Origin: a virus
Lineage: Duplodnaviria > Caudoviricetes
Strand: one strand, 5' to 3'
IMG/VR virus record: IMGVR_UViG_3300008262_000247
Coordinates: 1 to 56,059 of that record
Length of the DNA stretch: 56,059 nucleotides
Below, in pieces: positions 1-56,059 of the stretch. A program made the translations under genes and the position numbers. The notes beneath the pieces were generated by a model. The model saw only the letters and a program-made list of their open reading frames with translations. It had not been told where the DNA came from and made no database searches. The first letter of the stretch is position 1. The number at the start of each line of letters is the position of its first letter.

Positions 1-1
1 C

Positions 2-52
2 TCAAACGAATTAGCTAACCGCTTTAAGCAATTAGCTGGTATCGTAAAATAA
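2..52 (+). CDS. 3' end of upstream gene, probably prohead core/scaffold protein (partial)
   Basis: Reads SNELANRFKQLAGIVK*. The R(F/M)xxLAG(I/L) C-terminal motif and the position immediately before the major capsid gene fit a scaffold. Confidence 0.6.
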   Translation, partial: SNELANRFKQLAGIVK

Positions 53-76
53 CAATCCATAAAAAAATAATAAAAA

Positions 77-1126
77 ATGGCAAATTTTGATTTAGGAAAA
101 CTTATGGAAGGCAAAAACCCACAAGCTGTAATGTTGGCTGAAACTCGTCAACTTAAGAACAAATGGGAAAAAACTGGTCTTCTTGAAGGTTTAAAAGAAA
201 GAGAGCAACACTCTATGGCAGTGTTGTTAGAGAACCAAGCTAAGCAATTACTTGATGAGGCAACTCAAACAGGTACTTCTACTGGTTCTGAAGAATGGTC
301 TGGAGTAGCATTACCATTGGTAAGAAGAATTTTTGGTGAAATCGCAGCGAAAGAATTCGTTAGCGTACAACCAATGAACTTACCTTCTGGTCTTGTATTC
401 TTCTTAGATTTCAAATATGGTTCATCTCAAGGTGGTCCTTTACAGTTCGCTGGTAAATCACTTTTCGGTGGTACTAACACAACTGGTTCTGCGGCTAACT
501 TCGGTAGAACTAACTCAGCTGTAAACGGTCTTTACGGCGAAGGTAAATACGGATATTCAGTAAATGACGCTTCTGCAGCTTCATTAACTACATCTGCAGC
601 AACAGCTTCTTGGGCTGATGTTGGATTTGATGGTGCACTTTCTGCTTCTGCAGCTAAAGGTGATATCGTTAAATTAACTATTTCTTATGCAGGTGGTGCA
701 AACGAATTACCTGCAACTTCTGATGTAAACGCAGTACGTTCATTCCAAGTAGGCGCTGTTGGTAGCGGTACTTTGAATACTACTCTTGGTCAATTCAACT
801 ATTCATCTGGTACAAACGTAGTATTGTTCGTATCAATGTCTAAAGGTGCTAACCCATCTACATCAACTGTAATCTATTCTGAGCAACCAGTTGCTTACGA
901 TAGAGGTGATTTTGAAGATTCAACTGCAAATAGCGCTGGTAACACAACTACTGCATTGGATATTCCTGAAATTGATCTTGAATTAAAATCAGAGGCTATT
1001 GTTGCTAAGACTCGTAAGTTGAAAGCAGTATGGACTCCTGAATTAGCGCAAGACTTAAACGCTTACCATTCAATTGATGCAGAAGCTGAATTAACTTCTA
1101 TGTTATCTGATTATATCAAACTTTAG
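77..1126 (+). CDS. gp23: Major capsid protein, T4 gp23-like, N-terminal part (gene interrupted at ~1117)
   Basis: gp23-family motifs LPLVRR, VSVQPMNLPSGLVFFLDF and AKTRKLKAVWTPELAQDLNAYHSIDAEAELTSMLS. The frame stops just before the expected EIDxEI helix. Confidence 0.93.
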   Translation: MANFDLGKLMEGKNPQAVMLAETRQLKNKWEKTGLLEGLKEREQHSMAVLLENQAKQLLDEATQTGTSTGSEEWSGVALPLVRRIFGEIAAKEFVSVQPMNLPSGLVFFLDFKYGSSQGGPLQFAGKSLFGGTNTTGSAANFGRTNSAVNGLYGEGKYGYSVNDASAASLTTSAATASWADVGFDGALSASAAKGDIVKLTISYAGGANELPATSDVNAVRSFQVGAVGSGTLNTTLGQFNYSSGTNVVLFVSMSKGANPSTSTVIYSEQPVAYDRGDFEDSTANSAGNTTTALDIPEIDLELKSEAIVAKTRKLKAVWTPELAQDLNAYHSIDAEAELTSMLSDYIKL

Positions 1127-1554
1127 GTGTTAAAATCAATAAGGTATCTAATAAGATTCACCAATTGACTTTAAGAGGTGGTGCTAACTTCTTAGTTGCA
1201 TCTCCTGATGTATGTACTATCTTGGAATCAATTCCTGGATTCACAGTTAACGCTGATAAAGATGCAATGCAATTTGCAGCTGGTGTAACTGCAATCGGTT
1301 CTATGAGCAACAGATACACTGTTTATAAGAATCCTTATATGACTTCTAACGAAATCTTATTAGGTTTCAGAGGTAATAACTTCTTAGAGACTGGTGCTGT
1401 TTACGCTCCATATGTACCATTGATTATGACTCCATTAGTGTATGACCCACAAAACTTCACTCCAAGAAGAGGTGTGATGACTAGATACGCTAAGAAGATG
1501 GTAAGACCAGAATTCTATGGTAAGATTTTTGTTAAAGATTTAGCTAATATCTAA
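1117..1554 (+). CDS. gp23: Major capsid protein, C-terminal part (different frame, no credible own start)
   Basis: Frame from 1117 reads QTLGVKINKVSNKIHQLTLRGGANFLVASP...GAVYAPYVPL...DPQNFTPRRGVMTRYA, the conserved gp23 C-terminus. The ORF track starts it at 1165. Confidence 0.9.
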   Translation, partial: QTLGVKINKVSNKIHQLTLRGGANFLVASPDVCTILESIPGFTVNADKDAMQFAAGVTAIGSMSNRYTVYKNPYMTSNEILLGFRGNNFLETGAVYAPYVPLIMTPLVYDPQNFTPRRGVMTRYAKKMVRPEFYGKIFVKDLANI

Positions 1555-1584
1555 TCTTAATAGAATCTAACTACGATTCATAAT

Positions 1585-1616
1585 AAAAAGGGGGTGAGAA
1601 ATCACTCCCTTTTTTT
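1585..1616 (+). terminator. Rho-independent terminator after capsid gene
   Basis: AAAAAGGGGGTGA-GAAA-TCACTCCCTTTTTTT hairpin plus U-tract. Confidence 0.88.
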
Positions 1617-1628
1617 GCTTATTACGTG

Positions 1629-1637
1629 ATATTTATA
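1629..1637 (+). promoter_or_regulatory. ATATTTATA putative late promoter
   Basis: Motif recurs in 11 intergenic regions, shortly upstream of structural genes. Confidence 0.6.
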
Positions 1638-1653
1638 ATAAATAAATTAAGAA

Positions 1654-2757
1654 ATGGGACAGATAAAAGGAAATCCTGCATCGGACCGCTCACCTCAAAA
1701 TCAAGCATATACTAATTTATATGGTGTGGGTAGCGCGGCATATAGAGATATGGGTTCAAAACCGGTAATGATTGATGACCAAACTACACTTGATGCTGTG
1801 GTTGATTCGGGTTCATTAAAATACACACAAGGATATGCAAAAGATACCGATTTAACGGATGGCACTATTAATGCAGCATTTAATACACTTACGGCAAATG
1901 AATATTATGTAACTATATATTCATCATCAATACTTTTTTCTTCCGGTTCAACTTTATTGGGGGATTCTTTAGATGATAGGCATCAAATAACCGGTTCTCT
2001 TAATGTAACTGGCTCTACATCATTTTTAGGTACACATACGTTAAGTGGTAGTAATACTATTGTTGGTAATACTTTAATGACGGGAACTAATACTATTATT
2101 GGTAACACTGTTATGAGTGGTAGTATTGATGTAAGTGGTAGTTCTAATTTTCATAACTCATTATTCATAGTAACTGGGTCTCAATTTTATACAGGTTCTT
2201 CCGATTATAAGGGTAATCAAACCATTACGGGCTCTTTGGATGTTAATGGTAATATAAATGTAGCAAGTGGTTCTGAATTTTATTTAGCAGGAAATAGATT
2301 ATTCAATTGGGGACAGTTTAGTGATACATCAACACAAAGTGGGTCTGCAAATACTGCTTATTCAATGAAGTTTAACACAACGGATTTTACACACCATATT
2401 GTTATAGAAAATGGTACAAGAATTAAAGTTGAACACACTGGGATATACAATTTACAATTTTCGGCACAATTATCAAATACCGCAAACACAAATATTACAT
2501 TTGATATATGGTTAGCATATACTGGAAGTAATGTTGTAAATTCAAACACACAATTGGATGTAAATAAATCCGCAGCACAGTTGGGTAGAAGTGTTGCAGC
2601 TTGGAATTATATGATGCCAATTAAAGCAAATGATTATATTGAATTAAAATGGAGTTGCAATGCAGCCACCGGTCAATTGGTAGCAATTGGTCCACAAACT
2701 ACACCTGATAGACCAGCAGTTCCATCGGTAATTGCAACATTGACACAAATAGGATAG
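1654..2757 (+). CDS. Putative virion decoration/fibre protein
   Basis: TGS/SGS beta-strand repeats. Shares the SSSxxxSSGSxxxGD..QxTGS module with ORFs 20634 and 32981. C-terminal GIYNLQFSAQL...DYIEL segment suggests a beta-sandwich head. Confidence 0.6.
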   Translation: MGQIKGNPASDRSPQNQAYTNLYGVGSAAYRDMGSKPVMIDDQTTLDAVVDSGSLKYTQGYAKDTDLTDGTINAAFNTLTANEYYVTIYSSSILFSSGSTLLGDSLDDRHQITGSLNVTGSTSFLGTHTLSGSNTIVGNTLMTGTNTIIGNTVMSGSIDVSGSSNFHNSLFIVTGSQFYTGSSDYKGNQTITGSLDVNGNINVASGSEFYLAGNRLFNWGQFSDTSTQSGSANTAYSMKFNTTDFTHHIVIENGTRIKVEHTGIYNLQFSAQLSNTANTNITFDIWLAYTGSNVVNSNTQLDVNKSAAQLGRSVAAWNYMMPIKANDYIELKWSCNAATGQLVAIGPQTTPDRPAVPSVIATLTQIG

Positions 2758-2780
2758 TATTATATTTCATATAAAAAACT

Positions 2781-2808
2781 AAAAAGGAGTGTAACCCACT
2801 CCTTTTTT
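2781..2808 (+). terminator. Rho-independent terminator
   Basis: AAAAAGGAGTG-TAACC-CACTCCTTTTTT. Confidence 0.85.
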
Positions 2809-2832
2809 ATTTTACCCCTTTAGAGAAACTTT

Positions 2833-2841
2833 ATATTTATA
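2833..2841 (+). promoter_or_regulatory. ATATTTATA putative late promoter
   Basis: Recurring motif, 20 nt upstream of ATG 2862. Confidence 0.6.
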
Positions 2842-2861
2842 GTGGTAAACACACTAAATAT

Positions 2862-3239
2862 ATGGCAGCAGGTAAATATTCATTCATTATAGAGCAGGGA
2901 GCAACCACAAATTTTCAAATAAATTGGACAGATGAAAGTGGCTCTGCAGTAAATTTAACTGGTTATCAAGGAAGAATGCAGTTAAGAACTTCTTACGAAA
3001 CATCTCCATTACTTTCCCTATCGTCATCGCTAAAAGCAGATGGAACTGGTATTAATTTAAGTGGGTCTAATGGAACAACACCATTATCTTCTGGTTCAAT
3101 AGCAGTGTACATATCAGCAGCATCTTCATCACTTTTAGATTTTAGTGAAGCACTTTACGATTTGGAAATGGTAAAAGGAAATGAAGTTACCCGTTTATTA
3201 GAAGGTAAGGTTAAGTTATCTAAAAACGTAACTAAGTAA
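2862..3239 (+). CDS. Small Ig-like virion protein
   Basis: IEQGATT...NLTGY.GRMQLR...YDLEM...VTRLLEG pattern, common in phage structural modules. Confidence 0.6.
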   Translation: MAAGKYSFIIEQGATTNFQINWTDESGSAVNLTGYQGRMQLRTSYETSPLLSLSSSLKADGTGINLSGSNGTTPLSSGSIAVYISAASSSLLDFSEALYDLEMVKGNEVTRLLEGKVKLSKNVTK

Positions 3240-3242
3240 CAA

Positions 3243-3638
3243 ATGTCCGTAGAAATAAAAAAAGATATAACAACTGTCCAAGTTGAAGTCCCAAAGACCA
3301 ATGTAGCGGTAGAAAATGCTGTTACAAATATTAATGTCCAAACTTCTCAACCACATATTATAATATCGCAAGCCGGAGTTAGTGGTAGAGACGGAACATC
3401 AGGAACATCTGGGGTTTCAATAGATATTTCTTCATTTACAACAACTGGTTCAAATCAATTTAATGGAAATCAAACCATAACCGGTTCTTTAAATATTAGT
3501 GGTAATAATTCAACCATAATATTACCAAATCATTCAACTGCACCAACTTCACCTTTATCTGGAGCACTTTATTTTAACACTAGCGATTTTCATTTTTACG
3601 GATGGAATGGTGGACAATGGAAACAATTAGATAATTAA
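3243..3638 (+). CDS. Small virion protein with short G-x-S triplets
   Basis: SGRDGTSGTSG, TTGSNQFNGNQTITGSL, and a C-terminal GALYFNT..FYGWNGGQW fibre-type motif. Confidence 0.55.
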   Translation: MSVEIKKDITTVQVEVPKTNVAVENAVTNINVQTSQPHIIISQAGVSGRDGTSGTSGVSIDISSFTTTGSNQFNGNQTITGSLNISGNNSTIILPNHSTAPTSPLSGALYFNTSDFHFYGWNGGQWKQLDN

Positions 3639-3670
3639 TCCTCTTTAAATTACTAAACTTACTATTTCTA

Positions 3671-3679
3671 ATATTTATA
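3671..3679 (+). promoter_or_regulatory. ATATTTATA putative late promoter
   Basis: Recurring motif upstream of ATG 3705. Confidence 0.6.
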
Positions 3680-3704
3680 GGTAACGTTAAAATAAGTACT
3701 TATA

Positions 3705-4871
3705 ATGGCATTAGAAACATTAATATATCCTGGTTCATCTTCGTTTTTCCCAGGGCAAACCCCTTTTGGAATATATGATAATGATTATGAGTTCCAAGAG
3801 GAAGCACCTAAAGTTGCTCTTTGGTGTGCTAGAAGATTGGGATATCCTATTCAAAATATAGAACTTTTAGATGAAAATTTCTACGCTTGTTTGGAAGAAG
3901 CCGTATCGGAATATGGTGCGCAAGTAAACCAATTCAACATTCGTAATAATTTGGATACTTTAAGGGGAAAATCTAAAAGTACAAATCTTTCAAGCAAATT
4001 AATTCAGGGTTCAAATTTACCTACTTTAATTGGTATTTCCGATGCATATGGAACATTAGCAGGAGTTGGTGGAAATACCGATATTAAAAAGGGATATATT
4101 GAATTAGTTCCTGGTCAGCAGGAATATAATTTAGATACTTTATGGGCTTCGGTTTCCGAAAGCGGAAAACGTATTGAAGTAGTTAAAGTATTTCATGAAC
4201 CAGTACCGGCAATCAACAGATTCTTTGACCCGTATTCGGTAAGTGGACAAGGTACATTAAACTTAATTGATGAATTTGGATTTGGTTCGTATTCACCGGC
4301 AGCACAATTTATATTGATGCCAATGTTTGAAGATATGTTAAGAATTCAGGCAATTGAGTTCAATGACCAATTCAGAAAATCGGCATTTACTTTCAATATT
4401 GTAAATGGAAAAATTCAAGTATTTCCACGACCAACATCTCAAAATATCAATCTTTATGGAAAATTATATTTTGATTATTTTGTAAAGGATGAATTTGTAA
4501 CAAACTCAACAACGGTAACACCAAGTGTAATCTCCGATTATTCGGATATTCCTTATGATTTTATGGAGTACAGTGGAATTAATGATGTTGGTAAACAATG
4601 GATTAGAAAATATACACTTGCATTAGTAAAAGAAATGTTGGGTGCCGTAAGAGAAAAATATTCAACAATACCGATACCTGGTTCTGAAATTCAATTAGAT
4701 GGCGCGGCATTGAGAGCAGAAGCAACAACTGAAAAGGAAGCTCTGATGACTCAATTAAGAGAAACATTGGAAGAATTGAGCAGAACAAAGCAGTTTGAAA
4801 ATAGAAATACAGAAGCTACTGCTCATCAAGAAATGTTACGAAAAGTACCTTTAGCAATCTATATAGGTTAA
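3705..4871 (+). CDS. Neck protein / head-tail adaptor (T4 gp13-like)
   Basis: RRLGYPIQNIEL, WIRKYTLALVKEMLGAVREKYSTIPIPG..LDG..L and the terminal PLAIYIG match gp13-family motifs. Synteny agrees. Confidence 0.8.
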   Translation: MALETLIYPGSSSFFPGQTPFGIYDNDYEFQEEAPKVALWCARRLGYPIQNIELLDENFYACLEEAVSEYGAQVNQFNIRNNLDTLRGKSKSTNLSSKLIQGSNLPTLIGISDAYGTLAGVGGNTDIKKGYIELVPGQQEYNLDTLWASVSESGKRIEVVKVFHEPVPAINRFFDPYSVSGQGTLNLIDEFGFGSYSPAAQFILMPMFEDMLRIQAIEFNDQFRKSAFTFNIVNGKIQVFPRPTSQNINLYGKLYFDYFVKDEFVTNSTTVTPSVISDYSDIPYDFMEYSGINDVGKQWIRKYTLALVKEMLGAVREKYSTIPIPGSEIQLDGAALRAEATTEKEALMTQLRETLEELSRTKQFENRNTEATAHQEMLRKVPLAIYIG

Positions 4872-4875
4872 TATT

Positions 4876-5331
4876 ATGGCAAGATTTGCATTATCAAGAG
4901 ATATAAAGTTCTTTGAAAGCATAGCCAGAGAACTGGTTGATGTTGTTGTTGAAACAAGTGTAGTTTTATATAAACTCATTATAGAAGATAGTAAAACAAA
5001 TCTATATGGTGAATCATTAAATAAAACTTATTATCAAGGATTAGAGTGTACTGCATTAATTGAAAGAGAATCATCAACAACTGAATATGAAGGATTTGGT
5101 GCGGATAAAAATCAATTGGTTGAATTCCGTTTTAATAGATTTACTTTAGAAGATAAAGGATTTTATCCTGAAGTTGGTGATATTATTTTTCATAATAACG
5201 CTTATTTTGAAATTGATAATATAAGAGAAGACCAGTTGATTGGTGGACAAGTTGATAATAAATTTTCAATTATTTGTTCTACATTTATGACTAGAAGAAG
5301 TACTATACAAACTGAAATGAGAATCATATAA
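4876..5331 (+). CDS. Head closure/neck protein (T4 gp14-like)
   Basis: NLYGES, FG, PEVGDII...YFEI motifs. Follows the gp13-like gene. Confidence 0.72.
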   Translation: MARFALSRDIKFFESIARELVDVVVETSVVLYKLIIEDSKTNLYGESLNKTYYQGLECTALIERESSTTEYEGFGADKNQLVEFRFNRFTLEDKGFYPEVGDIIFHNNAYFEIDNIREDQLIGGQVDNKFSIICSTFMTRRSTIQTEMRII

Positions 5332-6392
5332 TGGAAAAAAGAGAAACAAATAGAGCAAAACATCGTCCAATTGATAAAGAATTTATCAAAGGTGTAAAAA
5401 TAATAGATGTAGATACGGCTATTTCAGAGTATATGTCTAAAGTTATTATTCCTGATTTAGAAGAAAATGGTAATTTATTAAAAGTTCCATTGATATATGG
5501 AAATGCTGAAAGATGGGAAGGTGCTAGAAAGCAAGGATATTTGAGAGATGCTAGAGGTAGAATTCAAATACCTATGGTAATGTTTAAAAGAAACAGTGTA
5601 CAAAGAGACGAAAATTTACCACACTTTAGAGAAGCGATTACAATGCCTTTTGCAAAAAAATATTCTGCAAAAAATAGATATGATAAGTTTTCAATATTAA
5701 ATAATGCAAAGCCGGTTTACGAATATTATAATGTTGCAGTTCCGGCATATGTAACGGTTACTTACGATGTGATTATATGGACATCTTTTACGGAACATAT
5801 GAATAAAATCATAGAGGCATATCAAAACGAAACTGATAAATATTGGGGTACTGAACAAGGTTTTAAATTTAGGTCAAAAATTGATTCTTTTGAAACAACA
5901 CAAGAAGTTTCACAAGGAACTGAAAGAATTATAAGAACAAATTTTACAATTGATGTTAGTGCTTATTTATTGCCAGAACAAGTAAATAATAAACCAACGG
6001 TTACAAAAGCATTCTCACCAAAAAGAATTGTATTTGGATTGGAAACTGATTTAACAGGTGGTAATTTTACAAATGCAAATGCATATAATGAATATGCGAG
6101 TGTAATTAATTTTGTAGCCATAAGAGGTTCTCAGATGGCAACTTTTGTAAACTCAACAACTGCAAAATTAACTAATGTAAAAAAACCATTATTACCTTCG
6201 GAGTTAATTGGTGTATTTGATACTGATAACTGGTTTAAAGTTTATATCAATGGAGATTTTATCTCTCCATCTTTTTATACATATACATACAACGGTACTA
6301 CTAAAGAAATATATTTTAACTTTTCTAATTTAAGTTTTACGTTGGATGCAAATGATGAAATAGCTATAACTGGTAAATTTCAAGAACTATGA
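5331..6392 (+). CDS. Tail terminator / sheath stabiliser (T4 gp15-like) with extra C-terminal domain
   Basis: KVPLIYG..ERW, IPMVMF, VPAYVTVTYDVIIWT...MNKIIE, RTNFTIDVSAYL. Synteny agrees. Confidence 0.75.
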   Translation: MEKRETNRAKHRPIDKEFIKGVKIIDVDTAISEYMSKVIIPDLEENGNLLKVPLIYGNAERWEGARKQGYLRDARGRIQIPMVMFKRNSVQRDENLPHFREAITMPFAKKYSAKNRYDKFSILNNAKPVYEYYNVAVPAYVTVTYDVIIWTSFTEHMNKIIEAYQNETDKYWGTEQGFKFRSKIDSFETTQEVSQGTERIIRTNFTIDVSAYLLPEQVNNKPTVTKAFSPKRIVFGLETDLTGGNFTNANAYNEYASVINFVAIRGSQMATFVNSTTAKLTNVKKPLLPSELIGVFDTDNWFKVYINGDFISPSFYTYTYNGTTKEIYFNFSNLSFTLDANDEIAITGKFQEL

Positions 6393-6745
6393 ACATAAAT
6401 CATATTAAAAATATAATGAAAGAAGTGAATGAACCAAATGAATTTCAATTAGAAGCATTTGATTTATCACATCCTTATTATTGGATTTTTAGAGTAAAAA
6501 ATGTAAGAATAAAAACATTATATAAAGATTTAGAAAGATTGAGAAAGCCAACCGCTAGATTTGATGTTTTCATAAATGGTTTATTTATAAGAGAAAATGA
6601 TTATGTGTTTGAAATGGAAGTTAATGATTTTTATGTAAAATTTATAAAATCTCAATTTCCAGAATTTGACAGATTTGGTAATCCATATCAATTAGATGAA
6701 ACCGATGAAATAAAAATTAATGGTGATTTAGAAATATTTAAGTAA
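6389..6745 (+). CDS. Hypothetical protein, paralogous to gp15-like C-terminal domain
   Basis: FDVFINGLFI..DY...DEIKING. Start overlaps the previous stop (ATGA). Confidence 0.6.
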   Translation: MNINHIKNIMKEVNEPNEFQLEAFDLSHPYYWIFRVKNVRIKTLYKDLERLRKPTARFDVFINGLFIRENDYVFEMEVNDFYVKFIKSQFPEFDRFGNPYQLDETDEIKINGDLEIFK

Positions 6746-6746
6746 T

Positions 6747-7133
6747 ATGGGAAGAAATTTACCAAATATAGATAATGGGAGAGATTTAATAAAAAGGCAA
6801 AGACTTGCTTTTAAAGAATTTGTTTTAAATGTAAATAAAGATACTTTTATTTATAGTTTTAATCCTGATACTTTGATTTTGGATGAAACTAATACGTTTT
6901 TTACACTTACTTTAATAAATAAAAAAATTATTATAGATAGACTTCAAGTAGATGATTTTAAAGATTACATTGATGTATATTTATTTGGAGTAAAACAGCC
7001 TCAAGATAGATATAGTGTTGAGGTTAGTGGAAATAATATTATTGTTACGTTTTTTGTAGATATCACACGAGTTCCTACTGATGTATTACCTACAAATTTT
7101 GAAATAAAAGGAAAAATATCTGAAATACTATAA
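6747..7133 (+). CDS. Hypothetical protein, similar domain to 6389..6745
   Basis: IDVYLFGVKQ..RY....IIVTF...FEIKG. Tightly coupled to both neighbours. Confidence 0.55.
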   Translation: MGRNLPNIDNGRDLIKRQRLAFKEFVLNVNKDTFIYSFNPDTLILDETNTFFTLTLINKKIIIDRLQVDDFKDYIDVYLFGVKQPQDRYSVEVSGNNIIVTFFVDITRVPTDVLPTNFEIKGKISEIL

Positions 7134-8206
7134 TGGCAAGACTGATACCTCGTAAGCAAATAGAAGAACAACAAGATATAAGTGGTTCACTTAATATTAG
7201 ACAAGATGTTAATATCGGTAATAATGCCATTATTTCTGGTTCACTTTTTGTTTCTAAAAGTTTCTTTTTTGGAAATGATGAAAACGATAAAAGTGAAATA
7301 ACAGGTTCAGTATTTCTGACTGGTTCTCTTACAATAGATGGAGACTTATTAGTAAGTGCACCGGATACAATTCTATCATTTACCGCATCGTTTTCATCTG
7401 AATCACTAGATACACAACGATACGCCGGAATTTTAGCAAAAGATTTTGGTGCAAACCAACCTACATTGTATGTATCTTCAACCGATGGAGATGATACAAA
7501 TGATGGTAGAACTATTCAATATCCACTTCGTACAATTAAAAGAGCAGCTGCATTGGCATCTCCTGGATACGATGGTAGATATGGTTTTGATACAGGTTCA
7601 ATATATAATGGATATGTAATTAAAGTACAGGCTGGAACGTATTTAGAGGATAACCCTGTTATTCTTCCTAAGAATACAACTATTTGGGGTGCAGGTTTGC
7701 GTATTACTAAGATTAACGCTAAAAATCCAGAACAAGACCTTTTTTGGGTAAACTCTGGATGTTATATTGCAGAGGTAACAATGGGTGGTTTAAGATTGTG
7801 GCCAAGTGAGAAAGAGCCGCAAAGAGGATTTGGTGTAGCTTTTCAACCAGGTGCATTTATTACAACTTCACCATACGTTCAGAACTGTTCACAAATTTCT
7901 AACCAAGAGAATTCATTCACCGAACTTTACGAAGAAATTCCTCCAGGCGGTGGTGGTCTTTATGTTAATGGTGATGTGATAGATCCTGATTCTCCGTTGG
8001 CTTCAATGGTATTGGATGCTTATACGCAGATTTCTCCAAATGGTGTGGGGTGTTTGGTAAATGGTAGAGGATTCATTCAGTTGGTATCTTTCTTTAATAA
8101 CTTCTCATATTACGCAATTAGAGTAAACAATGGTGGACATGCTACACTAAACAACTCAAACATTTCGTTTGGTTTGTATGGTATGTATGCTAGTGGTGGC
8201 ATCTAA
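7133..8206 (+). CDS. Giant virion protein, N-terminal part with pectin-lyase-like beta-helix
   Basis: LYVSSTDGDDTNDGRT...PLRTIKRAA, IKVQAGTYLE.NP, SPYVQNCS, YTQI...GVG, QLVSFF are typical of phage beta-helix proteins. The frame breaks at ~8197. Confidence 0.7.
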   Translation: MARLIPRKQIEEQQDISGSLNIRQDVNIGNNAIISGSLFVSKSFFFGNDENDKSEITGSVFLTGSLTIDGDLLVSAPDTILSFTASFSSESLDTQRYAGILAKDFGANQPTLYVSSTDGDDTNDGRTIQYPLRTIKRAAALASPGYDGRYGFDTGSIYNGYVIKVQAGTYLEDNPVILPKNTTIWGAGLRITKINAKNPEQDLFWVNSGCYIAEVTMGGLRLWPSEKEPQRGFGVAFQPGAFITTSPYVQNCSQISNQENSFTELYEEIPPGGGGLYVNGDVIDPDSPLASMVLDAYTQISPNGVGCLVNGRGFIQLVSFFNNFSYYAIRVNNGGHATLNNSNISFGLYGMYASGGI

Positions 8207-11200
8207 TATTGAAGAAATTGTTTCTGATTTTAATTTAATAAGTGCTATTGTAGATAGTGGAACTTCTAATTTTCCAACTCTATTGGCCAGAAGTTCTAAT
8301 AAAGGATATGGATTTGATTCGCCGTATAATATATTAGGAACTGAACAAATTACAGCATCTTATTCGGCATCAAATGAAGATTTATCACAAATAAGTTCTT
8401 CGTTTGGAGTAACTCTTGGAATATTTGCAGATGGTACTGGTTCATATAGTTTCACTACAAATACTAATAGTGGAGTAAAAACTACAAATCAAACACCAAT
8501 AACTGCAACAATACCGGCAACTGGTTTTATTAGTTCAAGTATATCTTCATCTTTTAGTACAATTATTTCTATACTTAAAAGCGGATTAACTGCAACACCT
8601 AGTTTAGTTACAAATTTAAGTGCAAGTATTATAGCAACTGATACACCATTTAGTTCAAGTGGAATATCTTCATCACTTTCAGTAATAAACAATGTAAGTG
8701 CAAGTTTAAGTATAGTTTATAATATAGTTGCAAATGGTACTGGAAGTAATACATTATCTATACCTGTAAATCATCAACAAAATTTCACAGTAGTAAATAG
8801 TGGCAGTTCTGCATATACATTTAATGGATTGGGTAATAATCCAACATTAACTTTATTTAGAGGTGAAACTTATAAATTTTATATAAGTGCTTCTGAAGCA
8901 ATTGGTGGCATAGATTATCCTTTCTGGATAAGAACACAACAGGTAGAAGGAATTGATAAAATTTATGATTATAACAAAGGAGTAATAAATAATGGTGATA
9001 GTGTAGGTAATATTACATTTAAAGTTCCATACGATGCACCAAATACACTTTATTATGTTGCGAGAAATAATAAAAATTTGGGTGGAAAAATTAATATAGT
9101 AAACAATTCTGCAACACCTATAAATTTAATAGCATCAACACTAACATATCCACCAACAGTATATTCGTCATCAATAGCAAGTGATAGTACCGATAAGATA
9201 AATGCATACGATTTAATTTTAAATAATAAAAAATTTATTCAAGATGAAACAATAGCATATCTTTCTTCTTCTTGGAGTGATTTTTCTTATGATGAAACAA
9301 CTTGTCGCAGAGATATTGGCTACATTATTGATGGTGTAGCAAAAGACCTTTTATACGGTGGTAATGAAGAATCAATAAGAAGTGGATTATTTTATTATCA
9401 ATACCCATCGGAAGCAACTACAACTCAATTATCACCAACACTTACTGCTATAAAATACTTTAGTAGATTAATTGAAAAAATATTAAAAAATCAAAACTTT
9501 GTTGAACCAAATATTGATAGAGAGTCAGCATGGGATTGTATTTTAAATAATAGACAATTCATTCAAAACGAAACTATTGCATATCTAAGTTCTTCGTGGA
9601 GTACATTTGAATATAACGAAGAAAAGTGTAAAAGAGATGTTGGATATATTTTAGATGCGGTAGCTACCGATATTAAATACGAAGGCAATGAAAGAAGTAT
9701 TGAAGCTGGTAGATTTTATTATTTATATCCATCTCAAGCAACCGGTTCACAATTAGTACAAACTATTGATGGTATCAAATATGCAGCTGGATTGGTTAAA
9801 AATTTAATTGTAAATAAAACATTTGTAACGGCATCTCAAACCACACAAGCGGCTTATTCATTAATAAGAAATAATAAATCGTTAGTACAAGATGAAACTA
9901 TACAATTTATCAATGTTGCGTATCCTACTTTGGAATATAATCAAGCTAAATGCCGTAGGGATGTTGGATATATTTTAGATGGTGTGGCAACTGACCTATT
10001 ATATGGTGGTAATGAAAGAAGTGTAGCTAGTGGTAGATTCTATTATGATTTTCCTTCAATTGCAACTTCTACGCAAAAAAGAGAAACTGCAGGTGGTATA
10101 AGATACGCAAAGATTATTACAGAATACATTGTTCAAAATATAATTTTAGATACACCTAGAATTATTGCAAATGATGAGAAAGGTATAAAGATTTCGGCTT
10201 TAACAAATATTACATCTTCTTATAGTGGAAGTTTAAATGAACAAGTTTCAATTAGTTCTTCTTTTAATATAGTTGAGGGTATTATTAAAAAAGGTGTTGA
10301 CTCAATTAAAGCAATTGTGGCAAAAAATACCGATTCAAATTGGTCATTAAATAATCCTTTAAAAGTTTCTTTAAATAATCAAATAACGAATTCATATGTA
10401 ACACCGGATGAGGTTAATCGTATTGGTGATAATTTTGATATTGTAACATCCATAATAAATAATGGAACAGGTTCATTACCTATATTAACATCGTCTGTAT
10501 CAGGATTATATAAAGTATCTGATATAGAACAAATATCTGCAACATCTGCAACAAATGCCGAAACTGCAAGTATAAGTTCTTCATTTGCGAATATCATTAA
10601 TATAATAAAAAATGGAACTGGTTCTTTACAACCATTCACATCTTCGGTTAATGATAATATTAAAGCAACCGCAACAAATTATTCTCAATTAATAGGTGGG
10701 AATTCTACATATAGTTCTAGTATTAGTGCATCAATGAAAGTAATTACTGATGTGTTGCAAAATGGATTATCATCTCTACCGGTTTTGGTTAATAATTCAA
10801 CAACCGGTTCTTTGATTAAAGTTGGTAATGTATCGCAAGTAACAACATCATCATTAGATACAAATCTTTCTGCATCATTGTTTGTTTCTCGTTCAATATC
10901 AATTGTAGTTGATATTTTAAGAACTGGAAATCTTGATGTGGCTAAAACTCCATATGTAACTCAATCTTTGGTATCCGATAAACAATCTTTGGCAAGTTCT
11001 CATATTGTTGCAAATTTGGATTTTATTAAAGAAGAAACTATTGCGTATCTTTCTTCTTCTTGGAGTGGATTTGATTATAATGAAGAAAAATGCAGAAGAG
11101 ATGTTGGATTAATTATAAGTGGTGCGGCACAAGACCTTTATTGGGGTAATATTTCAGCATCAATTGTTAATGGGCAATATTATTTTGAATATCCATCACA

Positions 11201-14200
11201 AGCGACAGGTTCACAATTACAACAAACTATTGATGGTATTATATACGCGAGTAATGTTGCACAAAAAGTAATTCAAGGTATAGAATATCAACAATTGACC
11301 GGTAGTTTAGCGAGTGCTTCTTTAGCATTAAAAAATAACAAAGGATTTATTATAGATGAAACCATAGCATATATGAGTTCATCTTGGGGTTCATTTGATT
11401 ATAACGAAACAACGTGCCGTAGAGATTTAAATTACATTATTGATTCGGTTAGAACTGATTTAGTATATGGTGGTAATCAAAGAACTAGATTATCTGCTGA
11501 ATATTATTTCTTATATCCATCACAGGCAACTGGTTCTCAACTTACACAAACTTTAGATGCTGTAAATTATGCAAGTAGAATAGCACAAAAAGTTGTAGTT
11601 GGACAAAACTTTATTGCAGCCAATACTAATAAATTAAATTTACCATCTGTAGCGGTATTGGCAGCAGCGGAATTAGTAAGAGCGGATATACCATTTATAC
11701 AACAAAATGTAATTGATTATACAAACGATACCTATCCAAAATTAAATTATAATCAGGCTAAATGTTTCAGAGATGTTAGATTTATTACCGATGCGGTAAT
11801 TACTGATTTAGTATATGGTGGTAATGAAAGAACTATTGAAGCTGGAACATTCTATTATCTATACCCATCGCAGGCAACTGATGACCAATTAGATGAAACA
11901 ATTGATGCAATTAATTTTGGTAGAGATTTAACTAAATTGGTTGCAATAGGTGGACTTGAAGTTGAAAGAAGTTTTGATGTAATTTCAAAAATTATAGCGA
12001 GTGGAAGTAATGGATACCCATCAACAATTATAAAAAATACTGAAAGTGCAATAAAAGCAACAAATATTAATCAAACTACATCATCTAATGTTGTAATAGA
12101 ATCTGATAAATTATTAGTATCTTCTTCATTTTCTAATATTATTAATATAATAGCAAATGGCACTGGGTCTATACCAACAATAGTTTCATCTTCATTTAAA
12201 GGAATACTCTTTAGCACCGGTTCACAAACAACATCATCAATAACACCAAATAATACTGAAATTAATAAAGTTAATTCTTCATTTGATGTTGTGACAAATA
12301 TAATAGCAAATGGTACTGGTTCAATTCCAACATTAATAACAAATGCAACAGGTTCAATAAAAAGAACAAACACTTTACAATTTACTACAACCGCATCTAT
12401 TTCTCAAGCAAATATAAACTTGTTCAAATCATCTATTGATATTGTTTTAGATATTGTAGAAAATGGTACAGGTTCAATTCCTTCTTTAGTAAAAAATACC
12501 GATGGATTAATAAAAGTTACAAATGCCGTACAAACAGTTGCAACTGGTTCTACATCTAGATCTGTAATAAACTCTATTACTTCTAGTTTTGATACTGTTA
12601 TTAATGTAATAAGTAATGGAACTGGTTCAATACCTTCTTTGGTAACGAATACGGTAAATAATATAAAAAGGACATTAGAAACACAATATATAGGAACTGG
12701 TTCGGCAACAAACGCCGAATCACAAATTATATCTGCATCAATTGGTATAGTTTCAAATATCGTATCAAATGGAACAGGAAGTTTGCCAGTAGTTATTCAA
12801 TATACATCTGCATCTACAAATACTAATGTAATAACTGCATATAATATTCTTAAAAACAATATTACATTTATACAAGAAGAAACAATTGCATATCTTTCTT
12901 CTTCTTGGAGTGGATTTGTTTATGATGAAGAAAAATGTAAGAGAGATGTTGGATTTATTTTAAGTGGTTCAGCAGAAGATTTATTGTGGAATTCAAACTC
13001 TGCATCAATTGTAAATGGTAAGTTCTATTATGAATATCCATCACAAGCTACCGTAGGAAATGATGGTGATACTGGTGGACAATTAAATCAAACATTAGAA
13101 GGAATTGAATATGCTAGCCGTTTGGCACAAAAAGTGGTTTTAAATACTTTATTTGTAACACAATCTACTGAAATAACTAATGCATATAATTTAATACGAA
13201 ATAATAAATCATTTATTCAAAGTGAATCTATTTCATACATAAGTTCTTCTTGGAGTACACATACATATAACCAACTAAGTTGTAGTAGAGATATTTCTTA
13301 TATTATAGATGCTGTTACAACCGATATATACTATGGTGGTAATGAAAGAGCATCTAAAGCTGGTTTATATTATTTCTTATATCCATCTGAAGCAACTGGT
13401 TCTCAATTAGATGAAACTGTAACCGGAATAAATTACGCTAAAAATCTTTCAAATAGAATATTAAAAGGCGGTTTATTACAATCAGTTACTAATAATAAAC
13501 TTCAGGCTAAAGAGTTAATATTCAATAACAAACAATTTATAGCAAATGAAGTAATTGCATATGTTTCTGCTAGTTGGAATGGATTTGTTTACAACGAGGA
13601 AACTTGTAAAAGAGATGTTGGTTATATTTTAGATGCAGCCATAACTGATTTAGTATATGGTGGTAATGAAAGAAGTATTGAAGCTGGTAAATTTTATTAT
13701 TTATATCCATCCGAAGCAACTACAACTCAATTAGGTCCAACTTTAAGTGGTATTAAGCACGCAAAAGGAATGAGTGAGAATGTAATGAAGAATTTAACTT
13801 ATTATACTTCTTCCGTTTCTGCTCAAACTGCATATGATTTGTTAGTTCAAAATAAACAACTTATACAAAACGAAACAATAGCGTTTGTAAGTTCTTCTTG
13901 GAGTTTCTTCAACTACAACGAAGCAAGTTGTAGTAGAGATACTGGCTACATTGTAGATGCGGTAGCAACTGATATTCTTTATGGTGGAAACGAAAGAGTA
14001 AGAGAGGCAGGAGAATACTATTACTTATATCCTTCATTAGCAACTGTTGATGGAGATGGGGATGCAGCTGGACAATTAGGACAAACTTTGGATGGTATTA
14101 ATTACGCTAAAGGTATTGCTAAAAAGATTGTATCAAATCAATTATTACAAACCGCAAGTATTTCAGAATTAACTGCTTGGACATTGTTAAGACAAAACAA

Positions 14201-17200
14201 ACCATTAATTCAAGCGGAAACAATTGCATACTTAAGTTCTTCTTGGACAGGTGTAGATGGATTCTACTACAATGAGGCTAGTTGTTCAAGAGATGTGGCA
14301 TATATCGTAGATAATGTGGCAACTGATATTTTGTATGGTGGTAATGAAAGAAGTTCTAAAGCAGGAGAATATTACTATCTGTACCCATCTAAAGCAATTG
14401 TTGGTGGAGTACCTTCTCAAACTGCACAATTGGAGCAAACGATAGATGGTGTACTATTTGCAGCAGGTAACGCACAAAATGTAATATCAAATAGAGTATT
14501 AACACAGCCAACCGAATTTGTATCATCTTCGGTTGAATTAATGAGAAAGAATAGAACGTTTATTCAAAATGAAACAATACAATACATAGACGCTTTCTAT
14601 CCTGATTTAGTTTACAATAGAGAGAAGTGTAGAAGGGATGTTGGGTATATTGTTGATAATGTAGCAACTGATTTGTGGTACGGTGGTAATGAAAGAGCAA
14701 TAACAGCCGGTCAATACTACTATTTATATCCTTCATTGGCAACAAAAACAGAACAAGTAAGAGAAACTGTATCAGGTGTTCAATATGCTAAAAATGTAGC
14801 TAGAAAAGTAGTTCAAAATATATTATTATCATCACCGCTATTATTATCAAATACAAATAATAACATTAAAGTTGGTAATATAAATCAAATTACATCTTCT
14901 ATTACTCCAAATGAAACTGAAGTAAACGGAATCAGTTCATCTTTTTCTATTGTTACTAAAATAATAGAAGGTGGATTGAGTGCGGCACCAACTAAAGTTT
15001 CTAATAGCTATAACACAATTAAAGTAACAAATGAAACTCAATACAAAACATTAGTTTCTGCTAGTTCAACTGAAATTGGTATTGTAACTGCATCGTTTGG
15101 ATTAATTAGAGATATAATTTATAAAGGTGATGCATCTTTACCTGATGCATTAGCTGAAAATTTCCAATATGGATTTGAAAATACAATTCCATCATTATTG
15201 CATATATCATCAATTGAACAAACTGCGGGTGGTGGTGTTGGATATAATTCATATACCTCTAGTATTAGTTCTTCATTTGCAAATGTAATTAAAATAATTA
15301 ACAATGGTACTGGTTCTATACCATCAATTGTAGAAAATACATCTGGTAGTATAAAGGCACAATCAATAGTATCTCAACTATTACCAGCAACCGATGGTGG
15401 AAAATATCAAAGAGATAGAATTGCAAATTTATATGATGTTGTTTTGGATATAATTGAAAATGAAACATATTCAACATTAATTCCAAATACATCAGCAAGT
15501 GTTAAAGTAACAAATACCCCACAATTTTTAAGTGGAAGTGGTGCAGACAGAATACAGGCTAAACTTGTATCTGCATCATTTGGTATTGTTACATCCATAC
15601 TTACAAATGGAACTGCATCGTTTGGATATGTTGGACCAAATGCAACACCTAATTCAAATAATAAAGTTAATTTAGCATATAACTTGTTATTGAATAATAA
15701 ACAAATGATTGTAGATGAAACTATAACATTTATGAGTTCATCTTGGAGTTCGTTTGAATATAATGAAGCAAGTTGCAGTAGAGATTTAGGATTTATTATT
15801 GATGGTGCAGCATATGACCTTCTTTATGGTGGAAATTCTGCATCGTTTGTAAATGGTAAATACTATTACGATTTCCCATCACAGGCAACTGGTTCTCAAT
15901 TAGACCAAACTGTGACAGCGATTAAGTTTGCAAGTGGGTTAGCGGAAAAAGTTGTTAGAAATATAACACTACAACATATTTCAGCATCAGCAGAAACATC
16001 AGCATCTTATGTGACATTAAGAAATAATAAATCATTTATACAAGCCGAAGCTATAACTTACTTATCTTCTTCTTGGAGTGAGTTTGATTATAATGAAACA
16101 ACTTGTAAAAGAGATATTGCATACATTATAGATGCAGTTTCAACTGACCTTCTTTATGGTGGAAATGAAAGAAGTTGGGTAGCAGGTGATTACTATTTTA
16201 GATATCCATCACAAGCAACTGATTCGCAACTACAACCAACATTAGATGGTATTGGATATGCTAAAGGATTATCAATGAGAGTAATCTCTGGTTCTGCTTT
16301 AACAAATGCAACATCGGATATATTGAATGTTTATAACTTGTTAAAAGATAATAAAGAATTTATACAAGAAGAAGTTGTGGCGTTTGTAAATGCAAAATAT
16401 CCTAACTTATATTATAGTCAAACTAAATGTAGACGTGATATTGGATACATTGTAGATGCGGTAATTACTGATTTTAAATGGGGTGGTAATCAAAGAAGTT
16501 CTAAAGCAGGTGAGTTCTATTATCTATATCCTTCTTTGGCAACTGAATCCGAACAAGTAGTTGAAACAACAACTGCAGTTGATTATGCTAGAAGATTGTG
16601 TGAACAAATTATAATAGGAAACGTAATAGAAACACCGCAAGTTGTACTAAATACTGCAAATAATATTAAAGTAACAAATATTCCGCAATACACTTCAGCA
16701 TCATCTGCAACAGTTTATGAAGTTAATAGAGTAAGTTCTTCATTTGCAGTTGTAACTAATACTGTTGAAAATGGATTAGGAGTGTTACCTACGATTATAT
16801 CAAATGTATCTGAAAGTATTAAAGTAACATTAACTTCACAAATTGGTGGAAATGCTGCTACACAAACTGAATCCGATTATATTAGTTCATCAATTTCAAT
16901 TGTAACTGATATTATACAAAATGGCACAGGTTCATTCCCTATATTAACTTCATATGGCGCAGCATCTACTGACCCTAACGTAATAAATGCATATAACAAT
17001 TTAATTCAAAATATTCCATTTATTCAATCAGAAACTATTGCTTATATTAGTTCTTCATGGAGTTTCTTTAATTATAATGAAGCAAGTTGTAGCAGAGATG
17101 TAGCTTATATTGTAAGTGGAGCAGCTGAAGATTTATTACATAATTCCACATCCGCATCATATATGAACGGATATTATTACTTCTTATTCCCATCAAACGC

Positions 17201-19649
17201 AACTGTAATTGGTGATGGTGATGGAATTGGACAATTAGGACAAACTTTGGATGGTATTAACTACGCAAGTAAATTAGCACAACAAATAGTGTTAGGTACA
17301 ACATTTGTTTCACCTTCTACTGAAAGAAAAGTAGCAGCAGAATTGTTGAAATTAAACAAATCATTCATCGCAGCGGAAACTATTGCATATATTAGTTCAT
17401 CTTGGGTGACTGGTTCTAATTCAGATGTGGCATTTACTTACAACGATTTAAGTTGTAGCAGAGATGTAAACTATATTTTAGATAATGTAGCAACTGATAT
17501 TTTATATGGTGGTAACGAAAGAACTATTAAAGCGGCTTCTTATTATTTCTTATATCCTTCACAAGCGACCGGTTCGCAATTAGATGAAACGTTGGATGGT
17601 ATTAGATATGCTGGACAATTAGCGGAGAAAGTTATTGTTAATACATTATTTGTAACTGCATCTGCACACGCTTCAGCATCTTATAACTTAATGAAAATAA
17701 ATAAACCATTCATCCAATCAGAAACTATCGCGTATGTTAGTTCTTCTTGGGTTGGCTTTAATTATAGTGAAGCTAAATGCCGTAGAGATGTTGGTTTATT
17801 AATAGATGCGGTTTCAACTGATATATTATATGGTGGAAATGAAAGAAGTGCTAAAGCTGGTACTTACTATTTCAAATATCCATCATCTGCAACTGGTTCT
17901 CAATTAGAACCAACCGTAAACGCAATTGATTTTGCAGGTGGAGTAGCTAAAAATATAATTCAAAACTTAACATTCATAACCGCATCTCAATCAGTATCCG
18001 CATCAGTTGCATTACTAAGAGATAATAGAGGATTTATACAAGAAGAAACAATGCAGTACTTAACTGCTAGTTGGAGTACATTTGATTATGATAAAGTTAA
18101 GTGCAGAAGAGACGTTGGATACATTTTAGATGGTGTAGCAACTGACCTATTATATGGTGGAAATGAAAGAAGTGTAATGAGTGGTGAATTCTACTTTAAG
18201 TATCCATCTAAAGCAACTTTATTAGGTGATGGTGATGGTGAAGGGCAATTAAAACAAACTGTAGAAGGAATTAATTATGCAAGTAGAATTTCACAAAAAG
18301 TTTCACAAAATATAGTATTCCAAACAGCATCATTGGAAGTATCCGCATCATTTGATTTATTAAGAAAAAATAAATCGTTCATAGCAGCGGAAACAATTGA
18401 ATATGTATCTTCATCTTGGAGTACTGTGGTTTACAACCAAGCTAGTTGTTCTCGTGATGTTGGATATATTATAGATGCAGCAGCAACTGACCTATTATAT
18501 GGTGGAACTGAAAGAAGTATTACCGCGGGAACATACTACTATTTATTCCCATCAAGAGCAACTAATGCGGGTGTTCCATCTGAAGCTAATCAATTAGACC
18601 CAACTACTACTGGTGTAAAATATGCGGGTAGATTAGCTAAAAAAATAATTACTAATCCGGTATTTAATTCACCATCACAATCAGTTTTATATGGTAGAGA
18701 ATTGTTGCAAAAAAATAAATCATTTATCCAAAAAGAAACTATAACATTCTTAAGTTCTTCTTGGAGTACTTTACAATACAACGAAATAAGTTGTTCTCGT
18801 GATATTGGATTTATTTTAGATGCAATTACAACTGATTTGGTTTATGGTGGTAATGAAAGAAGTATTGAAGCGGGTTCTTACTATTATAAGATTCCTTCAG
18901 TAGCAATTAAAGAATCATATACGGATAATGGTACGGTTGGACAGAAAAAACAAACTGTTGATGGAATTAATTACGCAAAAGGAGTATCTGAAAAAGTAGC
19001 TGGACAATTTGCATTAACTCCACCACCAACAAAACGTAAAGAAGCTTATCAAAGATTACTTGCGGCTAAAGAAGAATTAAAACAAAGAGCAATTGGATAT
19101 ACAAATGGAGCATTCCCATATTTAGTATATAATGAGGCAAGTTGTAGTAGAGACACCGGTTTGATTGTAGATGCGGTAGCAACTGACTTATTGTATGGTG
19201 GTAACGAAAGAAGTATTGCGGCGGCATCTTCTTACTACACAGGACAATATGGAAGTGCAGCGGCAGTAATTAACGCACAAAAATTGGAGACTCTTGAAAC
19301 AAACAGATATTTAAGAACGAGAGCTGAGTTTATCGCAGCTGGAGCACCATTGGAATCATTTGGTTCTCTAATTGTGGCAACCGGTATTGACTACTCTTAT
19401 AATGGTAGTGGTGTGACATTTAAAGCACTTCCACCGAATCAGGGTGGTAGTGGTGTGGCGAATCCGATTTATGAGATTACCGAATTGGCGGGTGGTAGAA
19501 TTTACTTTACCTCTGGTAACCAAGATGGTGACTTTAGAATTGGTACTGGTTTGAGTATTAACCAAGCGACTGGTACTCTTGTGGGTAGAACATTTAGTAA
19601 ATCTCTATTCTCATTAGTAACTCCGTTCTCATTGGCATTAGAAGCATAA
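8169..19649 (+). CDS. Giant virion protein (continuation of 7133) with 22 C-x-R-D phycobiliprotein-like repeats, 51-aa linker repeats and a degenerate cupredoxin-like domain
   Basis: 3826-codon open frame. The first codons (MVCMVCML) are an out-of-frame shadow of the upstream ORF. Repeats are visible directly. The C-terminus GGRIYFTSGNQDGDFRIG is of the type that closes phage beta-helix proteins. Confidence 0.85.
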   Translation: MVCMVCMLVVASNIEEIVSDFNLISAIVDSGTSNFPTLLARSSNKGYGFDSPYNILGTEQITASYSASNEDLSQISSSFGVTLGIFADGTGSYSFTTNTNSGVKTTNQTPITATIPATGFISSSISSSFSTIISILKSGLTATPSLVTNLSASIIATDTPFSSSGISSSLSVINNVSASLSIVYNIVANGTGSNTLSIPVNHQQNFTVVNSGSSAYTFNGLGNNPTLTLFRGETYKFYISASEAIGGIDYPFWIRTQQVEGIDKIYDYNKGVINNGDSVGNITFKVPYDAPNTLYYVARNNKNLGGKINIVNNSATPINLIASTLTYPPTVYSSSIASDSTDKINAYDLILNNKKFIQDETIAYLSSSWSDFSYDETTCRRDIGYIIDGVAKDLLYGGNEESIRSGLFYYQYPSEATTTQLSPTLTAIKYFSRLIEKILKNQNFVEPNIDRESAWDCILNNRQFIQNETIAYLSSSWSTFEYNEEKCKRDVGYILDAVATDIKYEGNERSIEAGRFYYLYPSQATGSQLVQTIDGIKYAAGLVKNLIVNKTFVTASQTTQAAYSLIRNNKSLVQDETIQFINVAYPTLEYNQAKCRRDVGYILDGVATDLLYGGNERSVASGRFYYDFPSIATSTQKRETAGGIRYAKIITEYIVQNIILDTPRIIANDEKGIKISALTNITSSYSGSLNEQVSISSSFNIVEGIIKKGVDSIKAIVAKNTDSNWSLNNPLKVSLNNQITNSYVTPDEVNRIGDNFDIVTSIINNGTGSLPILTSSVSGLYKVSDIEQISATSATNAETASISSSFANIINIIKNGTGSLQPFTSSVNDNIKATATNYSQLIGGNSTYSSSISASMKVITDVLQNGLSSLPVLVNNSTTGSLIKVGNVSQVTTSSLDTNLSASLFVSRSISIVVDILRTGNLDVAKTPYVTQSLVSDKQSLASSHIVANLDFIKEETIAYLSSSWSGFDYNEEKCRRDVGLIISGAAQDLYWGNISASIVNGQYYFEYPSQATGSQLQQTIDGIIYASNVAQKVIQGIEYQQLTGSLASASLALKNNKGFIIDETIAYMSSSWGSFDYNETTCRRDLNYIIDSVRTDLVYGGNQRTRLSAEYYFLYPSQATGSQLTQTLDAVNYASRIAQKVVVGQNFIAANTNKLNLPSVAVLAAAELVRADIPFIQQNVIDYTNDTYPKLNYNQAKCFRDVRFITDAVITDLVYGGNERTIEAGTFYYLYPSQATDDQLDETIDAINFGRDLTKLVAIGGLEVERSFDVISKIIASGSNGYPSTIIKNTESAIKATNINQTTSSNVVIESDKLLVSSSFSNIINIIANGTGSIPTIVSSSFKGILFSTGSQTTSSITPNNTEINKVNSSFDVVTNIIANGTGSIPTLITNATGSIKRTNTLQFTTTASISQANINLFKSSIDIVLDIVENGTGSIPSLVKNTDGLIKVTNAVQTVATGSTSRSVINSITSSFDTVINVISNGTGSIPSLVTNTVNNIKRTLETQYIGTGSATNAESQIISASIGIVSNIVSNGTGSLPVVIQYTSASTNTNVITAYNILKNNITFIQEETIAYLSSSWSGFVYDEEKCKRDVGFILSGSAEDLLWNSNSASIVNGKFYYEYPSQATVGNDGDTGGQLNQTLEGIEYASRLAQKVVLNTLFVTQSTEITNAYNLIRNNKSFIQSESISYISSSWSTHTYNQLSCSRDISYIIDAVTTDIYYGGNERASKAGLYYFLYPSEATGSQLDETVTGINYAKNLSNRILKGGLLQSVTNNKLQAKELIFNNKQFIANEVIAYVSASWNGFVYNEETCKRDVGYILDAAITDLVYGGNERSIEAGKFYYLYPSEATTTQLGPTLSGIKHAKGMSENVMKNLTYYTSSVSAQTAYDLLVQNKQLIQNETIAFVSSSWSFFNYNEASCSRDTGYIVDAVATDILYGGNERVREAGEYYYLYPSLATVDGDGDAAGQLGQTLDGINYAKGIAKKIVSNQLLQTASISELTAWTLLRQNKPLIQAETIAYLSSSWTGVDGFYYNEASCSRDVAYIVDNVATDILYGGNERSSKAGEYYYLYPSKAIVGGVPSQTAQLEQTIDGVLFAAGNAQNVISNRVLTQPTEFVSSSVELMRKNRTFIQNETIQYIDAFYPDLVYNREKCRRDVGYIVDNVATDLWYGGNERAITAGQYYYLYPSLATKTEQVRETVSGVQYAKNVARKVVQNILLSSPLLLSNTNNNIKVGNINQITSSITPNETEVNGISSSFSIVTKIIEGGLSAAPTKVSNSYNTIKVTNETQYKTLVSASSTEIGIVTASFGLIRDIIYKGDASLPDALAENFQYGFENTIPSLLHISSIEQTAGGGVGYNSYTSSISSSFANVIKIINNGTGSIPSIVENTSGSIKAQSIVSQLLPATDGGKYQRDRIANLYDVVLDIIENETYSTLIPNTSASVKVTNTPQFLSGSGADRIQAKLVSASFGIVTSILTNGTASFGYVGPNATPNSNNKVNLAYNLLLNNKQMIVDETITFMSSSWSSFEYNEASCSRDLGFIIDGAAYDLLYGGNSASFVNGKYYYDFPSQATGSQLDQTVTAIKFASGLAEKVVRNITLQHISASAETSASYVTLRNNKSFIQAEAITYLSSSWSEFDYNETTCKRDIAYIIDAVSTDLLYGGNERSWVAGDYYFRYPSQATDSQLQPTLDGIGYAKGLSMRVISGSALTNATSDILNVYNLLKDNKEFIQEEVVAFVNAKYPNLYYSQTKCRRDIGYIVDAVITDFKWGGNQRSSKAGEFYYLYPSLATESEQVVETTTAVDYARRLCEQIIIGNVIETPQVVLNTANNIKVTNIPQYTSASSATVYEVNRVSSSFAVVTNTVENGLGVLPTIISNVSESIKVTLTSQIGGNAATQTESDYISSSISIVTDIIQNGTGSFPILTSYGAASTDPNVINAYNNLIQNIPFIQSETIAYISSSWSFFNYNEASCSRDVAYIVSGAAEDLLHNSTSASYMNGYYYFLFPSNATVIGDGDGIGQLGQTLDGINYASKLAQQIVLGTTFVSPSTERKVAAELLKLNKSFIAAETIAYISSSWVTGSNSDVAFTYNDLSCSRDVNYILDNVATDILYGGNERTIKAASYYFLYPSQATGSQLDETLDGIRYAGQLAEKVIVNTLFVTASAHASASYNLMKINKPFIQSETIAYVSSSWVGFNYSEAKCRRDVGLLIDAVSTDILYGGNERSAKAGTYYFKYPSSATGSQLEPTVNAIDFAGGVAKNIIQNLTFITASQSVSASVALLRDNRGFIQEETMQYLTASWSTFDYDKVKCRRDVGYILDGVATDLLYGGNERSVMSGEFYFKYPSKATLLGDGDGEGQLKQTVEGINYASRISQKVSQNIVFQTASLEVSASFDLLRKNKSFIAAETIEYVSSSWSTVVYNQASCSRDVGYIIDAAATDLLYGGTERSITAGTYYYLFPSRATNAGVPSEANQLDPTTTGVKYAGRLAKKIITNPVFNSPSQSVLYGRELLQKNKSFIQKETITFLSSSWSTLQYNEISCSRDIGFILDAITTDLVYGGNERSIEAGSYYYKIPSVAIKESYTDNGTVGQKKQTVDGINYAKGVSEKVAGQFALTPPPTKRKEAYQRLLAAKEELKQRAIGYTNGAFPYLVYNEASCSRDTGLIVDAVATDLLYGGNERSIAAASSYYTGQYGSAAAVINAQKLETLETNRYLRTRAEFIAAGAPLESFGSLIVATGIDYSYNGSGVTFKALPPNQGGSGVANPIYEITELAGGRIYFTSGNQDGDFRIGTGLSINQATGTLVGRTFSKSLFSLVTPFSLALEA
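9195..19330 (+). repeat. 22 tandem ~108-aa helical repeats, consensus LLxxNKxFIQxETIAYxSSSWxxFxYNExxCxRDVGYIxDAVATDLLYGGNERSxxAGxYYYxYPSxATxxQLxxTxxGIxYA
   Basis: Cys codons at 9303, 9627, 9951, 11091, 11415, 11763, 12936, 13281, 13605, 13929, 14283, 14628, 15774, 16104, 16428, 17088, 17454, 17778, 18102, 18447, 18792 and 19143. Confidence 0.95.
12060..12800 (+). repeat. 51-aa linker repeats (SSSFxxVxxIIxNGTGSIP)
   Basis: NGTGS codons at 12156, 12309, 12462, 12615 and 12768 (exact 153-nt period). Further copies lie near 10461, 10611, 15303 and 16920. Confidence 0.9.
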
Positions 19650-19667
19650 AAAAGAAAATAAAAACAA

Positions 19668-20582
19668 ATGGCACAAGTATTCGTACCGTTAAACCGATTT
19701 CAGTCAGTAATTACAAATTTGACAGGAGAACCAGATGAAGTATATGTAGTACCTGCAGGGGTATCTACAATTATGCTTTCAATGCAAATTACTAATACTG
19801 GCTTACAAACTCATCCGGTAACTATATTAATTAATTCAAATAATAATTTACCAGTACCTAATTTTAGTAATGTTTATAGTGGAAGTACATTTATAAGTGC
19901 ATCTACTGATATTGCGTATTTAAGTGGAAGCTTTTCAAGCGCATCCGCTCTTTTAAATCTTAATAGAAATTTTATAAAATCAGAAGTTACTTCATACATA
20001 CAGTTTTTAAATAATCAATCGGAAGAACCATTTGGATATTCTGCTTCTTTTTATGAAACTAATTTATTAAGAGATGTGGATGCTATTATTTATGATATTA
20101 AAAATAATACAACAATAAGAACGAATAAAGCTGCGAAAGCGTATTACGATAAAAATGGAGTAAGTTTAATTCCAACTGGACAAATAACAGCTTCGTTAAA
20201 TACAGTTTCATATGCAAATACACTCGCTAAACAAATTATAAAAAATCAATCGGTAACAGGTTCAGTTTCCGTTTCTAGATTATATCAAACCGCGGTTACG
20301 CAATCAATTAATACCGATTATTCGGTATCTGATGAGTTATTAAGTGGTTCTACTTATTTAATTGATGCTTTGTATAATATAATAAAAACAAATATAGAAG
20401 ATCCTGATTTAGAAGCACAACCAATTGTTGAATTGATAAAAAACGTTGAAATTCCAACTGGAGATTCGTTATCTCCTGTGGTAGCCGGAAAATTGGTAAT
20501 GGAAGAAGGATATAGTTTATATTTTTCTGGCTCTACTGAATTGAAAGTAATACTTTCTATTCTTGAAAGTGCTAACGAATAA
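19668..20582 (+). CDS. Virion protein: small beta domain (paralog of 32632) with an inserted Cys-less copy of the helical repeat
   Basis: N- and C-termini align by eye with 32632..32964. The middle reads LLNLNRNFIKSEVTSYI...LLRDVDAIIYDI...AAKAYY...QITASL..VSYA. Confidence 0.65.
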   Translation: MAQVFVPLNRFQSVITNLTGEPDEVYVVPAGVSTIMLSMQITNTGLQTHPVTILINSNNNLPVPNFSNVYSGSTFISASTDIAYLSGSFSSASALLNLNRNFIKSEVTSYIQFLNNQSEEPFGYSASFYETNLLRDVDAIIYDIKNNTTIRTNKAAKAYYDKNGVSLIPTGQITASLNTVSYANTLAKQIIKNQSVTGSVSVSRLYQTAVTQSINTDYSVSDELLSGSTYLIDALYNIIKTNIEDPDLEAQPIVELIKNVEIPTGDSLSPVVAGKLVMEEGYSLYFSGSTELKVILSILESANE

Positions 20583-20605
20583 TTTGAGGAATACTTCCTT
20601 ATTTT

Positions 20606-20614
20606 ATATTTATA
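20606..20614 (+). promoter_or_regulatory. ATATTTATA putative late promoter
   Basis: Recurring motif upstream of ATG 20634. Confidence 0.6.
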
Positions 20615-20633
20615 ACAAAGCTTGTAGAATCGG

Positions 20634-23600
20634 ATGGCCAAAAGTAACTTATTAAGTAATAGGGTTAAACCCGTTAGTCCCAAAAATGTATCTGCAGATA
20701 GATATCAGTTTTTAGATATATCTCAGGCCGAACCAAATTTAGGTGTCCCTAATTTTAGTGCATCCTTATCAGGTTCACCTGCTATCGTAGTTTCAGATGA
20801 CCAGGGTAATAGAGGGTTTGTAAGAAGTTTAGATTTAGATAGAGTAACCGGACAATTTACTGGTTCTTTCACCGGTAGTGCGGAATCCCTAAGCGGTAGT
20901 TTTACAGGTTCTTATACTGGTTCATTCTCTGGTTCATATTTTGGAGATGGTAAAGGATTATTTAATTTACCTGCTGCAACATTTATAGCGAGTGGGTCAT
21001 CAACTGCATCTTTTATTGATAATGACTTAGATATAAATACAAATACTAAGATTCATGGCAATTTATATGTTGATGATGCAATATATGCAGAACAAATAAT
21101 TGTAACATATGTTTCATCTTCTGTAATTTATTCATCTGGTTCAAATATTTTTGGTGACGAAGATTCCGATATACAACAATTCACCGGTTCGGTAAGAATA
21201 CAAAGTGAATTGATTGGTAACAATATTACAGGTTCATCGTTCACTGGTTCATTTACTGGTTCTTTCTTTGGAGACGGTGCGAATTTATTTAATTTACCAC
21301 AAGCTACAAAATTAGCAAGTGGTAGTGTTACTGCGTCTGTATCACCAAACGAAGGATTTAAAGTAATATCAATTGATAGTGGTTCATCATTTACTGGAAG
21401 TTTATTTGTAAGTGGAAACGTTACAATACCTTCTGGTTCTGGATATTTTAGTGGTAGCGGTGAAGGATTATTTAATATCCCTCTTTCTGCACTTAATATT
21501 GATTCTTTAGTAGCTACTAGAATTGCAAGTGGTAGTGTAACTGCATCTGTTTCTCCAACTGAAGGATTTAAAGTACAATCATTACAAAGTGGTTCTCAAT
21601 TTACTGGCTCTGTTTTTGTAAGTGGTAGTTTAATTGCAATATATAGTGGTTCATTTAGTGGTAGTGGTGATAAATTATTTAACATTCCAAGATCTGCACT
21701 CACTCCTGATGCATTAGAATCTGACCGTATAGCAAGTGGTAGTGTAACTGCATCGGTATCTAATGCAGGATTTGTAGTAAATTCAGCCAATTCCGGTTCG
21801 TTCTTTACAGGTAGTGTAAGAATTAGTGGTAGTTTAACAGCAAATGGTGTTAGTGTAAGAAGTGGTTCATTTTTTAGCGGTAGTGGTAGAGACCTTTTTG
21901 ATATTCCACGTTCTGCTTTAACTCCTGATGCGTTAGATTCTACAAGAATTGCAACAGGTTCAGTAACAGCATCTGTTTCACCTGAATTTGGATTTAGAGT
22001 ACAATCCACGATAAGTGGTTCTCAATTTACTGGTTCTTTATTGGTAAGTGGAAATGTTGAATTATATACCGGTTCATTTAGTGGTAGTGGTAAAAATCTT
22101 AGAGAAATTCCTAAATCGGCAATTTCTGATTTAGATACATCATTAATATTCTCTGGTTCTGCAACAGCATCAATTAATCCTGTTAAAGGATTTAATGTAA
22201 ACATATTTTCCCAGTTTACCGGAAGTATGGTTGTATCAGCATCTAATTTTATAATACCAACTTCATCTTTAGATAAAACATTTTATGTAACTAATAATGG
22301 AGCATCTGCATATACGTTTAGTGGTGCAGCTAGTGGTTCAAATCCAACTATAACTTTAGTAAGAGGTGTTACATATACATTTGATGTAAATGCAACTGGA
22401 CATCCTTTTTATATTAAAACGGTACAAACTACTGGACCTGCTTCTGCATATAATGTGGGTGTAACAAATAACGGTGATGATAGTGGTTTAATAATTTTTG
22501 CTGTACAAAATGATGCACCACCTACTTTATATTATAATTGCCAGTTCCATAGTGAAATGGCGGGTGTTATTAATGTTGTAGATAATATTATAAGACCAAG
22601 TGAAATTAAATTTATAGGTGATACAACTATAAGTGGTTCATTGGCATTGAAGGGAGATGATGTTATTGATAGTGGTTTCCAAGAAGGACAAACTGTTGGT
22701 GCATATATAGATGGAAATATACATTTAAAATCTGGTTCATATTTTAGTGGTAGTGGTAAATACATTTTTGATATATCTTTATCAAATTTAACCGGAGATG
22801 CATTTAGAATTGCAAGTGGTAGTGTTACTGCATCCGTTTCACCAACTCAAGGGTTTAAAGTAGAAGCATTAAATGTAGGAAGTCAGTTTACGGGAAGTGT
22901 AAATATTTCTGGTTCACTTACTGCATCTTTAGGTGTAAATGGATATAAATTTGTTGGTACTGAATTTAGTGGTTCATCATTTAGTGGTTCATTTGAAGGA
23001 GATGGTAGTAGATTAAGAAATGTACCATCGGTAGAATCTGCAAAAATAGTATCTGGTTCAGTAACGGCATCAGTTTCTCCTGTATATGGATTTAAAGTTG
23101 AATCTGCGGAGTTTGGTAGTGAATTTACCGGTAGTATAAAACTAAGTAGTGGTTCATCATTTAGTGGTAGTGGTAGAAATCTTTTTGATATTCCTGAATC
23201 TGCACTTTCATTTGCACCTTATAGAATTGCAAGTGGCAGTGTAACTGCATCAGTCGCTCCAAATAGAGGATTTAGAGTAGAATCTTGGGAGTATGGTTCA
23301 GAATTTACTGGCTCATTGATAGTGAGTGGTACTTTGGGTATAAGAGTTGCATCTGGTTCATCATTTAGTGGTAGTGGTAGAAATCTTTTTGATATACCTC
23401 GTTCTGCGATTTCTGATTTAGATACATCGTTAATATTCTCTGGCTCTGCAACCGCATCTATTTCACCAAATAAAGGATTGCTTGTAAATACAGGTGTAAC
23501 CATTGGTGGTTATCTATTTACAACTGGTTCGGCAACTTTCTATGGTACATCTAGATTTACTTCAGGTGTATCTGCATCTGTATTTAGTGGTAGTGGTGCA

Positions 23601-26600
23601 GGATTGACTGATATTCCATTCTCTGCATTATCTCAAGAATTATTTAGAATTGCGAGCGGTTCGGTAACAGCTTCGGCATTACCAGATAGAGGATTTATTG
23701 TAGAAACTGGAAATTTAGGAGCTAGAATTAGTGGTTCATTATTTGTAAGTGGTGGATATGGTGGTGTTATACAAGCGGCTACCGGTTCTTGGTTTAGTGG
23801 TAGTGGTAGAGGTTTATTTGATATCCCAAGAAATGCATTAACTGAAGACGCATTACTTACAACTGAAATCAAATCAGGTTCGGTAACTGCTTCGGTTGAT
23901 CCTGATAGAGGATTTATTGTAAAATCGGTAGCAAGCGGTTCAGAATTTACTGGTTCTATTGATGTAAGTGGTAGTGTTAGTGTAATTAGTGGTTCTTACT
24001 TTATTGGTGATGGTAGATACCTTTCAAATATTACATTAGCTAATATAGCAATTGATTCAACAAAAATATTTAGTGGTTCTGCAACCGCATCAATTTCACC
24101 TGATGATGGATTTAATATAAACGTACAATCCACTTTGAGTGGTAGTTTGTATGTATATGCAACTGATAGAGAAACACCATCGTATTTAATTGATACCGTA
24201 TTTAATGTTTCAAATGATGGAAGTAGTGCATATACGTTTAGTGGTGCAGCGAATGGTTCAAATCCAATTATAACATTGGTTAGAGGTGTTGAATACACTT
24301 TTAATGTTAATGCTGGTGGACATCCTTTTTATATTAAATTCCAAAATTCAACCGGTACATCAAATATAGTTAGTGGAAGTATTACAAATAATGGTGTTGA
24401 TGTTGGGACATTAACATTTACTCCATATTCTGGTTCACCTGATACATTATTTTATAATTGTCAATACCATTCTTCAATGGCTGGACAAATTAATGTAGTA
24501 GATGCATTAATGTTACCTGCTGAAATTAAATTAGTAGGACCAACCGAAATTACGGGTAGTTTAAATACAACAGGTCCTATATCAGCATCAATGTTTAGTG
24601 GTAGCGGTAGAGGATTATTTGATATTCCTCGTTCTGCATTATCGGAAGAAGTATTCAGAATTGCAAGTGGTAGTGTAACAGCTTCGGTTACTCCAGAAAG
24701 AGGATTTTTAGTTGAATCATTAGAAAGTGGTTCTACCTTTAGCGGTAGTATCTTTATGGCTAGTGGTTCGTTTATCAGTTCATCTGGTAGATTGTTTTTT
24801 GATATACCTCGTTCTGCTCTTACTGAAGATGCGTTAATATCTGCGGAAATTAAATCTGGTTCGGTAACCGCTTCGGTAAGTCCAGTTGATGGATTTAAAG
24901 TATTGACACCATTTACATCTTCAATTGATGAATCTGGTTCATTTAGTACTCAAATAGCATCTCAATTCACCGGTTCAGTATCAATAAGTGGTAGCTTATA
25001 CTTAAATGACCCGAGTGGGGGCTTATTTATAGATTCCGCATCATTTATTTACGCAGAAGGTAGATTCTTAAGAAATATTCCTCGTTCATCTTTAACAGAT
25101 GATGCATTAATATCAACTGAAATTAAATCCGGTTCGGTAACTGCTTCTGTTTCTCCGGTTGATGGGTTCAGAGTAATAACTCCATTCACTGGTTCAGAAG
25201 TTGGTTCTCAATTCACTGGCTCAATTGAAGTTAGTGGAAGTATTAGAGCAACCGAATTCATTTATGGTGATGGTAGATATATTACAAATGTACAAGCGGC
25301 TGCAGCTCCATTGATAGCGAGTGGTAGTGCAACCGCATCAGTAGCAAGTGGTGAATCGTTTGTAGTAATAACTGCAAAAACTGGTTCTGCAGTAGGTTCT
25401 CAATTTACTGGATCAGTATCGGTTAGTGGTTCATTAACTGTGACAGATTTCTTCTATGGTGATGGTAGATATATCACAAATGTACAAGCGGCAGCGGCAC
25501 CATTCATTGGTAGTGGTTCTGCAACTGCATCTGTACAAAGTGGTGATACATTTATTGTAACAACTGGTGCAACTGGCTCCGCATATGGTTCCAGATTTAC
25601 TGGCTCTATTGATGTAAGTGGTAGTATAAAGGCATTTAGTTTTATAGGAGATGGTTCTCAACTTACAAACGTACAAGCGGCAGCAGCTCCATTAATTGCA
25701 AGTGGTTCTGCAACTGCATCGGTGCAAAGTGGAGATACGTTTAGAGTTATAACTTCTAAAACTGGCTCTGGCTTAACATATGATTATGGTTCGGAATTTA
25801 CTGGTTCTTTAATTGTAAGTGGTGCAATTTCGGCATCAATATTCATAGGTGATGGTGGTGGTTTATTTAATATCCCACCTGAAGCGATTGAAAATCTTGA
25901 ATTAGATAAAATTAATTCTGGTTCTGCAAGAGCAATAATTGACCCAACAACATTGGATGTAAACGTACCAATTACCGCGGCACTTTATCGTGGAGATGGT
26001 AGTGGATTATTTAATATCCCATTAGAAGCGTTAGAAGATTTACAATTGGATAGAATTCAATCGGGTTCTAAAGAAGCTGTAATCTCTCCAAACAAAGGAT
26101 TGGAAATAAATACATCAGTAAGAATATTTTCAGGCTCTTTATTTGTAAGTGGTGGTATATTTGTAACCGGCTCTGATGTTGTACTTCAATCTGGTAGTAC
26201 GTTTGTGGGTGATGGTAGTGGATTAAGAAATATCAATATTGCTAATTTATCATTTGAAACATTTATATTAAAGAGTGGTTCATTTACTGCATCAATTTCA
26301 CCGGATAAAGGATTTGTAGTTAATACATCTTCTTCAATTTGGGGAACTCTTTATGTTGGTGATAGTATTAAAGTACAAAATGATATTACATCTTCTCATA
26401 GAATACTTGCACCTTTATTTACCGGTTCATTCTTGGGCACATATAATTTCCAAGGAGTAGGACCTACTGCATCTGCAGAATATGATATTTTAAGATTTGA
26501 TGAAACTAGAGGATACTTTGTACCTCAACCTGAAACTTCATTAACTGAAACTGTATCATTTAATAATGTTAGTGATTTAACAATTGTACACAATTTAGGA

Positions 26601-29600
26601 ATTCGTTATCCAGTTGTGCAAGTTTACGCAACCGGTTCGGAAGACCAAATTATACCTGGTACTGTTAAATCAATTGATGAAGATACAATACAAATTAAAT
26701 TCGCAGGATTAACTTCTGGACATGTTGTAATTGGTAGTGGTGGTTCTTTAATCAATGGTACGATACCGGGTGATAGAGTATTTGGTACGGTTTTATCAGC
26801 ATCTTATGCAAGTAAAGCAGCATTAGCTGATGCTGTAACTGGATTTGATTCGGCATCATTATCGGCATTATCTGCATCTTTGGCAAACGCAAATGCATAT
26901 GTGAGAAATGACCAAACTGCATCAATGGCGGTGTTTAGAGCAGTAAGTTCTTCTTACGCATTAACTGCATCTTATGTAGAAAATTTAAGTGGATTAACTT
27001 TAACAGATTATGTAAGAAATGATGTTACTTCTTCAATGACAGTTTTAAGTGCATCTTATGCAGTTTCAACTTCATATGCAGCTTATGCAGCAAATGCGGC
27101 AAATGTTGATACATCTAACTTTGTATTAGCATCACAAACATCATCTATGTTAGTGGGTACTGCTTCATTGGCATTTACTGCGAGTGTAGCATTATTTGCA
27201 CTAAATGCAGCGAACACCGATACCGCATCATTCTTACAAATTAATAAAGACCAAACAATAAATGCTAGTTTATCTATTAGTGGTAGTTTAACTGTTACTG
27301 GTAGTATTACCGCTGTTAGTGATTTAAAAATAAATGCATTACAAAGTGGTTCATCTGAAGATGTAGTTGTTTGGAATAGTGTAACTAAGCGATTAGAAAA
27401 AAGAAATATAGCAGCCGCAGTTGGTTCATCTGGTACTGCAGGTACATCTGGTAAAGATGGCTCCGGTGGTACATCTGGAACAAGTGGCACGAGTGGCACA
27501 TCTGGTAGTGGTGGCACATCTGGAACTTCTGGAACTTCTGGTACTAGTGGACAAGACGGAACATCTGGTTCTTCTGGAAGTTCTGGTACATCTGGTAGTG
27601 GAGGCACATCTGGAACTTCAGGTACATCGGGTACGAGTGGCACGAGTGGCACATCTGGAAGTTCTGGAAGTAGTGGTACATCTGGTTCATCTGGAAGCTC
27701 AGGTTCATCTGGAAGTTCAGGAACAACCGGTTCAAGCGGTACATCTGGTTCATCTGGAAGCTCCGGCTCATCTGGTAGTAGTGGAAGTTCCGGTACATCC
27801 GGGTCATCCGGAAGTTCAGGAAGTTCAGGAACATCTGGTTCATCTGGTTCATCTGGAAGCAGTGGAAGTAGTGGAAGTTCCGGCTCATCTGGAAGCAGTG
27901 GAAGCTCTGGTTCATCTGGTACTACCGGCTCATCTGGAAGTAGTGGTACATCTGGTACATCCGGGTCATCTGGAAGTGGTGGTTCATCTGGTAGTAGTGG
28001 AAGTTCCGGTTCATCTGGAACAAGAGGTTCTGCAGGTTCATCAGGAAGTTCAGGTACATCTGGTTCCTCTGGTTCATCAGGAAGTAGTGGAAGTAGTGGA
28101 AGTTCTGGTTCATCTGGTACCGGTGGAACAGGTGGTTCATCGGGTAGTTCAGGAACTTCAGGAGAAAGTGGTTCTGCAGGTTCATCGGGTTCTTCTGGTT
28201 CATCTGGTACAAGCGGCAGCTCTGGAACATCTGGAACATCAGGTACGAGTGGACAAGCCGGCAGTAGTGGAACATCTGGTTCTTCTGGAACATCTGGTTC
28301 ATCTGGAAGTAGTGGCACATCCGGCACAAGTGGCACGAGTGGCACATCCGGGTCATCTGGTACATCTGGTACATCTGGTTCATCCGGAAAAGATGGTACT
28401 TCTGGTACTTCAGGTTCTTCTGGAAGTAGTGGTACAAGCGGCAGCTCTGGAACATCTGGAACAAGTGGCACGAGCGGCACATCTGGAACATCTGGTTCTT
28501 CTGGTTCATCTGGAAGTAGTGGAAGTTCTGGAACAACTGGTTCATCGGGAACATCAGGAAGCTCTGGTTCATCTGGTACATCTGGTACTGATGGCACATC
28601 TGGTTCATCTGGTACGAGTGGCACATCGGGAACATCTGGTACAACCGGTTCATCGGGAAGTTCTGGTTCATCTGGAACATCTGGTAAAGATGGAACATCC
28701 GGGTCATCTGGAAGTAGTGGAAGTAGTGGCTCATCTGGTACAACGGGAACATCTGGTACAACCGGTTCATCTGGAAGTAGTGGAAGCAGTGGCACATCTG
28801 GTTCCGATGGCACATCCGGAAGTAGTGGAAGTTCTGGTTCATCTGGTACAACTGGTTCATCTGGTACAACCGGTTCATCTGGAAGTAGTGGAAGTTCGGG
28901 AGAAGATGGAACATCTGGTACAAGTGGGTCTGATGGCACATCTGGAACAGGAGGCTCATCGGGTTCTTCTGGTACAACTGGTTCTTCTGGTACAACTGGT
29001 TCATCAGGAAGTTCTGGAACTAGTGGAAAAGATGGCACATCAGGAACTTCAGGAAGTAGTGGTAAAGATGGCACATCCGGTTCATCTGGTACAACCGGGT
29101 CAGCAGGTACTTCTGGTACATCTGGAACAGGTTCATCTGGAACTTCAGGAAGTAGTGGTGAAGACGGTTCATCGGGTACATCAGGTACATCTGGTAGTAA
29201 TGGCACATCCGGTAGCAGCGGAAGTAGCGGCAGCTCTGGTTCATCTGGAACATCTGGTAAAGATGGTACTTACTTTGGTTCATCGGGTTCATCTGGAAAA
29301 GATGGCACTTCGGGAACATCTGGCTCATCTGGAAGCACAGGTAGTGCAGGAACGGCCGGCACATCTGGAACATCTGGTAAAGATGGTACTTACTTTGGTT
29401 CATCAGGTACATCTGGTAAAGAAGGTACTTCGGGTACTTCTGGTTCATCTGGTTCGGCTGGTTCATCTGGAACTTCAGGAACATCTGGAAGTAGTGGTAA
29501 AGATGGTACATTCTTTGGTTCATCAGGTACATCAGGTGCATCTGGAACATCCGGTTCATCTGGAAGTAGTGGTACGAGTGGCAGCTCTGGTTCATCTGGA

Positions 29601-30929
29601 ACATCTGGTAAAGATGGTACATTCTTTGGTTCATCGGGAACTTCAGGAAGTTCTGGAACATCGGGTACATCTGGTAGCGGTGGCTCATCTGGTACAACTG
29701 GTAGTGCGGGCACATCGGGTAGTGGTGGTTCATCCGGAACTTCAGGAACATCTGGTAAAGATGGTACATTCTTTGGTAGTTCTGGTAAGGATGGTACTAA
29801 TGGTAGCGGTGGCACGGCAGGTACATCTGGTTCATCTGGTAGTAGTGGAAGCTCTGGAACATCTGGTTCATCTGGCACATCGGGTAAAGATGGTACTTTA
29901 TTTGGTTCATCGGGTAGTTCAGGAATTTCTGGAACTGCTGGTTCATCTGGTTCTTCTGGACAAAGTGGAAGCTCTGGTACATCTGGCACATCGGGTAAAG
30001 ATGGTACTTTATTTGGCTCATCCGGTTCATCCGGTACAACAGGCTCTTCTGGTTCATCGGGAGTAAGTGGAAGTTCTGGAAGTAGTGGAAGCTCTGGTAC
30101 ATCTGGCACATCGGGTAAAGATGGTACTTTATTTGGAAGTTCTGGAAGTAGTGGAACGAGTGGTGGAATAGGACCTCAGGGTTCGGCAGGTACATCTGGT
30201 TCATCCGGTACATCTGCACCTGGATTTAGTTCGGGTACATCCGGTGCATCGGGTACATCGGGTTCTTCCGGTACATCTTTTTATGGTGTAACTTCTGGTT
30301 CTTCTGGTACATCCGGTGTTAGTGGTTCATCTGGTACATCTGCACCTGGAATAACTTCTGGTACTTCTGGTTTCTCTGGTACTTCTGGTACATCTGCACC
30401 TGGATTTAGTTCCGGTACATCTGGTACAAATGGAGCACCTGGTAGTAGTGGTAGTTCTGGATTTGCATCAATTAGTGGTACAACTGATAATGGTGTGATA
30501 ACTTTAGAAGGTACATCTCCAAATGTAAGAGCTGAAAGTAATTTAACATTTGATGGAACATTATTAAGTATAACTGGTAATCTAACCAATAGTGGATATA
30601 TTACATCAACAACATTCAGAGAAACCTATTCTGATTTGGGAACTGGTGGAAGTGCAACTTTAGACCTTGCAACAGCTAATAACTTCAGAAGACAATTTAA
30701 TGGAGCGGCAACATTAACATTTAGTAATCCACCTGCATCAAACGCATTTGGATTCACATTGAGTGTTGTAAATGCAGGAGCATATTCAATAACATGGCCA
30801 AATAGTGTAGATTGGCCTGGCGGAAGTGCACCAATCCTTACATCAGCTGGAGTAGATGTTCTAACATTCTTTACATTTAATGGTGGTACAACATATTACG
30901 GATTTATTGTAGGAAAAAATATAAGTTAA
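20634..30929 (+). CDS. Giant fibre protein: ~22 SGSVTAS repeats, two cupredoxin-like domains, ~1,000-aa Gly-X-Ser tract and C-terminal domain
   Basis: 3431-aa ORF with directly visible repeats. The C-terminal ITWPNSVDWPGGSAP.LT..GVDVLTF...GGTTYYG motif is typical of phage fibre tips. Confidence 0.88.
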   Translation: MAKSNLLSNRVKPVSPKNVSADRYQFLDISQAEPNLGVPNFSASLSGSPAIVVSDDQGNRGFVRSLDLDRVTGQFTGSFTGSAESLSGSFTGSYTGSFSGSYFGDGKGLFNLPAATFIASGSSTASFIDNDLDINTNTKIHGNLYVDDAIYAEQIIVTYVSSSVIYSSGSNIFGDEDSDIQQFTGSVRIQSELIGNNITGSSFTGSFTGSFFGDGANLFNLPQATKLASGSVTASVSPNEGFKVISIDSGSSFTGSLFVSGNVTIPSGSGYFSGSGEGLFNIPLSALNIDSLVATRIASGSVTASVSPTEGFKVQSLQSGSQFTGSVFVSGSLIAIYSGSFSGSGDKLFNIPRSALTPDALESDRIASGSVTASVSNAGFVVNSANSGSFFTGSVRISGSLTANGVSVRSGSFFSGSGRDLFDIPRSALTPDALDSTRIATGSVTASVSPEFGFRVQSTISGSQFTGSLLVSGNVELYTGSFSGSGKNLREIPKSAISDLDTSLIFSGSATASINPVKGFNVNIFSQFTGSMVVSASNFIIPTSSLDKTFYVTNNGASAYTFSGAASGSNPTITLVRGVTYTFDVNATGHPFYIKTVQTTGPASAYNVGVTNNGDDSGLIIFAVQNDAPPTLYYNCQFHSEMAGVINVVDNIIRPSEIKFIGDTTISGSLALKGDDVIDSGFQEGQTVGAYIDGNIHLKSGSYFSGSGKYIFDISLSNLTGDAFRIASGSVTASVSPTQGFKVEALNVGSQFTGSVNISGSLTASLGVNGYKFVGTEFSGSSFSGSFEGDGSRLRNVPSVESAKIVSGSVTASVSPVYGFKVESAEFGSEFTGSIKLSSGSSFSGSGRNLFDIPESALSFAPYRIASGSVTASVAPNRGFRVESWEYGSEFTGSLIVSGTLGIRVASGSSFSGSGRNLFDIPRSAISDLDTSLIFSGSATASISPNKGLLVNTGVTIGGYLFTTGSATFYGTSRFTSGVSASVFSGSGAGLTDIPFSALSQELFRIASGSVTASALPDRGFIVETGNLGARISGSLFVSGGYGGVIQAATGSWFSGSGRGLFDIPRNALTEDALLTTEIKSGSVTASVDPDRGFIVKSVASGSEFTGSIDVSGSVSVISGSYFIGDGRYLSNITLANIAIDSTKIFSGSATASISPDDGFNINVQSTLSGSLYVYATDRETPSYLIDTVFNVSNDGSSAYTFSGAANGSNPIITLVRGVEYTFNVNAGGHPFYIKFQNSTGTSNIVSGSITNNGVDVGTLTFTPYSGSPDTLFYNCQYHSSMAGQINVVDALMLPAEIKLVGPTEITGSLNTTGPISASMFSGSGRGLFDIPRSALSEEVFRIASGSVTASVTPERGFLVESLESGSTFSGSIFMASGSFISSSGRLFFDIPRSALTEDALISAEIKSGSVTASVSPVDGFKVLTPFTSSIDESGSFSTQIASQFTGSVSISGSLYLNDPSGGLFIDSASFIYAEGRFLRNIPRSSLTDDALISTEIKSGSVTASVSPVDGFRVITPFTGSEVGSQFTGSIEVSGSIRATEFIYGDGRYITNVQAAAAPLIASGSATASVASGESFVVITAKTGSAVGSQFTGSVSVSGSLTVTDFFYGDGRYITNVQAAAAPFIGSGSATASVQSGDTFIVTTGATGSAYGSRFTGSIDVSGSIKAFSFIGDGSQLTNVQAAAAPLIASGSATASVQSGDTFRVITSKTGSGLTYDYGSEFTGSLIVSGAISASIFIGDGGGLFNIPPEAIENLELDKINSGSARAIIDPTTLDVNVPITAALYRGDGSGLFNIPLEALEDLQLDRIQSGSKEAVISPNKGLEINTSVRIFSGSLFVSGGIFVTGSDVVLQSGSTFVGDGSGLRNINIANLSFETFILKSGSFTASISPDKGFVVNTSSSIWGTLYVGDSIKVQNDITSSHRILAPLFTGSFLGTYNFQGVGPTASAEYDILRFDETRGYFVPQPETSLTETVSFNNVSDLTIVHNLGIRYPVVQVYATGSEDQIIPGTVKSIDEDTIQIKFAGLTSGHVVIGSGGSLINGTIPGDRVFGTVLSASYASKAALADAVTGFDSASLSALSASLANANAYVRNDQTASMAVFRAVSSSYALTASYVENLSGLTLTDYVRNDVTSSMTVLSASYAVSTSYAAYAANAANVDTSNFVLASQTSSMLVGTASLAFTASVALFALNAANTDTASFLQINKDQTINASLSISGSLTVTGSITAVSDLKINALQSGSSEDVVVWNSVTKRLEKRNIAAAVGSSGTAGTSGKDGSGGTSGTSGTSGTSGSGGTSGTSGTSGTSGQDGTSGSSGSSGTSGSGGTSGTSGTSGTSGTSGTSGSSGSSGTSGSSGSSGSSGSSGTTGSSGTSGSSGSSGSSGSSGSSGTSGSSGSSGSSGTSGSSGSSGSSGSSGSSGSSGSSGSSGSSGTTGSSGSSGTSGTSGSSGSGGSSGSSGSSGSSGTRGSAGSSGSSGTSGSSGSSGSSGSSGSSGSSGTGGTGGSSGSSGTSGESGSAGSSGSSGSSGTSGSSGTSGTSGTSGQAGSSGTSGSSGTSGSSGSSGTSGTSGTSGTSGSSGTSGTSGSSGKDGTSGTSGSSGSSGTSGSSGTSGTSGTSGTSGTSGSSGSSGSSGSSGTTGSSGTSGSSGSSGTSGTDGTSGSSGTSGTSGTSGTTGSSGSSGSSGTSGKDGTSGSSGSSGSSGSSGTTGTSGTTGSSGSSGSSGTSGSDGTSGSSGSSGSSGTTGSSGTTGSSGSSGSSGEDGTSGTSGSDGTSGTGGSSGSSGTTGSSGTTGSSGSSGTSGKDGTSGTSGSSGKDGTSGSSGTTGSAGTSGTSGTGSSGTSGSSGEDGSSGTSGTSGSNGTSGSSGSSGSSGSSGTSGKDGTYFGSSGSSGKDGTSGTSGSSGSTGSAGTAGTSGTSGKDGTYFGSSGTSGKEGTSGTSGSSGSAGSSGTSGTSGSSGKDGTFFGSSGTSGASGTSGSSGSSGTSGSSGSSGTSGKDGTFFGSSGTSGSSGTSGTSGSGGSSGTTGSAGTSGSGGSSGTSGTSGKDGTFFGSSGKDGTNGSGGTAGTSGSSGSSGSSGTSGSSGTSGKDGTLFGSSGSSGISGTAGSSGSSGQSGSSGTSGTSGKDGTLFGSSGSSGTTGSSGSSGVSGSSGSSGSSGTSGTSGKDGTLFGSSGSSGTSGGIGPQGSAGTSGSSGTSAPGFSSGTSGASGTSGSSGTSFYGVTSGSSGTSGVSGSSGTSAPGITSGTSGFSGTSGTSAPGFSSGTSGTNGAPGSSGSSGFASISGTTDNGVITLEGTSPNVRAESNLTFDGTLLSITGNLTNSGYITSTTFRETYSDLGTGGSATLDLATANNFRRQFNGAATLTFSNPPASNAFGFTLSVVNAGAYSITWPNSVDWPGGSAPILTSAGVDVLTFFTFNGGTTYYGFIVGKNIS
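20930..26330 (+). repeat. About 22 repeats of ~60-90 aa (FSGSGxxLFDIPxSAL...RIASGSVTASVSPxxGFxV...GSxFTGS)
   Basis: Repeated IASGSVTAS/IFSGSATAS/IKSGSVTAS motif throughout the translation. Confidence 0.9.
27420..30460 (+). repeat. Gly-X-Y triplet tract (GSS/GTS), ~1,000 aa
   Basis: Near-continuous GSSGTSGSS. DNA is a degenerate 9-nt repeat (e.g. GGTTCATCT, GGAAGTAGT, GGTACATCT). Confidence 0.97.
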
Positions 30930-30940
30930 TAATTAAAGTT

Positions 30941-31840
30941 ATGAGTATAGCAAGAAAATTGATACCTTCGGATTCTTCGCAAGTATATCCGTTTGTTTTT
31001 AAAATTACAACAACAACCGCTAATACGGTATTTACCGTTCCTTTGGTTGATTATGCTGGATTAACACCTAGTTTAAATATTTCTTGGGGTGATGGTAATA
31101 CATCTCCATTGATAACTTCTTCTACCGATGTTAATAGGGTGCATAATTATGTATCACCTGGTACATATACAATTACTATAAGTGGGTTTATGCCAGGATT
31201 CAAAGTAAATAATAATACATCAATTAGAAGTTTAATTACCGAATTAGTTCAATGGGGAATTGTTGGTTTGAGAACAATAGATTTTTATGGATGCATAAAT
31301 TTAACAGCAATACCAGGTAGTGCATCATTGAGTGGAGTTGGTGGTTATACTGGATTAGCGGAAGTTACCGTATTTACATCAACATTCAGAGGTACGGGAA
31401 TAACATCTATTCCAGCTGACCTTTTTGATTATTCTCCAAATGCAACAACAATTACGGATACGTTTACAAATACTACAATTACATCTATACCATCAGGATT
31501 ATTTGATAATGTAGTTAATGTAACAAACTTTTCTTCTTGTTTTAGTGGATGTACCTCTTTATCAACTGTACCTGCAACATTATTTGATTTAAATGTAAAT
31601 GTTGTAAACTTTTCTAGTACTTTTAGAAATTGTTTATCCATAACAAGTCCATTGCAATTTACATATAATACTGCTGTTACAAGTTTTAATAATTTGTATA
31701 ACATGTCAACATCTGCAAATGCTATGACAGGTACTGCACCTGAATTATGGAATAGAGTACCTGCACCGGCCGGAACTGATGCATTTAGAAACTGTTTAAA
31801 TTTAACAAACTACGCTTCTATACCAACTATATGGAAATAA
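30941..31840 (+). CDS. PKD-like domain plus BspA/DUF285-type LRR-like protein (putative receptor-binding protein)
   Basis: ISWGDG...HNYVSPGTYTITISG (PKD). Repeats ITSIPADLF, ITSIPSGLFDN, FSSCFSGCTSLSTVP, FRNCLNL. Confidence 0.72.
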   Translation: MSIARKLIPSDSSQVYPFVFKITTTTANTVFTVPLVDYAGLTPSLNISWGDGNTSPLITSSTDVNRVHNYVSPGTYTITISGFMPGFKVNNNTSIRSLITELVQWGIVGLRTIDFYGCINLTAIPGSASLSGVGGYTGLAEVTVFTSTFRGTGITSIPADLFDYSPNATTITDTFTNTTITSIPSGLFDNVVNVTNFSSCFSGCTSLSTVPATLFDLNVNVVNFSSTFRNCLSITSPLQFTYNTAVTSFNNLYNMSTSANAMTGTAPELWNRVPAPAGTDAFRNCLNLTNYASIPTIWK

Positions 31841-31847
31841 TAAGATT

Positions 31848-32291
31848 ATGTATTTAAGAATTATAAATAACGAAATAGATTATCCATACTCTTTGCAAAA
31901 ATTGAGAGAAGATAATCCTAATATAAGTTTCCCATCTGAAATGACAGAAAGTTTAATGGGGGAATGGAATATTCATGAAGTTAGACATACTCCAAAACCA
32001 AACGATTATACAAAAAATATTTACGAAGGAACACCAATATTAATAGAGGGTGTTTATTATCAAAATTGGGAAAATACAAACGCAACCGAATCAGAAATAA
32101 ATTTGAGAATAGCTGGAAAGTGGGAAGAAGTTAGACAAACTAGAAATGAATTACTATTAGAATGTGATTGGACACAATTATCTGATATTCCACAGTCCGT
32201 TAAAGATGAGTGGAGTTCTTATAGACAAGAATTAAGGGATATTACATCACAGAGTAATCCATACAATATTATTTGGCCTAACAAACCCTAA
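31848..32291 (+). CDS. Tail fibre assembly chaperone-like protein
   Basis: VRQTRNELLLECDWTQLSD...WSSYRQELRDIT...IIWPNKP motif. Confidence 0.75.
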   Translation: MYLRIINNEIDYPYSLQKLREDNPNISFPSEMTESLMGEWNIHEVRHTPKPNDYTKNIYEGTPILIEGVYYQNWENTNATESEINLRIAGKWEEVRQTRNELLLECDWTQLSDIPQSVKDEWSSYRQELRDITSQSNPYNIIWPNKP

Positions 32292-32304
32292 AAGGATAAA
32301 AGTT

Positions 32305-32313
32305 ATATTTATA
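32305..32313 (+). promoter_or_regulatory. ATATTTATA putative late promoter
   Basis: Recurring motif upstream of ATG 32339. Confidence 0.6.
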
Positions 32314-32338
32314 CCTATAACTAAAGGAATTGATATAA

Positions 32339-32620
32339 ATGGTAATTCATAATCCTATATTTTCTGGTTCTATTTCACAAGATAGAAACTTTGCATACGC
32401 AGATTTAAGCGGCTCGTTTACGGGTTCTCTGACAGGGTCTTTTAAAGGTACAATTGATGTTCAACAGGCATCTTTTGATATTTTAAATGTAAATGAAAGA
32501 TTAAAAGTTACTGGTTCTATGCAAATGACCGGTTCTATTAATTTAAGGAATGGTGGATATTTAGTAGAAGGAGTAAATGTTTTAGATACCGCTTTAGCAT
32601 ATGCTATAGCATTGGGATAA
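32339..32620 (+). CDS. Small virion protein
   Basis: SGSFTGSLTGSF repeats and a C-terminal ALAYAIALG motif common in T4-like fibre modules. Confidence 0.6.
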   Translation: MVIHNPIFSGSISQDRNFAYADLSGSFTGSLTGSFKGTIDVQQASFDILNVNERLKVTGSMQMTGSINLRNGGYLVEGVNVLDTALAYAIALG

Positions 32621-32631
32621 AATAAAAATAA

Positions 32632-32964
32632 ATGGCAAACGTATTTAAAAATAGTATCACAGGTTCAATCGGCACAACGAATACAATAGTATATTCTACA
32701 CCAGCGGCAACTACAACAACAATTATAGGTGTTAATGTTGCAAATGTAGCTACACAAAATATTTCGGTTAGTGTAAGATTGACAGATACTTCGGCAACTA
32801 AAACCGTATATTTAGTAAAAGATGCACTTATTACTCCTGGTTCATCGGTGGTATTAGTGGGTGGTGAGCAAAAAATTGTTATGGAAGCAACCGATACATT
32901 AGCAGTAGTATCATCAGCAGCAACATCTGCAGATGTAATAGTTTCGGCATTAGAATTGACATAA
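32632..32964 (+). CDS. Small virion beta-sandwich protein
   Basis: MANVFKN...VYSTPA.TTTTIIGVNVAN...YLVKD..I.PGSS...KIVME..D.L.V...DVIVSALE. This type is often found after AIALG proteins. Confidence 0.65.
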   Translation: MANVFKNSITGSIGTTNTIVYSTPAATTTTIIGVNVANVATQNISVSVRLTDTSATKTVYLVKDALITPGSSVVLVGGEQKIVMEATDTLAVVSSAATSADVIVSALELT

Positions 32965-32980
32965 AAAAGTAAGTTTGTAG

Positions 32981-35900
32981 ATGAGTAGTTTCATAGGAAA
33001 AAATTCAAATGGCCTAAATCAGGAAAGTTCAAGTTTATTAACACTCTATGTGAGTGGGTCTCCTGTAATTTATACATCACCTAATTCGGTTAGGGTTGTA
33101 AACGGCGCACCATTTTCCGCATCTATAATACAAACATCAACAATAACTCCATCCGGTTCATCTTTATTAATAAATGCGGAAGTAAACATTACTGGATCTG
33201 TATCTGCATCGTTGTTTAGAGGTGATGGTAGTGGATTATTCAATATTCAAGCCGATTCTATCGGAGATATTAATAGAATCAAATCTGGGTCTGCAATTGC
33301 ACAAATTTCACCAAATCAAGGATTAGTAGTAAACGTACCAACATCTATTAGTGGTGGATTATCCGTAAATGGAAATGCAAAGGTTACTGGTTCTATAACT
33401 GTAACTTCAAATTTATTTGTAGGTGGAATTATTCAAGCTGAAGAAATTCGTACAACATATATTTCTTCTTCTGTAATTTATTCATCTGGTTCAAATAAAT
33501 TTGGTGATAGTGTATCTGATAGACAAGAACTAACAGGTAGTGTTGGTATTAGTGGAAGTATAACCGTAACCGGAGATACTATACCAACTGATAATACAAC
33601 AAATGAAGTATTAGTAGTAAATTTAAGCACTGGTAGAGTAGGTAGAAGATTTGCAGCGGCAACATCTGGTACGTCTGGTTCCTCTGGTTCATCTGGAAGT
33701 AGTGGAAGTAGTGGTACAACCGGTTCGGCGGGGTCATCTGGAAGTTCAGGTTCATCGGGTTCATCTGGAAGTAGCGGAAGCAGTGGAAGTTCAGGTTCAT
33801 CTGGTTCATCAGGAAGCAGTGGAAGCTCTGGTTCATCAGGAAGTAGTGGAAGCTCTGGAAGTAGTGGCTCATCTGGAAGTAGTGGAAGTAGTGGTTCATC
33901 AGGAAGTTCAGGTTCATCAGGAAGTAGTGGAAGCTCTGGAAGTAGTGGCTCATCAGGTACAACTGGTTCGGCAGGTTCTTCTGGAAGTAGTGGAAGTTCC
34001 GGTACATCTGGAAAAGATGGCACATCTGGAACTTCTGGTACATCTGGTTCATCAGGAACTAGCGGAAGTTCTGGTTCATCTGGCTCAAGTGGAGCAAGTG
34101 GAAAGGATGGTTCTTCAGGTTCTTCAGGAACATCAGGAAGTGGTACATCTGGTTCTTCAGGCTCATCTGGAAGTAGTGGAAGTAGTGGTTCATCTGGAAG
34201 CTCTGGTTCTTCTGGTATATCTGGTGCTGGTGGTAGTGCCGGTTCATCTGGTTCTTCTGGTTCATCTGGAAGTTCTGGTGTATCCGGTTCATCTGGTTCA
34301 TCGGGAAGTAGTGGTTCATCTGGAAGCTCTGGTTCTTCTGGTATATCTGGTGCCGGTGGTCAAAGTGGTTCAGCAGGAACGAGTGGAAGTTCAGGTTCAT
34401 CTGGAAGTTCAGGTTCTTCTGGTTCTTCTGGTTCATCTGGAAGCAGTGGAAGTTCAGGTACAACGGGAAAAGATGGTACATCAGGTTCATCTGGTACATC
34501 TGGAGCAACTGGTTCACCTGGTACAAGTGGCACATCTGGAAGTTCAGGTTCATCGGGAAGTAGTGGTACTTCTGGAGTAACGGGAAAAGATGGTTCATCT
34601 GGAAGTTCTGGTTCATCCGGTTCTTCAGGAAGTAGTGGAAGCTCTGGTACATCCGGTGCTAGTGGAAAAGATGGTACATCGGGTTCATCAGGAAGTTCAG
34701 GTTCTTCAGGCTCATCTGGAAGCAGTGGAAGTTCCGGCTCATCTGGAGCTAGTGGTTCATCTGGAAGTAGCGGAAGTTCTGGTTCATCTGGAAGTTCTGG
34801 TTCATCCGGAAGTAGTGGAAGTTCTGGTTCATCTGGAGTTAGTGGCTCATCTGGCTCATCTGGAAGTAGTGGAAGCTCTGGAAGTAGTGGCACATCTGGT
34901 ACATCAGGTACGAGTGGCACATCGGGAACTTCTGGAAAAAGTGGTTCTTCTGGTTCTTCTGGTTCATCTGGAAGTAGCGGAAGCAGTGGAAGTTCAGGTT
35001 CATCCGGCTCATCTGGTTCATCAGGAAGTAGTGGAAGTTCTGGAAGTAGTGGTAGTGCCGGTTCATCTGGTTCATCTGGATTACTTTCTTTGACAGGTAC
35101 TACTGTAAATGGTGTGATAACATTAGCAGCAAGTGGAGCTCCAAATGCAAATGTAAATGCAAATTTAACTTTTAATGGTACTACATTAGCAGTAACTGGT
35201 AACGCTACAATTAGTGGTGACCTTACTGTAAGTGGTACTACAACATATATTAATACAACAACTCTTAATGTAGGTGATAACATCATTACGTTAAATGCGG
35301 ATATTGGTGCATCAACTGCTCCAACTGAAAATGCTGGTATTGAAGTTAAGAGAGGTAATGCTTCAACTGTTTCATTCTATTGGAACGAATCTACTGATAG
35401 ATGGTATGCGGATAATACTTTTGAAGTAAATGGTAATGTAATTCTTTCAGGTACAATAGATACTGGTCAGGGAGCAACTGAAGTTTATTTAATGAATCAA
35501 AACATCAGAACAACTGATGCTGTAACATTTGCAACCGTAAATACTGGCCAGGGTGCTAACGAATTATACGCAATGGACCAAAACGTTAGAACATCCGATA
35601 ACGTTCAATTTGCAAACGTAACTGCAACCGGATTTGTTAGAGCTACAAATGGATTTATTGCAAGTGATAACGTAAGAATTTTTGCACCACAAGGAGCATC
35701 TTATGTTACATCGGCATCAACTATAACTGGTGCTTGGAAAATAAAATTACCTACATCTAAAAATAACTCATCTACAATGATGAGAATGACTGTTCAAATT
35801 TATCAGTATAATACTGGTAAATCACATACATTCTATATTGGTGGATACAATTATAGTGGTGGTAACTGGTATAATATATTTGCAACAAATATAACCGATA

Positions 35901-38900
35901 GTGGTGATAACTATACTGTTAGATTTGGATACGATGGTTCATCCGATTGTATATGGATTGGTGAGACTGGTTCTTCTTGGTCTTATCCACAAGTATTTGT
36001 TACTGATGCTCAATTTGGATATAATGGATATGATACAAACTGGGGAACTGGATGGTCAATTAATCCAGTAACTTCATTTGATACTGTTGAACAAAGTAGA
36101 ACTGCAGCTCTTACCTTAAACTCTACATTACATCCATACGCAGCAAATATGAACCAATATGTTAGAACGTATGATACTGTAACATTTAACAATATCAACG
36201 TTACTAATAATATAGAATCGGTAGGTGGAGATATTAAATTCACTGGTTCTGATTCGTATATTTGGATGCCAAATAACAACTCTTACTCAACCGGATTTTA
36301 TGACCCAGTATCTGGATTAGTTCCGATTAACATTAGTGGGCCTTCTGATGGTATATTCATTGGTAACAATATGTGGATTAGCTATAATACTGCTAATAAC
36401 AATAACTACAATGAAAATATTAGACTGTATCCTGCAGGAAACGGTGTATCCGTAATTGGATTTAGAGCTGGGGCTGGTACAACTGGTGGAACACCTGATA
36501 CTTCTATATTGGGATATAGTACTTATTTTGAAACTCGTGTTGGTTCTACTTGGGAAACGAGGATATATAGTGGATATGCGGAAGCAAGAGGTGATTTTAG
36601 AGCACCAATATTCAGAGATAGTGCTGACCCAAGTAATAGATATGTAGACCCTAACTCTACTTCCCAAATGAACTTTATAAGATTGTATGATTCCGAATCA
36701 ATGCAATTATATGGTATTAGAGGCCGTTTTACAAACGAATATATACATCTTTATAATAAAGTTGGTGTAGGGCATCCAGGTGGATGGGGAGCCGGAGAAG
36801 GAAATACTCCTGTTTATGGCTTATCTACATATGGTGCAATGAATATCGGATATGGTTATACTGCTGATAGCAGTTTAACTGGTACGTTGAATATTAATGG
36901 TAGTACTATAAATGGTACAAACGATGCAACTCTTTATATAACTTCTACAAATAATAATGACTGGTTATTAAGACTAAATGCTTCCAATGGTTCTAAAACG
37001 GAATATGGTATGTACGTTGGTATTCCAGCCGGTGCATCTTATGCTTATGCTGTTTTAAGAGATAATAATACTTGGGTATATAGGGTAAGTGGGCAAGGAT
37101 ACGTTTATACAAATTATATAGAAGATATTACAAACTCAGCATATAGAATTGATTTTGAAAGTACATCCAGATTAAATGCATTACAGGTAAATAAAACATA
37201 TCAAAATGAACAATATATTGATGTACCTGGAACATTCAATGCATCATCTAGAAGATGGGTAAGATTTAGTATTAGTAGATTTAATGCAGGCGGTTCTCCA
37301 GTTAGAATATCAATATCTCGTTCTATTTCCGATAATGGTTCAAACCCTTATGGTGGTTGTACTGCAGAATTTGTAATTAATTCCAGAGAGTGGCATAGTG
37401 GACAAGAAAATATGTGGTATTTCTATACTGAACATGGTTCTTATAACGCTAACCAAAATCCTTATGCATATTTCATTTATCAAGCCGGTCCAAGAGATTT
37501 AGCGGGTGGTGGATATTGGTTCTATATGTTATTATTAGATGGTGTTCGTTATAGAATGTCTGTATCTGCAGATATGAACTTTAATAATGATGGAATAGGT
37601 GGTATAGAATATAGTGTTAGTGATCCTGGTGGTGTTCCAAGAATTCCATTAGGTTCTGGTGTAATTGGTAACAACTCAACTTATAATCAAATTACCGCAA
37701 CAAACGGTATGTTTGGTATAATATATGATTACGATGATAGAGGATTTTATGTAGACCCTAATAGTACAACAAACATTAGATACTTAAAAGTTAATACTAC
37801 CGGAACATCATCTGGTACAAGAGCATTAACTATTAAGCAAGATGGTCAAGGAGAAATTAACTTTGGCTCATATCCTGCATCTTGGACATCGGCATTACAA
37901 ATTCAAAATAATAATAATACTGATTATCTATGGATGTCTCCATTAGATGATGGATATGCTGGTAGAATTGTAATGGTGGGTGATAACTTAGATATCTATC
38001 CACAAAACTCATATTCAGCAACATTCGTACCTGGTGAAATTAGAAGTGCAATGTTGAGACACCCGTCATCAACGAGTTATTATGTTCAACCGGCAGATAC
38101 ATCGTTTATGGCCAGAGTTGTGTTACAACAAAATCCTGTTGGTACTGGATATGCAAATAACTCAAACGTTCCATCTTACTACTTTGGACAAGCGAGTGGT
38201 AATGATGATGGTTGGAAAATATATAGTGAATCTCCTGGTGGTTCAAATACCGGAGCACTTATTTTACAATCCGAAGATGATTATGATGGTAATGAATCTA
38301 TTAGATTAAGATTTAAGAGAACTTATCCTGGTTATCAAACAAGTGATATATTGGTTGCGTATTATAACTACGCACAATTTAATGGTGAATTAAGAGCACC
38401 AATATTTGTTGACTCAGATAACCCTGCGTACTTTGTAGACCCAAATAGCCGTTCTCGTTTGGCATCAATGGATTATGGTAACGCATCATACTACTTAGCA
38501 GGTGGTAGTTGGGGGTATCGTCATAATACTCCTTATGGATATATTGAATTTGGACCGGCTAACTCATCACATGCTCACATTTATACTGACCGTTCTAACT
38601 TCTACTACAACGTAGATGATTCTTATTTGAATGGTAGAAGAATATTGATGGAAAATCGTTGGTTGAGTAATCTTTATTTTGGCACTGGTGGTGATATATA
38701 CACAATACGATTAAGAAGTTCTTACGATGGCGGATATTACATAGAACCAAGAGGATATAGCTATATTGGTAGAGATAATGGTCCTGTAATGGAGATGGTC
38801 AAATATGGTTCAGCTCCTGGTAACAATACATCATTATTAGTAAGAAACCAATATGGTAACCACTCTTGGGGTATTGTTGCGGAATTCCGTGTTGAGGCAA

Positions 38901-39049
38901 GTGGTGGTACTGATAGACCTTCAATTCTATTCTCATCTGGATATAATAGCTGGACTTGGTCTGTTGGTTATGGTATGCGGATGATAACTTCCGTATTAAT
39001 GATAGACATGGTTGGAGAAATGGTAGTTGGGGTAATACTAGATTATTGA
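32981..39049 (+). CDS. Long tail fibre protein, N-terminal part (Gly-X-Ser tract, fibre modules); frameshifts into 38956 ORF
   Basis: 2022-aa ORF. Contains a GSS tract, the GDLTVSGTTTYINTTTLNVGDNIITLN module and repeated RAPIFxDS..YxDPN motifs. Confidence 0.82.
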   Translation: MSSFIGKNSNGLNQESSSLLTLYVSGSPVIYTSPNSVRVVNGAPFSASIIQTSTITPSGSSLLINAEVNITGSVSASLFRGDGSGLFNIQADSIGDINRIKSGSAIAQISPNQGLVVNVPTSISGGLSVNGNAKVTGSITVTSNLFVGGIIQAEEIRTTYISSSVIYSSGSNKFGDSVSDRQELTGSVGISGSITVTGDTIPTDNTTNEVLVVNLSTGRVGRRFAAATSGTSGSSGSSGSSGSSGTTGSAGSSGSSGSSGSSGSSGSSGSSGSSGSSGSSGSSGSSGSSGSSGSSGSSGSSGSSGSSGSSGSSGSSGSSGSSGSSGTTGSAGSSGSSGSSGTSGKDGTSGTSGTSGSSGTSGSSGSSGSSGASGKDGSSGSSGTSGSGTSGSSGSSGSSGSSGSSGSSGSSGISGAGGSAGSSGSSGSSGSSGVSGSSGSSGSSGSSGSSGSSGISGAGGQSGSAGTSGSSGSSGSSGSSGSSGSSGSSGSSGTTGKDGTSGSSGTSGATGSPGTSGTSGSSGSSGSSGTSGVTGKDGSSGSSGSSGSSGSSGSSGTSGASGKDGTSGSSGSSGSSGSSGSSGSSGSSGASGSSGSSGSSGSSGSSGSSGSSGSSGSSGVSGSSGSSGSSGSSGSSGTSGTSGTSGTSGTSGKSGSSGSSGSSGSSGSSGSSGSSGSSGSSGSSGSSGSSGSAGSSGSSGLLSLTGTTVNGVITLAASGAPNANVNANLTFNGTTLAVTGNATISGDLTVSGTTTYINTTTLNVGDNIITLNADIGASTAPTENAGIEVKRGNASTVSFYWNESTDRWYADNTFEVNGNVILSGTIDTGQGATEVYLMNQNIRTTDAVTFATVNTGQGANELYAMDQNVRTSDNVQFANVTATGFVRATNGFIASDNVRIFAPQGASYVTSASTITGAWKIKLPTSKNNSSTMMRMTVQIYQYNTGKSHTFYIGGYNYSGGNWYNIFATNITDSGDNYTVRFGYDGSSDCIWIGETGSSWSYPQVFVTDAQFGYNGYDTNWGTGWSINPVTSFDTVEQSRTAALTLNSTLHPYAANMNQYVRTYDTVTFNNINVTNNIESVGGDIKFTGSDSYIWMPNNNSYSTGFYDPVSGLVPINISGPSDGIFIGNNMWISYNTANNNNYNENIRLYPAGNGVSVIGFRAGAGTTGGTPDTSILGYSTYFETRVGSTWETRIYSGYAEARGDFRAPIFRDSADPSNRYVDPNSTSQMNFIRLYDSESMQLYGIRGRFTNEYIHLYNKVGVGHPGGWGAGEGNTPVYGLSTYGAMNIGYGYTADSSLTGTLNINGSTINGTNDATLYITSTNNNDWLLRLNASNGSKTEYGMYVGIPAGASYAYAVLRDNNTWVYRVSGQGYVYTNYIEDITNSAYRIDFESTSRLNALQVNKTYQNEQYIDVPGTFNASSRRWVRFSISRFNAGGSPVRISISRSISDNGSNPYGGCTAEFVINSREWHSGQENMWYFYTEHGSYNANQNPYAYFIYQAGPRDLAGGGYWFYMLLLDGVRYRMSVSADMNFNNDGIGGIEYSVSDPGGVPRIPLGSGVIGNNSTYNQITATNGMFGIIYDYDDRGFYVDPNSTTNIRYLKVNTTGTSSGTRALTIKQDGQGEINFGSYPASWTSALQIQNNNNTDYLWMSPLDDGYAGRIVMVGDNLDIYPQNSYSATFVPGEIRSAMLRHPSSTSYYVQPADTSFMARVVLQQNPVGTGYANNSNVPSYYFGQASGNDDGWKIYSESPGGSNTGALILQSEDDYDGNESIRLRFKRTYPGYQTSDILVAYYNYAQFNGELRAPIFVDSDNPAYFVDPNSRSRLASMDYGNASYYLAGGSWGYRHNTPYGYIEFGPANSSHAHIYTDRSNFYYNVDDSYLNGRRILMENRWLSNLYFGTGGDIYTIRLRSSYDGGYYIEPRGYSYIGRDNGPVMEMVKYGSAPGNNTSLLVRNQYGNHSWGIVAEFRVEASGGTDRPSILFSSGYNSWTWSVGYGMRMITSVLMIDMVGEMVVGVILDY
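33660..35080 (+). repeat. Gly-X-Y triplet tract (GSS), ~470 aa
   Basis: Near-continuous GSSGSSGTS in the translation. Confidence 0.97.
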
Positions 39050-40872
39050 TTGATACTGGTAGTACAACTTATATATATGGTTCTTTTCAAGCAGATATAA
39101 CATACGATAGAAATAGTACCGGTTATTATTTTGGTAGCGGTAATGGAGATGCTAGTTTTGCAGGAACATCTACAAACAATCTTTATGTAAGACCGGGATA
39201 TATGCTGTATTCTGATATGGGTGGTTGGACCGGAGAATATAATAAAATTCAATGGCACTCATCTCACTTGTACATGCAACAAAGAAGTGGTGGTTATCAC
39301 ATTATGAGAAGAACTGATGGTAATAACACTCACTATTTTGCAGAAGATGGAAATATATGGACAAGTTATTGGGGATGGTTGACGGGTATAATCAATCAGG
39401 CAGTAAGAACTGATTCATCACCAACATTCCAAGAAGTTTATGCAAATGGTTGGTTCAGAAACAATAACTCTGGACAAGGTTTGTATAATCAAAACAGAGG
39501 AATGCACTGGTATTCTAATAATGGATATTGGAAATCAGCTGGTGGTGGATATGCATATGGTGGTATAGTCTTTTACAATAACTACGAATCTGATTTAAGA
39601 GGATACGCTGGATATTGGGATGGTAGTGGATTTGGTATGTTGAATAGTTCTGGTAACTGGCAGATTCGTATTGAATATGGTAACGCTGATGGCAATGGTA
39701 ACTCTCAATGGCAAGGTCTGACTGATTATGGTAGAATGAGAACCGGCTTGACGGGTAAAGGTGGTTCTAACTATCGTAGAAATGATTATACCGGTGATAG
39801 TAACCACTGGACCGGTGTAATGGGTTGGGGTACTCAAGACCTGAATACTGTTCAAGGATGGGGAGCTGGATTTACCGATACTTGGTCAAATCCTGGAAAC
39901 CAGCCTCCTGGAACATCACACTGGTTAGGTATGCAGACATATCACTATGTTTATAGTGGTTATGGATATGGATGGCAAATAGAAGGTGGACCAGTTGATA
40001 GACTTTGGTTTAGAAACTCTTGGCCGTATAATTCAGGTTGGAAAGCACAGGTTGACTCAAATAATAGAGGTGAATATTGTATTCCTACTTATGACTACAA
40101 CCACTATTCAAGAGTTTACTTTACTTACAATAGAGGATACTACGCAACACAAACCGATTCGGCAATGTGTCAACCATACTCTACTGGTAATAATGGTGCG
40201 TTTATGTCATTCCACAAAGGAGGCTATTATGCTATTAACTTAGGTTTGGATGGTGATAACGTTGTAAGATGGGGTGGTTGGTCTTCCAGATGGCAGAGAT
40301 ACTATTTGAATGATGATACTTTGGGTACTCCTTATATCTTACGTTCAAACTTTGATAACTATGGTTCTGGTGGTATTTGGGTATCGGATGATGGTGATTT
40401 AGTTGACTTAAATGATGGTTATTTAGCATTAAGAGCTTCATATGGTTTAAGAATCCATAGTGGTAATAGAGGTGGTGGTGCAAACATCAACTTAAGATAT
40501 GATGGTGTGATTATCGCATCAAACAACATTATCGCATATGGCTCCCCTTCGGATAGAAGATTGAAAGATAATGTTAAGTACTATGAAAATGCATTGGATA
40601 AAGTACTTAGACTTAGAGGTGTTGAATTTGATTGGAAAGAAGGTACTGATGAGTATGAAACAACCGGATTAAGACATGATATTGGTTTCATAGCACAAGA
40701 AGTTGAAGATGTTGAACCATTATTAGTAAGACCTGATGATGGTGGATATTTAGCATTGAGAGATAGAGCAATACCGGCATTATTAGTAAACGCTATTCAG
40801 GAACAACAAAAAATGATTGAAGAATTGAAAGCGGAAGTAAAAATGTTAAAAGAAAAATTAGGGTTTGAGTAA
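38974..40872 (+). CDS. Tail fibre C-terminal part with intramolecular chaperone (peptidase S74-like) domain
   Basis: SDRRLKDN...LRGVEFDWK...IGFIAQEVE...LLVNAIQEQQ followed by a coiled coil. The frame continues sensibly from WSVGYG into YADDNFRI. The ORF track start is 38956. Confidence 0.85.
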   Translation, partial: YADDNFRINDRHGWRNGSWGNTRLLIDTGSTTYIYGSFQADITYDRNSTGYYFGSGNGDASFAGTSTNNLYVRPGYMLYSDMGGWTGEYNKIQWHSSHLYMQQRSGGYHIMRRTDGNNTHYFAEDGNIWTSYWGWLTGIINQAVRTDSSPTFQEVYANGWFRNNNSGQGLYNQNRGMHWYSNNGYWKSAGGGYAYGGIVFYNNYESDLRGYAGYWDGSGFGMLNSSGNWQIRIEYGNADGNGNSQWQGLTDYGRMRTGLTGKGGSNYRRNDYTGDSNHWTGVMGWGTQDLNTVQGWGAGFTDTWSNPGNQPPGTSHWLGMQTYHYVYSGYGYGWQIEGGPVDRLWFRNSWPYNSGWKAQVDSNNRGEYCIPTYDYNHYSRVYFTYNRGYYATQTDSAMCQPYSTGNNGAFMSFHKGGYYAINLGLDGDNVVRWGGWSSRWQRYYLNDDTLGTPYILRSNFDNYGSGGIWVSDDGDLVDLNDGYLALRASYGLRIHSGNRGGGANINLRYDGVIIASNNIIAYGSPSDRRLKDNVKYYENALDKVLRLRGVEFDWKEGTDEYETTGLRHDIGFIAQEVEDVEPLLVRPDDGGYLALRDRAIPALLVNAIQEQQKMIEELKAEVKMLKEKLGFE

Positions 40873-40880
40873 ACAACTAT

Positions 40881-40889
40881 ATATTTATA
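40881..40889 (+). promoter_or_regulatory. ATATTTATA putative late promoter
   Basis: Recurring motif upstream of ATG 40911. Confidence 0.6.
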
Positions 40890-40910
40890 TATATTAAAAA
40901 GAGAATAACT

Positions 40911-41336
40911 ATGGCAATTAAAATAGCAGCAGAAATTGGAACATCACAGGGTATAACCGATGAAGCGTATGTTAGAATTTATCGTTACGTTGTAGATAGA
41001 AACAAAGGTGCATTAGAACTTTATGTGAATGTATTTAAAAATGAAGAAACCGCAAGATTATTAGAAACTAATATTTCTAATCGTATGGGTGCACCAATTC
41101 AAGATAGATTCCTTGCAAAAGTTGATGCAATTCCACATTGGCATTCATTACCTATGATAAGAACCGAAGAAGAAATTATTGATGGTAGAGTTTATGAAAA
41201 GAAAGTTTCTGATTTTAGTGTATTGGAAGGTGCAGATATATTTGCAAAAGCATATCCTTTGTTAAAAGAAAAGATTGCGGCAGATTTAATTGAAAGAAAT
41301 GTAATAGCATCTCCATCGGTTTTAGTTGATTGTTAA
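40911..41336 (+). CDS. Hypothetical protein (fibre-associated)
   Basis: 141-aa ORF with normal codon usage, located after the fibre gene. Confidence 0.6.
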   Translation: MAIKIAAEIGTSQGITDEAYVRIYRYVVDRNKGALELYVNVFKNEETARLLETNISNRMGAPIQDRFLAKVDAIPHWHSLPMIRTEEEIIDGRVYEKKVSDFSVLEGADIFAKAYPLLKEKIAADLIERNVIASPSVLVDC

Positions 41337-41351
41337 AATAAAATAATAAAA

Positions 41352-41639
41352 ATGCTTACAAAAGTAACTGATAAAAACTTATTTGGAAAAACTGTAAATA
41401 TAGTTTTTACAAACCTTCTTAATTATGATTTACAAAATGATGATTGTACATTAAGATATGAATTAAGATTTAGAGACCCTAATAGAGAGTCCGTAGCAAT
41501 TCCTGATAATTTGGTTGCAGCCGGAGAATGGAAAGTTCCGGCAAATGTTTTAACTGCATGGAGTGGTAGTAATCATTATTTAGCAGAAAAAATGTGTGAA
41601 GAATTTGGGTTTAATGTAGTTGAAGAATTACAATCATAA
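41352..41639 (+). CDS. Hypothetical protein
   Basis: 95-aa ORF with an A-rich start context. Confidence 0.6.
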   Translation: MLTKVTDKNLFGKTVNIVFTNLLNYDLQNDDCTLRYELRFRDPNRESVAIPDNLVAAGEWKVPANVLTAWSGSNHYLAEKMCEEFGFNVVEELQS

Positions 41640-41656
41640 TAAAAAAGTTAATCTTA

Positions 41657-41665
41657 ATATTTATA
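41657..41665 (+). promoter_or_regulatory. ATATTTATA putative late promoter
   Basis: Recurring motif upstream of ATG 41685. Confidence 0.6.
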
Positions 41666-41684
41666 ATTAATTAAAAAACAAATT

Positions 41685-42074
41685 ATGGCATATACATACG
41701 ATTGGAAATTAACAGGCCTAAAAAAACAAAGTAGAAATGGTATAGAAGGAGCTGTTGTTCAAACATATTGGAAAGTTATTGCAACTGATGAAGATGGTGA
41801 TACTGGCGAATTCGTTGGTGGAACACCATTTCCTATAACATCTGTTGATCCAGAAAATTTTACTCCTTACGATGAATTAACCGAAGCAGATGTGCTTGAA
41901 TGGATTAAAAATTATGTAAGTGGTTCAAATGTATCAACGAATTATTGGGGACATATATCCAATGTAATAGAAAAACAATTAGAGGAAAAGAAATCACCAA
42001 TAGTTTCAATAGGAGAATTTGAATTCCCTTGGTCAACCGGCTCATTAGCAAGTGGTTCAACTATCCCTTACTAA
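41685..42074 (+). CDS. Small fibre-associated protein
   Basis: YDWKLTGL...VVQTYW...FTPYDELTEADVLEWI...PW, a pattern common next to phage tail fibres. Confidence 0.65.
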   Translation: MAYTYDWKLTGLKKQSRNGIEGAVVQTYWKVIATDEDGDTGEFVGGTPFPITSVDPENFTPYDELTEADVLEWIKNYVSGSNVSTNYWGHISNVIEKQLEEKKSPIVSIGEFEFPWSTGSLASGSTIPY

Positions 42075-42095
42075 TAACAATTTATAGAAGATTAG

Positions 42096-42139
42096 AACCC
42101 AAATCATAGTTTTAAATGAAATTGTGTTTTGGGTTTTTT
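42096..42139 (+). terminator. Probable terminator
   Basis: AACCCAAA...TTTGGGTTTTTT imperfect long hairpin plus U-tract. Confidence 0.65.
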
Positions 42140-42143
42140 CTTT

Positions 42144-42152
42144 ATATTTATA
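42144..42152 (+). promoter_or_regulatory. ATATTTATA putative late promoter
   Basis: Recurring motif upstream of the sheath start at 42206. Confidence 0.6.
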
Positions 42153-42205
42153 TCTGTATTTTTGTAAACAAATACCACTATTAAAAATCAAATCGGAGAA
42201 ATAAA

Positions 42206-44394
42206 ATGGCAGAAAGAAGTTTCAAACATTATTTGGAGTTCCTGACGGAACATATTACACAGAAACGGCAGTAGCTAAATACCTTGAAAACGCAAATTCG
42301 GCAACAATTGTAAGAGTTGCGGGTATTGGTGGTTATTATCAAACCGCACCTTTAGCTATTATGGCATCCGGTTCTATTGGAAAGAAAATTGTAGCTACAC
42401 TACATTCAACTAAAGTTGGAGATGAAAAAGTAGGTTTTTCAAGTGCAGTTTTAACAAGTGATGGTAGAGCAGCATATTCTGGATCTTTTGCAATAACTGC
42501 ACCTTCATTGAGTGGTTCTTTTAGTGCATCCGTATTACCTTCATCTCAAAATGATATTAGAGATGTATTTGGTGAATCTCCATTTGGAAACAAAACTGCA
42601 TATTCTTATACATATTTTGAAAATATAGCAGCAGAATATGATACCGATGGTGGTGGTGATGAGGGAGTAAAAATTTACGCAATTCAATTACCTACACAAG
42701 ATTTTACAGTTGATGCAAAAGTAGCATCTACTCCTTGGGTACTTTCACAAAAAGATAATAACAATTTAAGATACGAACTTTTCCGTTTCCATACAATTGG
42801 ACATGGTAATGTTTATAATAAAAAATTCAAAATTGGTATTTCAAATGTAAAAGCGGCTGGTGAAAACGCATCAACTGATTACGCAACTTTTAATGTAACA
42901 TTAAGAAAATTTGATGATACCGATAAAAATTCATCAATCATTGAATCTTGGGGTGATGTAAATTTAGACCCAGCATCTCCAAGATATATTGCTAGAGTAA
43001 TCGGTGATAGAGAATATACAATTGGTAATGATGGTAAAATTACTGAAAATGGATATTATTCAAATAAATCATTGAATATAAGAGTAGAAGTATCTACTCC
43101 GGGTTCATTCCCAATATCTGCAGCACCATTTGGACATTCGGCTTACGAAAATCCAATTGTAACAACCAATGTATCAGAAGCAACTTGGGTACCAGCTGTA
43201 GTTTTCCAAAGTGGTTCAATTTCTAATACAACTACTAGTGCAAGATATTATTCAGGATTTGATTTTGAATCAACAACTAAATACATAGATAACTATCAAT
43301 ACTTAAAACCAATTCCTGAAGGAGCATTAACTGGTTCAAACGTAATATTTGCATTTGATTCTCAATTGAGCTATCAAATGACAGGTTCTGTTGCGGCTGA
43401 TATGGTTAAAAGACAATTTATTTTAGGATTCCAGGGTGGATTTGATGGTTTAAACCCAACTGTACCTGTTGCATTAGCAGGAGATGCTGATTGGGGAGCT
43501 GCAAACAATCAAGGATTAAAATGTAATGGTTTAACACAATCTGGATCTGTGGGTTATCAAAAAGCAATTAACGCACTTTCTAATCCAGATGAGTACGATA
43601 TTAATTTAGTATCAACTCCTGGATTAAACTATGAAAATCATCCAGATTTAGTTCAAAAGGTAATTGATATGTGTGAAGATAGACAAGATTGTTTTTACAT
43701 CGCTGACTTTACTGATTATCAATCTTCAATCACAACAGCAACTGAAAAGGCTAATTCAGTAGATTCAAACTATGTAGGTACTTATTATCCTTGGTTAATT
43801 AATAGAGTTGGTAATAAATCAATTATCACTCCACCATCGGTTATAATGCCAGCTGTTTACGCATCTAACGATAGATTTGCAGCAGAATGGTTCGCACCAG
43901 CGGGTTTGAATAGAGGTGGATTAACTGCATTTGGAGCTGAAAGTTTAAGAAATATACTTACACACGCTGAAAGAGATATACTTTATGAAAACAAAGTAAA
44001 TCCTATTGCAAAATTCCCAAATCAAGGTATTGTAGCGTTTGGACAAAAAACATTGCAAGATAAGGCATCGGCATTGGATAGAATCAATGTAAGAAGATTA
44101 TTAATTAACATTAAGAAATTCGTAGCATCTACATCTCGTTATTTAGTGTTTGAACAAAATACTACTGATACTAGAGCTAGATTTATCAATACCGTAACAC
44201 CTTATTTGGAATCAATTCAACAAAGACAAGGATTATACGCTTTCAATGTTGTAATGGACGATTCAAATAATACACCGGATGTGATTGACAGAAACATATT
44301 AGCAGGAGCAATCTTCCTTCAACCAGCTAGAACTGCGGAATTCATCGTAATTGATTTCAACATTCTACCAACTGGAGCAAGTTTTGGAGCATAA
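42206..44394 (+). CDS. gp18: Contractile tail sheath protein (gp18-like); 5' end interrupted at ~42217
   Basis: WFAPAGLNRG, LYENKVNPI, FGQKTLQ..SALDRINVRRL, VFEQN and AEFIVIDF. The likely true start is MAER at 42206 after GGAG. The main frame opens at ~42220 (FQTLFG...YL...TIVRV). The ORF track calls 42361. Confidence 0.93.
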
Positions 44395-44414
44395 TATGAA
44401 AACAAACTAAATAG

Positions 44415-44423
44415 ATATTTATT
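44415..44423 (+). promoter_or_regulatory. ATATTTATT variant of putative late promoter
   Basis: One mismatch to the motif, upstream of the tube gene. Confidence 0.5.
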
Positions 44424-44447
44424 AATATAAATTAAAAGGAAAGAAAC

Positions 44448-44759
44448 ATGGCAGACGAATTAATATTACCGTATCAACAGATGACGTTTACAATCGTTCC
44501 TTCAGCGGCACAATTGGTAATGGAGTGGGTACGTTTATCTCATGAATCTATTACTGGTAGAGATGGATATGGTGAATTTTACAAAAAGAATATTAATTTC
44601 TATTTGTTAGGTCCAGTAGGTGATAAGATTGAAAAATGGACTCTTTATGGAGCATTCATTTCAAGAGCATCATTTGGTGAATTAGATTTTTCTTCAACAA
44701 ATGAGCCAGTATCAATTGAATTAACACTTACTTACGATTACGCTGTACTTGAATACTAA
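44448..44759 (+). CDS. gp19: Tail tube protein (gp19-like), apparently missing an internal segment at ~44492
   Basis: IVPSAAQLVMEWVRL..ESITGRDGY..FYKK...LGPVGD.IEKWTL.GAF....FGELD...IELTLTYDYA. It follows the sheath. At 103 aa it is short for a tube protein. Confidence 0.88.
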   Translation: MADELILPYQQMTFTIVPSAAQLVMEWVRLSHESITGRDGYGEFYKKNINFYLLGPVGDKIEKWTLYGAFISRASFGELDFSSTNEPVSIELTLTYDYAVLEY

Positions 44760-44774
44760 TATTCAAACAAATAT

Positions 44775-44808
44775 AAAAAAAGGGATACCCAAAAAGTATC
44801 CCTTTTTT
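44775..44808 (+). terminator. Rho-independent terminator
   Basis: AAAAAAAGGGATAC-CCAAAAA-GTATCCCTTTTTT. Confidence 0.88.
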
Positions 44809-44831
44809 ATTTTCAATTTTTTTAATTTAAT

Positions 44832-44840
44832 GTATTTATA
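44832..44840 (+). promoter_or_regulatory. GTATTTATA variant of putative late promoter
   Basis: Core TATTTATA upstream of ATG 44867. Confidence 0.5.
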
Positions 44841-44866
44841 TATATATAAACTAAATAAACAAAGTT

Positions 44867-45631
44867 ATGAGTGAAAAACAATTTGATTTTCCAACGGAAG
44901 TATTAGACCTTCCATCAAGAGGAAAACTATATCCAAAAGAAAATCCTCTATCTTCGGGCCGTATAACAATAAAATATATGACGGCAAAAGAAGAAGATAT
45001 TCTTTCATCTGCAAATCTTATTAGAAAAGGGATTGTATTAGATAAACTTTTTGAATCAATTATTGTTGATAATATTAATATTGATGATATTTTATTGGGA
45101 GATAAGAACGCAATTGTATTGGCTACAAGAGTATTGGGATATGGTGCAGAGTACAAAGCATCATTCTTTTCCGCAAAACTTGGTAAGAATATAGAATTTG
45201 ATGTAGACTTATCAAAACTAAAAACAAAAGATGTAGATTTTTCATTATTTGAACATAAAAATGAATTTGAATTTACTCTACCTTCAAATGGTAAAAAGAT
45301 TACATTTAAACTTCTTACACATGGTGATGAGAAGTTGATTGATAAAGATATACAGGCTTTAGAAAAATTAAATAAAGATGGTTCTTTTGAAATCACTACT
45401 AGATTAAGATATATGATTAAGAGTGTAGATGGTAATACTGAATTAGGTAAGATTAATAAATTTATCAATAACGAATTTTTAGCTAGAGATAGCAGAGCAT
45501 TTAGAGAATATGTTAAAAAAATCTCTCCAGATATGAATATGACTTATGAGTATGTTCATGATGATGGAGAAACGGAGGTAGCGCCCATTGTGATGGGCGT
45601 GAACTTTTTTTGGCCTTCCGAAGAATCATAG
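44867..45631 (+). CDS. Baseplate hub assembly / tail assembly chaperone (T4 gp26-like)
   Basis: LPSRGKLY, MTAKEEDIL, GDKNAIVLATRVLGYG, FTLP...ITFKLLT and the terminal NFFWP. Lies between tube and tape measure. Confidence 0.8.
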   Translation: MSEKQFDFPTEVLDLPSRGKLYPKENPLSSGRITIKYMTAKEEDILSSANLIRKGIVLDKLFESIIVDNINIDDILLGDKNAIVLATRVLGYGAEYKASFFSAKLGKNIEFDVDLSKLKTKDVDFSLFEHKNEFEFTLPSNGKKITFKLLTHGDEKLIDKDIQALEKLNKDGSFEITTRLRYMIKSVDGNTELGKINKFINNEFLARDSRAFREYVKKISPDMNMTYEYVHDDGETEVAPIVMGVNFFWPSEES

Positions 45632-45827
45632 TTATAATTTACACACTCAAATCTTTGAGATGGTTGAATATAGTAATGGTTTTACAATGATGGAACTATA
45701 TAAAATGCCAACATATTTGAGAATGTTTTATTATAATAAATTGATAGAAACTAAAAAAAGAGAAGCTGAAGAGAATAAAAAAGCACAAAGGTCTTCAAAT
45801 GCTAGTAAAGTTAGGATTAAACGATAA
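45606..45827 (+). CDS. gp51-like tail/baseplate assembly chaperone, not in ORF track; overlaps gp26-like end (own ATG at 45660 or frameshift fusion)
   Basis: +1 frame reads FFGLPKNHSYNLHTQIFEMVEYSNGFTMMELYKMPTYLRMFYYNKLIETKKREAEE...KR*. The ExxxMPxxxRxxY motif is gp51-like. Confidence 0.72.
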   Translation, partial: FFGLPKNHSYNLHTQIFEMVEYSNGFTMMELYKMPTYLRMFYYNKLIETKKREAEENKKAQRSSNASKVRIKR

Positions 45828-45839
45828 TCCTAACTTTTT
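45807..45839 (+). terminator. Rho-independent terminator
   Basis: AAAGTTAGGATTA-AACGA-TAATCCTAACTTTTT. Confidence 0.8.
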
Positions 45840-45849
45840 CTTTTTATAG

Positions 45850-45858
45850 ATATTTATA
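45850..45858 (+). promoter_or_regulatory. ATATTTATA putative late promoter
   Basis: Recurring motif upstream of ATG 45885. Confidence 0.6.
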
Positions 45859-45884
45859 GTTTGAATAAGTGTAAATAATATAAA

Positions 45885-46118
45885 ATGGCAAAGAAATACA
45901 AAATATCAGAAAGTAACATAATGGAATTTTGGGGATTGTTTACGAGTAAGAAAGCACCACAAAAACTCCAACAAGTAATAGATAATGATCCTGTATTAAG
46001 TAAATTACAGGATGAAATTGATGATATTAATGCTCAGGCAGAAGATTATTTAGAAAAAGTTAAAAAAAGAAATCCAGACATTTATCAATATTTGCAAAAA
46101 GCTGGAATCATAAAATAA
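45885..46118 (+). CDS. Hypothetical helical protein
   Basis: 77-aa ORF ending LQKAGIIK, similar to the scaffold-type C-terminus. Confidence 0.6.
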   Translation: MAKKYKISESNIMEFWGLFTSKKAPQKLQQVIDNDPVLSKLQDEIDDINAQAEDYLEKVKKRNPDIYQYLQKAGIIK

Positions 46119-46131
46119 AGTTGTAAGATAA

Positions 46132-48543
46132 ATGGCAGACGTTAGAAATTTATCATCTGAAGAATTAGAAGCTCAAAAAAATCTCTTAAAAGAGCAAGAC
46201 CTGATTCAACAAAGAATTGAGGAACGAAATAAGAGAATGGCTGTTGCTGGGCAAGAGGAAATCAAGCGTCTTAAAAAAAGAAATGAACAGGACGAAGAAA
46301 ATTTAAAAACTTTAGAAGATAAATTAGAAGCGTTTGATGATATTGAAGATAAGGCAAAAGATTATGTAAAGTTTTGGGAGCAAGCAGGAGAAAGACAGGA
46401 AGAATATCTAGATATGGTAGAAGGGTTTCAAACCTCTTTTACAAAATTAGGTAACGATGTAAAAAAAGTTCTTACATCCTCAACCAAAAATAGTAGTGCA
46501 TTTGCGGGTATTACAGCCAAAATACTTGAATTAAAAAAAGCAGAAGTAAATGCATCAGATGATGAAAGAAAAAATTTACAGGCAAGAAGAACTGTTTTAG
46601 AACAAATAAGACAATCACAAATAGATTCTGCAGAATCATTAGTAAGTGAATCACAAGATTTATTTGGAATGAGTGAAGCTGCGAGAAGGAGAATGGAATT
46701 TGAAACTTCAATCGTAGGATTAAGTGAAGAAGATAGAAAAATTGCAGAACAAGTATTTGCGGTAAATGAGAAATTAACTAAACAACAAGAAAGAATTGTT
46801 GAGTTAAAACAGCAAATGAGTGGAATAGTTGCGAGTTTGCCAGAAGGAATTCAAAGCATTGTAACGGGTATAGGCGATTTGGCAAAAGGAATAATCAATG
46901 GATTGGGTCCAATTGTTATTTTAGGCGGATTATTAGCAGCGGCTATTCATGAATTTTCACAAATGCAATCTGCAGCTAAGAAATTCAGAGAAGAAACTGG
47001 CCTAACAAAAAATCAAACCGAAGAACTAAATCATCAAGTGCATAGTATATACAAAAACTATGCTAAATTAGGTGTTACTGCGGATGACTATTATGAAACG
47101 GTGAAAGCTCTTAAAACGGAGTTTGGTGATACTGTTAAATTTTCAGAAGCAGTTGCGGCATCAATGATTGTTTTAAATAAAAACTTTGCCGTTGCAGAAA
47201 AAGATGCAGCAGCTGTTAATATGGCTTTCCAAAGTATAGGTGGATTGAGTGCGGAAACATCTCAAAACCTAGCGCAACAGGTAGCATATTTATCAGACCA
47301 AGTTGGAGTAGCACCTGCTAAAGTTTTTGAAGATATTTCAGAAGCTTCCGAAGATACATACAAATACTTTAGAGGTGATGTAACTCTATTAGCTAGACAG
47401 GCAATTCAAGCAAGAAGATTAGGTACAAACTTAAAAAGTGTATTAAAAACAACCGAAGGACTTTTAAATTTTGAAGAAGGTATAGAAAAAGAATTGTTAG
47501 CATCTTCAATGTTAGCTGGACAGTTCAATTTAAGTAAAGCAAGAGCATTGGCATTTGATGGGAAAGCAGCAGACGCACAAGCTGAAATACTTAGACAAGT
47601 TCAAAGATATAGGAAGTTTGCTGATATGGACCCAATAACAAAGCAGGCAGTTGCAGATGCAACTAATATGACAGTTGAAGAATTGGGTAAACAACTATTG
47701 ATGCAAGAGAAACTTACACATATGTCTGATTCTCAAAAGAAATTGGTAGAAACTGCAATGGATAAGGGGTTAGATATAACCAATATGAATGAACAACAAC
47801 TTGCAGCAAAAGTAAAAGAGTTAGAAACACAAGAACAAATTGCAGATAAAATAACACAATTAGAAAATTCATTCAAAGGAATAGTTGCGGCACTTTCATC
47901 TGGGTTTGTTCCATTAATAGAAGCGGTCACACCACTTGTTACTACACTTGCTAATATGTTTGGTGCGGTATTTGGGGCTTTAAATAAAATTCCAGGTTTA
48001 TTCCCTGCAATTATTGGTGGATTAACTGCAATGTATCTTTTGAGTAAAAAGACAGCAATTATGAAAACAAAAGAGGCTATTGCGAGTATTTTTGCAGGTA
48101 ATGCGAAATGGGGAGCTATTGGAGTTATTGCAGCCGGTGTTGCGATTGGTGGTTTGATGGGATACCTTGGTAGAGCGGAAAAAGTAGGAGATATGGCTAT
48201 GCAAGCTCAAAGTTCTGGCGGTTCAACTACAATTGCAACTTCTGAAGGTGGTATTTTTGAAACTAGTAGAAATGACCAAATCGCAGTAGGTCCGGATATT
48301 TTAGGACAATTAGATGCTGCTAACAAAAGTAGTGTAGGTCCTATTGCGGCAGTAGGCGGTGGTACATCTATGAATGGTGCTATAAAAGTTTTGGTTAATG
48401 AAATGAAACAATTAAGACAGGATATGAATTCTGGTAAAATAAGAACAACCGCATATTTGGATGGTAATAGAGTTTCATCTGGTATTGCAACATCCGTAGA
48501 CGAATCGTCTAGAAATGTGTTTAGTTATGGACAAAGAGGATAA
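46132..48543 (+). CDS. Tape measure protein
   Basis: Long helical/coiled-coil protein with Ala/Gly-rich hydrophobic segments, located after the tube and chaperones. Confidence 0.8.
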   Translation: MADVRNLSSEELEAQKNLLKEQDLIQQRIEERNKRMAVAGQEEIKRLKKRNEQDEENLKTLEDKLEAFDDIEDKAKDYVKFWEQAGERQEEYLDMVEGFQTSFTKLGNDVKKVLTSSTKNSSAFAGITAKILELKKAEVNASDDERKNLQARRTVLEQIRQSQIDSAESLVSESQDLFGMSEAARRRMEFETSIVGLSEEDRKIAEQVFAVNEKLTKQQERIVELKQQMSGIVASLPEGIQSIVTGIGDLAKGIINGLGPIVILGGLLAAAIHEFSQMQSAAKKFREETGLTKNQTEELNHQVHSIYKNYAKLGVTADDYYETVKALKTEFGDTVKFSEAVAASMIVLNKNFAVAEKDAAAVNMAFQSIGGLSAETSQNLAQQVAYLSDQVGVAPAKVFEDISEASEDTYKYFRGDVTLLARQAIQARRLGTNLKSVLKTTEGLLNFEEGIEKELLASSMLAGQFNLSKARALAFDGKAADAQAEILRQVQRYRKFADMDPITKQAVADATNMTVEELGKQLLMQEKLTHMSDSQKKLVETAMDKGLDITNMNEQQLAAKVKELETQEQIADKITQLENSFKGIVAALSSGFVPLIEAVTPLVTTLANMFGAVFGALNKIPGLFPAIIGGLTAMYLLSKKTAIMKTKEAIASIFAGNAKWGAIGVIAAGVAIGGLMGYLGRAEKVGDMAMQAQSSGGSTTIATSEGGIFETSRNDQIAVGPDILGQLDAANKSSVGPIAAVGGGTSMNGAIKVLVNEMKQLRQDMNSGKIRTTAYLDGNRVSSGIATSVDESSRNVFSYGQRG

Positions 48544-48556
48544 AATAAAATAATAC

Positions 48557-50599
48557 ATGGCAACAACTTTAGAAGAATTATTTAAGACCAAAGTAATATC
48601 AGAAGGTCCAAATGCCGGAAAAACGGCGGAAGTTGCATACGCCATTAGAAATAGTAAAGATTTACCTATTGGTTCTTCTAACTTCTTGCTTAAAAAAATT
48701 AATCAAACTCAAAAAAATGGATTGATTGGAGATATTATCAATGGGTTTGATTTTATTGAAAAAATTAATGAAAGAAGAAAGAAATATAGTGATGCTTATA
48801 GTGAATCATTTGTAGAGCAAGACCAGGTTGGATTAAAACAGTTTTCAGTATTAACAAGACCTACTATATATGGTGGGGATATTTTTAGAATTGTAAATGG
48901 AAGAACTCGTACGGTATCTTTTCAAAAAAGACATACAAACCAAAATATATCAGGAGGTCTTGGTGATAAAATTGGTGATGCTGTTGCGAATGTTGCGGGT
49001 GATTATTTAAACAATATTTTTGCCGGTAAAAAAGGAAAAGATGCATTACCGCCAAAACCTGATTTAGTTGCATTGGGAACTGAATTGGCAATAAGTGCAA
49101 CTGATAGTATTAAAGGTGCGTTGTTTCCAATGCCAATGATACCTTCAAAAGTTGCGGAAGAACTTAATAGTAGAGGATTAAAAGAAAAATCATCAATTGG
49201 AAATAAAAAACCAAAAGATACATTACTATTTGCACACGAATATAATAGAAATAAAGCGTTATTACAATTAGCTAGTTCAGGTAAAGTTCCAAACGCTATT
49301 CAAAATATATTAAAATCAAATACAAACGCATTATCTCAATCAAAAGATTTTTTAATTGGAACTGCTACATCAATTGTTAAAAGTTTTATTTCAAAAGGAG
49401 TTTCTAAACTTATAACAAAAGGAGTAAACGCTTTACTTAGTAAAAAAATTAATAAAAATAAAAGTGCACAAACGGGATTTTCACAACAAGAAGGAAGACC
49501 GTTTACACCTTGGTCAAGTACAACACCTTATTCTAAAGCAGCTGAACTTGATGAACTTAAACCATTGGATAAACAGATTGGATTAAAGGCAATGGGAATC
49601 CGAAGAAGAGCGGAATATTTAAAAGCTTCTGGAGCAAAATTACCACCAAAGACATTGCCTAAAAAAGTAGGTACGAATTATATTCCAAATGAAGGAACTG
49701 GAGGTATTGATGAAGTAGATATCATTGAGGATGTGGATAATCCAGATTATGGTAAAGAATTGATGGAATTAATCAACAAAGAAGATGTTAATCCGGCACT
49801 TAAACTAACTAATGAAAATACTCTTTTTTCAAGAAGAGGAATGAGTACAAAAGGTGATGTTTTAAACTTATCATCAAATATTACATATGCTGGGGAAACT
49901 GCTGTAACTGCTGATAATCCAGATAAAACATTTGATGATTTTGATACGATTCCATTAAAATTTTATTCAATTGCATTAGATAGAACAGTTCAATTCAGAT
50001 GTACGGTATCCGAATTGTCAGAAACTTTTTCACCGGAGTGGGAGCCTAATAAATTTTTAGGAAATCCATTCCCATTCTACACATATAGTGGTATTGAAAG
50101 AAGTTTGACATTTAGTTTTAAAATATTTTCTTTGAACTTAGTCGAACATCAGAACGCATGGCAAAGATTGAACGCTTTAGCGGGATTAACGATGCCACAA
50201 GATTTTAAAGGTCAAGTTGGTGCGGTTGCTCCCCCAATAATTAAATTTACATTAGGAGACATGTATAAGGGTAGAGAGGCGGTTATTGATAGTTTAACTT
50301 TTACGGTTGACGTTGATACCCCTTGGGAAATTGGACTTAATAAAAAATTATTAAACTCTAAACCAATACAATTTCCAGGTTTGGCGGGAAATATAAGTGT
50401 TGTTGATCCAGATATAAGTGGTGAAGGTTTTAAATTACCTATGATAATTAATGCAGAAGTTTCACTTAAATTCTTAGAAAGTAGAGGAACGATGGGCAAA
50501 CTTTATAGTTATGGATATATTACCGAAGGAGTTGACTGGGGTTCACCAATGGCTATGACTCCAAATGGTGCTGTTTCGGTAAAACCAGATACATTTTAA
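48557..50599 (+). CDS. Baseplate / tube initiator protein (gp48/gp54-like C-terminal domain)
   Basis: QFRCTVSELSETFSPEW...FLG.PFPFYTYSGIERSLTFSFKI...PPIIKFTLGDMY...IDSLTFT...PWEI. Follows the tape measure. Confidence 0.7.
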   Translation: MATTLEELFKTKVISEGPNAGKTAEVAYAIRNSKDLPIGSSNFLLKKINQTQKNGLIGDIINGFDFIEKINERRKKYSDAYSESFVEQDQVGLKQFSVLTRPTIYGGDIFRIVNGRTRTVSFQKRHTNQNISGGLGDKIGDAVANVAGDYLNNIFAGKKGKDALPPKPDLVALGTELAISATDSIKGALFPMPMIPSKVAEELNSRGLKEKSSIGNKKPKDTLLFAHEYNRNKALLQLASSGKVPNAIQNILKSNTNALSQSKDFLIGTATSIVKSFISKGVSKLITKGVNALLSKKINKNKSAQTGFSQQEGRPFTPWSSTTPYSKAAELDELKPLDKQIGLKAMGIRRRAEYLKASGAKLPPKTLPKKVGTNYIPNEGTGGIDEVDIIEDVDNPDYGKELMELINKEDVNPALKLTNENTLFSRRGMSTKGDVLNLSSNITYAGETAVTADNPDKTFDDFDTIPLKFYSIALDRTVQFRCTVSELSETFSPEWEPNKFLGNPFPFYTYSGIERSLTFSFKIFSLNLVEHQNAWQRLNALAGLTMPQDFKGQVGAVAPPIIKFTLGDMYKGREAVIDSLTFTVDVDTPWEIGLNKKLLNSKPIQFPGLAGNISVVDPDISGEGFKLPMIINAEVSLKFLESRGTMGKLYSYGYITEGVDWGSPMAMTPNGAVSVKPDTF

Positions 50600-50611
50600 T
50601 AATTTAGGCAA

Positions 50612-52282
50612 ATGTCAAACGTAAACGATTATAGTGGTGGTGTTCCTAATAAATCTGGTGTTGGAGATAAAACTCCAAAAAAATCCAATAATATTAAACG
50701 TGAAGATTTAGGAAAAGGAAAAACTGGTCACAAGCTATCCGAAAATTCGGAAAATGAAACTTTTCAAATTAATCATGTTGTTTATGCGGATGATACTGAA
50801 TCTGCTGGTAAAGTTTATATAGAAACAAAAACCGGTCATGATAAAGGCCTTTATGATAAGGGAGGGGTAGCTGAGTTGCAAGAAGAAATGAATATTAGAA
50901 TACTTAAAGAAATTTCATATAGTATTGCAACAAAAAACCCGTATGCTATGGGTGCAATTTTAGCTGGTAGAGGTATATTAACATTTGCTGATGCAAGAAA
51001 TCAAGATAAAAGTATAGGTGCTTCATTGGCATATACGGTGATAGGAAACTATGGAAAGCCTACTACAATCACTTATTCTCCTTTTAACAAAATTATGCAT
51101 AAAGTAGAACATAGTGGTAAAGTTGGAAAAATGTTTGTTGAAAGTGCGGAATGGGTACATAAGCTCCAGGGTAAATTTGATATTAAATTACCAATAGGTG
51201 ACAACCCGGCCAATGTAATAAAACTCAATCCTTATATAATAAATGCATTTTCTAGAGCAGAAAAAGAAGGAACATTAGCCACATTCTATTATGCACCAAA
51301 AAAATTGTTGTTTGGAGATGATTCGCATAATAATTCACATGATGCACAAATAAATAAACATGTAGGTGATTTAGGACATGGTGCTACAAATCATGCAAAT
51401 TCATCACCTGGAACACATGGTGATAATAATGTTGTACTTCCTACAACCGGACTAACACTAACAACATCAGTAGAATCAGGAAATATTATAGATTCAACAC
51501 GTCCTCCTGTACATATTGAAGTTCCTGTATATGCAAATCCACATTCTGAAAAAGTAGAACAAGGTAATTTTTGGGAAAATAAACTTTTAAAGGCGAGTGA
51601 AGTTGGTGGTGGTGAAAAAGTAGAAAGTAAATCCAAATTCAACTTCTGGAACAGCCCAATATCAACCACAGTAGCGTGGTTAATAGAACCAATTGATGAT
51701 ATAATTAGAGATATTAATGTGGTTAATCGTGCAGAAGATAAGCTTGCTGCGGGTATAGATGAAAATGATGATAAGAGACAAAGAGTAGCAGCTGTACTTA
51801 ATGATATTGAACAACAAGGTGGTAGTTGGACTATTACAAATGGAAATTTAACAATCACGCCACCACCTAAAAAAACAGAAAATAACAACAGTTTACTTAA
51901 TCCAGGTACGATAACAATATCACAAGATAATCTTAGAAATACAGTAAAAGCAAATTCTTTGATGCAGATGAATGTTGCAAATACTAAAAAAATCAAAAAA
52001 ACGCTAGATGGTGCAGCTGCCCAGAAAAAAGTAGAAGATAACCTAAACGTTTTAAAGCAAAATAAACAAGCTAGTATGACACTGGCTGCCCAAGAGCAAG
52101 CTATTAATAATGCTAGGGCACGAGAAGGTGCAATATATGGACAAAAAGGTGAACAGGGATTGGGTATTGGTATTAGAAAGACACAATTTGGACAAGTTAA
52201 TATATATGTTCAACAAATGCAACAATTACGTGGAACTCCAGCTTTTGGTACTCCAACGATTGGGCCTGCAAGAGGATATTAA
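50612..52282 (+). CDS. Hypothetical protein
   Basis: 556-aa ORF with no motif recognised. Confidence 0.6.
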   Translation: MSNVNDYSGGVPNKSGVGDKTPKKSNNIKREDLGKGKTGHKLSENSENETFQINHVVYADDTESAGKVYIETKTGHDKGLYDKGGVAELQEEMNIRILKEISYSIATKNPYAMGAILAGRGILTFADARNQDKSIGASLAYTVIGNYGKPTTITYSPFNKIMHKVEHSGKVGKMFVESAEWVHKLQGKFDIKLPIGDNPANVIKLNPYIINAFSRAEKEGTLATFYYAPKKLLFGDDSHNNSHDAQINKHVGDLGHGATNHANSSPGTHGDNNVVLPTTGLTLTTSVESGNIIDSTRPPVHIEVPVYANPHSEKVEQGNFWENKLLKASEVGGGEKVESKSKFNFWNSPISTTVAWLIEPIDDIIRDINVVNRAEDKLAAGIDENDDKRQRVAAVLNDIEQQGGSWTITNGNLTITPPPKKTENNNSLLNPGTITISQDNLRNTVKANSLMQMNVANTKKIKKTLDGAAAQKKVEDNLNVLKQNKQASMTLAAQEQAINNARAREGAIYGQKGEQGLGIGIRKTQFGQVNIYVQQMQQLRGTPAFGTPTIGPARGY

Positions 52283-52293
52283 AATATTAATAT

Positions 52294-52575
52294 ATGAGAT
52301 ATATAAATGATAGAATAAAATATAATACTGGTGGAAAAGAAGTATATGTTTCCAAACTAATGGCAAATATACCAGAAGATGTAAATGATATCTATATACG
52401 AACAACGATAGGAGATAGATTAGATATTATAGCATCTACTTTTTACAATGATTCTTCTTTATGGTGGATTATTGCGGAAGCAAATAATATTCACGATGCA
52501 CCGATTGGATTAAAGCCTGGAATCGTTTTAAGAATACCTGTGAACTATCGTAATATATTACAAGCGAATATTTAA
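52294..52575 (+). CDS. LysM-like baseplate wedge protein (gp53/tail X-like)
   Basis: GDRLDIIASTFYNDSSLWWIIAEANNI.......PG..LRIP. Confidence 0.85.
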   Translation: MRYINDRIKYNTGGKEVYVSKLMANIPEDVNDIYIRTTIGDRLDIIASTFYNDSSLWWIIAEANNIHDAPIGLKPGIVLRIPVNYRNILQANI

Positions 52576-52580
52576 AATAT

Positions 52581-55388
52581 ATGGCATATCCTTTATTTAC
52601 AACAATAGAAAAACCAATTTATGATTCTATAACAACTATTAGTGATGGATTGTTAAATGGGTTACAAAAATCAACAGCAGCATCAAACTTAACTGCTTGG
52701 GTAAGAATTATTTCCGGAGTGGGGAATGGATTAGTGCTATTTTCAAATCCAGATATGCCAGTCACTGCTAATCCGGGTACACCAATATTTGATAGTAATA
52801 ATAAAATAATAGGATATAACTATATTGCATCTTTATATGGTAATGGTACAACTGCTGCACAAGTAGGAATTGATTGGAGTGGTAGACCTGTATTTGGAAA
52901 AGCAAATGAAACACTTGGTGAATTGGTTTTAAGACCACATCCGATAATAACTGGGTTGAGTGTAAAAGAAGGTAAAGACCAAATTTCAAGAGTATGTGAA
53001 CTTACGATAAAATGTTTTTCACTTTCTCAGGCTGAAAGATTGCAAGAATATGTGATGGAACCTGGATATACTCTATGTGTGGAATGGGGATTAAATACTG
53101 AAAAAGGATTAAGTCAATTAATTAATACTTCTAAAGGTGAAGGTATGGTGCAGGATATAACTGCAAAAAATTTAGACTATAATAATCTCCATAGAGTTAG
53201 AGTGGCCGCTGATGGTGATTATGATTCGTTTTTAGGCTTTATAGTGGGTGGCTCATTTACATCGGCTGATAATGACTCTTATACATTGACTATAAAACTG
53301 AGAGGTATGCCGGGTCTTCCAACGTTTTTACAACTTCAATATCCAATATTAGAATTAAGAACTACATATGATGCGAGTGGTAAAAAAATCGGTACACAAG
53401 TAAGAGATACACCAGCGACACAGACATATAGTGCAGCCGATGTATCAATAACAACAGGAGATGTAAATGAGACGTTGGGATTGAGGAGAGCTAAATGGCT
53501 TTATAATAATTTACCATCAAGCAAACAAATACCAGAAGTTAAAACAAATATTATTGAAGAAGCTGGTAATAGAAAAAATAATTTAGGTTGGTTTAATTTT
53601 ATAAATTTTGATTATGTAGTTAAATCTACAATAAAAAGTCATTTTGAAAGTACATCGGCTGAAATAAACATTGCGGGCTTTAAAGTACCAAAAGAAAAAT
53701 TTATATCAAATAACCAATATATCAACCTTGGATATGCAATAAAAATATTAAATGCAAATAATGGATTGATATCTTATAAATACAATGGTAAAAATGTTAA
53801 ATGTAGAATAAATCCAAGAAGTTTTATTGGTGCGTTTCCAAAAATGTTTTCAACAAGACCATCAAAGCTTTTAATACCAGGTAAAATGCCTGATTTTTAT
53901 AAATTATATTGTACAACCGAAACTGTAAGTTATAGAGACCTTATTAATTCTGAAATAGATAATTCAATTAATGCGGATATGTGGGTAGTTGATAGTGCAA
54001 CCGGTAAAGAAACTGTAAAACAGGGTTGGATGTCTTTCGTACAATATGAAGAAATACCACCAGCTAGTGTTAAAAAATCAAGTTACAATGGTTTCTTTGA
54101 ACTACCTGGATATTATGGAAAATTGGAACACTTGTATGTAAACTATGAAGTATTTAAAAATGCAATAATAAATTCAAATAACAAATCTATTAGAGACGTT
54201 TTATTAGAAATATTAAACGAAATGGCCAGTGCTGTAAATTCATTTTGGAATTTTCAAATTATAGAACAACAAATTGGAGATTCGGTAGAATTGCAAATAA
54301 TAGATGAAAACTGGACTGGATATAGAGATTCTAGTAAACCTGTTAGAACATTCGCACATAGTGGAGCGGCATCGGTATTTTTAGAAGCAAATTTAGATAT
54401 TGATATTCCATCTGAAATGACTAACCAAATTATTTTAAAAAGAGAATCTATAACTTACAATACAAAAACAAAAAAACCGGAATCCGGAAAAATGTATTCA
54501 GTTAATCCTGATTCTAAAAACATTGATGTTGGTGGCCTATTTTCAAATAAAAAAGATAAATTTTTATCAGCAATTGATGTGGATAGTATAAATAGTGAAA
54601 ATAGTAAGGAAAAACTTGCAAAAACAAAACCAGACCCAAATAAAGTGGCTTTTGAAGTTGACCCTCAAACAAAAACTGAAGCAGAAACTTACTATGATAC
54701 AATTGAACAAACTTTAGTAAAAAGTGATACTGGTATTATTCCAAATGTAAATGACCCACTAGGAAGTTATACGCAGTTTATTGGATGGCGTAATGCAAAA
54801 GGTGAATTGGTTATGGAAGTAGATTTGAGTCAAAGCGCAGGACGTTCTTTAGGAGAATGGTTGGGAATTCTTGACCCGAGAGAAACTGTATATTACGAAG
54901 CTACTCCAGAAGGCGCTAGATTAAAATATCTTGCTGATAAAATAAAAACACTTAAAGATATTGAATTAGATACGCAGGCAACCACATTAACCACAAATTT
55001 GGATAAGATTAATATCGTACCAAATCCAGATGTTAATATAATTGTTCCTGCTGTGTTGGGAAATTTAAATAATAATTTTACCGAATTTAATAAAAATTTT
55101 AAAATTTATTGTTGTGATGACCCACAACTATTTGATATTATAAAAAATGAAGCATTTGAATCATATCCTGGGGCAATGAAAACTTCACACTTATTACCAA
55201 TAAAATATTCTTTTAAAATTTTTGGAAAAAGTGGAATTAGAAGAGGTGATACTTTTGTTATAAAAGGTATTCCGGAAAAGTATGAAAAAAATGGATTCTT
55301 TCAAGTAGTGCAGGTTGAGCATGATATTCAAGATAGTAAGTGGGTTACCGAAGTTGTTGGACAATATAGACAACAAGTATCTAAATAA
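52581..55388 (+). CDS. Putative baseplate hub protein
   Basis: PIITGLSVKE...LTIKCFS..Q...YVMEPGYTLCVEWG and LLPIKYSFKIFGKSGIRRG..F...FFQVVQVEHDI...WVTEV. Follows the LysM gene. Confidence 0.68.
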   Translation: MAYPLFTTIEKPIYDSITTISDGLLNGLQKSTAASNLTAWVRIISGVGNGLVLFSNPDMPVTANPGTPIFDSNNKIIGYNYIASLYGNGTTAAQVGIDWSGRPVFGKANETLGELVLRPHPIITGLSVKEGKDQISRVCELTIKCFSLSQAERLQEYVMEPGYTLCVEWGLNTEKGLSQLINTSKGEGMVQDITAKNLDYNNLHRVRVAADGDYDSFLGFIVGGSFTSADNDSYTLTIKLRGMPGLPTFLQLQYPILELRTTYDASGKKIGTQVRDTPATQTYSAADVSITTGDVNETLGLRRAKWLYNNLPSSKQIPEVKTNIIEEAGNRKNNLGWFNFINFDYVVKSTIKSHFESTSAEINIAGFKVPKEKFISNNQYINLGYAIKILNANNGLISYKYNGKNVKCRINPRSFIGAFPKMFSTRPSKLLIPGKMPDFYKLYCTTETVSYRDLINSEIDNSINADMWVVDSATGKETVKQGWMSFVQYEEIPPASVKKSSYNGFFELPGYYGKLEHLYVNYEVFKNAIINSNNKSIRDVLLEILNEMASAVNSFWNFQIIEQQIGDSVELQIIDENWTGYRDSSKPVRTFAHSGAASVFLEANLDIDIPSEMTNQIILKRESITYNTKTKKPESGKMYSVNPDSKNIDVGGLFSNKKDKFLSAIDVDSINSENSKEKLAKTKPDPNKVAFEVDPQTKTEAETYYDTIEQTLVKSDTGIIPNVNDPLGSYTQFIGWRNAKGELVMEVDLSQSAGRSLGEWLGILDPRETVYYEATPEGARLKYLADKIKTLKDIELDTQATTLTTNLDKINIVPNPDVNIIVPAVLGNLNNNFTEFNKNFKIYCCDDPQLFDIIKNEAFESYPGAMKTSHLLPIKYSFKIFGKSGIRRGDTFVIKGIPEKYEKNGFFQVVQVEHDIQDSKWVTEVVGQYRQQVSK

Positions 55389-55402
55389 TAAAATTTTATA
55401 TT

Positions 55403-55768
55403 ATGGTAGGAAATGTATTACAATATGCAGCGGCTAGTCTAAATAATGCAAATAAAATAAAGCCTATTAAAATTCAAACTTATTTACCAACACCGGGTGA
55501 TGTAGAATATAGTATTGGATATATTGAAAGATATTTCGTACAAAAAATAAATGATAATGATTCTCCAATATACGAAATAAGTGAATCGTATAGGCCAATA
55601 ATTCAGGGTAATGGACTTTATAAAACTACATCAATTAGATGGAGAATTAAAGGTGTTCCACAAGAAATTATGAATTCAAATAAAAAATCAATAGAGTTTG
55701 TAAAAGAAGAAATGCCTAAACTCGGTCTATACCTTCCTAATCTTCTTCAGTTTGCGAAAGTAAATTAA
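55403..55768 (+). CDS. Hypothetical baseplate-region protein
   Basis: PT..EY..GYIERYFVQKIND...YEI...IRWRIKG...N...YLPNLLQF. Confidence 0.6.
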   Translation: MVGNVLQYAAASLNNANKIKPIKIQTYLPTPGDVEYSIGYIERYFVQKINDNDSPIYEISESYRPIIQGNGLYKTTSIRWRIKGVPQEIMNSNKKSIEFVKEEMPKLGLYLPNLLQFAKVN

Positions 55769-55800
55769 TTTGGTAATATAAATATTTTTTCGTATATTTG
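55769..55800 (+). promoter_or_regulatory. Bacteroidota housekeeping-sigma promoter upstream of tmRNA
   Basis: TTTG (55769-72), 20-nt spacer, TATATTTG (55793-800). Matches the -33 TTTG / -7 TAnnTTTG consensus. Confidence 0.75.
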
Positions 55801-55813
55801 TATTTATTGATAT

Positions 55814-56059
55814 GGGGATGCTTTGGAATTGATTGCGATGAGAAGCATAGTATCACACGTAGACAGAAGTGCTAGATGTCTTTAAATCTGTACAAAACAA
55901 TAACTGACGTAGAATTATCTACTTGGACCTTTGATGATGTAATGTCATTCATTGGTGCTGATTACGCTGTAGCAGCCTAATCACCTCCCGTATCACTCAT
56001 GGGGTTTAAAAAAGAAGTGAACAAAAAGGAGCTCTACCTATCGGCTCTCTAAAACTGAT
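55814..56059 (+). ncRNA. ssrA: tmRNA, 3' end beyond the window
   Basis: 5' GGGGATG...GGAATTGA acceptor/D-loop start. ATAACT resume context, then a tag ORF at 55906-55980 ending YAVAA*. Confidence 0.88.

Follow-up and report, generated by a model that had tools for sequence, protein, structure and literature searches.

Phycobiliprotein-like globin repeats arrayed in the tail-appendage proteins of cyanophages

Phycobiliproteins (PF00502: phycocyanin, allophycocyanin, phycoerythrin and a domain of ApcE) are cell-encoded globins of 160-180 amino acids. A CXRD motif attaches bilin to them through a thioether and hydrogen bonds to it, as it does in two groups of distant relatives, BBAG-1 and BBAG-3, according to Rockwell et al. 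2023 (PMC10151467). The BBAGs (bilin biosynthesis-associated globins) come from heterotrophic bacteria and from cyanobacteria, their genes are linked to those for heme oxygenase and bilin reductase, and those that carry CXRD attach bilins without a lyase; BBAG-2 proteins, from a lineage to which the photoglobins also belong, bind biliverdin without the motif (PMC10151467). Photocobilins and photoglobins, light sensors in which a globin is fused to a B12 domain, make clear that the globin fold can serve light sensing. Type-1 copper cupredoxins (rusticyanin, AcoP, amicyanin, pseudoazurin, plastocyanin) are small soluble electron carriers built as a Greek-key beta-sandwich, and the ligand loop of amicyanin has the spacing C-x2-H-x2-M.

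Then there are the cyanophages that attach to their hosts only in the light. S-PM2, P-HM1 and P-HM2 need light for adsorption, while P-SSM2, P-SSP7 and P-GSP1 adsorb in the dark (PMC6628666). Pigment-motif repeats in a tail-appendage protein could explain this behavior. I describe such repeats in the window, by which I mean the whole 56,059-nucleotide stretch of virus record IMGVR_UViG_3300008262_000247.

The phage of the window is related to known cyanophages without being a close T4-like one; its sheath protein is nearest to that of Microcystis phage Mel-JY01 (44%), which has no globin repeats. The region of interest encodes appendage proteins of a myovirus in four ORFs (Table 1). An earlier note on this DNA saw three consecutive genes with phycobiliprotein-like or cupredoxin-like domains, and its domain assignments hold. 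One point requires correction: ORFs 7133-8206 and 8169-19649 make up one gene in a single frame in the related contigs L001, L026, L002 and L010. Between window positions 8160 and 8200, the offset to L001, a contig otherwise identical, shifts from -3126 to -2929, and since the deleted length is not a multiple of 3, the giant gene is split out of frame in the window. Residues 110-355 of the upstream fragment match PHROGs of tail-fibre and baseplate-wedge families. Between the five globin blocks of the giant protein lie short repeats, each about 50 amino acids long, with the motif N-G-T-G-S, and in other loci too the giant gene is followed by a protein (about 290 amino acids) of the ORF 19668 kind. 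The collagen-like region further downstream accounts for a GC peak of 0.49 and for spurious antisense ORFs.

Table 1. Features of the appendage region (window coordinates)
Feature	Position	Strand	Remarks
N-terminal part of giant gene, 357 aa	7133..8206	+	Short fibre-like stretch, then beta-helix-like domain; separate ORF here
197-nt deletion site	8165..8200	+	Breaks giant gene into two overlapping ORFs
Giant protein, 3826 aa	8169..19649	+	22 globin repeats in five blocks, degenerate cupredoxin, C-terminal domain
Degenerate cupredoxin-like domain	8766..9140	+	All four copper ligands replaced (alignment)
Globin repeats 1-3, each with C-x-R-D	9195..10163	+	Repeat 2 (9519-9839) modelled
Globin repeats 4-6	10983..11975	+	
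Globin repeats 7-12	12828..14840	+	
Globin repeats 13-15	15666..16643	+	
Globin repeats 16-22	16980..19361	+	
304-aa protein	19668..20582	+	One motif-less globin repeat (residues 89-201, DNA 19932-20270)
Collagen-like fibre protein, 3431 aa	20634..30929	+	Repeats of about 65 aa, two cupredoxins, G-x-y repeats, C-terminal globular domain
Cupredoxin domain 1	22251..22625	+	His/Cys/His/Met ligands; alignment, AlphaFold, Foldseek
Cupredoxin domain 2	24171..24545	+	His/Cys/His/Met ligands; alignment, Pfam PF25489
Collagen-like G-x-y region	27423..30215	+	Residues 2264-3194; Pfam Collagen

The repeats of the giant protein are each about 108 amino acids long, and C-x-R-D is invariant amongst them, its cysteine accounting for 22 of the protein's 26. 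Tandem arrays reach 36 copies, and the proteins that hold them reach 6,382 amino acids. Across 1079 full repeats from 150 cluster representatives, conservation is highest at the three motif positions (C in 96%, R in 96%, D in 98%), and 1014 repeats keep all three. The earlier note's Cys-less copy in ORF 19668 is indeed a globin repeat, matching the repeat profile at E 1e-18, with Y-E-T-N in place of the motif and no cysteine in the entire protein.

The likeness of the repeats to phycobiliproteins, which the earlier note had also proposed, is far stronger than a mere resemblance of motifs and is borne out by sequence profiles, Pfam, hhalign and an AlphaFold model. When three repeats were compared with 177,635 PDB sequences, the only three matches at E<=10 were phycobiliproteins aligned at Cys84, as were all four matches in a second search of PDB sequences. 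With a profile built from 85 diverse repeats, 33 of 34 matches were phycobiliproteins, the repeat cysteine falling on Cys84, the site of bilin attachment; as the diversity of the profile increased, the best E-value fell from 0.46 to 0.0056. In the reverse direction, PF00502 was the Pfam family that matched the most repeats (17 of 85, against 3 for the next family), with a best E-value of 0.0035, although no repeat reached its curated cut-off. Finally, hhalign aligned the repeats with 139 cyanobacterial phycocyanin sequences over 91 columns at a probability of 93.3% (P 2.7e-7), compared to P 0.29 for a reversed template and P 0.054 for the best of 20 column shuffles. Most of this signal comes from the helix bearing the motif: masking repeat residues 33-46 reduces hhalign to P 0.15, and masking only residues 36-41 leaves the register unchanged at P 0.024.

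The model of repeat 2 (pLDDT 93.3, pTM 0.86) is a predicted five-helix globin domain, with helices A, B, E, F and G in common with phycobiliproteins and without the X-Y hairpin and helix H, so neither alpha-beta pairing nor ring assembly is to be expected. Its residues 1-101 align with residues 37-145 of a phycobiliprotein chain, placing C-x-R-D on the equivalent of helix E, at Cys84/Arg86/Asp87. The best 50 Foldseek matches listed were all phycobiliproteins, beta-type chains fitting best (TMq 0.72-0.76, rmsd 3.0-3.5), at E-values of 0.3-1.3, none of them <=0.001. In an independent all-against-all search of 48,161 chains, the top ten included bilin-binding globins (allophycocyanin, ApcE, phycoerythrin and photocobilin) at Z 9.2-11.8, compared to 5.5-9 for heme globins, Z-scores of 11-12 being within the range where the tool warns about helical bundles. 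The photocobilin domain was third (8j2y_B, Z 11.4, rmsd 2.6 over 98 residues), though it comes from a sensor and not, like the phage repeats, from a structural protein.

One might suppose that all this is convergence or artefact, a short motif that landed by chance on a helical repeat and a prediction program drawn to a familiar fold. Significance does come largely from about 14 residues, and the Foldseek E-values alone are not significant. It is too much to ask of chance, however, that four methods converge (HMMER against PDB sequences, reverse Pfam, hhalign with its shuffled controls, and structure alignment by two programs), that the motif falls in register on the corresponding helix, and that models of Synechococcus-phage giant proteins which third parties built on different alignments share the fold of the repeat (TMq 0.75-0.89). 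I consider this explanation very improbable. Of the homology and the fold, taken alone, I am confident: the repeats very probably share ancestry with phycobiliproteins and other bilin-binding globins.

A more serious alternative accepts the ancestry and denies the pigment. The repeats may be only building blocks, a globin fold from a bilin-binding ancestor that has become a rigid spacer within fibres and holds no chromophore, C-x-R-D being retained because folding, domain-domain contacts or cross-links (disulfide or other) depend on it. The X-Y hairpin and helix H are indeed missing, the repeats lie within structural proteins of 2,000-7,000 amino acids, they have little sequence likeness to phycobiliproteins beyond the motif helix, several of the phages that bear them encode no lyase or bilin genes, and the copy in ORF 19668 attests that the fold survives loss of the motif. 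A purely structural role, however, does not predict that, with identity down to 12-19%, conservation should still be strongest at the very three residues that touch the chromophore in phycobiliproteins, nor is there any obvious disulfide partner within a repeat for its lone cysteine. It would also make coincidences of the restriction to phages of hosts that make bilins and of the patterns of cpeT and phenotype described below. A spacer without pigment is a real possibility, though I put it well short of even.

The virion is the likely home of these proteins, as judged by annotation and gene context. ORF 8169 matches PHROGs 4527, 5342, 701 and 18802 (E 1e-59 to 1e-187), and the same repeats are found in the T4-like cyanophages S-PM2, S-RSM4, S-MbCM7 and P-HM2, in giant proteins of the gp7-like baseplate or "short tail fiber" kind; neither those phage records nor the four PHROGs name their globin or phycobiliprotein nature. 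The earlier note placed the genes directly after neck genes and so favored a collar or whisker. The genes just upstream have a weak neck-like character (for ORF 5331-6392 a sub-threshold match to the T4 gp15 family, E 8.9e-5, and for ORF 3705-4871 a match to a head-tail adaptor PHROG at 2.5e-12), but a collar or whisker finds no support: in other phages the modules are in the baseplate wedge protein gp7 (globin repeats of P-HM2), next to gp12-like short-fibre genes (globin repeats of S-PM2, S-MbCM7 and S-RSM4) or in a gene annotated as a gp9-type baseplate wedge/tail-fibre connector (cupredoxins of S-SSM4, ACG-2014d and P-TIM68). From these gene contexts, the baseplate appears the more likely location.

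I propose that these repeats form a new tandem branch of the bilin-binding globins, borne on the virion and loaded with bilin in the appendage, a statement that I would, taken whole, neither bet on nor against. Each repeat would take up a bilin inside the infected cyanobacterium, supplied by the host or by a phage heme oxygenase and bilin reductase. Attachment would be self-catalysed, as in BBAGs, or aided by host lyases or phage CpeT, and the resulting virion would bear a pigmented appendage. BBAGs are single-domain, soluble, cellular proteins in contrast to the tandem phage repeats, but the linkage of their genes resembles the situation here, where heme oxygenase and bilin reductase genes are adjacent in four of five near-complete related viral records. 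Published rates among cyanophages are 8/153 for heme oxygenase and, for the two bilin reductases, 9/153 (PebS) and 16/153 (PcyA) (PMC10452541). In one relative, 96% complete, all three bilin genes are missing. As for CpeT, its gene precedes the giant gene by 1-2 kb in S-PM2, S-MbCM7 and S-RSM4, and it is present in 5 of 7 reference phages with repeats but 0 of 7 without; four of the five near-complete relatives lack it, as do two repeat-bearing phages, S-SSM4 and ACG-2014d. The co-occurrence carries limited weight, because cpeT is found in 12 of 16 cyanomyoviruses (PMC3037559). All 135 phage records with the globin repeat are cyanophages or marine viruses, and no cellular relative turned up when two narrow repeat patterns were run against 185,579 species genomes. 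P-SSM2, lacking repeats, has a full bilin pathway, so phage bilin synthesis is not tied to repeat proteins. I know of no report that purified cyanophage particles are colored, which counts against bilin loading. The repeats probably carry bilin all the same.

The most likely use of a pigmented appendage would be a light-driven change that permits adsorption, which would account for the light dependence of S-PM2, P-HM1 and P-HM2. Repeat matches number 9, 5 and 5 in S-PM2, P-HM2 and P-HM1, and the same search found none in P-SSM2, P-GSP1 or P-SSP7, in agreement with the phenotypes of PMC6628666 in all six phages. These represent about four independent lineages, and P-SSM2 is the one dark-adsorber that is not a podovirus. 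Of the roles suggested in the earlier note (light or redox sensing, photoprotection, hijacking of TonB-dependent uptake), only light sensing thus gains indirect support. A light-gating role is nevertheless somewhat unlikely. The repeats might instead bind bilin for ends other than sensing, such as shielding the particle from light or oxidants, stabilizing the fold, or influencing the host's pigment metabolism while particles assemble. What speaks for bilin binding is identical in this case, and CXRD BBAGs are reported as photoinactive or weakly fluorescent (PMC10151467). Furthermore, P-SSM2, though without repeats, adsorbs somewhat less in the dark (PMC6628666), so light can affect adsorption in other ways as well. 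The six-phage match with strict light dependence speaks against a bilin that does not sense, as does the presence of the P-HM2 repeats in gp7. In T4, gp7 is part of the baseplate that changes shape at infection. I judge bilin binding without sensing to be unlikely.

The cupredoxins are a separate matter. The earlier note linked them with the globin array in one two-part system, but the two types of domain occur independently: S-PM2 has globin repeats without the cupredoxin module, and in P-SSM2 and P-GSP1 it is the reverse. An obligate system is therefore unsupported; the cupredoxin module spreads on its own, with no obligate partner, even though both modules are almost confined to cyanophages. 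The domains themselves are as the earlier note described them. ORF 20634-30929, a collagen-like fibre (Pfam Collagen 2.5e-100, PHROG tail-fibre families), contains two with GHPF...C-x2-H-x2-M, one upstream His completing the set of copper ligands, and its only two cysteines are one per domain. Domain 1 is modelled at pLDDT 94.8 and has 38 Foldseek matches at E<=0.001, rusticyanin first (7.9e-5), then AcoP, pseudoazurin and plastocyanin, though at E of about 1e-4 to rusticyanin and AcoP, TMq is only about 0.5. Domain 2 matches PF25489, the At5g54830-like domain, at 1.4e-7 (it scores 32 bits where the cut-off is 27). In contrast to small soluble carriers, these domains sit within a very large fibre with no evident redox partner outside the cell, and as judged by their ligands they probably bind a metal. 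The degenerate copy in ORF 8169, also foreseen, has the changes H>Y, C>A, H>N and M>L. Across 106 unique cupredoxin domains, 77 keep H/C/H/M, and the other 29 lack at least one ligand, 27 of them two or more.

The 22 repeats of ORF 8169-19649, each of about 108 amino acids and arranged in five blocks of 3, 3, 6, 3 and 7, belong to a family of tandem globin domains that is new, large and restricted to cyanophages; its members are homologous to bilin-binding globins and have kept the chromophore motif. A search of 1.84 billion proteins at E<=0.001 gave 1300 cluster representatives (50% identity), and the family is present in the model phages S-PM2 and P-HM2. The repeat carries no label in Pfam or PHROGs. 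Known relatives of phycobiliproteins serve as light antennae, and small bacterial globins that bind bilin have joined them more recently; no report of them in a virus particle was found in the literature on cyanophages, bilin binding and tail fibres.

When the PDB (177,635 distinct sequences) was searched with three of the repeats, three matches appeared at E<=10, all of them phycobiliproteins and all in register with Cys84, to which bilin is attached. A profile built from the window's 22 repeats matched four PDB sequences, all phycocyanin alpha chains (E 0.46-0.76), and a broader profile, made from 84 diverse repeats taken from the best 150 of the 1300 representatives, matched 34, comprising 33 phycobiliproteins (best E 0.0056) and one pilin. 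Pfam tells a similar story: PF00502 (Phycobilisome protein) is the commonest family, matched by 17 of 85 repeats at E<=1 with a best value of 0.0035, and the next family is matched by 3. None of the 85 reached the curated gathering cut-off of PF00502, and the whole ORF 8169 protein gave no match to it at E<=0.1.

The relationship is significant at the level of profiles. A local hhalign run, with the 85 repeats as query and, as template, 139 unique proteins of the phycocyanin type from 80 loci of cyanobacteria, gave a probability of 93.3% and a P of 2.7e-7 over 91 columns, while the reversed template gave P 0.29 and twenty column-shuffled templates gave P 0.054 or worse. If repeat residues 33-46 are masked, P falls to 0.15, and if only residues 36-41 are masked, the register is unchanged and P is 0.024. 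The sequence signal for membership in the phycobiliprotein/bilin-binding globin superfamily therefore comes mainly from the motif helix.

The predicted fold points the same way. From the 85-row repeat alignment AlphaFold2 produces a model of five helices (pLDDT 93.3, pTM 0.86), a globin-like core of helices A, B, E, F and G that covers phycobiliprotein residues 37-145. The best 50 Foldseek matches in the PDB are all phycobiliproteins, with TMq up to 0.76 and E-values of only 0.3-1.3, and the best fit is to beta-type chains (2c7j_B, TMq 0.72, rmsd 3.0; 5aqd_M, TMq 0.76). A second structure aligner, independent of Foldseek, was run against 48,161 representative chains, and bilin-binding globins fill its first ten places, with Z 9.2-11.8 and rmsd 2.2-3.4. 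They are a far-red allophycocyanin (Z 11.8, rmsd 2.8, 100 residues), a second allophycocyanin-type chain, a photocobilin, ApcE domains and phycoerythrins. Lower scores, Z 5.5-9, go to heme globins, RsbR and colicins. Third-party predicted structures of the giant proteins of named Synechococcus phages have the same fold (TMq 0.75-0.89). The repeat is nonetheless no light-harvesting phycobiliprotein, for those have an X-Y hairpin and a helix H and assemble as alpha-beta monomers into trimeric rings. The phage domain has neither hairpin nor helix H, its 108 residues are fused in tandem, and it would not be expected to pair or form rings in that way.

What it has kept is C-x-R-D (CXRD). This motif lies on helix E at the position of Cys84 in all 22 window repeats, is aligned by both HMMER and hhalign to Cys84-Arg86-Asp87, and accounts for 22 of the 26 cysteines of the ORF 8169 protein. 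One further copy, in ORF 19668-20582 (E 1e-18), has Y-E-T-N in its place, in a protein devoid of cysteine. Over 1079 full-length repeats from 150 representatives, C is conserved in 96%, R in 96% and D in 98%, with all three present in 1014; in 67 IMG/VR loci all three are kept in 876 of 901 repeats, a figure biased by the motif-containing pattern with which the loci were found. According to the available text of Rockwell et al. (2023; PMC10151467), CXRD in phycobiliproteins provides covalent attachment and hydrogen bonding of the bilin, and BBAG-1 and BBAG-3, bilin biosynthesis-associated globins that are distant relatives of phycobiliproteins, have the same motif and attach bilin without a lyase; no mention of phage globins was found in that portion of the paper. 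Whether the phage repeats bind bilin I would judge to be evenly balanced.

The repeat is present in 135 of 50,697 phage records, whose organism names begin with Synechococcus (116), Cyanophage (12), Prochlorococcus (6) or marine virus (1). No relative was found in the genomes of 185,579 species, a scan with two narrow patterns only and so weak evidence of absence from cells; the scan matched 19 stretches of genome contigs, none of them a relative. A search for small stand-alone homologues (57-202 aa) returned 30 unnamed proteins, mainly single-member clusters on short contigs, which appear to be fragments of giant proteins.

In P-HM2 the repeats lie inside the 4454-aa baseplate wedge protein gp7, and S-PM2, S-MbCM7 and S-RSM4 have them in a protein of 3,700-4,500 aa whose gene is directly upstream of gp12-like genes. 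An earlier note on this DNA had suggested a collar appendage, a location that finds no support here. The homologous repeats of T4-like cyanophages are in gp7 and beside gp12-like genes, and no fibritin (wac) family turned up in Pfam or PHROG scans. That the repeat protein is on the particle, and where, I infer.

As described by Liu et al. (2019; PMC6628666), darkness abolishes the adsorption of P-HM2 and P-HM1 and lowers that of P-SSM2, P-SSP7 and P-GSP1 both adsorb and replicate in the dark, and the need of S-PM2 for light is independent of host photosynthesis; suspicion falls on light-sensitive host receptors or phage tail fibres. Matches to the repeat profile number 9 in S-PM2, 5 in P-HM2, 5 in P-HM1 and none in P-SSM2, P-GSP1 or P-SSP7. 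Presence of repeats thus agrees with light-dependent adsorption in six of six phages, representing about four independent lineages. A literature search for light/dark adsorption phenotypes found none beyond those in that paper.

I propose, as an idea with the chances against it, that certain cyanophages bring a photoreceptor of their own. Tens of bilin-loaded globin domains would make up an appendage of the baseplate or fibre type, and a light-driven change of this putative appendage would permit adsorption. If this is true, then the photoreceptor would explain light-dependent adsorption that is independent of host photosynthesis, and the phage bilin genes ho1, pebS, pcyA and cpeT would have a target within the virion. 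Should the repeats indeed carry bilins, two old puzzles would become testable at the bench with existing strains: why certain cyanophages require light for adsorption though host photosynthesis is not needed (PMC6628666), and what purpose phage cpeT and the bilin synthesis genes serve. A short, self-contained, putative bilin-binding domain may also be of interest for fluorescent tags.

Genes of bilin metabolism were sought in 15 repeat-bearing viral records, including five with a completeness of 90% or more. A bilin reductase with an adjacent heme oxygenase is present in 4 of the 15 and in 4 of the five more complete ones, and CpeT in 2 of the 15 and 1 of the five. The window, a 27% fragment, contains no heme oxygenase, bilin reductase or CpeT. 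Published rates for 153 cyanophages are HO 8, PebS 9, PcyA 16 and CpeT 31 (PMC10452541). In four IMG/VR relatives of 207-274 kb (G001-G004), heme oxygenase and bilin reductase are paired, about 200 bp apart, in every case.

The role of cpeT, found in 12 of 16 cyanomyoviruses, was termed unresolved by Sullivan et al. (2010; PMC3037559). It lies 1-2 kb upstream of the giant repeat gene, on the same strand, in S-PM2, S-MbCM7 and S-RSM4. Among 14 reference phages, a non-random set that includes two same-species pairs, five have both repeats and CpeT (S-PM2, S-RSM4, S-MbCM7, P-HM1, P-HM2), two have repeats without CpeT (S-SSM4, ACG-2014d), seven have neither (P-SSM2, P-SSM5, Bellamy, P-TIM68, Mel-JY01, P-GSP1, P-SSP7), and none has CpeT without repeats. 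CpeT is not a universal partner of the repeats, since it is missing from four of the five complete relatives and from S-SSM4 and ACG-2014d.

The window is the whole of an IMG/VR virus record of 56,059 nt, whose completeness is estimated at 27%. Its genes include those for a gp23-type capsid protein, a tail sheath (nearest to that of Microcystis phage Mel-JY01, 44%), a tail tube and several fibres.

Coordinates of genes and open reading frames in the window
Feature	Position	Strand	Length	Content
Capsid ORF, first	77-1126			matches first part of the family profile
Capsid ORF, second	1165-1554			matches later part of the family profile
ORF 7133-8206	7133-8206	+	357 aa	N-terminal part of giant gene
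ORF 8169-19649	8169-19649	+	3826 aa	22 globin repeats
ORF 19668-20582	19668-20582	+	304 aa	one motif-less globin repeat
ORF 20634-30929	20634-30929	+	3431 aa	collagen-like fibre with two cupredoxin domains
Tail-fibre assembly-like protein	31848-32291
Second collagen-like fibre	32981-39049		2022 aa
Fibre-like protein	38956-40872		638 aa	C-terminus resembles distal long-tail-fibre subunits

The first two ORFs of the giant gene are a single gene in related contigs. One of these, L001, is otherwise identical to the window and has an extra 197 bases at 8165-8200. As that length is not divisible by 3, the window's gene is split out of frame into two overlapping ORFs. The deletion may reflect true variation in the population or a fault of assembly. 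Between the globin blocks of ORF 8169-19649 are runs of about 50-aa repeats with an N-G-T-G-S motif. The gp23-type major capsid gene, too, is seemingly in two ORFs, and a frameshift, an intervening element or an assembly error could be the cause. Further fibre genes occupy 30941-40872.

The protein of ORF 20634-30929 is a collagen-like tail fibre, as judged by PF01391 (2.5e-100) and PHROG tail-fibre families, with repeats of about 65 aa and collagen G-x-y runs at residues 2264-3194. It carries a separate module, a cupredoxin with a full set of copper ligands. There are two GHPF...C-x2-H-x2-M domains, their cysteines the only two of the protein, and in both the ligands His...Cys-xn-His-xm-Met (H/C/H/M) are complete; the cupredoxin-like copy in ORF 8169 has kept none of the four. 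Across 106 unique homologous domains H/C/H/M is kept in 77, and the other 29 lack at least one ligand, 27 of them two or more. The AlphaFold model (69-row alignment, pLDDT 94.8) has eight strands in a predicted Greek-key beta-sandwich, and Foldseek gives 38 cupredoxin-type matches at E<=0.001, including rusticyanin (7.9e-5), AcoP, nitrite reductase, CueO, pseudoazurin and plastocyanin. Residues 1209-1290 match PF25489 (At5g54830-like domain) at 32.0 bits, against a cut-off of 27 bits (E 1.4e-7). Descent from the phage plastocyanin gene petE is not favoured, since rusticyanin and AcoP lead the structural matches and the ligand loop reads C-x2-H-x2-M.

Phage records with the cupredoxin module number 347 (340 named Synechococcus, Cyanophage or Prochlorococcus, 5 marine viruses, an Actinomycetia phage and an uncultured phage), podoviruses among them, and in S-SSM4, ACG-2014d and P-TIM68 the gene that contains the module is annotated as a gp9-type baseplate connector. 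Both modules, then, lie in fibre or baseplate proteins. The single system of pigment array and electron carrier that the earlier note proposed as a candidate is not supported: S-PM2 has only the repeats, and P-SSM2 and P-GSP1 have only the cupredoxin. The two occur independently, so an obligate pairing is rejected; both are present in P-HM1 and P-HM2, once within the same gp7. Nor does the cupredoxin module track light dependence, because P-GSP1 and P-SSM2 adsorb in the dark.

Antisense to the G-x-y collagen codons, and at the site of a GC peak of 0.49, the minus strand has long ORFs of up to 707 aa at 27083-30589, which are most likely spurious. The open frames that hold the repeats of S-SSM4 (NC_020875.1, ~48.3-50.5 kb) and ACG-2014d (NC_026923.1, ~58.8-60.7 kb) run to 6,935 and 6,820 aa, which is very large for phage proteins. 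Genes for 2OG-Fe(II) oxygenases, which may modify fibre proteins, directly adjoin the giant repeat gene in S-PM2 and S-MbCM7, with more among the fibre genes of S-MbCM7. The corresponding neighbour of the giant gene in S-RSM4 is an HNH endonuclease, and the sole 2OG oxygenase-like gene of the stretch is about 9 kb upstream. Finally, the RefSeq record of S-PM2 (NC_006820.1, 165928-177267) places 16 tRNA features within the coordinates of a 3,779-aa 'short tail fiber' CDS, which looks like a problem with annotation coordinates.
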